From assembly GCF_014596725.1 (NCBI RefSeq), contig NZ_JACVEG010000008.1:1-32000 (forward strand): 32,000 nt of DNA, in the 5' to 3' direction. The notes below the pieces were generated by a model. It had not been told where the DNA came from. It did not search any database and worked only from the letters and a program-made list of their open reading frames with translations. The position numbers and the translations under genes are program-made. The DNA is from Vibrio sp. Y2-5 (GTDB taxonomy: Bacteria > Pseudomonadota > Gammaproteobacteria > Enterobacterales > Vibrionaceae). Positions 1-32,000 of the stretch are shown here, one piece after another (the first letter of the stretch is position 1; the number at the start of each line of letters is the position of its first letter).

Positions 1-275
1 AGGGATTGAAGGGGGAATTTGGCAAAAAGACATAGTTGTCGTTCACAACGATTTCCCATTTCCTCTTGATTGTCTCAAAACTGTAGCAAACATCTAAGCT
101 ATATATACCAAGGGATTGAAGGGGGAATTTGGCAAAAAGACATAGTTGTCGATCACAACGATTTCCCAATTCCTCTTACTTGTCTCAAAACTGTCGCAAA
201 CATTGAAACTATATATACCAAGGGATTGAAGGTAGAATTTGGCAAAAAGACATAGTTGTCGATCACAACGATTGT
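1..275. repeat. 110-bp tandem direct repeat, about 2.5 units (units start at 1, 111, 221); probably continues left of the window
   Basis: AGGGATTGAAGGGGGAATTTGGCAAAAAGACATAGTTGTCG recurs at 1, 111 and 221. The two full units differ at roughly 8 positions. Each unit carries the imperfect palindrome GTTGT-CGATC-ACAAC (a GATC in units 2 and 3; unit 1 has CGTTC) and ends in TATATATACCA. Confidence 0.9.
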
Positions 276-455
276 CAGAAGACCATATAGATTAATCGAT
301 TCCAATAAAGTTTGTTACTTTTCCTCTGTCAGTTCACTTGGCAAAGGTGAAGTGAACCAAGAATAGCAAGCACGTCTTTGCCCCAGTACTTGCAAAAGCA
401 TTTCCTGTTTGTCGTTTTAGAGGATAAGGACTGCAGGTTGTTTGTGTAAGCTATC

Positions 456-728
456 TTAGTTTACTGAACCTTTTCTACGAGCCTTTTCAGCTTTCTTTTT
501 AGCTTTAGCCTCCTTGTAAGCCGCTCTGTCCATTTCCTCTGCCAGTTCCCAATCTGATTTCACTTTCGGTTCGGGCGGTTGAATGAATTTTCCTCCGAAA
601 TACTTACCAAGACTGAAACCAAATTGTCTTGCAAGAGCGCCCACACCTAAACCCAAAAGGCGTGCCAGAAAGAACAAAACACCTTGCACCATGACATCAA
701 AAATTCTAAACACCCGGCTTACCCTCAA
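456..728 (-). CDS. small membrane protein with a Lys/Arg-rich C-terminal tail, function unknown
   Basis: 90-aa ORF with a hydrophobic N-terminal half (VLFFLARLLGLGVGALA) and a KAKKKAEKARRK tail. The track start at 728 is TTG; an in-frame ATG lies at 692. No clear SD for either. Confidence 0.45.
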   Translation of the reverse strand: MRVSRVFRIFDVMVQGVLFFLARLLGLGVGALARQFGFSLGKYFGGKFIQPPEPKVKSDWELAEEMDRAAYKEAKAKKKAEKARRKGSVN

Positions 729-950
729 TATTCATTTCAATAACTATTGATGGCTAGTATACACATTAAGCTATTGATGACTTGATGACTAATTGAACTG
801 TGATTGTTAAGGCGGAATGATGTGAGTACGAAAAGCAGCTAAAAGTCGTGTTTTTATGTCGATAAAATCATTGGTAAAGATGTCTCGTCGATCACTGGGG
901 TTGCCACTCACCCCCGAATGTTACTCAAAATCGATGCAAGCGTAGAAGCC

Positions 951-1007
951 TTATATAGTAAGGGATTGAAGATAGATTTACCCAAAAAGACATAGTTGTC
1001 GATCACA
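951..1007. repeat. dispersed fourth copy of the conserved core of the 110-bp repeat
   Basis: TTATATAGTA-AGGGATTGAAGATAGATTTACCCAAAAAGACATAGTTGTCGATCACA matches the junction plus first ~47 nt of the tandem units. It then diverges into a C8 tract (1008-1015). Confidence 0.8.
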
Positions 1008-1216
1008 CCCCCCCCTACTTTGGTTTCCATCCAAATTGACTATCTAGATGCTAAGTAGTACTCTCTAAACTTACCTTAAGGTATGTATGTCAAATCCTGA
1101 AAGACATTAAAACGGAAACGTCGAAAGACATTCATTTCAAATAAATCTATAGGTTAAATCCTACTTACCAATAAACCTTTTTGATTATGGATAATACTCC
1201 AATCATAGGTTCCCAC

Positions 1217-1243
1217 TGTCGAAAGACATATTTAATTAAGGAG
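1217..1243 (+). promoter_or_regulatory. GAAA mini-hairpin + AAGGAG module, copy A
   Basis: TGTC-GAAA-GACA (1217-1228), then TATTTAATT, AAGGAG (1238-1243), ATG at 1250. Confidence 0.7.
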
Positions 1244-1249
1244 TAATTC

Positions 1250-1516
1250 ATGGCTAGTCTAATTTGTAGCTGTTGTGGTAATGGTTTTCGCGGGAAACAA
1301 GATTCAGAACATGACCGCGGATTTGGCACCTGTAATAACTGTATTACTACAGTCATTGAACCATTGAACGAACGCTTCATTAAGCAAGGTAAAGACGCAC
1401 TGAAAAAAGCCTCAACACCTGAACGCTGGACACATTTTTGCAGCTGGAACAAAACCAAACAAGACAATTTTATTCTGATGCTATTTCAGAAAGGTGTTCT
1501 TAAATTTGGTTATTAA
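1250..1516 (+). CDS. small zinc-ribbon-like protein (CSCC ... CNNC), function unknown
   Basis: 88-aa ORF with a perfect AAGGAG 6 nt upstream of the ATG. Two Cys clusters near the N-terminus. The overlapping antisense ORF 1165..1467 lacks any RBS. Confidence 0.75.
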   Translation: MASLICSCCGNGFRGKQDSEHDRGFGTCNNCITTVIEPLNERFIKQGKDALKKASTPERWTHFCSWNKTKQDNFILMLFQKGVLKFGY

Positions 1517-1524
1517 CTAATAAA

Positions 1525-1547
1525 GCCGAAAGGCATTAAGCAAGGAG
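1525..1547 (+). promoter_or_regulatory. GAAA mini-hairpin + AAGGAG module, copy B
   Basis: GCC-GAAA-GGC (1525-1534), ATTAAGC, AAGGAG (1542-1547), ATG at 1557. Confidence 0.7.
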
Positions 1548-1556
1548 TAATATACA

Positions 1557-1988
1557 ATGAAAATTTCTAACGTATCGTTTTTGCCAACCCAAAGAGTACG
1601 CAATTTCCTAACCCAATTCATTCCAGAAGAACCTGGATGTTATGAATTGGCTTTAGCTGATGGAAACTATTCCATTGAACATCGCGGACATCGCCCTTGC
1701 AATTTCACGATAGAAAGAGGTAGCGATAATCAGTTGACGTTACACGAACTCGTTGAGTTCTGTGGTGCAGAGGGTGAATGTGCAATTGGAGGGCTAGTTG
1801 AAAGTAATCGATTCGATTTCTCCCTAAGAGCTTGTTATTTTGAGTTCGTTGGAAGATTAGCGATCGAGGCTCCATTCGAAACTGAAGTAAGTGATGTTTT
1901 TGACTTGTTTGCACAGAACATAGTTACCAACTATGAAATTGGTTCTTATGATCTCGTTTCGGTAAAGAAACTAGTTACGGGAGAGTAG
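1557..1988 (+). CDS. hypothetical acidic protein, 143 aa
   Basis: ORF with AAGGAG 9 nt upstream. No recognisable motifs. Confidence 0.75.
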   Translation: MKISNVSFLPTQRVRNFLTQFIPEEPGCYELALADGNYSIEHRGHRPCNFTIERGSDNQLTLHELVEFCGAEGECAIGGLVESNRFDFSLRACYFEFVGRLAIEAPFETEVSDVFDLFAQNIVTNYEIGSYDLVSVKKLVTGE

Positions 1989-2175
1989 CTTATGTTCAGC
2001 AAACGGCAGAGAACGCCATGTGCCATTTAATTAAGCGTGATACTAAAGGTGAGGTTTTAATGTGTACATTGACTCTAACAAAGAGTTAGGTGAACTCTTA
2101 ACAACTTCAGCTCAAAATTCGGCTGAAATTAAAATTGTCTACATGGTAAAAGTTGGAAATCGCTAAGCACATTCT

Positions 2176-2206
2176 GGTTTACGAAATATTTACGTAAACC
2201 ATTTTT
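2176..2206 (+). terminator. hairpin followed by ATTTTT (weak intrinsic-terminator-like or processing hairpin)
   Basis: GGTTTACG / CGTAAACC 8-bp stem (2176-2183 / 2193-2200), AT-rich loop, then ATTTTT. It sits 3 nt before module copy C. Confidence 0.4.
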
Positions 2207-2208
2207 AA

Positions 2209-2232
2209 CACTGAAAAGTGAAAATTAAGGAG
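2209..2232 (+). promoter_or_regulatory. GAAA mini-hairpin + AAGGAG module, copy C
   Basis: CACT-GAAA-AGTG (2209-2220), AAAATT, AAGGAG (2227-2232), ATG at 2238. Confidence 0.7.
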
Positions 2233-2237
2233 AAAAT

Positions 2238-2729
2238 ATGGAAATCATTTTAAATTCGAAAGGGACGATGCCCGTGCATAGATTCGTAGTCGATAAGGCA
2301 TACTTTCTTATGTACGGTCACTACGAGACAGTAACCATTTTAAGTGAAAATACAGAGCTAGTTGTGACAGGTGAGCAGCTTACTCCTATTGACGATTATA
2401 AAATGGATTACCCTAATGTGAGCTTTATCTCTCATGATGAATTCGATACTTTAAGTATTGAATATGAAGATATTCTAAAAACGCGGGTTAAACGTATCAG
2501 CCAAGAAGCCTACAATTTCATGATGGGTTATGTAGACGCAAGACCGACTATTATTGACGGTTTAACCTTCTTCATAACCGAACATGAAATCAGAGCAAAT
2601 TTGGTCAATTGGGTATGTTGTTTTAATAAAGTTTACTTTGAATTTATCGATGAAAAAAATCGCGAAAGCGACTACATCGTTGAACGAGCGAAACAAGAGT
2701 ACAAACGTGTTCTTGAAACTACAGAGTGA
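2238..2729 (+). CDS. hypothetical protein, 163 aa
   Basis: ORF with a strong SD. No recognised family. Confidence 0.75.
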   Translation: MEIILNSKGTMPVHRFVVDKAYFLMYGHYETVTILSENTELVVTGEQLTPIDDYKMDYPNVSFISHDEFDTLSIEYEDILKTRVKRISQEAYNFMMGYVDARPTIIDGLTFFITEHEIRANLVNWVCCFNKVYFEFIDEKNRESDYIVERAKQEYKRVLETTE

Positions 2730-2956
2730 GTGTTATGAGTAACTTAATCGATAGTAAGCAACTCGGTAAACTTATACACCTCCGTGACTCGGCCACCAGC
2801 GACATGTATAAGCTTGTAGCAAACCAGATGGTTAGCGCTATAAATGTAAAGGATGCTAATAGCTTCGAACAAGCAATTGGTGTTTTACAAGCTTTAAACT
2901 TATCTCCTGATGAGTTATTAAAGAAAATGGTTCTCATATTAAAAGAGAAAGCCTAA
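2726..2956 (+). CDS. hypothetical small helical protein, 76 aa
   Basis: GTG at 2726 overlaps the upstream TGA (GTGA coupling); an alternative ATG lies at 2735. Followed directly by a strong terminator. Confidence 0.6.
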   Translation: MSVMSNLIDSKQLGKLIHLRDSATSDMYKLVANQMVSAINVKDANSFEQAIGVLQALNLSPDELLKKMVLILKEKA

Positions 2957-2957
2957 T

Positions 2958-2988
2958 AAAAAAGCCCGCGTACATAGCGGGCTTTTTT
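2958..2988. terminator. bidirectional intrinsic terminator between convergent genes
   Basis: AAAGCCCGC / GCGGGCTTT stem (2961-2969 / 2977-2985), flanked by an A-run upstream and a T-run downstream. Confidence 0.85.
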
Positions 2989-2997
2989 CCTAAACTT

Positions 2998-4284
2998 CTA
3001 AAAACTATCTAATACTTTATCGATCAAATCAACCTCACCAACTCTGAAATCAACTTTCGTTGTCACGTACCGTTTGAATGCTGAGTAACTGTTATGGCCG
3101 CTATCTAACATAAGCTTCTCAGGCGACCTACCAGCGCTTAAGGCCAAACTTATACCGGTGTGCCTAGTTGAATGCGCGGACAACGAACGGAGTATATCTG
3201 CCTCTTCAAACTCTTCCATATCTTCAAGTCTCGATGCAGTAAAGTGGAATATTTCTTTTATCAAATTATAAATGGAATTAGAGGATAGGTTGGCATCAAC
3301 AATCCCAGCATCTCTGCCATGTGACGCGGGGCGGTGCCTTGTAAACAACGGGGAATTATCATTCGAGTCCGGATAATCAGTTAGACCTAAAAATCTTCTG
3401 TACCGTACCAATGCATCTACCAATTTTCTTGGACAAAGCACCTTACGAGAACGGCCTCGTTTAGCTCGTCTTATATGAAATACATACCTAAATTCATCGC
3501 CAACTCGAACCCTTATAAAATCTGACATTTTAGGAGAATATGTTGTTGAAGCCGAAACCTCACTGCGTCTTGGGAAAGCGAGAATCATTAAATACACAAG
3601 AAAACGTGTACGTTCATACTTATCTCGATTTTCCGAAGCCAAATCCTCTATTACATCAAGCAAAGTGGCTAACTGTAATATTGAGAGAGATCTATCAACT
3701 TCATCATGAGGCTTAACGTTATCTAATGAACCGATATTTAAACGTCTTAATACTAACGCCGCGGGATTATGGTCGCAGTACTCACAATCATTCAAATACG
3801 TATAAAAAGAACTAATTACTGATAATTGCTTTGCAATAGTAGCTTGGCTGCGCGAGTAGGGCATTTCAATACTCGGATTTTTAAATGGGCGCCAATCTGG
3901 GTTTAAAATAAATTCATCACGATACTTAGAATCCGTTAGTACTGTTCTTGGGGCGGCTTTCGCGATCAATTCTTGGGGCGGTGTATTACAAAAGAAAATA
4001 AATTGAGTCATTTCCTTCCTACGAATTGAACCAACTTCCAGTTTATGAGCCCAAACCCAATTCAAGAAACACACTAAATCTGTTCTGTAGCTGTCGTAGT
4101 TGTTTTTATTGCCCATTAACTCAGATAAAAAGTCTTCCGCCAGTTCGTATTCTTCCTGAGCTTCTGGTAATTCATTGAATAGGACTTGAAGAATTTCTCT
4201 TAATTCTGGGAGAACAACTTGTGAGTACGAATGAGGAAGGATTACTGGATAAAAATTGGATACTGAAAGTGGTGGGTACTGCAT
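2998..4284 (-). CDS. tyrosine site-specific recombinase (integrase or resolvase), 428 aa
   Basis: The C-terminal half carries the catalytic signature of the tyrosine recombinase family: AFPRRSEV (Arg I), AHSTRHTGIS (H-x-x-R) and GHNSYSAFKRYV (His/Tyr). ATG at 4284, 4 nt after the upstream stop. Confidence 0.85.
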   Translation of the reverse strand: MQYPPLSVSNFYPVILPHSYSQVVLPELREILQVLFNELPEAQEEYELAEDFLSELMGNKNNYDSYRTDLVCFLNWVWAHKLEVGSIRRKEMTQFIFFCNTPPQELIAKAAPRTVLTDSKYRDEFILNPDWRPFKNPSIEMPYSRSQATIAKQLSVISSFYTYLNDCEYCDHNPAALVLRRLNIGSLDNVKPHDEVDRSLSILQLATLLDVIEDLASENRDKYERTRFLVYLMILAFPRRSEVSASTTYSPKMSDFIRVRVGDEFRYVFHIRRAKRGRSRKVLCPRKLVDALVRYRRFLGLTDYPDSNDNSPLFTRHRPASHGRDAGIVDANLSSNSIYNLIKEIFHFTASRLEDMEEFEEADILRSLSAHSTRHTGISLALSAGRSPEKLMLDSGHNSYSAFKRYVTTKVDFRVGEVDLIDKVLDSF

Positions 4285-4288
4285 TCTA

Positions 4289-4723
4289 TTAATATCCTGT
4301 GGTTGGGATAACTCGCTTTGATGATGGGAATTGATAATAAGGTACGTCGAAACAAAATGTAACCGTGTTTCTAGGTGAATCAGGGATCCAATGGATGATA
4401 GTTTGGTTTTGATCGTTAATTATGGGGACAAGGCGAAACAAAGCTTTATCTGACACTCTGGTGACTAGTGGGTATGAATGGAACTGAGTTATTACAACTT
4501 CCATTAATTTATAACCGGCAACAATCCTCAAAACATCATTTGATTTAGGGTCGGAAGAGGGTTGTGGGACTTCTATTTGGCAAGAATCAAATTTCCCGAA
4601 ATGTTTAGCCAGTTGTGCTAGGCCGTCTAATAATTCAAGTTCTTTGGCCTTTTTAAACACCTCTACTTTCTGTGGGGTAGAGGTGTCAATTTGGACTTCG
4701 TACGTAACAGGTAACTCAGACAA
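4289..4723 (-). CDS. hypothetical protein, 144 aa, translationally coupled between the coiled-coil gene and the recombinase
   Basis: The only in-frame start near the 5' end is TTG at 4723, 1 nt after the upstream TAA. No recognised motifs. Confidence 0.6.
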   Translation of the reverse strand: MSELPVTYEVQIDTSTPQKVEVFKKAKELELLDGLAQLAKHFGKFDSCQIEVPQPSSDPKSNDVLRIVAGYKLMEVVITQFHSYPLVTRVSDKALFRLVPIINDQNQTIIHWIPDSPRNTVTFCFDVPYYQFPSSKRVIPTTGY

Positions 4724-4724
4724 G

Positions 4725-5903
4725 TTAAGAAGCTCGCTTCAATGGTTTTTTTTCAATTAGTAGTTTAGGTTTCAGTGCTAAACCTGCAGTTCTCGCCCTA
4801 GAGTAAATATTCTTACTGAAGTCTAAACTTGCATCTTCGATGACAGTTTTAATTCGATTATGAAATTCAGATAATGGCAGTGAAACAACTGAGAATAGAC
4901 TGGTAAATTTTGCCTGTTTCAATAATTGAACTTCTTCATCAGCGTTTCCATAGTTTGAAACGAAATCTACATGTTTAAGTGAATTAACATATTCCACGTA
5001 TCTAGGGTTAATAGCTGCTATCTGGTTCGAAAATGACTTGTGAATTTCCGTATTCAATTCAGGCGGCCAATCGTTATTAGACCCAATATTTGCAGGCACT
5101 ACTGGCGTTAAAAATTCCGTCATCGCGAGTATATAAGACACACCGGTACTCAATAGGACTTGGTAATGAAAATCCAATCCGTCATAAAGCTTTATCAGTT
5201 CAGCATCATGGATTGCAAGTTCTAGTGGGAACTTAAGGAAAAGTACTCTGTACGTAATTTCACTCTGTAGACCCTCATATGCGCAAACTTCATGGTCCCC
5301 ATTGGTCTTTTCTGACAATTTTTTTATCGAGATTTTTAAGTCAGCATTTTCAGATATCAATTTTGTTTGATCTTCAGTGATTTTCTTATGCTTTTTAAGC
5401 AAACGGTCGTAATCACGCTTCAGCTGTTTAGGTTTTAGATTTTGAAGTTCTTGGAACTCGGGCATTATCTTGTCGACTCTTGAAGCACGAGTCTGAGCAT
5501 CCGATAAGCTCCTTCTAACTTCTTTTAGCAGCTCATCTTTAGCAAATGAGCTATCTTCATATTTCTTCGTTGAAATAGAATGCTTCAGTTCCAGCTCACG
5601 ATATGCTTGCTGAAGTTCTTCAAGCTGGTCTGCTAATACTTTGCATTCCGAACCTAGTTTTTTTAAATCATTTATATTGGTGTTAATTTGCATCCCATTT
5701 TCGGAAATCGTGGTTCGTAATTCACTAACCACTTTAAGGTAGATATCAGCTTCGACCTTTAGTAAATCATAAATCTCTTTCCCTTTGGTCAAACAAATCT
5801 CTGCAAGGGCTATATTTCCATCTTTAATATAAGATTCAGCAGCTGCAATAGAACCATATGTATTCATTAATAAAGTTTGGAATGTTTTCGCATTGAAATC
5901 CAT
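4725..5903 (-). CDS. coiled-coil protein (about 392 aa) with a globular C-terminal domain, function unknown
   Basis: ATG at 5903 is preceded by AAGGAG (reverse complement of 5911-5916) with a 7-nt spacer. The track's TTG at 5942 is less likely. The central ~170 aa are heptad-like and rich in K/E/L/Q. Confidence 0.75.
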   Translation of the reverse strand: MDFNAKTFQTLLMNTYGSIAAAESYIKDGNIALAEICLTKGKEIYDLLKVEADIYLKVVSELRTTISENGMQINTNINDLKKLGSECKVLADQLEELQQAYRELELKHSISTKKYEDSSFAKDELLKEVRRSLSDAQTRASRVDKIMPEFQELQNLKPKQLKRDYDRLLKKHKKITEDQTKLISENADLKISIKKLSEKTNGDHEVCAYEGLQSEITYRVLFLKFPLELAIHDAELIKLYDGLDFHYQVLLSTGVSYILAMTEFLTPVVPANIGSNNDWPPELNTEIHKSFSNQIAAINPRYVEYVNSLKHVDFVSNYGNADEEVQLLKQAKFTSLFSVVSLPLSEFHNRIKTVIEDASLDFSKNIYSRARTAGLALKPKLLIEKKPLKRAS

Positions 5904-5987
5904 TAAACCCCTCCTTAAATTGATTGGTAGCAGTATATGCAAATGGGCATACGGTCAACCTTGTATGCCGAGGCAGTAAGGTTAGGA

Positions 5988-6016
5988 TTTACCGGCTTAA
6001 ATTTTAAACCTATAAT
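5988..6016 (+). promoter_or_regulatory. candidate sigma70 promoter for the FKBP gene
   Basis: TTTACC (5988-5993), 17-bp spacer, perfect TATAAT (6011-6016), about 40 nt upstream of ATG 6058. Confidence 0.4.
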
Positions 6017-6057
6017 ACACCAAATATATAACGCTTCACACAATTGTAGGACGCAGA

Positions 6058-6837
6058 ATGAGCTCTATTCACAAGAAATCTATAAATTGTAATTTCCGAA
6101 ACCTAAAATCCGGGAAATTTATGCGCTATGTGGCGTTATTTACAACTTGTTCATTGATTCCAATGACCGCTGCAGCAAATACACAAACCGAATCCACCGA
6201 AATTGCCGAAATTCCGAGTAACATGGAGAACGCTTCTTACAGTGTAGGGTATGAAGTAGGGCGAACTATTTCTGCATTGATTGAACAAACTGAATCAACA
6301 TCTACGGTTAAGTTCCAGAGAGAAAAGGTCATAGAAGGTGTCCGCGATGCAATTAGTAAATCTCCTAAGCTGACAAGAGAACAAATTGCTCGCCAATTAA
6401 CTTACCTCGATACGGTCACAAAGGATCTCAGCAAGACCAAAGAAGAATACCCGGATTATCAAGCGGGTATAAAAATTCAAGAATCAGCCAAGAAACAAAA
6501 AGGTGAAATGGCGACGGCTTCAGGATTACTTTACAGAGTAATTAAACCAGGGGTTGTAAAAATCAAACCCAGTATAAATAGTGTTGTTACATTGATCTAC
6601 GAGGGTCGATTAGGAAACGGTAGAGTTTTTGATTCTTCGAACTGGAGAAAGCAACCTTCAAGCTTTGTTGTTTCTGACCTTACACAAGGACTACAAGAAG
6701 GTGTTTTATTAATGACGGAAGGTAGCGAATATGAATTCGTAATAAAACCAGAACTTGCGTATAAGGATCAACCACAGCCTAACATCCCAGCTTATTCAAC
6801 ATTAATCTACCGAGTAAAACTGAGTAAAATAGATTAA
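6058..6837 (+). CDS. Mip/FkpA-like FKBP-type peptidyl-prolyl isomerase, probably periplasmic
   Basis: The C-terminal domain matches the FKBP pattern: LLYRVIKPG, VTLIYEGRLGNGRVFDSS, PSSFVV, QGLQEGVLLMTEGSEYEFVIKPELAY, IPAYSTLIYRVKL. A signal-peptide-like MRYVALFTTCSLIPMTAAA begins at the internal ATG 6121, which may be the true start. The usual VIxGW is replaced by LTQGL. Confidence 0.8.
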   Translation: MSSIHKKSINCNFRNLKSGKFMRYVALFTTCSLIPMTAAANTQTESTEIAEIPSNMENASYSVGYEVGRTISALIEQTESTSTVKFQREKVIEGVRDAISKSPKLTREQIARQLTYLDTVTKDLSKTKEEYPDYQAGIKIQESAKKQKGEMATASGLLYRVIKPGVVKIKPSINSVVTLIYEGRLGNGRVFDSSNWRKQPSSFVVSDLTQGLQEGVLLMTEGSEYEFVIKPELAYKDQPQPNIPAYSTLIYRVKLSKID

Positions 6838-6870
6838 TACTAAATAACCTTTTGCAAAACCTCTAAGACA

Positions 6871-6902
6871 AACCCCTATCTGACTTTAGATAGGGGTTTT
6901 TT
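6871..6902 (+). terminator. intrinsic terminator
   Basis: AACCCCTATCT / AGATAGGGGTT 11-bp stem with a 6-nt loop, followed by a T-run. Confidence 0.85.
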
Positions 6903-7045
6903 AGTTATCCGCAAACTTCTCTTGACTAGCAGGGGAGGGGTGCCATGTGGACATTATTTTGGACCAACATAAATAACGCAGCAAAGAGGGAAGCTGGAAA
7001 TGCCGCATATAAACAAGTAAATCCATTCCTCACACCTATAATCCC

Positions 7046-7417
7046 TTACTCCGAATACTTAATGTAAATGTCGCAAACTCTTTGAATATTTTGATCTATC
7101 TCGGATGGTAGAAATTCTAAGCAAGTATCACGATTTACATCGTGTGAAATATCACCTCCGCTATGCTGACGAAGCATGAGTTCCGTGAAATAAACTGGTG
7201 TATCAGAGTAGAAATCATCGTCCAGTCTAATGCGGAGGTAAGGATTATGATAGAGTTCGCCATTATCCCTCGTTGACCAAAAGAAGTTATCGTCACTATC
7301 GTCTAACTCTAAAACAGCTACATCGACACCCATATCGGCCAACCGTTTCAATACTAGCTTTGACACTTCGTTGGGTTCTCTTCTTGGCAATGCAAACTCT
7401 GCAACAACCGTTTTCAT
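7046..7417 (-). CDS. strongly acidic hypothetical protein, 123 aa
   Basis: ATG start. About 25 Asp/Glu versus 13 Lys/Arg by my count. DDSDD and DDD runs. Last gene of the rep-side operon. Confidence 0.7.
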   Translation of the reverse strand: MKTVVAEFALPRREPNEVSKLVLKRLADMGVDVAVLELDDSDDNFFWSTRDNGELYHNPYLRIRLDDDFYSDTPVYFTELMLRQHSGGDISHDVNRDTCLEFLPSEIDQNIQRVCDIYIKYSE

Positions 7418-7432
7418 ACTTTAATTCTCTCG

Positions 7433-7738
7433 TTAAAGCGCTTTAGGGATGTTGTTAGCATCCATGAACGCGCTGACCTTCTTCTCCAGTTGAATTGCAC
7501 TTGGTTCTGTTTCTAACGTGCTAAGCAATTCATTCACGTTTGAAATGCAGTCGGTATCAACGGTAACTATTTTCTTACCTGTACTTGAAATATGAGTACC
7601 ACATATCGTTTGTAATTGAAGTTCAACTAATGAATCGACCATGGCCGAACCAAACTCTTTAGCTACTGTCTCTGTAGTTGTAGCATTTGCTATCGATGCA
7701 GACATAACCAGAAGCGTTGATATAAATAGATTTTTCAT
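7433..7738 (-). CDS. small secreted protein, 101 aa, two Cys
   Basis: ATG start. N-terminal signal peptide MKNLFISTLLVMSASIANA. Confidence 0.7.
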   Translation of the reverse strand: MKNLFISTLLVMSASIANATTTETVAKEFGSAMVDSLVELQLQTICGTHISSTGKKIVTVDTDCISNVNELLSTLETEPSAIQLEKKVSAFMDANNIPKAL

Positions 7739-7758
7739 ACCGCTTTTGCTTCCCTTAA

Positions 7759-9855
7759 TTATCTGGGCATATTACACATAGATAGAAGAGAATCGAAGTT
7801 ATGTGGTTCCTTTTGAGCAAGTTGGAATAGCTCAACTTGATTTTTTATACTTCCATCACCTAGTTGGAACCCATCACAGTAAAAACGATAAGCGGCTTCA
7901 AGTACTGATACTGGTAATTTGGTACCTAAGAACTTATTGTCGATTTTTTCCTGTAAAGAAAATAAGTGTTCACTAATATCCGATACAGCCATTCCGAAAT
8001 CGTCTCCAAGCTGAGTAGCTAAAGAATAAATTTCTTGCTCACTGGTTACCGAAGTGATGTAAAACTGAGGGGTATCACTAGTAGAGCAAGAAAGACCTAT
8101 ATAACCAGGCTCGTTGACAACGGTTCGAATCATATGACCTAAACGCCTGTTTGTACTCTGTAGGGTCTTTGTAAGGTGCTTCTTACCCATTTGTACTAAG
8201 TTAGCTAAAGAATTCAACTCAGGCTCTGTGAACTCCTTTTTCTGGATTAGTTCATTGAAACTAATGTTAGCTAATGGGTTTGAAATGGTTGGTGTGGTTC
8301 TTCGTCCATCGTGAAGTTCTAACGCAGCCAGAAAGAGTTTTTGATCAACGGTTACAGAAATTTCTTCATTGGCACAATCTATGTAACAGGTATATCCATA
8401 TAGCTCTAGTGTATATTGAGCCTTATATTTGGTTTTTGTAGCATTAAAAATCTTAGTTTTGTTCTTTGTTGACCTAGACAAGCTATATAAAGCATCTTTC
8501 AAACGGTTTGCAAAATCTGACACTGAAGAACCTGTTCCAGAGTTTACTAGGAAGAAAGACTCAAAGCTGAATGTATAAGTGCCTTTTTGCCCCATACGAG
8601 TACGTAGGTAAAGATATAGCGCAAAGAAAAGGTCATCAACAGTGAGTATGGAAGGTGGCATTAACCAATGAAATTCTTCACAGAATAACGAATTAAAAAG
8701 CACTTCTGGAAGCTCAACAATATAGTCCATCGTGCTTGCTCCGAACTTACCTTTGCTATTCGTGTACTCAACGCGAGCAAGTTTACTGAAAGGCTTTATT
8801 TCAGTTTCTGTTACTGGCCTGTCACCATCGTTTTCACCAGTTTGCATCAAGGCATTCTTTAAAACAGAGATTTCCTCTTGTTTATGCGGAGTTAATTCCA
8901 CTATGGTTTTCCGAATTCTTTGTAGTGCTTCTCGGCATTCATTTCTCTGAATTCCGCCAAACCCTTTTTTTGTGTTTGGGTAGATTAGAGAAAGAATGTC
9001 ATCGATGTGAAGGTGAGTCCGGTTAACAGGAGGTCTTTTCTGGTAAAGGTAATCATTTAGGCGTGCAACATGTGCATGGAACGTAAGAGTATTTGCAGCA
9101 AAGTAATACTTCAAATCCTTAAATAGCATCACACTGTCTGAGTTGGTCCATGTTGAAACCTCGTAGTCTGTAAGCATGGTTATTTCTTGAGGACCCTGCT
9201 TAAGAGACACTGCCATGGTACCGGTTCTATTTTGTTGTTTATCTGTTGATGCAACTGATACCAGAATGTTCATCAAACCAGAATAGTTATCTTTGATTGC
9301 GATAACTCTTTTTTCATCAGTTGCGATATCAAATGAGCTTGGAATGTAGGAAATTTGATTTCTAATTGCTTGTTTATTTAACTTATTTAAAGCAGGTGAT
9401 AAGGATCCTTCAGATTTCAGAACTTGCAAATTATTACTTCCAGCGGAGTCGATGATAGAATCCAGATTGTCGAGAATTTGACCCGAATACGTAATCGCGG
9501 GATAAATCCGATCAGAATTAGAGTCTTTTACGGTGGGAGTTTCAAAAATGCCCTTAGCTATAAAGAAATGATTTAACAAATTACGACAAACTGTCGTTTT
9601 ACATAGTTCCGACTCAACAATTTCGCTCAATACGTGACTTAGTGGTATGACAGCTTTATGTTGATTCTTTCTAAGCAGTTCTGTAATAAACAGCAGATAT
9701 TTGCTTTCTAGTTTTAAGCCTGCATCATTTAAACGCTTGGATAGAGTAAAGAAGGGGATAACTAGATCATCATTTACGAAGAAAGGATTTAGAAACAATT
9801 TCATGTTCGGACTTGGTTTAAAAGTCTCGTCTAGCTCAATCTCTTTCATCAACAA
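7759..9855 (-). CDS. large Rep-like protein, candidate replication initiator (698 aa; ATG at 9849 is the third codon)
   Basis: Divergent from and adjacent to the GATC-rich AT stretch and the iteron array. The N-terminal PFFTLSK and the central GGIQRNECREALQRIRKTIVEL resemble, from memory, hallmark strings of plasmid initiator families (PFFSLSK; G-x-x-Y-x-x-L-x-x-AL-x-RL-x-x-T). Not verified by search. Confidence 0.5.
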   Translation of the reverse strand: MLMKEIELDETFKPSPNMKLFLNPFFVNDDLVIPFFTLSKRLNDAGLKLESKYLLFITELLRKNQHKAVIPLSHVLSEIVESELCKTTVCRNLLNHFFIAKGIFETPTVKDSNSDRIYPAITYSGQILDNLDSIIDSAGSNNLQVLKSEGSLSPALNKLNKQAIRNQISYIPSSFDIATDEKRVIAIKDNYSGLMNILVSVASTDKQQNRTGTMAVSLKQGPQEITMLTDYEVSTWTNSDSVMLFKDLKYYFAANTLTFHAHVARLNDYLYQKRPPVNRTHLHIDDILSLIYPNTKKGFGGIQRNECREALQRIRKTIVELTPHKQEEISVLKNALMQTGENDGDRPVTETEIKPFSKLARVEYTNSKGKFGASTMDYIVELPEVLFNSLFCEEFHWLMPPSILTVDDLFFALYLYLRTRMGQKGTYTFSFESFFLVNSGTGSSVSDFANRLKDALYSLSRSTKNKTKIFNATKTKYKAQYTLELYGYTCYIDCANEEISVTVDQKLFLAALELHDGRRTTPTISNPLANISFNELIQKKEFTEPELNSLANLVQMGKKHLTKTLQSTNRRLGHMIRTVVNEPGYIGLSCSTSDTPQFYITSVTSEQEIYSLATQLGDDFGMAVSDISEHLFSLQEKIDNKFLGTKLPVSVLEAAYRFYCDGFQLGDGSIKNQVELFQLAQKEPHNFDSLLSMCNMPR

Positions 9856-9899
9856 TACCCACTATATCCATTTTCTTAAATAAACACAAAACGACCTTT

Positions 9900-9950
9900 A
9901 TTATTATTATTGATCTTTTTATATGAGATCAATGATCAAATGGATCTAAG
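9900..9950. promoter_or_regulatory. AT-rich stretch with four GATC sites: candidate DNA-unwinding element under Dam/SeqA control (also overlaps the rep promoter region)
   Basis: GATC at 9912, 9927, 9934 and 9943, i.e. four within 35 bp of TTATTATTATTGATCTTTTTATATGAGATCAATGATCAAATGGATC. GATCTTTTTATAT partly resembles the oriC 13-mer GATCTnTTnTTTT. Confidence 0.55.
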
Positions 9951-10168
9951 ATAGCTTCAATACTGCACTGTACTTAGTCTATTAGAATCGTTTTGCCCCT
10001 AGCCACGTTTAATAAAGTCGCTATATCGGTTTGCTATCATACTCAAATTTGAAAGAGACATGAATACCAAAAACACACTCCAAAAAGATCTTTCTTGAAA
10101 CTTATTGTAATTCAATAAGTTGAGTTTGTTTTGTGTGAGAAAATTTGAAGATAATAAAGCTAAAAACT

Positions 10169-10467
10169 AAAAATCTAACCGGATAAAACTAAAAATCTAA
10201 CCCAGAGATTCCAAAAATCATACCAAGTAATCATAAAAATCTAACCCAGAGGTTTTAAAAATCTAACCGTTAAACCGTAAAAATCTAACCAGAAAAGTTT
10301 AAAAGTCTAACCGCTAAAAACCAAAAATCTAACCGAGACTTTCTAATAATCTAACCGCCTAAGTTTAAAAATCTAACCCAGTAAGTTATAAAAATCTAAC
10401 CGCTTGGTTCTAAAAATCTAACCAGAAGGATTTAAAAATCAAACCCTGAAAGTTTACAAATCTAACC
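10169..10467. repeat. iteron array of a plasmid-type replication origin: 14 direct 12-mers (AAAAATCTAACC) at a 22-bp period
   Basis: Copies start at 10169, 10191, 10213, 10235, 10257, 10279, 10301, 10323, 10345, 10367, 10390, 10412, 10434 and 10456. Nine are exact and five have 1-2 mismatches. The spacing is 22 bp (once 23), i.e. two helical turns. Confidence 0.9.
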
Positions 10468-10657
10468 CCATGATTTTTAGAAAAAACAGTAGATTAGCTC
10501 GAAATACAAGCTTACCAACAAGCTATGCACAGGATATAAACAGGATTATTAAGTGTATTTGTGGGTTTTTATTTTAAAAATGTGAATTTGATCACTATGA
10601 AAAGGATCATTCCTTTTTGGGGGGGAGTAATAGATCAGCTTTTATCGTGTTAATCTA

Positions 10658-11617
10658 TTGTATAAATATACAGCGGTGGTTAGATTTTTACAACTTGAGG
10701 ATCAGCATTTGTCAAATGATAATGAATATTCAGGTACTACGGTTAGTAATCTAGAGGCAGCTTTCGATGTGATTACGGAAGGTAAAAAACTCCTATCTAC
10801 CAAGATTAAGAGAGGAGTACATAAAGCAACTCTATACACTTATGCCCCATGGAAAAGAAACAGCGTTCTTAATCATAGTATTGAGGTGACGGAAATAACC
10901 GGGTCTGAAGCCGTCAGGATTGCATGTAATATCTACAACTTTGAGCAAAAGCACGAAGGTATTACAGTACCAACCAAGTTCGTTGGTACAGTTGAACTCA
11001 ATCGCTGGGCCTTTGCTGATATAAGTAAACTAGTATCAGAAATAAATGAAGCTAAGAAAATCATAAAACACGGTGCTAGACACGCTATTCCGTCACGCCT
11101 AGAACGCAGGAAGTATTACGATTCCAAAGTAAAAGATGTTATTAGCTCAACTATATACCGACAAATTCCAATATTAAATAATGTTACATCGTCACATTTT
11201 CATTGGTGTGATACTCAAAAAGCACCAATCTTATTAAATGATAAAGAAGTAGAGCTAATTACCTCAAATGCTGCACCTACTGATCGAGAAACGTCAATTC
11301 ATCAGTACCAGCGGCTTGAGCGCTTCCACTCAAATCTTAATTCTCACGTTACAAACGGGAGCAACCTCTACCGTTTGATGAGTGTAAGGATTCATCCAGT
11401 TCATCAACTGGGGGTGCTAGAAGGGATGAAGAGTGAAAGAAAACTTCTCAAATTAAGTGTTCCAGTGTTGATTGTCCGAGCTCCAAAAGGGTATAAAGAA
11501 ACACCTCTTGAAACGTATGTTGCACCGTCATGGTCTACAGGTGATTCCAGTCCACAACAATTTCCAGACCAATACGGAAAATTACGCGGGCTTGGATTTG
11601 GTATTTATGTCGATTAA
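10658..11617 (+). CDS. hypothetical protein, 302-319 aa, start uncertain; alternative candidate initiator
   Basis: Long ORF with no in-frame ATG until near the C-terminus. Candidate starts are TTG 10658 (no SD) and TTG 10709 (GAGGA at 10697-10701, 7-nt spacer). No recognised motifs. Confidence 0.6.
   Translation: MYKYTAVVRFLQLEDQHLSNDNEYSGTTVSNLEAAFDVITEGKKLLSTKIKRGVHKATLYTYAPWKRNSVLNHSIEVTEITGSEAVRIACNIYNFEQKHEGITVPTKFVGTVELNRWAFADISKLVSEINEAKKIIKHGARHAIPSRLERRKYYDSKVKDVISSTIYRQIPILNNVTSSHFHWCDTQKAPILLNDKEVELITSNAAPTDRETSIHQYQRLERFHSNLNSHVTNGSNLYRLMSVRIHPVHQLGVLEGMKSERKLLKLSVPVLIVRAPKGYKETPLETYVAPSWSTGDSSPQQFPDQYGKLRGLGFGIYVD
10678..10689 (-). promoter_or_regulatory. exact inverted copy of the iteron 12-mer (candidate operator)
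   Basis: GGTTAGATTTTT is the reverse complement of AAAAATCTAACC. It lies about 11 nt downstream of an extended -10-like TGTATAAAT (10659-10667), inside the annotated 5' end of the 319-aa ORF. Confidence 0.6.
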
Positions 11618-11646
11618 CCTTTTTTTTGTATTATGTGTGAAGCGTA

Positions 11647-13386
11647 ATGAAACTAAATAAAATCATACAAAATCCATTAAGAAACTATCAACAACGTGTA
11701 GTTACCAAGTTATGGCGGTGGTTTAAGAAAAATAAGATAGGTAACCCACTTATTAAGGTCCCTACTGGGGGCGGTAAAACACACATCCTAGCTCAAATTG
11801 TAATCGACGCACTTTCTTTCAATAGTACTAAGAAAATCCGCATCATCGTACTGACCCAAGATACAACGCTGGTTAAACAGAATTCAGAAAAATTCTTTAA
11901 AATTGCTCCATCCGTTGATGCTGGCGTATTTTCCGCCAAGTTAGATCGTAGAGATACAGAAAATCAGATTATTTTTGCGAGTATTCAGTCTGTTTATAAA
12001 CGTGATGATATGGGCGAATTCGATTTAATTATTGTCGATGAATGCCACCAAATCCCTCCGAAAGGTGATGGGATGTATCAAACCTTCATTAGTAAACAAA
12101 AAGTTGTAAATAAAAAGGTTCGGATTGTAGGGTTAACAGCAACTGATTACCGTCTTACTACTGGCAAACTAACCGACGGTAAGAATCCACTGTTTAAAGA
12201 AGTTGTGGCAGAGGTAACCCTGAAAGAGTTACTAGAGCTCGGGTTTCTTGTACCTATTCGTTACGTTAAAACACCATTTACAGTATCGATGGATAAAGTG
12301 AACGTCCGGGGTTATGACTATAACCGTGACGAAGCCGCAGACGTCATGATGGAAGACAACAGAACCGATGATGCGTTAAACGATACAATTGCTAAAGCGA
12401 GAATGTTTGGCTTAAAAAAATGGAAAATATATTGCGCGAACGTCAAACACTGCGAAGCGGTTCTAGACTATCTAACATCGATGGGAATTGAAGCCAGGGT
12501 GATTGATGGCAATACAAAACAAAAAGCGAGAGATAAAATTTTAGAGGAGTACAGGGACGGTAATTTTACCGCGCTTATCTCATGTGAAACTCTTATAACA
12601 GGTTTTGATGAAACAGCTATTGACCTGATCGTAAACCTTAAACCAACAAAGTCAAAAGGTCGTTGGGTACAGTTGTGTGGCAGAGGAATGCGCCCTCATT
12701 TAATGGGTACAAAGGACGCCAAAAAAGAATGCATGCTTTTAGATTACACTGAGAATACTCATGCGCTTGGCCGTGCAGACATGATTGAGTGGTCTACTGA
12801 CTGTATAGAATCACCGAGCCATTTAAAATCAAGAGTCATTCGCTGCCCTCAGTGTAATGTAGCTCTGAATCGTTATGATCAGCACTGTGATAATTGTGAT
12901 TTCGTCTTTGATTATTCAAGGCCTCTGGTTCAGGCCTCTGAAGCTATCGTTTCCTACTGCGCCAAGGCAGGTTATGAACTTCCAAAAGGACTGTCGCTAT
13001 TTCATATCCATACCGCTGACATAAAGCCAGCATTTATAAATAAACAGCTGTGCCTGCAAATTAGATTCTTTGGTACCGAAGTAGCTCAAAAAGTGAAGAC
13101 TTCTGGAAGTCCTTTCCTTAGTGAGTTCATTCCATTTACCGAGATGAAAGAAGAATTTGTTACGTATTTTACGGACGTAACTGATATCAACGTTATAAGT
13201 CATTTGGTCAAGCCACAAGACTTTGCAAGAGAAGTGGCAAATCGAATAGTTCTACCAGAAGCGGTAATAACGAAACAAAATGAATTTGGGTATAATTACT
13301 CTGTAGCTTACGTACATTCGCAACGTAATAAACTGCATTGGCAAAACGATCAGGAAACTGTTATCAGAGACCTATTAGCCGCTTAA
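11647..13386 (+). CDS. RadD (YejH)-like superfamily 2 DNA helicase with a zinc ribbon, 579 aa
   Basis: Motif I VPTGGGKTH, motif II IVDECH, motif III LTATDYR, helicase-C region ISCETLITGFDETAIDLIVNLKPTKS ... QLCGRGMR, and CPQCN...CDNCDF. Length and motif order parallel E. coli RadD as I recall it. Confidence 0.8.
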   Translation: MKLNKIIQNPLRNYQQRVVTKLWRWFKKNKIGNPLIKVPTGGGKTHILAQIVIDALSFNSTKKIRIIVLTQDTTLVKQNSEKFFKIAPSVDAGVFSAKLDRRDTENQIIFASIQSVYKRDDMGEFDLIIVDECHQIPPKGDGMYQTFISKQKVVNKKVRIVGLTATDYRLTTGKLTDGKNPLFKEVVAEVTLKELLELGFLVPIRYVKTPFTVSMDKVNVRGYDYNRDEAADVMMEDNRTDDALNDTIAKARMFGLKKWKIYCANVKHCEAVLDYLTSMGIEARVIDGNTKQKARDKILEEYRDGNFTALISCETLITGFDETAIDLIVNLKPTKSKGRWVQLCGRGMRPHLMGTKDAKKECMLLDYTENTHALGRADMIEWSTDCIESPSHLKSRVIRCPQCNVALNRYDQHCDNCDFVFDYSRPLVQASEAIVSYCAKAGYELPKGLSLFHIHTADIKPAFINKQLCLQIRFFGTEVAQKVKTSGSPFLSEFIPFTEMKEEFVTYFTDVTDINVISHLVKPQDFAREVANRIVLPEAVITKQNEFGYNYSVAYVHSQRNKLHWQNDQETVIRDLLAA

Positions 13387-13454
13387 TACTGCATACTTGA
13401 CCGTGCCTCAAATCCGTTATGATTTACCTATACGCAATAAACAGGTAAAGACAG

Positions 13455-13751
13455 ATGACCCTTACAGAAACAACTCTCCACTTAAGTACTACAAAGTTAG
13501 GTCTGTATCTTCGTTTTGAATCTGTCGAATCCGAAGATTTGCTTTTCATAATGATTGCAGAGGAACCTAGATATGACGACGAACTAAATAATGAAATCGG
13601 GCACCTTGCTAATTTTAGCTCTACAAACATGGGCGATTTGAAATGTTGGGTGGTAAAAAACGCTTCTGAAAGATTGGTTTCTATTACAAACGCATTGAAC
13701 CGATATTTATCAAAAAAGATGAATAAGTTGAGCAAGATAACTCGATTGTGA
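13455..13751 (+). CDS. hypothetical protein, 98 aa
   Basis: ORF in the same orientation as its neighbours, with a weak SD. The antisense ORF 13424..13759 is low-complexity. Confidence 0.5.
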   Translation: MTLTETTLHLSTTKLGLYLRFESVESEDLLFIMIAEEPRYDDELNNEIGHLANFSSTNMGDLKCWVVKNASERLVSITNALNRYLSKKMNKLSKITRL

Positions 13752-13814
13752 AATTGCATCCTAAGATTAAACGGTTTAATATTTAAATGATTATGTCATT
13801 CATGGCAATACCTC

Positions 13815-13843
13815 GCTGAAAAGCACTTAATTTAATCAAGGAG
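13815..13843 (+). promoter_or_regulatory. GAAA mini-hairpin + AAGGAG module, copy D
   Basis: GCT-GAAA-AGC (13815-13824), ACTTAATTTAATC, AAGGAG (13838-13843), ATG at 13850. Confidence 0.65.
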
Positions 13844-13849
13844 TCACAA

Positions 13850-13981
13850 ATGAAAGTAAAAGTCATCGACTTGAACCATTCACTGTTTAGCAAAACACAC
13901 CGACCTAAATACCGAAGCAATAGAACACCACCAGTTCATCGCACAGAGACTCACCCTCAAAAAAGAAAGGTGGCTTTATGA
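13850..13981 (+). CDS. small basic protein, 43 aa (not in the ORF track)
   Basis: MKVKVIDLNHSLFSKTHRPKYRSNRTPPVHRTETHPQKRKVAL. Perfect SD 6 nt upstream. Its stop overlaps the next ATG (ATGA at 13978-13981). Confidence 0.55.
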   Translation: MKVKVIDLNHSLFSKTHRPKYRSNRTPPVHRTETHPQKRKVAL

Positions 13982-14253
13982 CGGTACAATTCGAACGCGA
14001 AGAATTGGAAAGAACTTTGATCAAGCTCTTGAAAGAATCCAAGCCACAAGAATTTGCCCAACAAGCCTCTGTACTTCTAGGTGGAGCTCATATTCGTGTG
14101 CTGGCGTCAAAATCAGGCCCGATATTCATGTTAGACGATGTACCAAAAGGGATGTCCGAAACATTGATGATACTGACCAGAACGGACAGTCAAGTTAAAT
14201 CCGGACTCGATCAGCTTAGCAAGTTAAAGGAACAACATTTTCATAAGGGGTAA
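13978..14253 (+). CDS. hypothetical protein, 91 aa
   Basis: ATGA-coupled to the upstream small ORF. Confidence 0.65.
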   Translation: MTVQFEREELERTLIKLLKESKPQEFAQQASVLLGGAHIRVLASKSGPIFMLDDVPKGMSETLMILTRTDSQVKSGLDQLSKLKEQHFHKG

Positions 14254-14257
14254 TACT

Positions 14258-14485
14258 ATGATTTATGTATTCTTTAGTATGCTTCGAGAGCCATTACGCC
14301 TAGTTGTTTTTCTAATTGGATTAGTAGCAATATCTACTTATTTAACCAATGGAGATATGAATGAGGCTGTTGGTGGCTTTATCGCAGCGCTAAAACCATT
14401 GAAAGACCAAATAGTTAAGGCGCTACAAATTGTAGTTCCAGCTGCTTTAGAGATGGTAAGTGAAGCAATGAAAGGCTTGAGCTAA
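14258..14485 (+). CDS. small membrane protein, 75 aa
   Basis: AAGGGG SD 8 nt upstream. One clear TM segment (LRLVVFLIGLVAISTYL). Confidence 0.65.
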   Translation: MIYVFFSMLREPLRLVVFLIGLVAISTYLTNGDMNEAVGGFIAALKPLKDQIVKALQIVVPAALEMVSEAMKGLS

Positions 14486-14509
14486 CAGATTAAAGAAAGG
14501 AATCACTCG

Positions 14510-14746
14510 ATGTTTCTTATGAGAATCTTTGTTAAGTTCAAACCTGGCATATGTAAAGGCCTTCTGTTACTTCTGGCATTTACTATCTTACTGCCAATAA
14601 TCGGGGCGTATTTTGAATGGAACTCAAAGGTGAAATTTGTACTAGGGGCGTTATATCTCTGGGTTTTACTAATTACATGCTTTGATTTTGTTTTGTTCGA
14701 AACACCCCGACGTATTACACAGTGGATAAAGAACAAATGGCGATAG
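14510..14746 (+). CDS. small membrane protein, 78 aa, two TM segments
   Basis: Hydrophobic stretches LLLLLAFTILLPIIGAYF and VLGALYLWVLLITCFDFVLF. AAAGGAA lies upstream. Confidence 0.6.
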   Translation: MFLMRIFVKFKPGICKGLLLLLAFTILLPIIGAYFEWNSKVKFVLGALYLWVLLITCFDFVLFETPRRITQWIKNKWR

Positions 14747-14769
14747 GCCACGTTGTTATTGATATTCAG

Positions 14770-14802
14770 GTGCATTGTTTTACTTCGGTATTTACAATGC
14801 AC
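14770..14802 (+). other. long hairpin capped by a TTCG tetraloop, at the start of a ~300-bp non-coding gap
   Basis: GTGCATTGT / ACAATGCAC 9-bp stem enclosing TAC-TTCG-GTA. A T5 run follows 8 nt later (14811-14815). Confidence 0.6.
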
Positions 14803-15052
14803 TCTGAGTATTTTTGATCATACTACAGCTCTAAATGCTGGTATTCGATGGCGACAAAACACTTGTTTATCCTAAAACAGCATTGTATTCTGAAGACTCT
14901 TATCATACAGCTTAAAAGCTGTAATCCTTCTCTTAAGCATTCAATCCATGCTATCCATACCGAGTGTTGAAATAGGTGTAGTTACGTTAACTAGACGTGC
15001 TTATACCTATTTTTGCACTATCGCAAAATTGCGCACTTGCCGTTAGCAAGCA

Positions 15053-15078
15053 TTCCGAAAGGAAATTTAATCAAGGGG
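15053..15078 (+). promoter_or_regulatory. GAAA mini-hairpin + SD module, copy E
   Basis: TTCC-GAAA-GGAA (15053-15064), ATTTAATC, AAGGGG (15073-15078), ATG at 15085. Preceded by the hairpin CTTGC-CGTTA-GCAAG (15036-15050). Confidence 0.65.
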
Positions 15079-15084
15079 ACTATC

Positions 15085-15771
15085 ATGCCTTATTTACCAG
15101 CCTACATGGGCGAATTTTGGTACGGCATTGCCGAGTTAGCTTTTTGGGTTATTGCAGCAGTTATGCTTGGATACTTATTAAGAAGACTCGTGAATGAAGG
15201 TGTCTACATTGTTGTAGATATTTTTATGCGTTTACCGATGATGCTAGTAGATCAATTTATCTCTAGCATGCAGCAAATGTTCTATAAGTTCGGTGAAGAA
15301 CGAGCAAAACGTAAACGTAGTAAGGAGGAAACAGATACTGTTGAAGAAGAAACTGTTCATATGACAGAATCTCCTGCAGAATCGAAACCATCCAAAGGTT
15401 TTGCTCAGTACAACGTTAGCATGTCTGTTAAAGACATAGTCAACGAAGTACCGAAGCAACCTAAAGTGGCTAAACCTCAAGTAAAGCATGAAGCTGACTT
15501 GAGCCAACCTGCTTACCTACGTAAAGGTTTATTTGTTTCTGGTGCATTTGGAAATAAAGAAATCGTTGAAAATACTTTTGCTAAACAGCCTCTTCCAGAG
15601 ACTGTGACTAACCAAAGTAAACGTGATCAGTTACGTAAACAACGTGCTGAATTTGTGAAGAATAAATCTTCGGATAAAAATCCTGCAAAATTTCAGAGTC
15701 AATCTGGTTCACGCAGAAAAGCAATGCGCAATAGCACGTACTCATCTAATGGGACAGTGTCACACGCATAA
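15085..15771 (+). CDS. membrane-anchored Lys/Glu-rich protein (228 aa) carrying an FtsZ-C-terminal-peptide-like motif
   Basis: The start at ATG 15085 is supported by the SD module; the track's 15013 start has none. TM segment FWYGIAELAFWVIAAVMLGYLL. The rest looks low-complexity or disordered and contains DLSQPAYLRKGL. Confidence 0.7.
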   Translation: MPYLPAYMGEFWYGIAELAFWVIAAVMLGYLLRRLVNEGVYIVVDIFMRLPMMLVDQFISSMQQMFYKFGEERAKRKRSKEETDTVEEETVHMTESPAESKPSKGFAQYNVSMSVKDIVNEVPKQPKVAKPQVKHEADLSQPAYLRKGLFVSGAFGNKEIVENTFAKQPLPETVTNQSKRDQLRKQRAEFVKNKSSDKNPAKFQSQSGSRRKAMRNSTYSSNGTVSHA

Positions 15772-15780
15772 GTAATAAAA

Positions 15781-15807
15781 AAGAGGTAATGTATCATTAC
15801 CTCTTTT
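15781..15807. terminator. intrinsic terminator
   Basis: AAGAGGTAATG / CATTACCTCTT 11-bp stem flanked by an A-run and a T-run. Confidence 0.8.
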
Positions 15808-15878
15808 CCAAGTCTTAATCCCAATGGTACAGCATTGGAATTGAGATTTTTTAACCCGCACTGATGCGGATTTTAACC

Positions 15879-15909
15879 TGACGAAAGTCAACCTACATTA
15901 AGCAAGGAG
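15879..15909 (+). promoter_or_regulatory. GAAA mini-hairpin + AAGGAG module, copy F
   Basis: TGAC-GAAA-GTCA (15879-15890), ACCTACATTAAGC, AAGGAG (15904-15909), ATG at 15915. Preceded by CCGCA-CTGA-TGCGG (15856-15869). Confidence 0.7.
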
Positions 15910-15914
15910 TCAAA

Positions 15915-16415
15915 ATGAATAACTGTCTATTTTTAGAGGGTAATTTAGCCGAAGACTTATACATCTGCGGCAACGCTGATAATACTGTCGTGAAGTTAGC
16001 TGTGATCACTAATGAGACTTTTCGAGATAAGGCCACTGGTGAACAACGTCAAACTTCCGTTCGACACAGTGTTTCAGTGTTTGGATGGAAAGCTAAACAA
16101 ATCGTCGATAATGCGGAATATTTTCGTAAGGGCGCTTTGGTTCATGTGAAAGCAAAAATGGTTACTGTTAAATCTCATCGTTATGAAGGAATTTATGAGT
16201 ACCAGCCACATGTGGACAACACCACTTATACATCTGTAGATGCAGTCGTACGTTTTACAAAAAATACTGTTAACAGCAGTGGGTCACAACGCGCACAACC
16301 AGTTCGTCAACGTCCACAACCTACTCAGCAGTATTCGCCACGTAGTGAGAGCCTTCCTCAATCGAACGGTCAGCAAATGCCAGCACCGCAGTTTGAAGAA
16401 TACGAAGAATTTTAA
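15915..16415 (+). CDS. ssb: single-stranded DNA-binding protein
   Basis: The OB-fold region aligns by eye with E. coli SSB: ETFRDKATGEQRQ...HSVSVFGWKAKQ...YFRKGALVHVKAKM versus ESWRDKATGEMKE...HRVVLFGKLAEV...YLRKGSQVYIEGQL. Q/P-rich linker and acidic C-terminal tip FEEYEEF. Confidence 0.9.
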   Translation: MNNCLFLEGNLAEDLYICGNADNTVVKLAVITNETFRDKATGEQRQTSVRHSVSVFGWKAKQIVDNAEYFRKGALVHVKAKMVTVKSHRYEGIYEYQPHVDNTTYTSVDAVVRFTKNTVNSSGSQRAQPVRQRPQPTQQYSPRSESLPQSNGQQMPAPQFEEYEEF

Positions 16416-16455
16416 CTAAACCAATATGGAACGCTTGAATAGTGTTCCATTTATT

Positions 16456-16481
16456 CCCGAAAGGGCTAAGTAATCAAGGAG
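16456..16481 (+). promoter_or_regulatory. GAAA mini-hairpin + AAGGAG module, copy G
   Basis: CCC-GAAA-GGG (16456-16465), CTAAGTAATC, AAGGAG (16476-16481), ATG at 16490. Preceded by ATGGAAC ... GTTCCAT (16426-16450). Confidence 0.7.
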
Positions 16482-16489
16482 AAATACCC

Positions 16490-18034
16490 ATGTCAATGAT
16501 CAAAACATTTGCAACAAAATATGGTTTTAACGAAATAGAAGAGATGCTTTGTGTATTGAAGTCAAAATGCTTTCCTCACTACACCAAGTTCTGCTCTGAT
16601 TCTGTATTAACCTTAATTCAGGCGGCGTTAACACGTGATCTGAATCCGTTTAATCATGAAATCTATGTTGTAGCAGACAAAGATTTAAATGGTGAAGTCG
16701 ATGGATACAGAACACAAATCGGCATGTCTGGTTGCCTACGTATTGCAAACCGACAATCATCTTACCAGGGCGTAGAGTTTGTCTATCCTGACTCGGGAGA
16801 CACCATAACTATAAACGTAGAGAGCAAGCTACGTAACGGAACAGTTAATACCGTTACTTGCTTTGCTTGGTTAGAAGCTCGTGTTTATGTGGATGGAATT
16901 GAACGTCCATTTGTTGCACGTGAATACTTCGATGAGTGCTTTAGTGAAGTGAGTCCTGCTTGGATACAGAAACCAAAACGTCGTTTACGTCAGACTACAT
17001 TTGCTCAGGCTATCGAACTAGCTTTCTACGGTAAAGATAACCCTGAAAATTCTGTCTTGGAAATGAACATTTCAGAGAAAGAAATGAATGAGTTTGAGCA
17101 ACTGGTAAATACCGTTGGTTTCAAGTTTAAGTCTGAAACCAAACCTGAACCTGTAGATGGATCGCGTATCAAATCGAACGTTGATGAGTTAATTACGAAG
17201 CAACAAAGTGCTGCACAAGGACACAAACCTCTTGAGAAAGAGAATGTGGAATCTCATAGCGCTCCCGTTGCTAAAGAATTACCAAAAACATCTACCGCTG
17301 ATTCAGTGGAAGCTGAAACTGATAAATCAGTTGAGGCGGAAAAGCTAGAGACCGTTAACGAAGTTTCAACCCAATCACCTAGTGATAGTGATGAACCTGA
17401 CTTAACAGTACCTGCGTATATTCGCAAAGGTCTAGAGCTTAATAGCGAAAACCAAGCTGAAGCTGGCGCAAAGGTTCTTGATGAAGCTCAATCTGAAGCA
17501 GGAACCCAAGCAAATGATTCTGAAACAACTAAAACTGAAGAAGTCGAAAAAGAGGCTGACTCGGTAGAGGAAATTTCAGATGAGGATGCTGAACGCTATC
17601 AAGGTATGTTTGGGCAAGACACTGTTGAAGATGGTGAGACTGGATTTCAACCTCCATTTGTAATGGAAAATGAAATTCCTTTCAAAACAGATTCAGTAGT
17701 GACTGAGCCTGTAGTTGAAACTCAAGCTGTAGAGCCTGAGTCGACTACGCAAACGAATGTTGAATCTAGCTTGCCATCGGAAGTTATTGAGTATCTCAAT
17801 GCTACTATTAGCAAAGAGGATATTGATAACCACGATAGTATTATGTTTATCGACATGTTCATTGATAGCTATTCGTCAGATTCTGAAATGTTCAATGACG
17901 TCCAAGTTGCGGGCTTTGTTATGAGTTTACAAGGTAAAGATAAGCAATTCGCTATTCAGCGTCTGTTTAAGGAAAATGTAATCTCAGAAGAACAGCTTCT
18001 TAACTTTGTCGAAAAAGTGAACATAGCAGCGTAA
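16490..18034 (+). CDS. bet: lambda Bet (Red-beta)-family single-strand annealing protein with a long acidic extension and an extra C-terminal domain (514 aa)
   Basis: The N-terminal ~200 aa align by eye with lambda Bet. DLNPFNHEIYVV...GYRTQIGMSGCLRIANRQSSYQGVEF matches GLNPWTKEIYAF...VPVVGVDGWSRIINENQQFDGMDF. EYFDEC...IQKPKRRLRQTTFAQAIELAF matches EWMDEC...QSHPKRMLRHKAMIQCARLAF. The start is moved to ATG 16490 on the basis of the SD module. Confidence 0.85.
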   Translation: MSMIKTFATKYGFNEIEEMLCVLKSKCFPHYTKFCSDSVLTLIQAALTRDLNPFNHEIYVVADKDLNGEVDGYRTQIGMSGCLRIANRQSSYQGVEFVYPDSGDTITINVESKLRNGTVNTVTCFAWLEARVYVDGIERPFVAREYFDECFSEVSPAWIQKPKRRLRQTTFAQAIELAFYGKDNPENSVLEMNISEKEMNEFEQLVNTVGFKFKSETKPEPVDGSRIKSNVDELITKQQSAAQGHKPLEKENVESHSAPVAKELPKTSTADSVEAETDKSVEAEKLETVNEVSTQSPSDSDEPDLTVPAYIRKGLELNSENQAEAGAKVLDEAQSEAGTQANDSETTKTEEVEKEADSVEEISDEDAERYQGMFGQDTVEDGETGFQPPFVMENEIPFKTDSVVTEPVVETQAVEPESTTQTNVESSLPSEVIEYLNATISKEDIDNHDSIMFIDMFIDSYSSDSEMFNDVQVAGFVMSLQGKDKQFAIQRLFKENVISEEQLLNFVEKVNIAA

Positions 18035-18038
18035 AACT

Positions 18039-18060
18039 GTAGGCACGATTAAGTGCCTAC
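18039..18060 (+). other. hairpin immediately after the bet stop codon
   Basis: GTAGGCAC-GATTAA-GTGCCTAC, 8-bp stem, no T-run. Confidence 0.6.
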
Positions 18061-18066
18061 ACCGTA

Positions 18067-18090
18067 ACCGAAAGGTGTTCAATTAAGGAG
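18067..18090 (+). promoter_or_regulatory. GAAA mini-hairpin + AAGGAG module, copy H (orphan: no start codon follows)
   Basis: ACC-GAAA-GGT (18067-18076), GTTCAATT, AAGGAG (18085-18090), then TCAAAGACTAATAAG with no ATG, GTG or TTG at RBS distance. Confidence 0.6.
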
Positions 18091-18102
18091 TCAAAGACTA
18101 AT

Positions 18103-18130
18103 AAGCTTGGTGGGTTCATCCACCAAGCTT
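18103..18130 (+). other. perfect 11-bp-stem hairpin
   Basis: AAGCTTGGTGG-GTTCAT-CCACCAAGCTT. Not followed by a T-run. Lies between the orphan module H and module I. Confidence 0.7.
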
Positions 18131-18154
18131 GGAAGTCAAATAACTCAATGGAGT

Positions 18155-18183
18155 TTGCCGAAAGGCAACCAATGATCAAGGAG
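18155..18183 (+). promoter_or_regulatory. GAAA mini-hairpin + AAGGAG module, copy I
   Basis: TTGCC-GAAA-GGCAA (18155-18168), CCAATGATC, AAGGAG (18178-18183), ATG at 18190. Confidence 0.7.
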
Positions 18184-18189
18184 AAAACC

Positions 18190-18459
18190 ATGAGTACACA
18201 AAACTCATTACATGCTCAGGCATATCAGGAGATGCTAGTTCTTAATCACCATCAACCAAAACTACTTTGGTGGTTGGTGAGTAACTTAGCTGAAGTTGAT
18301 GCATTAACTGACAGTAAACTTTGTGAGGGCGTTAACCGTGCAGAAGAACTGAAGACTTATCTATTTGGTTTTATCAAGCGAGCTTCATCGCAACAATTGT
18401 CAGCCTTTAATTCTCTATGGCAGGCAAGGCTAGGGGAGACAAAACAATGGCTCAACTAG
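18190..18459 (+). CDS. hypothetical protein, 89 aa
   Basis: ATG 18190 is supported by the SD module. The track's upstream ATG 18148 would read through the hairpin. Confidence 0.65.
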   Translation: MSTQNSLHAQAYQEMLVLNHHQPKLLWWLVSNLAEVDALTDSKLCEGVNRAEELKTYLFGFIKRASSQQLSAFNSLWQARLGETKQWLN

Positions 18460-19052
18460 ACTTCTTATCAAAGCTTGAATTAGGTAGTGTTGAAACACAG
18501 TCGAAGCCAAGACAACGTAAAACCCCACGAGAGAAGGCGGAAGTAAATCCTTTAAACACTTTGCTTCCATATTTGTATCGTGAGGAACATCAGGAACAGG
18601 TACTTAAAGGAATGAAGCTTGCTAAAAAGCCTCGCGCCTTCGTATCTTGGGACCTGAAAAACGAACTCCACACAATGCAAATCTGTGTATATTTCATAAT
18701 GGTGGATGACTTGAGATCTTGTTTTTACTTAAACAAGCAAAATCTGGTTGAACACTTGGAATGGATTATTGATGACCCAGATGATGATTTCTCATTTGTG
18801 TCTTGCATGGAGAGTATTGGTATAGATAAGAAGGCAGAGGCCTATGATGTAATAGAGTCTTTCCTTCTTGACCAAGTAGCTTCTGCTGATTTGATCCGAA
18901 GTGAAGTATTAAAGAAAATGGATAACGTAGATTATGAATCGAATCTAGATATACCGGAAACGAAGAGTATTCTCGAGTTATCCAAATATGTAGAAATGTA
19001 TGATCAAAATCGCCGTATTATTATGGCTTGCATTGATCAGTATTTCTCATAA
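18447..19052 (+). CDS. hypothetical acidic protein, 201 aa
   Basis: ATG 18447 with AGGGGAG 8 nt upstream. Overlaps the upstream gene by 13 nt. No recognised motifs. Confidence 0.65.
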   Translation: MAQLDFLSKLELGSVETQSKPRQRKTPREKAEVNPLNTLLPYLYREEHQEQVLKGMKLAKKPRAFVSWDLKNELHTMQICVYFIMVDDLRSCFYLNKQNLVEHLEWIIDDPDDDFSFVSCMESIGIDKKAEAYDVIESFLLDQVASADLIRSEVLKKMDNVDYESNLDIPETKSILELSKYVEMYDQNRRIIMACIDQYFS

Positions 19053-19060
19053 CCATAAAT

Positions 19061-19083
19061 GGCCACCTTCGGTGGCCTTTTTT
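19061..19083 (+). terminator. intrinsic terminator
   Basis: GGCCACC-TTC-GGTGGCC followed by TTTTTT. Confidence 0.85.
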
Positions 19084-19225
19084 ATTCCTCCATTTCCCCA
19101 ATTTCCCATTAACAAAATTACGGTGAAATTTGTTTGAAATATAACCAGTGTCAATTTACTGCACATGAACTATCGACTATGATTGAAAATTATATGTGAA
19201 TCATTATTTTTTCGGTGCAGTTATT

Positions 19226-21517
19226 ATGGACTTAGCAATCGCTGAGAAGCGGGAAGTGGCCACAGAAATAGCAAACACACTCTCCAAAAACGTCATAGAA
19301 CGTACTGGGTATTACGAGTGTACGGATATTGGCTTAATAGTGAGTTGGGCTCAGGGTTTTTTGTTAAAGCTAGCTGACCCGAGTTATTTTGATAAGAGTC
19401 TTGAAAAATGGAATCGAGACCAACTCCCGATGAAATGGCCTGTAAAATTCGTCCCTGAACCTAAAACAAAAAAACAATTGGACGTTCTTGGTGCTTTGCT
19501 AAAAAAATGTAACCTAGTTTATAACTGTACCGATATAGATAACGCAGGCTCGTGGATATTTTGGAGCATTTACGAGCACTTCAAATGCCAAAATGAAGTA
19601 AAACGCGTATACATTAACGACAACAATTTAATACTTCAGGCTTGGCAGCAAGCAAAACCAGGTAAGGAGGATTACGTCAATGCAATGTGTGAACGAAGCC
19701 GTCAAATTCTCGATCAACTCGTCGGGTTTAATGTCACTAGAGCCTTAACTACGCAAGCAGGTTTTCAGGGATGGCGCAAACTTCTTACCGCTGGACGAGT
19801 GCAATCATTTTTTGTCGGGCTAGTTGTGAGACGGTATTTGGAACGAGAGCGCTTCACATCAACGGATTACTACATTTTGAATGCTGCTTTAACTATCGGC
19901 AGTACAGAGCTCGATTTAGTTCGTTACATACCAACTAGTGAGGATCCAGTCGATGAAGAAGGTAGATTGAACAATAAGGATTTTGCGGTACATCTAGAAT
20001 CCTCTATCGCAGGAAAGAAATTCATACTAGATGAACTTGATGTTGACCAAAAACCTATAAAGCGACCAATGCCCTTTGACCTCGGTAGTTTACAAAGCGA
20101 ATGTGACCGACTTTTTGGCTATTCATTATCTGAGGTGTTAGAAACAACGCAGAAGCTACGCGATCTCAAACTCATAACGTACAACAGGACGGATTCTAGA
20201 TATCTGAGTGATGAGTCATTTGATGATGCTGAATCTTTACTTAATGACTTAGCTGAAGTTGATCTGTTTGCGCCATTGATATCTATGACTAGCGTGGACC
20301 AGAACCATGTCCCTGCCTGTTTCAACTCTACAAAGGTGAGCGCACACCACGCAATCATTCCCACACATAATACATCCGCTGTTTCACAGTTAAATGAAAT
20401 GCAATTCTCGGTCTATTACATGATCGTGCGTAACTACATAACCCAATTCTTGCCTGAACACGTAAAGGAATACGTTAGTTTTAAATTCCACACGACTGAC
20501 GATGATGGGGTAGAGCGCCATTTTAAAGCGAAGAAATCTAGACAGCTTAAACTAGGGTGGAAAGTTTTGTTCGTACGAGAGCCAGAACCAGAAGCAGAAG
20601 ATAATACTGATGATAATGAGGAAGAAAACTTAGATGTTGACCTCAGTCTGTGTAGTATTGGAGGAGAATTTTCCGTAGTCAAAAGCCATTGTTCTTTAAG
20701 GCATACAACCCCACCACCATTCTTCACTATTACTTCATTATTAAGTGCAGCGAAAAATGCGGCTAACCACGTCGATGATCCAGAGATAAAGGAAATGCTG
20801 TTGAAAAATAGTCAAGGAAAACCAGAGGTTACTGGTGTTGGTACTTCCGCGACACGCACTCCTATTTTGACTGAACTTTTCAAAAAAGGGTTGCTGAGGA
20901 AGGTTGGTGGTAAAGTGAGAGAAACTGAAGAATCGATAGTCTTATACCAAGCTTTGCCGAGTACGTTCACAGATCCAACGACCACCGCTATATGGGCTGA
21001 CCAACAATCGCGGATTCAAGACGGTACAATGTCCATTAATGAGTTCATGAGCGGCGTAGAACAGGTAACTTCTCAAACTGTCCATCAGATAAAGCAGGGA
21101 ATAACCATACCTGAAAAGTTCTTAAAAGCAGAAAGGTTAGAAGAATGTCCGAAATGCCACAGTTATACTGCAGAGCAACGACCCGGCAAACACAACCGGG
21201 GTGTGTACTGGCATTGTCCGTCATGTTCCAAAAATTTCAATGATTATCAAGATAAGCCATTCGACAAAGAGACGATGCAGCGACGTAAGATGCCGTGTCC
21301 AAAATGTAAGGGCGAGGTAGAGCACAACATCGGAAAGTTTGGTGATTACTGGAAATGTATAAGCAACAGCTGTGGCAACTTCCCTGATCTGGAAGATAGT
21401 CCGTTCTTTGAATTGTGTCCTGAATGCAATTCTGAACTCAAGATAAAAACGGCCAAGAAGTCGATGTTCATTGGTTGTAGTGGTTACCCAAGTTGCACTT
21501 TTACCAGAAAACTATAA
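19226..21517 (+). CDS. topB: DNA topoisomerase III (type IA) with C-terminal zinc ribbons
   Basis: MDLAIAEKREVATEIA aligns with the TopB N-terminus MRLFIAEKPSLARAIA (Toprim Glu). TDIDNAG acidic cluster. Active-site region ITYNRTDSRYL. Several Cys4-type ribbons in the last ~130 aa (CPKCHS...CPSC, CPKCKG..., CPECNS...GCSGYPSC). The track's GTG 19196 start adds 10 unaligned residues. Confidence 0.9.
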   Translation: MDLAIAEKREVATEIANTLSKNVIERTGYYECTDIGLIVSWAQGFLLKLADPSYFDKSLEKWNRDQLPMKWPVKFVPEPKTKKQLDVLGALLKKCNLVYNCTDIDNAGSWIFWSIYEHFKCQNEVKRVYINDNNLILQAWQQAKPGKEDYVNAMCERSRQILDQLVGFNVTRALTTQAGFQGWRKLLTAGRVQSFFVGLVVRRYLERERFTSTDYYILNAALTIGSTELDLVRYIPTSEDPVDEEGRLNNKDFAVHLESSIAGKKFILDELDVDQKPIKRPMPFDLGSLQSECDRLFGYSLSEVLETTQKLRDLKLITYNRTDSRYLSDESFDDAESLLNDLAEVDLFAPLISMTSVDQNHVPACFNSTKVSAHHAIIPTHNTSAVSQLNEMQFSVYYMIVRNYITQFLPEHVKEYVSFKFHTTDDDGVERHFKAKKSRQLKLGWKVLFVREPEPEAEDNTDDNEEENLDVDLSLCSIGGEFSVVKSHCSLRHTTPPPFFTITSLLSAAKNAANHVDDPEIKEMLLKNSQGKPEVTGVGTSATRTPILTELFKKGLLRKVGGKVRETEESIVLYQALPSTFTDPTTTAIWADQQSRIQDGTMSINEFMSGVEQVTSQTVHQIKQGITIPEKFLKAERLEECPKCHSYTAEQRPGKHNRGVYWHCPSCSKNFNDYQDKPFDKETMQRRKMPCPKCKGEVEHNIGKFGDYWKCISNSCGNFPDLEDSPFFELCPECNSELKIKTAKKSMFIGCSGYPSCTFTRKL

Positions 21518-21613
21518 ATCTGTCTTATGGGCTGAAAAAAATGACCTAAAAAAAGTGCGCGCCTAATGCTGTGAGTCTGAAAGTAGTATTGAAGGCTCAC
21601 AAAGGTAACTTTA

Positions 21614-22426
21614 ATGAAATTAAATAAGCGTATCCACACAATAAAGGCATTATCACTAACTTCTCTATTACTCTTTGGTGCAATCTCCGCTCCAACTAAT
21701 GCAGCATCAACGTTAGATATAAAGCAACCAAGTCAAGACCAAATCATCAATGTAAATGCAGCTCTAACTAAAATAGGGATTAAAGTTGCCTCCAAATATG
21801 TAACTTCAATGAGTAACGAAGTTGGGTTCCAAACCCTTGTTAGTAATGCCGGGCTCATGCAAGTTAACTATGAAAAAGGCATAGTAATGTATGGGAATAA
21901 CATTCTTAAAATTGATGAAAATGGAGATTTGGTAAGCAGCAACTCACGAGTAACGAGAGAATTTCTTGATAAGCTTGAGTATAAAATTCTGGCCAAAGCT
22001 CCAAATGAAAAATATAGAATTCAGGTGTTTACAGATATAACCTGTCCTCATTGCCAAGATTTTCACAAGAGATTACCGACGCTCCTTAATGAGGGGATTT
22101 CCGTAGAATTTATTCTATTTGCACGCTATGGTGATAAACGACCTGAGTTCTTAAGCATGTCGGCTATTCAAGGCCAAAAAGACCCTCTCCAAGCACTAAC
22201 TAATGAGATGAACGGAATTATTCCAACTGAAGGTACTGGCAAACCATCTTTGCAAATGGTGTTGCATCAACAAGCTGCCATAGGGATAGGTGTAACCGGT
22301 ACTCCGGCCATTTACTACAAAGGGATTAACATTCCAATCACGCTACCGGAGGCTATGCCAAAGCTTCTTGAGACTTTCGAAGAGGCTTATCGTGACGATA
22401 AGTATGCAGTAGAACGGATAAACTAA
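21614..22426 (+). CDS. DsbC/DsbG-family periplasmic thiol:disulfide isomerase, active site CPHC
   Basis: Signal peptide. VFTDITCPHCQDFH closely parallels E. coli DsbC VFTDITCGYCHKLH. C-terminal GTPAIYY matches the cis-Pro loop region. Confidence 0.8.
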   Translation: MKLNKRIHTIKALSLTSLLLFGAISAPTNAASTLDIKQPSQDQIINVNAALTKIGIKVASKYVTSMSNEVGFQTLVSNAGLMQVNYEKGIVMYGNNILKIDENGDLVSSNSRVTREFLDKLEYKILAKAPNEKYRIQVFTDITCPHCQDFHKRLPTLLNEGISVEFILFARYGDKRPEFLSMSAIQGQKDPLQALTNEMNGIIPTEGTGKPSLQMVLHQQAAIGIGVTGTPAIYYKGINIPITLPEAMPKLLETFEEAYRDDKYAVERIN

Positions 22427-23232
22427 TGGCCGACACTACAACTAATAACACAAGTAACAACCCAAATACCCCAAAGCGGCGGCAAGACATACCGTTAATT
22501 ACAACGGTATTAGCAACCTTTGGACGCTATTTTTCTTTATGTATTTTGGCTGGTGGTGTGTCAGTTGTTCTGTCAATCGCAATTTATTCTTATTTTTTCT
22601 TCTTGGGTGACAACAATTACAGGTGGTCATTGAATATTTACAAAGAAATGCTGGTTTATCAGGAGAGTCTAGGTAAGTGGCTCGATGTTAAAGAGGTTTT
22701 CACTGTAATTGTCACCTACATACAAGATAAATTGTCTGGTATCAGTAGTATCGATACGGGCATTTTTAATTCCTTTCTAACGTCCAAACATAAAATTCTG
22801 GATTATTCTTTCGAATTTTCGAATATCTATGATGAGAAGGTTACAGCAGAGAACGGGGCGTTTTTTGGAACATTTAGACAGTCGGGTGACTATTTTTACA
22901 ACTTGGCGATGACCGTATTACTTATGACTATGGTCTGGTTGTTAAAGATATTGACGATAGTTAACTACCTACCGGTTTATCTTCTCTCTATCTGTTTTGG
23001 TTTAAGCAATGGACTCACCCAGCGGAAAGTGGCCACTTTTAAAGGTGAGCTGGATTTTCAGGATAGAACAGAGTTGGTATACAGAAAATTACGAATGGTA
23101 TCTATCACAGTTCTATTCACGTATGTATCGATTCCTTATGGTGTCAATCCTTTATGGGTATTTGTACCTTCTGTGGTACTAACAGGTATATCGGTTAGGT
23201 ACTTGGCAGCGCTATACAAAAAATACTATTAG
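22426..23232 (+). CDS. polytopic membrane protein, 268 aa; position is consistent with the conserved ICE membrane protein upstream of MPF_G transfer genes
   Basis: Start overlaps the upstream stop (TAATG). Several hydrophobic segments. The family assignment rests on synteny and size only. Confidence 0.6.
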   Translation: MADTTTNNTSNNPNTPKRRQDIPLITTVLATFGRYFSLCILAGGVSVVLSIAIYSYFFFLGDNNYRWSLNIYKEMLVYQESLGKWLDVKEVFTVIVTYIQDKLSGISSIDTGIFNSFLTSKHKILDYSFEFSNIYDEKVTAENGAFFGTFRQSGDYFYNLAMTVLLMTMVWLLKILTIVNYLPVYLLSICFGLSNGLTQRKVATFKGELDFQDRTELVYRKLRMVSITVLFTYVSIPYGVNPLWVFVPSVVLTGISVRYLAALYKKYY

Positions 23233-23251
23233 AGTCACAACATACGATAAG

Positions 23252-23286
23252 AAAAGGCTGATAGGTGCTACCCCGTCAGCCTTTTT
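23252..23286. terminator. bidirectional terminator between convergent genes
   Basis: AAAAGGCTGA ... TCAGCCTTTTT. Confidence 0.75.
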
Positions 23287-23305
23287 CATTGGTTATTATC
23301 TGATC

Positions 23306-23650
23306 TCAGTGCGATTTGTGAGTTTTACGCTCCAAAACCACGTCTTCAAACTTGTACCAAGCCTTCATTAATATCAGACCTAAAACCGTAACAATCTTGA
23401 AGGTCACAACGATAGGCGGAACAAGAATCCATAACAGTACAACCATATAAGGTTCTTTTGCTGCATTTTCATCCCACAACTTGCGTTTTTTTGGTTTGTA
23501 AGTGATGTGTAAGTAAACCAAATACACAATCACCGCAACGGTTAGTGTTGAAGCAAGAATCGGGTTATTCGCATGGAATTGAATAAAAGCAATTTTGGCT
23601 GGTTCTACTTTATCCAGCATTGAGTTCAGAAATTCTAGTAGCTCACGCAT
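23306..23650 (-). CDS. small membrane protein, 114 aa; the only minus-strand gene in the transfer region
   Basis: ATG start. Two TM segments (ILASTLTVAVIVYLVYL and MVVLLWILVPPIVVTFKIVTVLGLILM). Confidence 0.65.
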   Translation of the reverse strand: MRELLEFLNSMLDKVEPAKIAFIQFHANNPILASTLTVAVIVYLVYLHITYKPKKRKLWDENAAKEPYMVVLLWILVPPIVVTFKIVTVLGLILMKAWYKFEDVVLERKTHKSH

Positions 23651-23748
23651 ATGTTTTTCCTTCTTAATTATTCGTTCTTAGTGGCTATGAGAACATCTTA
23701 TAACCCACTCAGTGTCTACCGCACCCCCCTCTGAATAAAAAAATGCAA

Positions 23749-23770
23749 TTTACAAAATACTGCTTGTAAA
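23749..23770. promoter_or_regulatory. inverted repeat upstream of the transfer operon (candidate operator)
   Basis: TTTACAA-N8-TTGTAAA in the 265-bp intergenic region before 23916. Confidence 0.3.
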
Positions 23771-23915
23771 TCGGAATTATCTCAACAACCACACTTATTT
23801 AGGTATTTACATACATGGGAAGAATAACGGTTGAAAAATCCCTTCCGTATTAATTACAGAGGCCTTTTCAGAAATCACAAGAGTATGGATGACGGAAAGA
23901 TTCTAGGAAAAGGTC

Positions 23916-24221
23916 ATGATACTAAAACACAGCATCCTTTTGTGCGTAGCTGCACTATCCCTACCACAGTTGGCTCATGCTGACGTATGGCAGGAACGAG
24001 AGTTACTAGAAAGATGGGCAACCCAAACTGAATCGCTAAATGAGATCTTGGACGAAGCACAATACAGCGCTGATATGAACCGTAGAGCGAAAATGGATTA
24101 TTCCGCATTACGAAAAGATATCCGGGAAACTCTATTAAAAGTTCGTCATTACCTAGATGCACCTGCTGAACCATTCAATCGTTATAAGGCTGAACAAAAT
24201 CAGCCGACAATCAGTAAATAA
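23916..24221 (+). CDS. small secreted protein, 101 aa; resembles the RAQPRD-family ICE protein by size, position and pattern
   Basis: Signal peptide ending LAHA. Helical body. DAPAEPFN sits where I recall the RAQPRD motif to be. First gene of the MPF_G-like block. Confidence 0.55.
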   Translation: MILKHSILLCVAALSLPQLAHADVWQERELLERWATQTESLNEILDEAQYSADMNRRAKMDYSALRKDIRETLLKVRHYLDAPAEPFNRYKAEQNQPTISK

Positions 24222-24238
24222 CAAGAAAGGAGACCAAG

Positions 24239-24574
24239 GTGAATATGTTCCGTAAGTTGGTTGCATTACTTGTATTAACAATTTCACCAGGGTTGGCGTA
24301 TGCGGAAATATTTGCACCATCTCCTGATAGTTCCAATGAAACTCACTGGAATACGATTTTGGGCTCTGGGAGCTACGAAGAATACGCTTTCACATTGCGG
24401 CTAATACCATCCGTTCTGCTTTTATTTTGTTCAGCGTGGGCGCTATTTGGGCTTTTTCGTGCTGCTTTTGTCGATGAGACAATTCAAAAAATGGACTTTG
24501 TTATTTGGGCCGGGAAGTTAATGCTTATTCTCACCATTTCAATCGCTCTACTTGTTAGTAAATCATCTAGTTAA
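24239..24574 (+). CDS. small transfer-region membrane protein, 111 aa
   Basis: AAGGAG 6 nt before GTG 24239 (an ATG lies at 24245). Signal peptide plus two TM segments. Confidence 0.65.
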   Translation: MNMFRKLVALLVLTISPGLAYAEIFAPSPDSSNETHWNTILGSGSYEEYAFTLRLIPSVLLLFCSAWALFGLFRAAFVDETIQKMDFVIWAGKLMLILTISIALLVSKSSS

Positions 24575-24599
24575 CAAACATAAGAACACGAGGAAATTC

Positions 24600-24992
24600 A
24601 TGTTAGTTAAAAAATTATTAAAAGGCATATATCAGTCGAGCGATAAGCTTGCGGTGAGCCTACTTACGTCGCTTGCCTATATTTCACCTTCGCTTGCAGC
24701 TTCATATAGTTTACCTACGCCAGTAACAACCGATGTTACAAACGGAAACTACATCACATTGTTTCGTAAGGGCTTCGCGGACTTCGCAATTTTAGCTACA
24801 GAGTCGTTCGGTGTAATTGCACTAATCATTATGGCGGCAATTTTTGTTTGGGAGTTCGTACGGGTGACTAACCAAAAACAAACCTGGGGTGGTTTGGGTT
24901 TAACGATGGGTGTGGGTGCGCTTATTCTTGTTATTGTTTATGTCCTACTCAACCAAGCTGGAAAGTACGCAGGTGCAGGCTTGAACTCATAA
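24600..24992 (+). CDS. pilin-like (VirB2-analogue) membrane protein, 130 aa
   Basis: ATG 24600 with GAGGA upstream. A long leader ending SLAAS is followed by two hydrophobic helices, the usual conjugative pilin layout. Confidence 0.6.
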   Translation: MLVKKLLKGIYQSSDKLAVSLLTSLAYISPSLAASYSLPTPVTTDVTNGNYITLFRKGFADFAILATESFGVIALIIMAAIFVWEFVRVTNQKQTWGGLGLTMGVGALILVIVYVLLNQAGKYAGAGLNS

Positions 24993-25066
24993 TTAGCAAA
25001 CTATCGCGCTCCTACTAAGAGGGAGCGCAAATCCGTATTGCAAGAAAAAAGAAGAAGGTTCAAGAG

Positions 25067-25441
25067 ATGGATGACGAAGAAACATCAGATCTAATACTCG
25101 ATACAATCGACTTTACTCCTAATCTTCTGGCTGGTTTTACAGCTAGCGAAATGGTTTCTTTCTTTGCCGTTTGTTTTGTAATTCTGATTATACCGTGCGC
25201 TGCTGGTTCACACTACTTAGCCGACACCATTTTGTACGGGTTTATTCTCGATGCTGTAATCAGTTCGTATTTGACATATAGAGGGGCATTGAGGGCGCAA
25301 GTACTGAAACGAAATCGTCCTTCATACATGATGTGGATCGACTTACAACGACGTCTACAGGATAGAGGGATTTTAGGCGTAAAGATCAATTTCAAGTTAG
25401 TGCCAGATGCTGTCTGGGAAACAAAGAAGATAGGTAGGTAA
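25067..25441 (+). CDS. VirB3-like small transfer membrane protein, 124 aa
   Basis: Hydrophobic hairpin (MVSFFAVCFVILIIPCAAG ... ILYGFILDAVISSYL). Its position directly follows the pilin-like gene. Confidence 0.55.
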   Translation: MDDEETSDLILDTIDFTPNLLAGFTASEMVSFFAVCFVILIIPCAAGSHYLADTILYGFILDAVISSYLTYRGALRAQVLKRNRPSYMMWIDLQRRLQDRGILGVKINFKLVPDAVWETKKIGR

Positions 25442-25444
25442 TAC

Positions 25445-26206
25445 GTGGATTTGGACCTTAAGAAAATGTTCAAAAAAAATCAGAATCCGGAAGAAGCCGT
25501 AATAACAGAAACTGAAACCATAGATTTAGTTTCCAGCAAAGAATTTGATGAAAACGAAATTCCTTTATCAAAGAGAATTGGTAAGTTACCTAAAATAATG
25601 GTCCAAAAAACCCATGAGCATTTATCTCACGTTGCAACTCTTCGTTTCATGATTGCACTGCTTGTTTGTCTCTTATTCATGTCTATGTACACAACATCCC
25701 AGATGCCCAAACGTATTTTGGTGAAAATCTCTCCACAAATGCAATCTGGATTAACGATGAAGATAGGCGAGTATCCAAAATCGGCAATTTTAAGTGACAT
25801 TCAATTCTTGTGGTTGGACATGAACAATTGGGATAAGTCTGGTGATGACCAAGCTATTCCTTTAGTGGATAGATACCAATATTTCCTGAGTCCAGAGTTC
25901 CAAGTGCAACTGAAAGAAAAATATGAAGAAATGAGTAGGAAAGGAGCACTAAACCGTACGCGTCTACCTAGTGCTGTGCCGGGTCAACTATTCCAGTTTG
26001 AAGATCGCGTAATTCAAGTCAGCAAAGACTCGTGGAAAGTATTTTTAGATATAAAAATTGAAGAAAGGATGGATGGTGAATTAGTTCGAAGTCCGACCTA
26101 TCGGTATTTCTTCCTCGTCGAGCGATTCGAAAGCAATCTCGATTACAACCCGCTTGGTCTAAGAATCGTTGGTTACAGCGATGAACCAAAACGTATCAAG
26201 GACTAA
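25445..26206 (+). CDS. bitopic transfer protein, 253 aa (VirB8-analogue position)
   Basis: Single TM segment (FMIALLVCLLFMSMY) followed by a soluble domain. GTG start at 25445; an alternative ATG lies at 25466. Confidence 0.6.
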   Translation: MDLDLKKMFKKNQNPEEAVITETETIDLVSSKEFDENEIPLSKRIGKLPKIMVQKTHEHLSHVATLRFMIALLVCLLFMSMYTTSQMPKRILVKISPQMQSGLTMKIGEYPKSAILSDIQFLWLDMNNWDKSGDDQAIPLVDRYQYFLSPEFQVQLKEKYEEMSRKGALNRTRLPSAVPGQLFQFEDRVIQVSKDSWKVFLDIKIEERMDGELVRSPTYRYFFLVERFESNLDYNPLGLRIVGYSDEPKRIKD

Positions 26207-26211
26207 TCACA

Positions 26212-27081
26212 ATGAAGAACTTAAAAGTAGTCTTAATCTTACTTTTTACATGTTTAACCTCGGTGGCAGCTAATGCGACTGAGGTACACGTGTGGGATAA
26301 GAAGCCTATTGAGATCCAATTAGAAGTTGGTAAAGAAAGAATCATTTTTTTTCCTAGTAACGTGAAATTTGGAATGAGCCCGGACTTTCGTTCGAAAATT
26401 AAATTGAGTAATGCTGCTGGTACGGTTTATATAAAGCCTATGCAGGCTTTCAATAAAACCCGTGTCTTTGGGACATTGGATAATGGCGAAAGACTTGTAC
26501 TTGACTTCTTTTCTGTAAGACCACAAGGGAATGATGTCCCAGAGGATTTCAAAATTGTTCACCCCGCACAAGTGAAAGAGGCTTCGGAAAGTTTAGGTAC
26601 ACAATCTACTGAAGCAGAAGCTGTTGCTGTAGGTGGAAGCTCGAAAGCGGTAACCATTAAGGATCTACTTCAATACGCGAACATAGATTTGTATGGGCCA
26701 GCACGATTACTGCCTAATTTACCCATCACAGAAAAAAAAGTAACAAAGCCACTTAATCTAAAGCATGTATTTATCAATCGTTCTGCAGGTTTATTTGAAT
26801 TAGAGGCATTTAAGCAGTATCAGTCGATGAACTATACCGTTACTGCAATTCATCTAAGAAATAAGACTAGTCGTAGACAGTATATTAACCTTACCGATGT
26901 ATATCCGGCCATGCTCGTTGATTCGTCTCATCATAGTTTTGTTGAAGCGCGAACTTCTGACCCATCTCAACGTGACAGCACGACTTTCTTCATTGTGACT
27001 AACAAACCTCTATCTGATTACAGTTTCTATGCGCCTACGGTTGCAGGGTTACATCAAGTCCAAGGAAGTGAGAATGAATAA
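26212..27081 (+). CDS. secreted transfer protein, 289 aa (VirB9-analogue position)
   Basis: Signal peptide MKNLKVVLILLFTCLTSVAANA. AAGGA SD. Confidence 0.6.
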   Translation: MKNLKVVLILLFTCLTSVAANATEVHVWDKKPIEIQLEVGKERIIFFPSNVKFGMSPDFRSKIKLSNAAGTVYIKPMQAFNKTRVFGTLDNGERLVLDFFSVRPQGNDVPEDFKIVHPAQVKEASESLGTQSTEAEAVAVGGSSKAVTIKDLLQYANIDLYGPARLLPNLPITEKKVTKPLNLKHVFINRSAGLFELEAFKQYQSMNYTVTAIHLRNKTSRRQYINLTDVYPAMLVDSSHHSFVEARTSDPSQRDSTTFFIVTNKPLSDYSFYAPTVAGLHQVQGSENE

Positions 27082-28591
27082 GAAAATCGTCCTACTTGGT
27101 CTATTGGCTGCAGCCGCGGTGGTTCTTTTGTTCTTCGATGATGGAGAGGCACCCGTAGCACCTCAACCTGTTAATACGACTCCTGAATCGAAGTTTGCGC
27201 CAGAAAATACGGCTATTGGAAAAAAAGCTGAGATTGATAATTCTTCAGATGAATTACGGGCAGTTCTGATCGAAGTGAGAAAACTGAAGTCAGAGAATGA
27301 GCAACTGCAGGATCAAGTTTCGAAAATTCTATCTAAAGATGCCACGCCTGATTCTAATCAAGCCATTCAAAAATTGCGTAGGGATTTTGCAGAGAAAAAT
27401 GTAGCGATAGATGAATTAAACCAAAAAGTCGCTGAACTGAATGAAAAGAATCGCAATCTGGCTAACAAAGTCAAAGAAGGTGTACAAACGCCACCTCAAG
27501 CGAGTGCTTCTTCGTCTTCGGTTGATTCAGATTTAGGAGTTGACGGGACTAAACCAACGTCGGTTAGTGATGATGACATTCCTATTCTGAATAGACCTGC
27601 TGATGCAACGGCAAGTACGAATAATTCTACTCAAACAGTTAATTCCAATACTGAAACCGTAGATGGTGTCGATGACTCGGTCATTGTTTGGTATGAGCCT
27701 GACGATGCCATTATTAAAACAGACCAAAGCGGTTCAGAAAAAACTGTTACTTACCCTTTCACGAGTACTCAAATTTCAGGTGTGACACTTGCAAGTGCAG
27801 AGCTGGAATCTGTCGGTGCTGAACAGGACAGTCAAAGCGTTAGCAGCAAAGGTGAAAAGAAGAAGGAAAATACGCTGAAACCTATGTATACAGTTCCGGC
27901 AAACAGCACGCTATGGGATGTTACCGCAATGAGCACAATGATTGGCCGAGTGCCAGTAGGCGGCTCACTAACCAACCCATACCGATTTAAAGCTTTAGTC
28001 AGTTCAGAAAATATGGCGTCAAACGGTATTTTTATTCCCAATCTTAAAGACATGGTTGTTTCCGGTTATCTAGAAGGAGACATGTTGCTTAAGTGTCTTC
28101 GAGGAAACATCGATTCAGCGACTTATACATTCAATGATGGAACCATTCGCACTATAAGTGGAAGTGGTAGTGAGGGTGGCGCGGCTGGAGGTATCGGTTG
28201 GATAAGCGATAAATGGGCTAATCCATGTATTCCGGGCACTTACGTATCCACTATTAAAGAATACTTAGCGCTCATATCCGGTACCAGTGCAATTCAAGCC
28301 TTTGGTGATGCTCTATCTGATGCAAATACAACAACGGCAACTTCAGGTGATGTAATTACAACTGTTACTAGTGGTAGCACGCTTGAAAGCGCGATTGGCT
28401 CAGGGATAGCTGACGGTGCAAGTGCTGGTGGCGACTTTATTGAAAAACGTCTAGAAGATGCCTTCGATGCGGTTGTAATTGAAGCAGGACGGTCCATTGT
28501 GCTTCACATCGAGCAAGAAATGGACATCGATTACGACACCCAAGGTAGAAAAATTGTTTACCAGAACAACGTAGAGGAGTACTTGAATTGA
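27074..28591 (+). CDS. transfer protein, 505 aa: TM anchor, coiled coil, Ser/Thr-rich linker and C-terminal domain (VirB10-analogue position)
   Basis: ATG 27074 (MNKKIVLLGLLAAAAVVLLFF) overlaps the upstream gene by 8 nt. The track's 27029 start lies inside the upstream gene. Confidence 0.65.
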   Translation: MNKKIVLLGLLAAAAVVLLFFDDGEAPVAPQPVNTTPESKFAPENTAIGKKAEIDNSSDELRAVLIEVRKLKSENEQLQDQVSKILSKDATPDSNQAIQKLRRDFAEKNVAIDELNQKVAELNEKNRNLANKVKEGVQTPPQASASSSSVDSDLGVDGTKPTSVSDDDIPILNRPADATASTNNSTQTVNSNTETVDGVDDSVIVWYEPDDAIIKTDQSGSEKTVTYPFTSTQISGVTLASAELESVGAEQDSQSVSSKGEKKKENTLKPMYTVPANSTLWDVTAMSTMIGRVPVGGSLTNPYRFKALVSSENMASNGIFIPNLKDMVVSGYLEGDMLLKCLRGNIDSATYTFNDGTIRTISGSGSEGGAAGGIGWISDKWANPCIPGTYVSTIKEYLALISGTSAIQAFGDALSDANTTTATSGDVITTVTSGSTLESAIGSGIADGASAGGDFIEKRLEDAFDAVVIEAGRSIVLHIEQEMDIDYDTQGRKIVYQNNVEEYLN

Positions 28592-29052
28592 TGTCTAACT
28601 TATCATTTAAAAAACAGATTGCAGTCGGGCTGATTTTCTCTGTATTGGTACTGTCAGGTTGTTCCTCTCCAAACGAATTTCAAACCGAAGAAGAACTATA
28701 TCAAGATTCGGTTATTCCCAAGTCTGAACACACAATGAAAGAGATTTACGAAAATCGCGGGTCTACAGGTAATCAAACTGAAGGGCAGGGAATGCCAACC
28801 CAATATGCTGGTTACATGGTTAACAAACGTCCAGCTTCGGACTATGAAGTAGGGCTAAGTCCGTACACTGTCAGCAACACTGCTCAGGCTCATTTTCATT
28901 TTTTGCCAAATCCGGTGATTTACATGTACATATTGCCTTCTCTGACAAAAGAAGACCGCCTTCCTCGTCCTGGCTGGGTAACAGAATTTCACATGTACGA
29001 CAAAGATGAATACGCTTTACCGGGCGAAACTAGCCTAAGAGAGGACAACTGA
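28591..29052 (+). CDS. transfer lipoprotein, 153 aa
   Basis: Lipobox LVLSGC. ATG overlaps the upstream TGA (TGATG). GAGGAG SD. Confidence 0.75.
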   Translation: MSNLSFKKQIAVGLIFSVLVLSGCSSPNEFQTEEELYQDSVIPKSEHTMKEIYENRGSTGNQTEGQGMPTQYAGYMVNKRPASDYEVGLSPYTVSNTAQAHFHFLPNPVIYMYILPSLTKEDRLPRPGWVTEFHMYDKDEYALPGETSLREDN

Positions 29053-29053
29053 T

Positions 29054-31975
29054 ATGGGCGCGAGCTTGAAAGCTACTTTCAACAATTTTAAAAGAAATGT
29101 CTTGGGGCTAGGTTTATACAGACAAGAAGATGAAGCTCGTCTATATGAACGTAAAGGCCCAAATTTTGCTGATACCTTGCCATATACCGCTTATGACGAG
29201 TATACAAAAACTTGGATCTTAGAAGACCATGAAAGTAGAGCTGTTGTCTTAACGTTAAAACCAATTTCAACTGTTGGTAAAACTACAGAATCTCTTGTTC
29301 AAGACCGTAACTACATCCGTTCAATATATGAAACTTTCGAACGAGTACTACCGGAGCAAGGACAGTGGGTTCTGCAGGAGTTCTATTACAACGATAACCG
29401 TGTTTCCCAAATCATGAAAAGCATGCGGGATTACATTGCCCCCCATGCGAAAGGAACGGAGTTTACGGAGCAGTATTTAAAAGTCCAAGAGCACCACTTA
29501 CGCGGTATGAATAATGAAAATGGGATTTATAAAGACCGTAACGTAACGCGTGAACAGTGGGGTTTAAAAGTTCCCCGTATAAAACTCGTCATTTACCGTC
29601 GTGTCACCAATTCTGATTTAGCTCAAAAAGCAAAAGGGCGCTTCGACGCTGCTCAGGAGTTAAATGAGAAGATTGAAGACTTGTCCACAAAATTTGCTTC
29701 AGGTGGTCTTACGTTCGAGCGTGATACGAAAGAGGACGTTCTTTACTGGCTATTCGACATGTTTAATGGCGATGGTGACTATGAGGGTGAACGTGAAGAT
29801 TACATTAAAAAAATGACCGATGTTGACGATGATGTAGTCACGGATCTTAGCGACGTCATTTTTGTAGATCGTCCTGTAAGCAACACAAAAGACAATAGTT
29901 GGTCATTCGGTAATAAGAAATCGCGATTTTTGCGTTTCTCTGGATTAACCAAAAAACCGCGGATTGGTCAGATATCCGGCGAAGTTGCAGCAGGTAGCAG
30001 TGGTATTCAAAATATTAGTTGTGCCATTGATGCTATGCCTGTTTCGACAATGGTTACTCGTACTATTGTCTTTACGCATAAAGGTGATTTAGAAGCCACA
30101 TTGAATACCCTTGAAACGAAAAGTAAGGGTGGCAGTACTGAGGCTAGGAAAGCGCGTCGAATCCATAAACAGGCAACAGAAGAATTAATCAACGATGACA
30201 ATGCAGTACGTTGCACAATGGGTGTTTACTTTTCAGGTAATTCCGTTGAAGAACTCGAGAGGCAGCAGAGAAAGATCATAACGACTTTCGCCAATAACAA
30301 CATAGCACTAATCAAGGATACAGAAGACGGACTCTGTTTAGATTCTTACCTCATCCACCTACCGATGAATTTTAAACCGTTAAATGATCTCAAGTTTCGT
30401 TATTTACGACAAATGAGGATGGATCATAACTGTAACCTGTCTTTGTTATTTGGTCGCTCTGAAGGCTCAGGTAACCCAGGATTAATGTTTTTCAACCGCG
30501 GTGGCACTCCGGTATTCCATGACCCATTAAATGGCGATGAAAGGGCTATGAATGCATTTTCATTTGTTGTTGGCCCTCCTGGTGCAGGTAAGTCCGTAAC
30601 TCTGGCACAAATGGCAATTATGAACATGGCTGTGCACCGTCCACGACTATTTATCGTTGAGTATGGTAATTCATTTGGCTTGCTTGGTGAGTACTTTGAA
30701 AGATTTGGTCTAAAAGTTCTGCGTCAGAAATTAGACCCTCAAAATGCTCCTTCATTGGCGCCTTTCGCTGATATCGATTTGGTTATAGACCAGTCCACAG
30801 AGCAACGTATTGACAGTTTTGATGACTGGGATTTAAGCAGTATTAAGACTGAAGAAGGACAGGACGCCCTAAGCTTAATGAAGAAAGCTCGAGATAGTCG
30901 AGAAGAAGCTGGTGATACTGAAGATGAAGACCGTGATGTCTTAGGTGAGCTTGAACTAATAACTTTCTTAATGATCACCGGCGGAGAAGAACGTGAGTAT
31001 TTGCAGTATTTACGTGCTGACCGTCAGCTTATACGTGAAGCGTTAGTCCATACGGCTTACCGTATGCGTGATGAAGGGAAAAAGTCATTTGAAACAGCAT
31101 TAAAAGCTAATGCCTTAACCGAAGAACAGATTGAAGCTGGACCAAAACCGAAAAGCTGTATCACTCAAGATGTTATCGACACCATGATCATGATGGTCAA
31201 CGGTAAATATGATACGGAAATTACAACATATACAAGTGGCCAAAAAGATAAGCTCAATCAGATGTTGACCACACTTAAGATGTTTACAACTGGTTTCAAC
31301 GCAAAATTGTTCAACAGACCGGGTGAGTCATTCCCAGACGTCGATGTTGTATTGATTGACTTGGCGGAGTTAGCAAAAGATGCCAACAAAGATAAATTAG
31401 CCGTTGCCTATACAGCTCTCATGCAGCGTGTTAACTACCTTGCAGAAAAACACCAATCGGACGCACGGCAAATCCTGGTGTACACCGATGAGTGCCACCT
31501 TGTATGTAGTAATCCTCTTCTAGGACCATTCCTAGTTAAGATGGTTAAGTGTTTCCGGAAACTTCAAACATGGCCTTTATTCGCCACCCAAAACGTGGGT
31601 GACATGGCTGGTGGTAGTGCAAAACTATTATCAATGATCGAATGGTATTTCGCACTGAATACTGAAAAGGAAGAAGCTGAGCTAATTCAAGAGGTAAAAG
31701 GTTTACCTGATGAAATCTGCTATTTGCTTCAGTCTTCTCGTAAACAAGCTAAATCATACACTGAAGGTGTTATCTGTAGTAAGAACTACAACACTCAATT
31801 CCGGTCATCACCAGCTTCATTATTCCTCGCTATAGCCATGACTGAAGGCCATGAAAAATCGGCTCGCAGGGAAATAATGGAAGAAAAAGGCTGTGACGAC
31901 CTTACAGCTGCTTATTACATCGCGCAACAAATAGATAAAGGAAGAGGTTTTAAACATGAATTGGCTTTTAATTAA
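29054..31975 (+). CDS. conjugative transfer ATPase, VirB4/TraC-like, 973 aa
   Basis: Walker A VVGPPGAGKSVT. Walker B-like ILVYTDECH. Its size and its position after the lipoprotein are typical of MPF_G-type elements. Confidence 0.9.
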   Translation: MGASLKATFNNFKRNVLGLGLYRQEDEARLYERKGPNFADTLPYTAYDEYTKTWILEDHESRAVVLTLKPISTVGKTTESLVQDRNYIRSIYETFERVLPEQGQWVLQEFYYNDNRVSQIMKSMRDYIAPHAKGTEFTEQYLKVQEHHLRGMNNENGIYKDRNVTREQWGLKVPRIKLVIYRRVTNSDLAQKAKGRFDAAQELNEKIEDLSTKFASGGLTFERDTKEDVLYWLFDMFNGDGDYEGEREDYIKKMTDVDDDVVTDLSDVIFVDRPVSNTKDNSWSFGNKKSRFLRFSGLTKKPRIGQISGEVAAGSSGIQNISCAIDAMPVSTMVTRTIVFTHKGDLEATLNTLETKSKGGSTEARKARRIHKQATEELINDDNAVRCTMGVYFSGNSVEELERQQRKIITTFANNNIALIKDTEDGLCLDSYLIHLPMNFKPLNDLKFRYLRQMRMDHNCNLSLLFGRSEGSGNPGLMFFNRGGTPVFHDPLNGDERAMNAFSFVVGPPGAGKSVTLAQMAIMNMAVHRPRLFIVEYGNSFGLLGEYFERFGLKVLRQKLDPQNAPSLAPFADIDLVIDQSTEQRIDSFDDWDLSSIKTEEGQDALSLMKKARDSREEAGDTEDEDRDVLGELELITFLMITGGEEREYLQYLRADRQLIREALVHTAYRMRDEGKKSFETALKANALTEEQIEAGPKPKSCITQDVIDTMIMMVNGKYDTEITTYTSGQKDKLNQMLTTLKMFTTGFNAKLFNRPGESFPDVDVVLIDLAELAKDANKDKLAVAYTALMQRVNYLAEKHQSDARQILVYTDECHLVCSNPLLGPFLVKMVKCFRKLQTWPLFATQNVGDMAGGSAKLLSMIEWYFALNTEKEEAELIQEVKGLPDEICYLLQSSRKQAKSYTEGVICSKNYNTQFRSSPASLFLAIAMTEGHEKSARREIMEEKGCDDLTAAYYIAQQIDKGRGFKHELAFN

Positions 31976-32000
31976 AAAATCTGCAGTAGTTGTTGCGTTG
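31956..32000 (+). CDS. 5' end of the next transfer gene (partial; signal-peptide-like MNWLLIKKSAVVVAL)
   Basis: ATG 31956 with AAAGGAAGAGG upstream. Overlaps the end of the ATPase gene and is cut by the window edge. Confidence 0.45.
   Translation, partial: MNWLLIKKSAVVVAL

What the first reader, a model, noticed from the sequence alone, without database searches (positions are those of the whole stretch)
1217..18183. Recurrent GAAA-loop mini-hairpin with covarying stems, fused to an idealised ribosome-binding site, in front of the small-gene, ssb and bet cistrons
Nine plus-strand copies share one architecture: a 3-5 bp stem, GAAA, the complementary stem, 6-13 nt ending in WTTAAKY-like sequence, then AAGGAG (once AAGGGG), then 5-9 nt, then ATG. 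The copies are:
- TGTC/GACA at 1217-1228, ATG 1250
- GCC/GGC at 1525-1534, ATG 1557
- CACT/AGTG at 2209-2220, ATG 2238
- GCT/AGC at 13815-13824, ATG 13850
- TTCC/GGAA at 15053-15064, ATG 15085
- TGAC/GTCA at 15879-15890, ATG 15915 (ssb)
- CCC/GGG at 16456-16465, ATG 16490 (bet)
- ACC/GGT at 18067-18076, no ORF
- TTGCC/GGCAA at 18155-18168, ATG 18190

The stem sequences all differ yet remain complementary, while the loop is invariant. That is compensatory covariation and points to a folded single strand rather than a duplex operator. Several copies sit just after a second, larger hairpin (2176-2200, 15036-15050, 15856-15869, 16426-16450, 18039-18060). None of the transfer genes, the rep gene, the helicase or the minus-strand genes has the module.

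A rough estimate suggests a bare 3-bp stem with a GAAA loop should occur only a few times per strand in 32 kb. I did see two such hits inside CDSs. Nine copies positioned within 13 nt of a perfect SD is therefore far beyond chance.

Two readings are possible:
- An RNA element: a GNRA-tetraloop 5' hairpin acting as a translational operator or enhancer, a mRNA-stabilising cap after processing, or the site of a dedicated RNA-binding regulator that co-controls an establishment regulon.
- A single-stranded DNA element: d(C-GAAA-G)-closed mini-hairpins are known to be unusually stable, and conjugative DNA enters the recipient as a single strand.

I do not recognise this as a described cis-regulatory family.
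Basis: partly seen in the sequence, partly recalled or inferred. Interest (0 to 1): 0.85.

Follow-up and report, generated by a model that had tools for sequence, protein, structure and literature searches.

The report
GAAA mini-hairpin ribosome-site module on plasmid mRNAs
A tiny RNA hairpin with an invariant GAAA loop sits at a fixed distance in front of the ribosome-binding sites of about nine unrelated genes on a large Vibrio conjugative plasmid and recurs in its rare relatives, which marks it as a real, undescribed mRNA control element whose partner and exact function are still unknown.

Summary
All nine plus-strand copies are at the stated coordinates: a 3-5 bp stem, a GAAA loop, a 6-13 nt A/U-rich spacer, then AAGGAG or AAGGGG. 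Eight are followed by ATG. Shuffles predict 0.004 such modules and 8 are seen. GAAA is the only loop tied to ribosome sites.

The window is part of a 196-kb Vibrio sp. Y2-5 plasmid. It carries an RctB-like replication gene and ICE-type transfer genes.

The same module occurs in two related metagenomic plasmids (9 and 4 copies) and once in a Vibrio agarivorans relative. That gives 23 instances, all with GAAA loops. Stems differ even at orthologous genes.

Copies follow gene orientation, including minus-strand genes. They mark the cistrons in their two gene clusters that have an upstream gap of 40 nt or more. This favours an mRNA element over transferred-strand ssDNA.

No Rfam family or paper matched. 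In-silico removal of the hairpin does not change ribosome-site accessibility.

My best reading is a loop-specific handle at the 5' edge of the ribosome footprint that co-controls translation. The partner is unknown.

Novelty: a new variant of a known kind. Interest: moderate to high.

The parts
1217..1252 (+). Module 1. Hairpin TGTC-GAAA-GACA (1217-1228), spacer tatttaatt, SD AAGGAG (1238-1243), ATG 1250. The gene encodes an 88-aa Cys-rich protein.
   Evidence: RNA pair probability 0.81-1.0 in the native context. CM score 40.4 bits.
1525..1559 (+). Module 2. Hairpin GCC-GAAA-GGC, spacer attaagc, SD AAGGAG (1542), ATG 1557. The gene encodes a DUF2787 protein.
   Evidence: The orthologous DUF2787 gene in plasmid B (L001 596) has the same GCC-GAAA-GGC hairpin at 564-573, although the proteins are only 31% identical.
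2209..2240 (+). Module 3. Hairpin CACT-GAAA-AGTG, spacer aaaatt, SD AAGGAG (2227), ATG 2238. It is preceded by a terminator-like hairpin at 2175-2201.
   Evidence: (I16).
13815..13852 (+). Module 4. Hairpin GCT-GAAA-AGC, spacer acttaatttaatc, SD AAGGAG (13838), ATG 13850. The gene encodes a 43-aa highly basic peptide.
   Evidence: Orthologous peptide genes carry AAGCT-GAAA-AGCTT (L163 12399) and TTTC-GAAA-GAAA (L004 3829).
15053..15087 (+). Module 5. Hairpin TTCC-GAAA-GGAA, spacer atttaatc, SD AAGGGG (15073), ATG 15085. The gene encodes a 228-aa protein. It is preceded by a hairpin at 15036-15050.
15879..15917 (+). Module 6. Hairpin TGAC-GAAA-GTCA, spacer acctacattaagc, SD AAGGAG (15904), ATG 15915. 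The gene is ssb. It is preceded by a terminator-like hairpin at 15856-15869.
16456..16492 (+). Module 7. Hairpin CCC-GAAA-GGG, spacer ctaagtaatc, SD AAGGAG (16476), ATG 16490. The gene encodes a RecT/Bet-family protein of 514 aa. It is preceded by a hairpin at 16426-16450.
   Evidence: The ortholog in plasmid B has TGCC-GAAA-GGCA, also preceded by a larger hairpin (L001 5944).
18067..18090 (+). Module 8, an orphan. Hairpin ACC-GAAA-GGT, spacer gttcaatt, SD AAGGAG (18085), no start codon. It is followed by an 11-bp-stem hairpin at 18105-18132 and looks like an emptied gene cassette.
   Evidence: In its native context this hairpin is out-competed by another fold (probability 0.03).
18155..18192 (+). 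Module 9. Hairpin TTGCC-GAAA-GGCAA, spacer ccaatgatc, SD AAGGAG (18178), ATG 18190. The gene encodes an 89-aa protein.
1112..1129 (+). Two overlapping GAAA mini-hairpins without an SD, ACG-GAAA-CGT and GTC-GAAA-GAC. They lie about 100 nt upstream of module 1. GTCGAAAGACAT is identical to the sequence at 1218-1229.
   Evidence: D19.
13397..13423 (+). Probable operon promoter, TTGACC-N15-TATGAT. The same arrangement precedes the orthologous operon in plasmids B and C.
   Evidence: Read from the sequence. It was not found by the consensus scan, which needs a 16-18 nt spacer.
19061..19083 (+). Strong intrinsic terminator, GGCCACCTTCGGTGGCC followed by T6. It closes the module-bearing operon (13455-19052).

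Best explanation
**What it is.** The module is a cis-acting element of the mRNA, not of the DNA. It consists of a 3-5 bp hairpin capped by a GAAA (GNRA-type) tetraloop, a 6-13 nt unstructured A/U-rich spacer, and a near-perfect Shine-Dalgarno sequence. The 3' edge of the hairpin lies about 18-26 nt before the start codon, at the 5' border of the region that an initiating 30S subunit covers.

**Where it is used.** In the two module-bearing clusters (1250-2729 and the operon 13455-19052) it sits in front of the cistrons that cannot be translationally coupled to the gene before them. It therefore forms a standard 'start here' cassette for unrelated, probably establishment-type genes: ssb, recT/bet, DUF2787, small ORFs, and in relatives a DNA methylase and an Eco57I-like enzyme.

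**How it most likely works.** The hairpin is most likely a loop-specific recognition handle. One partner reads the GAAA loop on a short stem of any sequence and so controls initiation or mRNA survival at all these cistrons together. The partner could be a plasmid-encoded RNA-binding factor or the initiating ribosome itself.

**Shown and inferred.**
- Shown: existence, non-randomness, conservation in related plasmids, covarying stems, gene-linked orientation, and fixed spacing.
- Inferred: action at the RNA level.
- Inferred more weakly: specific recognition, and an effect on translation.
- Unknown: the identity of the partner.
For: **Non-randomness.**
- 8 modules are observed against 0.004 expected.
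- GAAA is the only SD-linked loop in each of three plasmids, and it is not enriched in relatives L003, L004 and L006.
- None of 261 strong SD..ATG sites in 452 kb of control phage DNA has it.

**Conservation.**
- There are 23 instances: 9 in the window, 9 in plasmid B (L001 and L162), 4 in plasmid C (L163) and 1 in L004.
- Core proteins of these plasmids are only 37-61% identical to those of the window.

**Covariation and geometry.**
- Pairs 1-3 are formed in 23 of 23 copies using 3-5 pair types each.
- Pairs 5-6 are at chance level, so the stem is kept short.
- The covariation score is 0.60 against 0.21 in shuffles, and at most 0.16 when the partners are slid.
- Orthologous sites keep the hairpin with different stems. 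For recT it is CCC/GGG versus TGCC/GGCA. For the 43-aa peptide gene it is GCT/AGC versus AAGCT/AGCTT versus TTTC/GAAA.
- The distance from loop end to ATG is 21-30 nt in 20 of the 21 copies where it could be measured.

**RNA level.**
- The orientation follows the gene, including two minus-strand copies before minus-strand genes.
- One stem has a G.U pair.
- The hairpin is predicted to form with probability 0.55-1.0 in 8 of 9 native mRNA contexts.
- sigma70-like promoters are depleted inside the operon (6 against 15 expected). A single promoter and one strong terminator bracket it, so most copies are intercistronic on a long mRNA.

**Recognition rather than mere stability.**
- The loop is GAAA in 23 of 23 copies, although other GNRA or UUCG loops would be equally stable.
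- The closing pair is C-G in 18 of 23.
- Copies without an SD exist (1112, 1120, L001 4128).
- Breaking or deleting the hairpin in silico leaves the RBS opening energy unchanged (6.5 versus 6.1 and 6.3 kcal/mol).
- Related plasmids that lack the hairpin carry their own plasmid-specific conserved sequences around the SD at orthologous genes.
Against: - No experiment and no transcript data exist. RNA-level action is inferred from geometry and orientation only.
- No RNA-binding protein was identified. Pfam, PHROGs and NCBIfam are silent on the small ORFs.
- The only candidate noticed is the conserved 43-aa basic peptide. It is also present in L006, which has no GAAA modules.
- The copies within a plasmid may not be independent, because modules could spread by duplication or gene conversion. 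Loop invariance therefore overstates the number of independent trials.
- The instances were collected by requiring at least 3 pairs, so the pair counts are partly circular. Only the tests are free of this bias.
- A GAAA loop on a C-G closing pair is also one of the most stable ways to make a 3-bp hairpin in an AT-rich genome. A purely structural role therefore remains possible.
- Only three or four plasmids carry the module.
Confidence: 0.45

Rival explanations
1. **Passive structural element.** The mini-hairpin needs no dedicated partner. It could act as a 5' barrier that protects the A/U-rich ribosome landing pad from 5'-end-dependent or scanning RNase E. This would apply either after processing or at the primary 5' end. 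Alternatively it could define an unstructured standby or S1-binding spacer. Either way it would raise the stability and translation of each independently initiated cistron.
For: - The module RBSs are more open than those of other genes in the window (mean opening energy 6.5 against 9.1 kcal/mol).
- The spacer is A/U-rich and the SD is close to ideal.
- 14 of the 23 copies have a substantial hairpin (dG of -6 kcal/mol or lower) within the 50 nt upstream. That hairpin could be the 3' end of the preceding processed unit.
- Leading regions of plasmids are reported to be adapted for translational efficiency (PMC13478746).
- C(GAAA)G gives a stable hairpin with very few pairs.
- From established knowledge: 5' stem-loops stabilise E. 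coli mRNAs, and A/U-rich leaders enhance translation.
Against: - A barrier would work as well or better with longer stems or other stable loops. Yet the stems never exceed 5 bp and the loop is GAAA in 23 of 23 copies.
- In-silico disruption or deletion of the hairpin does not change RBS accessibility.
- Hairpins of -1.4 to -6 kcal/mol are weak obstacles.
- No conserved cleavage motif lies 5' of the hairpins.
Confidence: 0.3
2. **Ribonuclease processing signal.** The hairpin and the A/U-rich spacer together form a site for an endoribonuclease, such as RNase E or G or a plasmid enzyme. The enzyme cuts the long operon mRNA into monocistronic units and so sets differential or transient expression.
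For: - The arrangement of larger hairpin, short linker, mini-hairpin and AUU-rich spacer recurs in both plasmids.
- Most spacers contain RN-WUU-like sequences. This was read, and the RNase E motif is recalled from the literature.
Against: - AU-rich sequence matches such a loose motif by chance.
- The fixed distance to the start codon, rather than to the upstream gene end, is not explained.
- Module 1 lies in a first-cistron leader.
Confidence: 0.1
3. **Antitermination site (nut/boxB-like).** A small basic plasmid protein binds the GNRA hairpin on the nascent RNA. This lets RNA polymerase read through the terminator-like hairpins scattered through the operon.
For: - Lambda boxB folds as a GNRA-like loop bound by an arginine-rich peptide (established knowledge).
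- Terminator-like hairpins with U-rich tails lie inside the operon, at 2175-2201, 15856-15869 and 16426-16450.
- A conserved 43-aa peptide with 11 Lys/Arg residues is encoded as the second gene.
Against: - The loop has 4 nt, not 5.
- There is no conserved boxA-like sequence 5' of the hairpins.
- There are six copies per operon, each locked to an SD/ATG at 21-30 nt. Antitermination does not require this.
- The copies lie after, not before, the adjacent terminator-like hairpin.
- The peptide is also present in L006, which has no hairpins.
Confidence: 0.06
4. **Single-stranded DNA element.** d(C-GAAA-G) mini-hairpins form on the transferred or lagging strand. There they serve as priming, protection or hairpin-promoter signals during conjugative entry.
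For: - DNA parameters also predict the hairpin as the minimum-energy fold in 8 of 9 copies.
- 18 of 23 copies have the C-G closing pair of the unusually stable d(GCGAAAGC) type. The stability is recalled knowledge; the counts are.
- The element is conjugative.
Against: - The orientation follows the gene on both DNA strands.
- The position is tied to SD and ATG.
- If the genes are read from the T-strand, as in known leading regions (PMC11541004), the T-strand carries TTTC rather than GAAA.
- Known ssDNA promoters are long hairpins that contain -35 and -10 boxes, not elements of 10-14 nt (PMC11541004).
- Five copies have U-A or A-U closing pairs.
Confidence: 0.05

Closest known systems
Intercistronic extra-stable tetraloop hairpins of phage T4, C(UUCG)G (recalled from the literature, not tested here)
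   Same: Both are short hairpins capped by an unusually stable tetraloop with a C-G closing pair. Both recur in intercistronic regions of a mobile genome.
   Different: - The loop here is GAAA, not UUCG.
- The stems here are only 3-5 bp and covary.
- The hairpin is locked 21-30 nt upstream of the start codon and fused to a strong SD.
- It is restricted to one gene set of a plasmid family.
Translational operator hairpins bound by a dedicated protein (RNA-phage coat protein operators; phage T4 RegA regulon; phage Mu Com)
   Same: Both are small RNA signals at or next to the ribosome-binding site. In the RegA case they are shared by several unrelated genes, which lets one factor control them together.
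   Different: - No binding protein has been identified here.
- The hairpin lies upstream of the SD and start codon and does not include them.
- Recognition would have to be of the loop and the shape only, because the stems vary.
5'-terminal stabilising stem-loops and obstacles to RNase E (for example the ompA leader)
   Same: Both are a small stem-loop 5' of an A/U-rich RBS region. Both have a plausible protective effect.
   Different: - Those elements must sit at the very 5' end, and they tolerate any stable hairpin.
- Here most copies are internal to a long operon mRNA, the loop is invariant and the stems are weak.
- The 5' ends have not been mapped.
Lambda-type boxB / nut antitermination sites
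   Same: Both are short stems with a GNRA-fold purine loop. A small basic protein is encoded nearby.
   Different: - This is a tetraloop, not a pentaloop.
- There is no boxA.
- There are many copies per operon.
- The spacing to the start codon is fixed.
ssDNA promoters (Frpo/ssi) of plasmid leading regions (PMC11541004)
   Same: Both are folded single-strand signals that serve early or establishment genes such as ssb on conjugative elements.
   Different: - Frpo elements are long DNA hairpins that mimic a duplex promoter on the transferred strand.
- The present element is 10-14 nt, contains no promoter boxes, follows gene orientation on both strands and abuts the SD.
Essential GNRA tetraloop of type 2 picornavirus IRESs, which contacts initiator tRNA (PMC13084055)
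   Same: Both involve a GNRA tetraloop upstream of the start site on an mRNA. In the IRES it is used as a direct contact in ribosome recruitment.
   Different: - The IRES is eukaryotic, and its tetraloop is embedded in a large structured domain.
- There is no evidence here for any contact with the ribosome or tRNA. This is an analogy only.

Membership tests
Any Rfam 15 family | Covariance-model match at or near the gathering score | tested here: not met
   There were 0 hits at gathering thresholds over the whole window. At E<=5 over 13300-19100 there were only four chance-level hits, none on a module.
Lambda-type nut site (boxA + boxB) | boxB is a 5-bp stem with a 5-nt GNRNA loop | tested here: not met
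   The loop is exactly GAAA (4 nt) in 23 of 23 copies, and the stems are 3-5 bp.
Lambda-type nut site (boxA + boxB) | A conserved boxA sequence a few nt 5' of the hairpin | tested here: not met
   No column is conserved in the 8-10 nt 5' of the stem.
Lambda-type nut site (boxA + boxB) | An arginine-rich N-like protein that binds the hairpin | tested here: inconclusive
   A 43-aa basic peptide is encoded at 13850-13981 and is conserved in position in the relatives. Binding cannot be tested here. The peptide is also present in a relative without hairpins.
Intrinsic (Rho-independent) terminator | A G+C-rich stem of 5 bp or more followed by a U-tract | tested here: not met
   The stems are 3-5 bp and are followed by a mixed A/U spacer rather than a T-run. 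No module is reported by the terminator scan.
Frpo/ssi single-stranded DNA promoter | A long imperfect hairpin that carries -35 and -10 hexamers in its stem, on the transferred strand | tested here: not met
   The element is 10-14 nt with no hexamers. The copies lie on both DNA strands according to gene direction. The definition is taken from PMC11541004.
Extraordinarily stable DNA mini-hairpin d(GCGAAAGC) | A C-G pair closing a GAAA loop, formed in single-stranded DNA | tested here: inconclusive
   18 of 23 copies have the C-G closing pair, and DNA folding predicts the hairpin. Whether the DNA is ever single-stranded on this strand is unknown, and the gene-linked orientation argues against it.
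CsrA/RsmA binding site | A GGA motif presented in a hairpin loop, usually two sites | tested here: not met
   The loop is GAAA. A CAAGG(A/G) core, close to CARGGA, overlaps the SD in 6 of 9 window copies (5 as CAAGGA, 1 as CAAGGG). It is single-stranded and is not the conserved hairpin.
Phage N4-type hairpin promoter | A 5-7 bp stem with a 3-nt loop on the template strand, used by a dedicated RNA polymerase | tested here: not met
   The loop has 4 nt and lies on the coding strand, and the stems are 3-5 bp. No RNA polymerase gene was found in the window. The definition is recalled from the literature.
5'-terminal mRNA stabiliser hairpin | A hairpin within a few nt of the transcript's 5' end | not testable with these tools
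   This needs 5'-end mapping. sigma70-like promoters are not found directly upstream of the modules.
Integron attC recombination site | A 55-140 nt imperfect palindrome with RYYYAAC / GTTRRRY core sites at cassette 3' ends | tested here: not met
   The element is 10-14 nt, lies at the 5' end of genes, and has no GTTRRRY core.

The most novel reading that the evidence does not exclude
The GAAA mini-hairpin is a plasmid-private translational operator or enhancer. A plasmid-encoded factor, or the initiating ribosome/initiator-tRNA complex itself, would read the GAAA loop at the 5' edge of the 30S footprint. The conserved small basic peptide encoded as the second gene of the operon is one candidate for the factor. 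The partner would switch a whole set of unrelated establishment genes (ssb, recT, DUF2787, methylase, small ORFs) on or off together. Sister plasmids would use different private RBS 'flavours' for the same purpose. This would be a post-transcriptional counterpart of the ssDNA-promoter logic of classical leading regions.
Probability: 0.3. Interest if true: 0.8.

Novelty: new variant of a known kind. Interest (0 to 1): 0.6.

Why it matters
- **A new layer of control.** Early plasmid genes decide whether a conjugative element survives entry into a new cell. Their control has been studied mainly at the level of ssDNA promoters, and recently codon usage (PMC11541004, PMC13478746). A shared, conserved RNA handle in front of the ribosome sites of such genes would add a post-transcriptional layer.
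- **Easy to test.** The element is very small (10-14 nt plus spacer). It has a clear mutational test set (stem, compensatory, loop and spacing mutants) and a built-in comparison, because sister plasmids use other motifs. Function should be readily testable.
- **A portable part.** It could also be useful as a compact expression part for Vibrio.
- **Scope.** Its present known range is narrow, at three to four rare marine plasmids, and this tempers its general importance.

Tried and rejected
**Dead ends**
- DNA-level searches of the 13-19.5 kb region against PLSDB plasmids and GenBank phages found no match.
- The RecT-like protein gave nothing in genome contigs, whether queried as a single sequence or as an alignment. 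It gave nothing in the 5.8-billion-protein search.
- The metagenome scan with the DsbC-like alignment returned a single contig, probably the same contig as L003.
- The host contig could not be fetched beyond the window; three look-ups failed. Copies elsewhere on the 196-kb plasmid, oriT and the relaxase therefore remain unseen.
- PLSDB holds only distant relatives of the Rep protein (27% identity or less) and one L006-type plasmid.

**Tests with negative or uninformative results**
- The covariance model R1 recovers only its training copies (23 bits or more). It finds nothing new in the window or in L003, L006 and L007.
- A pattern scan of viral contigs returned about 120 single, chance-level hits. 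A few phages have repeated long GC-rich GAAA hairpins before SDs, which is a different, non-covarying repeat.
- The insulation test showed no change in RBS opening energy after breaking or deleting the hairpin.
- RNA versus DNA folding energies do not discriminate.
- The search for a trans-acting factor was silent for the small ORFs in Pfam, PHROGs and NCBIfam.
- The first operon protein (13455-13751) folded with pLDDT 74 from a single sequence. It had no significant PDB match, with the best E-value at 0.29.

**Ideas considered and dropped**
- A sigma70 promoter in front of each module. No consensus sites were found, and promoter-like sites are depleted.
- A -10 reading of TTTAAT. The transcript would then start inside the SD.
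- A tetraloop-receptor (CCUAAG/UAUGG) partner in cis. No consistent motif was seen.
- An integron attC-like site, a CsrA site and a terminator. Their defining features are not met (see the membership tests).

Full report
**1. What the window is**

Protein domain searches show a conjugative plasmid of a marine gammaproteobacterium. The relevant genes are:

| Coordinates | Gene product |
|---|---|
| 7759-9855, minus strand | RctB-like replication initiator |
| 10658-11617 | Tus/Ter-like protein |
| 11647-13386 | DEAD-box helicase |
| 15915-16415 | SSB |
| 16490-18034 | RecT/Bet-family protein |
| 19196-21517 | Topoisomerase III |
| 21614-22426 | DsbC-like protein |
| 22426 to end of window | ICE-type transfer genes (DUF4400/DtrJ, RAQPRD, DUF2976, DUF3487 and further genes syntenic with ICE-type T4SS genes of the relatives) |

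The topoisomerase and the helicase are 100% identical to proteins of Vibrio sp. Y2-5 that lie on a 196,019-bp contig. Nothing similar at the DNA level is in the plasmid or phage collections.

**2.

All nine plus-strand copies are at the stated coordinates with the stated stems.

- Dinucleotide shuffles give 5.1 +/- 2.3 GAAA hairpins per strand; 14 are observed.
- The shuffles give 0.004 hairpins followed by an SD and a start codon; 8 are observed.
- Eight of the ten AAGGAG/AAGGGG..ATG sites on the plus strand have the hairpin.
- No other tetraloop, and no other loop of 3-6 nt, is associated with ribosome sites.
- A test that does not pre-select for pairing gives the same answer. Whenever a GAAA lies 5-20 nt upstream of a strong SD in the window, it is flanked by at least 3 complementary pairs. 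In 452 kb of unrelated phage loci, 0 of 26 such GAAAs are (0 of 141 with a broad SD definition).

Small corrections to the finding:

- Five further plus-strand GAAA hairpins exist.
- Two of them are tandem, overlapping copies without an SD at 1112-1129, about 100 nt upstream of the first module.

**3. It is conserved in relatives**

Relatives were found through the topoisomerase and the helicase.

| Element | Loci | Identity to window proteins | Module copies |
|---|---|---|---|
| Plasmid B (one metagenome) | L001, L161, L162 | topoisomerase 52%, helicase 61% | 9 |
| Plasmid C (another sample) | L160, L163 | topoisomerase 50%, helicase 58% | 4 |
| Vibrio agarivorans relative | L004 | topoisomerase 38% | 1 |
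| Other relatives | L003, L006 | topoisomerase 37-50% | 0 |

Plasmid B carries seven copies on L001 and two on L162.

Across the 23 instances:

- The loop is GAAA in all 23.
- The stems are 3 bp (9 copies), 4 bp (11) or 5 bp (3) and never longer.
- The closing pair is C-G in 18, U-A in 4 and A-U in 1.
- At least a dozen different stem sequences occur.
- The distance from loop end to ATG is 21-30 nt in 20 of the 21 copies where it could be measured.

Orthologous genes keep the element although intergenic sequence is otherwise unalignable:

- DUF2787 has GCC/GGC in both the window and plasmid B.
- recT has CCC/GGG versus TGCC/GGCA. In both plasmids it is preceded by a larger, unrelated hairpin.
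- The small basic peptide gene has GCT/AGC, AAGCT/AGCTT or TTTC/GAAA. Plasmid B has a variant there, GCT-AAAA-AGC, which can also fold as AAAAA-GCAA-UUUUU.

The pair counts exceed the shuffled and slid controls. Because the instances were collected by requiring pairing, I rest the statistical case instead.

**4. RNA or DNA**

Three things point to the mRNA.

- *Position.* The element is placed relative to the SD and start codon.
- *Orientation.* It always has the orientation of the gene it precedes. In plasmid B, two copies lie on the opposite DNA strand in front of two minus-strand genes (L162 8129-8138 and 7613-7626). A signal of the transferred strand should be confined to one strand.
- *Location within transcripts.* It lies inside long transcription units. 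The right-hand cluster has one promoter, TTGACC-N15-TATGAT at 13397-13423, and the same arrangement precedes the orthologous operon in plasmids B and C. It has one strong terminator at 19061-19077. Internal sigma70-like sites are depleted, with 6 found against 15 expected.

Supporting observations:

- One stem uses a G.U pair.
- RNA folding predicts the hairpin with probability 0.55-1.0 in 8 of 9 native contexts.
- DNA parameters fold it too, so energetics do not discriminate.
- If these are leading-region genes read from the T-strand, as described for other plasmids (PMC11541004), the T-strand would carry the TTTC complement.
- oriT and the relaxase are not in the window, so the transferred strand is unknown.

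**5. Where it is used**

In the operon 13455-19052 the module precedes every cistron with an upstream gap of 74 nt or more: 13850, 15085, 15915, 16490 and 18190. It is absent from cistrons that overlap or abut the previous gene, namely 13978, 14258, 14510 and 18417. The left cluster behaves the same way at 1250, 1557 and 2238.

Genes outside these two clusters lack it. These are rep, the helicase, topB with its own promoter, the DsbC-like gene and the transfer genes.

In the relatives, the genes served include a cytosine methylase, an Eco57I-like enzyme, recT and small ORFs.

In 14 of the 23 instances a substantial hairpin (dG of -6 kcal/mol or lower) lies in the 50 nt upstream. Nine of these are strong and well defined (z of -3.4 or lower), and some have a U-rich tail.

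The orphan copy at 18067 has an SD but no start codon and runs straight into an 11-bp-stem hairpin. It looks like a cassette (module, ORF, end hairpin) that has lost its ORF.

**6. How it may work**

*The passive-insulator idea was tested in silico.* Module RBSs are more open than those of other genes (6.5 against 9.1 kcal/mol). Breaking or deleting the hairpin does not change this (6.1 and 6.3 kcal/mol).

*Several features suggest recognition rather than stability alone:*

- The loop sequence is invariant although other loops are equally stable.
- The stem is kept short.
- The hairpin sits at a fixed place at the 5' border of the ribosome footprint.
- Copies without an SD exist.
- Sister plasmids have different private motifs around the SD at orthologous genes: 'GATATAAAGGAA' in L004 and 'TTAATAAATnATAGGGGAAAA' in L006.

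I therefore favour a loop-specific handle for one partner that co-controls initiation at these cistrons (confidence 0.45).

*Rivals:*

| Reading | Confidence |
|---|---|
| Purely structural stabiliser or enhancer | 0.30 |
| Ribonuclease processing signal | 0.10 |
| nut-like antitermination site | 0.06 |
| ssDNA element | 0.05 |

*No partner was identified.* The small ORFs have no family matches. The conserved 43-aa basic peptide is a candidate, but it also occurs in L006, which has no hairpins. The first operon protein gave no significant fold match.

**7. Comparison with what is known**

No Rfam family matches, even at E<=5, and four full-text searches found no description. The closest known things, and why this is not a member of each, are:

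- T4's intercistronic C(UUCG)G hairpins, which have a different loop and no locked spacing to the start codon.
- Protein-bound translational operators, for which no binding protein is known here.
- 5' stabiliser stem-loops, which require a 5' terminus that has not been mapped here.
- Lambda boxB, which has a pentaloop and a boxA, both absent here.
- Frpo ssDNA promoters, which are long promoter-mimicking hairpins.

The defining features of the terminator, boxB, Frpo, CsrA-site, N4-promoter and attC classes were tested and not met.

Recent work shows that leading regions are tuned for translational efficiency through codon usage (PMC13478746). That fits the idea of a tuned initiation cassette, but the paper does not describe this element.

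An essential GNRA tetraloop that contacts initiator tRNA in a viral IRES (PMC13084055) is a distant precedent for a tetraloop acting directly in ribosome recruitment.

**8. Verdict**

This is a real, conserved, covarying, undescribed mRNA motif, and a new variant of the known kind 'RBS-proximal or intercistronic mRNA hairpin'.

- The mechanism is unresolved.
- The known range is three to four rare marine plasmids.
- Interest is 0.6.

Noticed in passing
window 1-280 and 924-1007: There are about 110-bp direct repeats here, three in tandem plus one dispersed copy. Each contains AAAAGACATAGTTGTCGATCACAAC, which includes the inverted repeat GTTGT-CGATC-ACAAC. 'AAAGACAT' occurs 7 times in 1-1230, including inside the first mini-hairpin. 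This could be an iteron, centromere or oriT-like array next to the left module cluster.
   Followed up: partly
window 15085-15771 and 16490-18034: The 228-aa protein and the RecT-like protein share the motif PAY[IL]RKGL. It resembles the conserved C-terminal peptide of FtsZ; this is recalled from the literature and was not tested. The RecT-like protein also has a long acidic C-terminal extension with a weak NCBIfam SigF hit (26 bits).
   Followed up: no
window 13397-13423; L001 2601-2627; L163 11388-11414: The operon promoter has near-consensus hexamers but an unusually short 15-nt spacer. The sequences are TTGACC-N15-TATGAT, TTGACA-N15-TACAAT and TTGACA-N15-TATAAT in the three plasmids.
   Followed up: partly
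window 13850-13981; L001 3054-3182; L163 12431-12565; L004 3855-3986; L006 5909-5995: A very basic peptide of 28-44 aa is encoded immediately after the conserved 98-105-aa protein in all five plasmids. It was not called as a gene in L001 or L006. Its sequence diverges strongly between plasmids.
   Followed up: partly
L004 5040-8180; L006 5880-9210; L003 5600-8720: Related plasmids without the hairpin have their own repeated motifs at the small-gene starts. L004 has 'GATATAAAGGAAnnAAC-ATG', L006 has 'TTAATAAATnATAGGGGAAAAnCC-ATG', and L003 has a 'GGTGTA' motif 40-60 nt upstream.
   Followed up: partly
L052 175 and 6017; L087 1722 and 2118: Some phage contigs repeat a long G+C-rich GAAA hairpin about 8 nt before an SD and ATG (GCCCCC-GAAA-GGGGGC or GGCCCC-GAAA-GGGGCC). 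The flanks are identical, so this is a repeated sequence without covariation.
   Followed up: no
window 14747-15084: This is a 338-nt stretch without a convincing ORF inside the operon. It contains a possible internal promoter, TTGTTT-N17-TATTCT, near 14865-14895.
   Followed up: no
L001 4128-4145: A GAAA hairpin with a 7-bp stem (TCTAGTC-GAAA-GACTAGA) lies in an intergenic region. No SD follows it.
   Followed up: no
L162 2310-2320: Upstream of the Eco57I-like gene of plasmid B the hairpin is CCG-AAA-CGG, within ACCGAAACGGA. It is a triloop variant at a site where plasmid C has a canonical TCA-GAAA-TGA module.
   Followed up: no
L165 (NZ_CP071854.1, Vibrio sp. SCSIO 43155 plasmid, 230,575 bp): This is a complete relative of the L006 type. 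PLSDB types it as 'non-mobilizable' although it carries a full set of ICE-type conjugation genes.
   Followed up: no

What the first reader, a model, noticed from the sequence alone, without database searches (positions are those of the whole stretch)
15496..17434. Two adjacent, otherwise unrelated proteins share a D-L-x-x-P-A-Y-[LI]-R-K-G-L motif resembling the FtsZ C-terminal peptide
The membrane-anchored protein (15085-15771) contains DLSQPAYLRKGL (nt 15496-15531). The Bet-like protein contains DLTVPAYIRKGL (nt 17399-17434). In both cases the motif is embedded in acidic, low-complexity sequence that looks disordered. The two DNA stretches differ at many synonymous positions, so the peptide appears to be what is conserved, not a recent duplication.

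The conserved C-terminal peptide of E. coli FtsZ is D-Y-L-D-I-P-A-F-L-R-K-Q-A-D. It is the docking site for FtsA, ZipA, MinC, ZapD and SlmA. A P-A-[FY]-[LI]-R-K core preceded by D-[LI] is therefore a plausible mimic. Possible roles are tethering these proteins to the divisome or membrane, or transiently competing with FtsZ for its anchors to delay division while the element establishes. The motif might equally bind an element-encoded partner.
Basis: partly seen in the sequence, partly recalled or inferred. Interest (0 to 1): 0.65.

Follow-up and report, generated by a model that had tools for sequence, protein, structure and literature searches.

The report
Plasmid proteins carrying an FtsZ-tail mimic
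Two neighbouring proteins of a Vibrio-type conjugative plasmid carry the same 12-residue peptide, which closely resembles the tail that the cell-division protein FtsZ uses to dock onto its partners; the same peptide sits on a small membrane protein of unknown function in related plasmids, including more than 800 IncC-type conjugative plasmids, so these plasmids may plug into the host division machinery.

Summary
DLSQPAYLRKGL (nt 15496-15531) and DLTVPAYIRKGL (nt 17399-17434) are the only two such peptides in the window. Both lie in disordered regions of otherwise unrelated proteins, and their codons differ at synonymous sites.

The window is a Vibrio-type MOBH/MPF_G conjugative plasmid. Its order (TM protein, ssb, bet-like) parallels the IncC "hde" operon (vcrx087, 089/090, ssb, bet, exo).

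In six other plasmid lineages, the small membrane protein at the head of the ssb/bet module carries the same motif. Nothing else in these proteins aligns. IncC vcrx087, published as "unknown function", ends DYLEIPTYLRKGKDLVW. The E. coli FtsZ tail is DYLDIPAFLRKQAD. A Pseudomonas plasmid copy has RR, as Pseudomonas FtsZ does.

A blind scan of 596 Gb for the window motif found one in-frame coding hit: the C-terminus of a Verrucomicrobial FtsZ.

The closest Bet/RecT relatives lack the motif, so that copy is lineage-specific.

Best reading: a conserved short linear motif that mimics the FtsZ tail and docks on FtsA, ZipA, MinC or SlmA. It may act as a membrane-tethered decoy, by analogy with lambda kil next to gam-bet-exo. 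Binding is untested, and I found no prior description.

The parts
15085..15771 (+). Protein A: a 228-aa bitopic membrane protein. It is the positional counterpart of IncC vcrx087, the first gene of the ssb-bet module.
   Evidence: ORF and RBS. No Pfam or NCBIfam family. Only itself found among 5.8e9 proteins. Synteny with L008, L010, L009, L015, L012 and L031.
15115..15192 (+). N-terminal transmembrane segment (aa 11-36), followed by RR. This predicts N-out/C-in topology, so the motif faces the cytoplasm.
   Evidence: Kyte-Doolittle scan. AF2 helix 4-89 with pLDDT >90. Topology is inferred from the positive-inside rule.
15496..15531 (+). Motif copy 1: DLSQPAYLRKGL (aa 138-149), in a disordered cytoplasmic region.
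15776..15810 (.). 16-bp stem-loop between protein A and ssb. It is terminator- or attenuator-like.
   Evidence: (scored as a terminator only on the minus strand) and sequence.
15915..16415 (+). Plasmid SSB (166 aa) with an atypical acidic C-terminus, ...QFEEYEEF.
   Evidence: Pfam SSB E = 8.5e-9. NCBIfam.
16490..18034 (+). Bet/RecT-like single-strand annealing protein (514 aa). It has a RecT domain at aa 23-199, a ~190-aa disordered acidic linker, and a C-terminal helical domain.
   Evidence: Pfam RecT E = 2.8e-10. tblastn to IncC/SXT-type Bet covers the N-terminal ~200 aa only, at 24-28% identity. AF2 secondary structure.
17207..17776 (+). Disordered acidic linker of the Bet-like protein (aa 240-429).
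   Evidence: No predicted secondary structure. Homologues have equally long but unalignable acidic or repeat linkers.
17399..17434 (+). Motif copy 2: DLTVPAYIRKGL (aa 304-315).
   Evidence: Top-scoring match to the E. coli FtsZ tail in the whole window.
17777..18019 (+). C-terminal helical domain of the Bet-like protein (aa 430-510), with a weak sigma-factor-like match.
   Evidence: AF2 helices, pLDDT 50-74. NCBIfam SigF-like hit at aa 406-497, E = 6e-6, far below the family cut-off.

Best explanation
The shared peptide is a functional short linear motif (SLiM) with consensus [DE]-[LM]-x-x-P-[AT]-[FY]-[LIM]-R-x-G-[LIVK]. It mimics the conserved C-terminal peptide of the host's FtsZ.

Protein A is the local version of a previously uncharacterised class of plasmid proteins that includes IncC vcrx087. 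These have an N-terminal membrane anchor, a fast-evolving disordered cytoplasmic linker, and the FtsZ-tail-like peptide. The gene sits at the head of the ssb-bet(-exo) recombination and 'host defence evasion' module.

Proposed mechanism (inferred):
- The membrane-tethered peptide docks into the sites on host FtsA and ZipA that normally hold the FtsZ tail. MinC, SlmA, ZapD and ClpX are other possible targets.
- It then acts either as a decoy or as a localisation tag.
- As a decoy, it would loosen or delay Z-ring assembly while incoming plasmid DNA is being repaired and established.
- In this plasmid lineage the Bet-like recombinase has acquired the same peptide in its linker. It would therefore be drawn to, or compete for, the same host hub.

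Shown: the motif, its context, its conservation across plasmids, and its resemblance to FtsZ tails. Inferred: the binding partner and the physiological outcome.
For: **1. The motif is conserved where nothing else is.**
- Positional counterparts of protein A are small N-terminal-TM proteins just upstream of ssb or recT. They carry:
  - EEEDLSSPAFIRAGIP (Vibrio sp. SCSIO 43155 plasmid, L008 8247-8879)
  - SELDVPTFLRKGIF (pTHAF190c_c, L010 32292-33008, with ssb next)
  - NYDIPAFMRDAV (V. breoganii plasmid, L009 32094-32504)
  - AEMAIPTYIRLGVEL (pVgang, L015 40521-40958, with RecT next)
  - DYLEIPTYLRKGKDLVW* (IncC, L012 4910-5230)
  - DHLEKPTYLRRGLLISV* (P. luteola megaplasmid, L031 5873-6238)
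  - Sources.
- tblastn and hhalign find no similarity outside the motif.
- In 17 cluster representatives of the IncC family, E-I-P-x-Y-x-R-x-G and the terminal W are at least 90% conserved while the linker drifts. Variants include EIPAYLRKG and DVPAYLRKG.
- The family is present in 825 PLSDB plasmids.

**2. Enrichment.**
- There are 6 core matches in 296 kb of these plasmids, against 0.13 expected from shuffles. There are none in the 59-kb ICEHin1056 control or in two lambda-like phage-plasmids.
- The regex was refined post hoc.

**3. Resemblance to real FtsZ tails.**
- The E. coli tail is DYLDIPAFLRKQAD. It binds ZipA, FtsA, MinC, ZapD, ClpX and SlmA (PMC4117426).
- IncC vcrx087 shares DYL-IP--LRK with it and scores 50, against 25 or less for the best hits in the loci without a motif protein.
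- The window motif has an exact counterpart at the C-terminus of a Verrucomicrobial FtsZ-family protein, found by a blind 596-Gb scan.
- The Pseudomonas plasmid copy has R-R, as does FtsZ of PDB 2VAW (...DYLDIPAFLRRQAD). Enterobacterial and Vibrio plasmid copies have R-K, as do E. coli and Klebsiella FtsZ. This is a single data point for host tracking.

**4. Context.**
- vcrx087 is the first gene of the operon vcrx087-089-090-ssb-bet-exo, whose other genes act in the recipient on plasmid entry (PMC7498323).
- Its promoter is both constitutive and AcaCD-activated, and the gene is described as 'of unknown function' (PMC8373056).
- Lambda places a ZipA-dependent FtsZ inhibitor, kil, in the same kind of operon: ral-ea10-cIII-kil-gam-bet-exo.

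**5. Geometry.**
- The motif lies in a disordered region on the predicted cytoplasmic side of a membrane anchor. That is where FtsA and ZipA sit.

**6. No candidate partner in the window.**
- No window protein resembles FtsA, ZipA, MinC, SlmA or ZapD, so no element-encoded receptor is evident in the 32 kb.
Against: - No binding data exist and none could be computed here.
- The residue equivalent to FtsZ I374, reported as critical for ZipA, FtsA and MinC, is Q in protein A and S in the L008 counterpart.
- The K380 equivalent is A, L or D in some plasmids.
- A Gly after R-x is conserved in most of the plasmid motif copies (8 of 9 instances) but is absent from gammaproteobacterial FtsZ (Q381). 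This may indicate a specificity of its own.
- Against the E. coli tail, protein A's copy (18) and the L008, L009 and pVgang copies fall within background. Only the Bet-like, L010 and IncC copies exceed it.
- In the window both copies are internal, with 79 and 199 residues following, rather than C-terminal.
- The closest RecT/Bet relatives lack the motif.
- The TnSeq that defined the hde genes flagged vcrx089-093, not vcrx087. Loss of vcrx087 therefore had no strong transfer phenotype under those conditions.
Confidence: 0.5

Rival explanations
1. The motif is a real, conserved docking peptide, but its partner is not an FtsZ-tail receptor. The partner would be an element-encoded protein (for example another product of the hde/ssb-bet module, the relaxosome or the coupling protein) or a host replication or repair factor. 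Protein A and the Bet-like protein would be brought to the same place, for instance the membrane site where transferred ssDNA enters. The likeness to FtsZ would be convergence on a generic 'acidic-aliphatic-Pro-aromatic-aliphatic-Arg' helix-capping peptide.
For: - The conserved Gly after R-x, and the polar residues at the I374-equivalent position in protein A and L008, depart from gammaproteobacterial FtsZ.
- The motif is tied to one genomic neighbourhood, the head of the ssb/bet module of MOBH plasmids.
- DNA-processing proteins carry it or something like it. These are the window Bet-like protein and the SSB-like protein of L009, which ends ...GIPVFVRQESNVQ.
- Only 32 kb of a ~196-kb contig could be inspected for partners.
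Against: - The plasmids carrying the motif have different transfer machineries: MPF_G in the window, L008, L009, L010 and pVgang, and MPF_F in IncC.
- The IncC tail copies not just the core but the gammaproteobacterial 'DYL-IP' prefix.
- There is an R-R versus R-K match to the host FtsZ.
- The only in-frame genomic hit for the window motif is an FtsZ C-terminus.
Confidence: 0.28
2. The peptide acts mainly as a recognition tag for ClpXP or another protease or adaptor, and so sets the lifetime of protein A and the Bet-like protein. The FtsZ tail region is itself one of the ClpX recognition sites.
For: ClpX is listed among the proteins that bind the FtsZ tail (PMC4117426; PMC3983244 listed). Both window copies lie in exposed disordered regions.
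Against: The conserved part of the plasmid motif is the hydrophobic P-x-[FY]-[LIM]-R core. It is not the terminal RKQAD-type residues that, from my recollection of the ClpXP-FtsZ work, are used by ClpX. The window copies are internal. A membrane anchor plus a long linker is an odd design for a simple degron.
Confidence: 0.07
3. Coincidence, or a neutral relic. An old ~100-nt segment was copied between neighbouring genes, and the likeness to FtsZ is a post hoc match to one of many known peptides.
For: - Identity count alone is only 9/12, against 7-8 in shuffles.
- The BLASTP alignment extends upstream to a shared VNEV..Q, which is compatible with an old segmental copy.
- The Bet-like copy is not found in any relative.
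- AAA+ ATPases contain a similar string in a folded context, LDPAYLRKGRID (L007).
Against: - The motif is preserved in at least seven otherwise unalignable plasmid lineages and is nearly invariant within the IncC family.
- Synonymous differences with a preserved peptide argue for selection.
- There are 6 observed core matches against 0.13 expected.
- Neither window protein has an AAA+ domain.
Confidence: 0.05

Closest known systems
Conserved C-terminal peptide of FtsZ (E. coli DYLDIPAFLRKQAD383), the docking site for FtsA, ZipA, MinC, SlmA, ZapD and ClpX
   Same: - Same core: an acidic residue, an aliphatic residue, P-[AT]-[FY]-[LIM]-R-[KR].
- It is presented on a long disordered linker.
- IncC vcrx087 matches 9 of the first 11 tail residues.
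- A Verrucomicrobial FtsZ carries the window's exact variant, DLxxPAYIRKGL.
   Different: - It is not attached to an FtsZ GTPase domain.
- In the window it is internal rather than C-terminal.
- Y replaces F.
- Gly follows R-K where gammaproteobacterial FtsZ has Gln.
- The I374-equivalent residue is Q in protein A.
- Binding to any FtsZ partner is untested.
vcrx087 of IncC plasmid pVCR94, whose SXT/R391 counterpart lies behind promoter Ps089. It is the first gene of the hde operon and is published as 'gene of unknown function'.
   Same: - Small protein with an N-terminal membrane anchor, a variable linker, and the same P-[AT]-Y-[LI]-R-K-G motif.
- Same position at the head of an ssb-bet module on a MOBH conjugative plasmid.
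   Different: - No detectable sequence similarity outside the 12-residue motif.
- Protein A is twice as long, and ~80 residues follow its motif.
- The window operon lacks the vcrx089/090 anti-restriction genes and exo in the visible region.
- Whether SXT s089 itself carries the motif was not checked.
Phage and prophage division inhibitors linked to recombination modules: lambda Kil (kil-gam-bet-exo). From memory, also Rac KilR next to recET and Qin DicB.
   Same: - A small, membrane-associated product of a mobile element.
- It is encoded directly beside ssb/bet/exo-type genes.
- It is proposed to interfere with Z-ring assembly through the FtsZ-ZipA/FtsA interface. Kil is ZipA-dependent.
   Different: - No sequence similarity (no Pfam hit).
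- Kil binds FtsZ itself and is not a tail mimic.
- Division inhibition by protein A or vcrx087 is a hypothesis only.
ZipA (architecture only)
   Same: Bitopic N-out/C-in membrane protein with a long charged or disordered cytoplasmic linker and a terminal division-protein interaction module (general knowledge; topology of protein A inferred).
   Different: ZipA carries a folded domain that receives the FtsZ tail. Protein A carries a copy of the tail itself, so it would be a competitor of FtsZ, not of ZipA.
RecT/Red-beta single-strand annealing proteins of IncC/SXT (Bet)
   Same: The N-terminal ~200 aa of the window protein match Pfam RecT (E = 2.8e-10) and IncC/SXT-type Bet at 24-28% identity. 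It is adjacent to a plasmid ssb.
   Different: It has a ~300-aa extension with a disordered acidic linker and a helical C-terminal domain. The FtsZ-tail-like motif in the linker is not seen in any other RecT/Bet examined.

Membership tests
FtsZ conserved C-terminal peptide (as a motif class) | Core sequence: acidic residue, aliphatic residue(s), then P-x-[FY]-[LIM]-[RK]-[RKNQ] | tested here: met
   Copy 1 is D-L-S-Q-P-A-Y-L-R-K and copy 2 is D-L-T-V-P-A-Y-I-R-K. They were compared with E. coli DYLDIPAFLRKQAD, 2VAW ...DIPAFLRRQAD and the L002 FtsZ tail ...DLDTPAYIRKGL. Caveat: the residue before Pro is Q in copy 1.
FtsZ conserved C-terminal peptide (as a motif class) | Presented at the end of an intrinsically disordered linker | tested here: inconclusive
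   Both copies lie in regions without predicted structure. However, they are internal, with 79 and 199 residues following. In the IncC and P. luteola counterparts the motif is C-terminal.
FtsZ conserved C-terminal peptide (as a motif class) | Binds FtsA, ZipA, MinC, SlmA or ZapD in the FtsZ-tail site | not testable with these tools
   No complex prediction or binding assay was available.
FtsZ protein family | Tubulin/FtsZ GTPase domain | tested here: not met
   Pfam finds no Tubulin or FtsZ_C domain in either window protein. The L002 control has both.
vcrx087-like plasmid proteins (head of the hde / ssb-bet operon) | Small protein with an N-terminal transmembrane anchor followed by a basic stretch | tested here: met
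   TM at aa 11-36 followed by RR. The same is true of the L008, L009, L010, L012 and L015 proteins, and by inspection of the L031 sequence.
vcrx087-like plasmid proteins (head of the hde / ssb-bet operon) | Cytoplasmic tail bearing [DE]-[LIVM]-(x)-x-P-[AT]-[FY]-[LIM]-R-x-G | tested here: met
vcrx087-like plasmid proteins (head of the hde / ssb-bet operon) | Gene lies at the head of (upstream of, same strand as) the plasmid ssb and/or bet/recT genes on a MOBH-type conjugative plasmid; directly upstream except in the IncC-type operons, where 087 is separated from ssb/bet by the 088-090 genes | tested here: met
   Window order: A (15085), ssb (15915), bet-like (16490). L008, L010, L009, L015, L012 and L031. 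Operon structure in pVCR94.
vcrx087-like plasmid proteins (head of the hde / ssb-bet operon) | Sequence homology beyond the motif | tested here: inconclusive
   hhalign of the IncC family profile against protein A aligns only the 12 motif columns (probability 22%). tblastn gives nothing at E <= 1. Common descent versus convergence is unresolved. I file protein A as a positional and functional analogue.
RecT / Red-beta (Bet) single-strand annealing proteins | RecT-family domain above the curated threshold | tested here: met
   PF03837 scores 40.5 bits against a cut-off of 24, at aa 23-199. The lambda Bet equivalog TIGR01913 scores 47 bits, below its 77-bit cut-off. The protein is therefore RecT-family, not a lambda Bet equivalog.
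Lambda Kil-type division inhibitors | Sequence membership in a known Kil/KilR/DicB family | tested here: not met
   Protein A has no Pfam or NCBIfam hit. The resemblance is contextual only.
AAA+ ATPase sensor-2 region ('DPAxLRxGR') | Motif embedded in an AAA+ ATPase fold | tested here: not met
   The viral hit L007 (LDPAYLRKGRID) lies in a P-loop ATPase-like ORF. Neither window protein has an AAA domain.

The most novel reading that the evidence does not exclude
Conjugative plasmids of the MOBH group include the IncC/IncA resistance plasmids, probably SXT/R391 ICEs, and a set of Vibrio and Pseudomonas megaplasmids. On this reading they encode an unrecognised class of host-interface proteins, membrane-tethered decoys of the FtsZ C-terminal tail, as the first product of their early 'host defence evasion' operon.

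By occupying the tail-binding sites of FtsA and ZipA (or MinC and SlmA), they would impose a short, SOS-independent division checkpoint in the new transconjugant. During that time ssb-bet-exo would repair and establish the incoming DNA. This is the plasmid counterpart of lambda kil beside gam-bet-exo.

In the window's lineage the recombinase itself has captured the same peptide. That would couple recombination to the division apparatus or the membrane.
Probability: 0.3. Interest if true: 0.85.

Novelty: new variant of a known kind. Interest (0 to 1): 0.72.

Why it matters
- **A concrete hypothesis for an uncharacterised gene.** It gives a cheap, testable hypothesis for a conserved gene of unknown function, vcrx087. 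That gene heads the most strongly AcaCD-bound operon of IncC plasmids and is present in more than 800 sequenced conjugative plasmids.
- **A new mechanism, if confirmed.** To my knowledge this would be the first case of a mobile element copying the FtsZ tail itself in order to reach the hub that FtsA, ZipA, MinC, SlmA and ZapD share. Known elements instead make a protein that binds FtsZ.
- **A recurring logic.** Such a mechanism would link plasmid establishment to control of host division. It would explain why recombination modules of unrelated elements (lambda and these plasmids; Rac from memory) keep a division-related gene beside bet/exo.
- **A natural sequence library.** The natural variation (F/Y, A/T, RK/RR, and the residues before Pro) is a ready-made panel of tail variants for dissecting partner specificity.

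Tried and rejected
- **Ordinary homologue searches for conservation.**
  - Protein A has no relative in 5.8e9 proteins or by tblastn in PLSDB.
  - The word-indexed search with the Bet-like protein returned nothing.
  - The exhaustive search gave only RecT domains at 35% identity or less, none with the motif.
  - The lead came instead from synteny: TraC and RctB tblastn led to related Vibrio plasmids.
- **Exact-contig lookup of protein A.** Not on record.
- **Strict motif pattern scans.**
  - Metagenomes: 4 hits with no relation to this element (short or wrong-frame ORFs, plus one unrelated protein seen on two contigs).
  - Viral contigs: 1 hit in an AAA+-like ATPase.
  - No relatives of this element were found.
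- **Recent duplication.** Rejected on codon differences and random flanks.
- **Universal feature of MPF_G ICEs.** Rejected, because ICEHin1056 has none. It is also absent from lambda-like phage-plasmids of Pseudomonas and Acinetobacter.
- **Element-encoded FtsA, ZipA, MinC or actin-like receptor in the window.** None was found by Pfam or PDB sequence search.
- **PDB sequence search with the motif region.** No hit.
- **Literature.** No paper describes an FtsZ-tail mimic on a plasmid or phage, and 'IPTYLRK' appears in no paper. Searches for the T. maritima and Pseudomonas tail strings also returned nothing. The Pseudomonas tail was taken from PDB 2VAW instead.
- **Other known peptide motifs.** Clamp-binding (QL[SD]LF) and the SSB tip (DDDIPF-COOH) were considered from memory and rejected, because the sequences do not fit.

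Full report
**1. The observation**

- Translating the stated coordinates gives DLSQPAYLRKGL (15496-15531) and DLTVPAYIRKGL (17399-17434).
- The first is aa 138-149 of a 228-aa ORF, 15085-15771, with an ATG preceded by AAGGGGA. The second is aa 304-315 of a 514-aa ORF, 16490-18034, with an ATG preceded by AAGGAG.
- A six-frame scan finds PA[FYW][LIVM][RK][RK] only at these two places in the 32 kb.
- BLASTP of the two proteins aligns only a 33-column stretch ending in the motif (E = 3e-5 for that one comparison).
- At the DNA level 25/36 positions match. Five of the 9 identical residues use different codons, and the flanks are at random identity. This is not a recent duplication. The alignment also catches a shared VNEV..Q about 20 residues upstream, so an old segmental copy between the neighbouring genes is possible.
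- Counted as identities in a 12-mer, the signal is modest: 9, against 7-8 in 30 shuffles of all window proteins.
- The stronger evidence against chance is rarity. The back-translated pattern occurs twice in 596 Gb of genomes and four times in the metagenome collection.
- The motif also recurs in other plasmids (section 3).

**2. What the window is**

- Pfam annotation shows the backbone of a conjugative plasmid:
  - an RctB-like initiator (7759-9855, minus strand);
  - a Tus-like protein, a DEAD-box helicase, SSB (15915-16415) and the RecT/Bet-like protein;
  - a topoisomerase III-like enzyme, a DsbC-like thioredoxin, and a run of ICEclc/PAPI-1-type (MPF_G) transfer genes ending in TraC.
- There is no near-identical DNA in PLSDB or the phage collection.
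- tblastn with TraC and the RctB-like protein points to Vibrionaceae plasmids.
- The plasmid of Vibrio sp. SCSIO 43155 (L008) has the same gene order: Tus-like, helicase, two small ORFs, a small membrane protein, a long RecT, two small ORFs, topoisomerase, thioredoxin, DUF4400, RAQPRD and onward.

**3. The motif is conserved where nothing else is**

Ordinary homologue searches failed.
- Protein A has no relative among 5.8e9 proteins or in PLSDB.
- The best relatives of the Bet-like protein share only the RecT domain at 35% identity or less, and none carries the motif.

Reading the syntenic genes directly gave a different picture. The small N-terminal-TM protein just upstream of ssb or recT carries the following:

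| Plasmid (locus) | Motif region |
|---|---|
| Vibrio sp. SCSIO 43155 (L008) | EEEDLSSPAFIRAGIP |
| pTHAF190c_c (L010, ssb follows) | SELDVPTFLRKGIF |
| V. breoganii plasmid (L009) | NYDIPAFMRDAV |
| pVgang (L015, RecT follows) | AEMAIPTYIRLGVEL |
| IncC pKHM-1 (L012) | DYLEIPTYLRKGKDLVW* |
| P. luteola megaplasmid (L031, IncC-like module) | DHLEKPTYLRRGLLISV* |

- These proteins cannot be aligned with protein A outside the motif. tblastn gives nothing at E <= 1, and hhalign aligns 12 columns only.
- The IncC protein occurs in 825 PLSDB plasmids.
- In an alignment of 17 cluster representatives, E-I-P-x-Y-x-R-x-G and the terminal W are at least 90% conserved while the linker drifts. Variants such as EIPAYLRKG and DVPAYLRKG bridge to the window's PAYLRKG.
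- Across 296 kb of these plasmids there are 6 core matches against 0.13 expected from shuffles. There are none in the 59-kb ICEHin1056 or in two lambda-like phage-plasmids. The regex was refined after seeing the data.
- It is failed for the Bet-like protein. The long RecT proteins of L008 and pVgang, P0002 and IncC Bet have comparable acidic or repeat linkers but no motif.

**4. Is it FtsZ-like?**

- The E. coli tail is DYLDIPAFLRKQAD383. It binds ZipA, FtsA, MinC, ZapD, ClpX and SlmA, with I374 and L378 critical (PMC4117426).
- Three blind checks support the likeness.
  - **Genome scan.** Of the two genomic matches to the window pattern in 596 Gb, one contains a stop codon. The other is the C-terminus of a Verrucomicrobial protein with Tubulin and FtsZ_C domains...GADLDTPAYIRKGLKLSSSVLRNSP*. 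The window's exact variant is therefore used as a real FtsZ tail.
  - **Tail scan.** Sliding the E. coli 14-mer over every ORF of 60 aa or more ranks the Bet-like copy first in the window (27), the L010 protein first (32 against 21) and IncC vcrx087 first (50 against 23). The best scores in the loci without a motif protein (L011, L013, L014, L016, L017) are 21-25.
  - **Host match.** The Pseudomonas plasmid copy has R-R, as does FtsZ of PDB 2VAW (...DYLDIPAFLRRQAD). I recall 2VAW as P. aeruginosa FtsZ. The enterobacterial and Vibrio copies have R-K, as do the E. coli and Klebsiella chains. This is one data point for host tracking.
- There are limits to the likeness.
  - Protein A's own copy scores 18, and the L008, L009 and pVgang copies fall within background, against the E. 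coli tail.
  - The I374-equivalent residue is Q in protein A and S in L008.
  - A Gly after R-x is typical of the plasmid motif but not of gammaproteobacterial FtsZ.
  - The window copies are internal.

**5. Anatomy**

- Protein A has one TM segment (aa 11-36) followed by RR. AF2 gives a confident helix at 4-89 and a disordered remainder. By the positive-inside rule the motif is cytoplasmic.
- The six counterparts examined (L031 by inspection) have the same layout.
- In the Bet-like protein, the RecT domain (aa 23-199) is followed by about 190 residues without predicted structure. This stretch contains the motif. A helical C-terminal domain follows (the model is low-confidence).
- A 16-bp hairpin lies between protein A and ssb.
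- No window protein resembles FtsA, ZipA, MinC, SlmA or ZapD.

**6. What is known about the family**

- The IncC protein is vcrx087 of pVCR94.
- It is co-transcribed with vcrx089, bet and downstream genes from Pvcrx087. The operon's vcrx089-090 genes give anti-restriction, and ssb-bet-exo give CRISPR-Cas evasion in the recipient. The TnSeq screen flagged 089-093 but not 087 (PMC7498323).
- Its promoter is both constitutive and AcaCD/SgaCD-activated, and the gene is called 'of unknown function' (PMC8373056).
- The SXT counterpart promoter is Ps089 (PMC4542580).
- Neither Pfam nor NCBIfam has a family for any of these proteins.
- Full-text searches found no description of an FtsZ-tail mimic on a mobile element.

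**7. Mechanism proposed**

- The motif is a selected SLiM (about 0.9 for the membrane protein).
- The most economical partner is whatever binds the FtsZ tail in the host. FtsA and ZipA are favoured because they, like protein A, sit on the cytoplasmic face of the membrane.
- A tethered copy of the tail would compete with FtsZ and delay Z-ring assembly, or would carry its bearer to the ring.
- The context favours a checkpoint-like role. Lambda places ral (restriction alleviation), ea10, kil (a ZipA-dependent FtsZ inhibitor), gam, bet and exo in one operon. The IncC operon pairs 087 with anti-restriction, ssb, bet and exo.
- The Bet-like copy would put the recombinase on the same hub. It is lineage-specific and may derive from the neighbouring gene.
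- Overall confidence that the partner is an FtsZ-tail receptor is about 0.5. Confidence that the outcome is a division delay is about 0.3.
- Rivals:
  - a different, possibly element-encoded partner (0.28);
  - a protease tag (0.07);
  - coincidence or a neutral relic (0.05).

**8. Verdict**

Resemblance and conservation hold, but binding is untested.
- This is not a member of any described family. It works, on the sequence evidence, like an FtsZ tail displayed by a plasmid membrane protein.
- I rate it a new variant of a known kind (mobile-element proteins that target the division apparatus), with a new proposed mechanism (tail mimicry).
- Its interest is raised by its presence in IncC plasmids, where the genetics to test it already exist.

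Noticed in passing
window 17705-17980 (Bet-like aa 406-497); L009 34190-34942; L010 34426-35055: The C-terminal helical domain of the Bet-like protein gives a weak sigma-factor (SigF-like) match (E = 6e-6, far below the cut-off). Related plasmids have a separate sigma-70-family or HTH gene just downstream of ssb. This may be a fused or shared DNA- or RNAP-binding module.
   Followed up: no
window 15915-16415: The plasmid SSB ends ...PAPQFEEYEEF instead of the canonical acidic DDDIPF tip. This suggests a private SSB-tail/partner pairing, for example with the Bet-like C-terminal domain.
   Followed up: no
window 7759-9855 (-) and 10658-11617 (+); L008 3287-4168: The plasmid combines an RctB-like initiator (the Vibrio chromosome-2 type) with its own Tus-like terminus-binding protein. 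The Tus-like gene is conserved in the syntenic Vibrio plasmid.
   Followed up: partly
L009 29688-30239 and 32922-33776 (V. breoganii plasmid NZ_CP016179.1): A second multi-TM protein carries ...VIPEFLRSQVRE. It was the top hit of the E. coli FtsZ-tail scan in that locus. The SSB-like protein next to the motif protein ends ...EPGIPVFVRQESNVQ*. These are possible further tail-like peptides on the same plasmid.
   Followed up: no
L018 2423-2448, L022 4597-4622, L020 2111-2136 (IMG/VR contigs): Some phage contigs encode FtsZ-tail-like peptides. A large protein has ...QAQYEIPAYLRKGEMTP in a Pro/Ala-rich region (two related contigs). A 141-aa ORF has ...EPTDIPTYLRKGIELLK. About half a dozen chance hits were expected for this pattern, so these need checking.
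   Followed up: partly
L028 (lambda 31000-35000) compared with L012 4910-10051: The lambda operon ral-ea10-cIII-kil-gam-bet-exo and the IncC operon 087-089/090-ssb-bet-exo have parallel functional slots: anti-restriction, ssb-like, a division-related small protein, and recombination.
   Followed up: partly
window 15085-15117: Protein A begins MPYLPAYMGEF. This is a partial 'LPAYM' echo of the motif core, lying before the TM segment on the predicted periplasmic side. It is probably chance.
   Followed up: no
L007 9457-9488 (IMG/VR contig): An AAA+-like ATPase ORF contains LDPAYLRKGRID. Similar strings can therefore occur inside folded AAA+ sensor-2 regions, which is a caveat for naive motif scans.
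   Followed up: partly
L008 9001-10476; P0002; L015 41361-42725: RecT proteins of this plasmid group all carry very long acidic linkers. Some contain perfect tandem peptide repeats (EEEILQGEAPES x ~9; PVVTEEVVTES x ~6). A small helical C-terminal domain follows.
   Followed up: no
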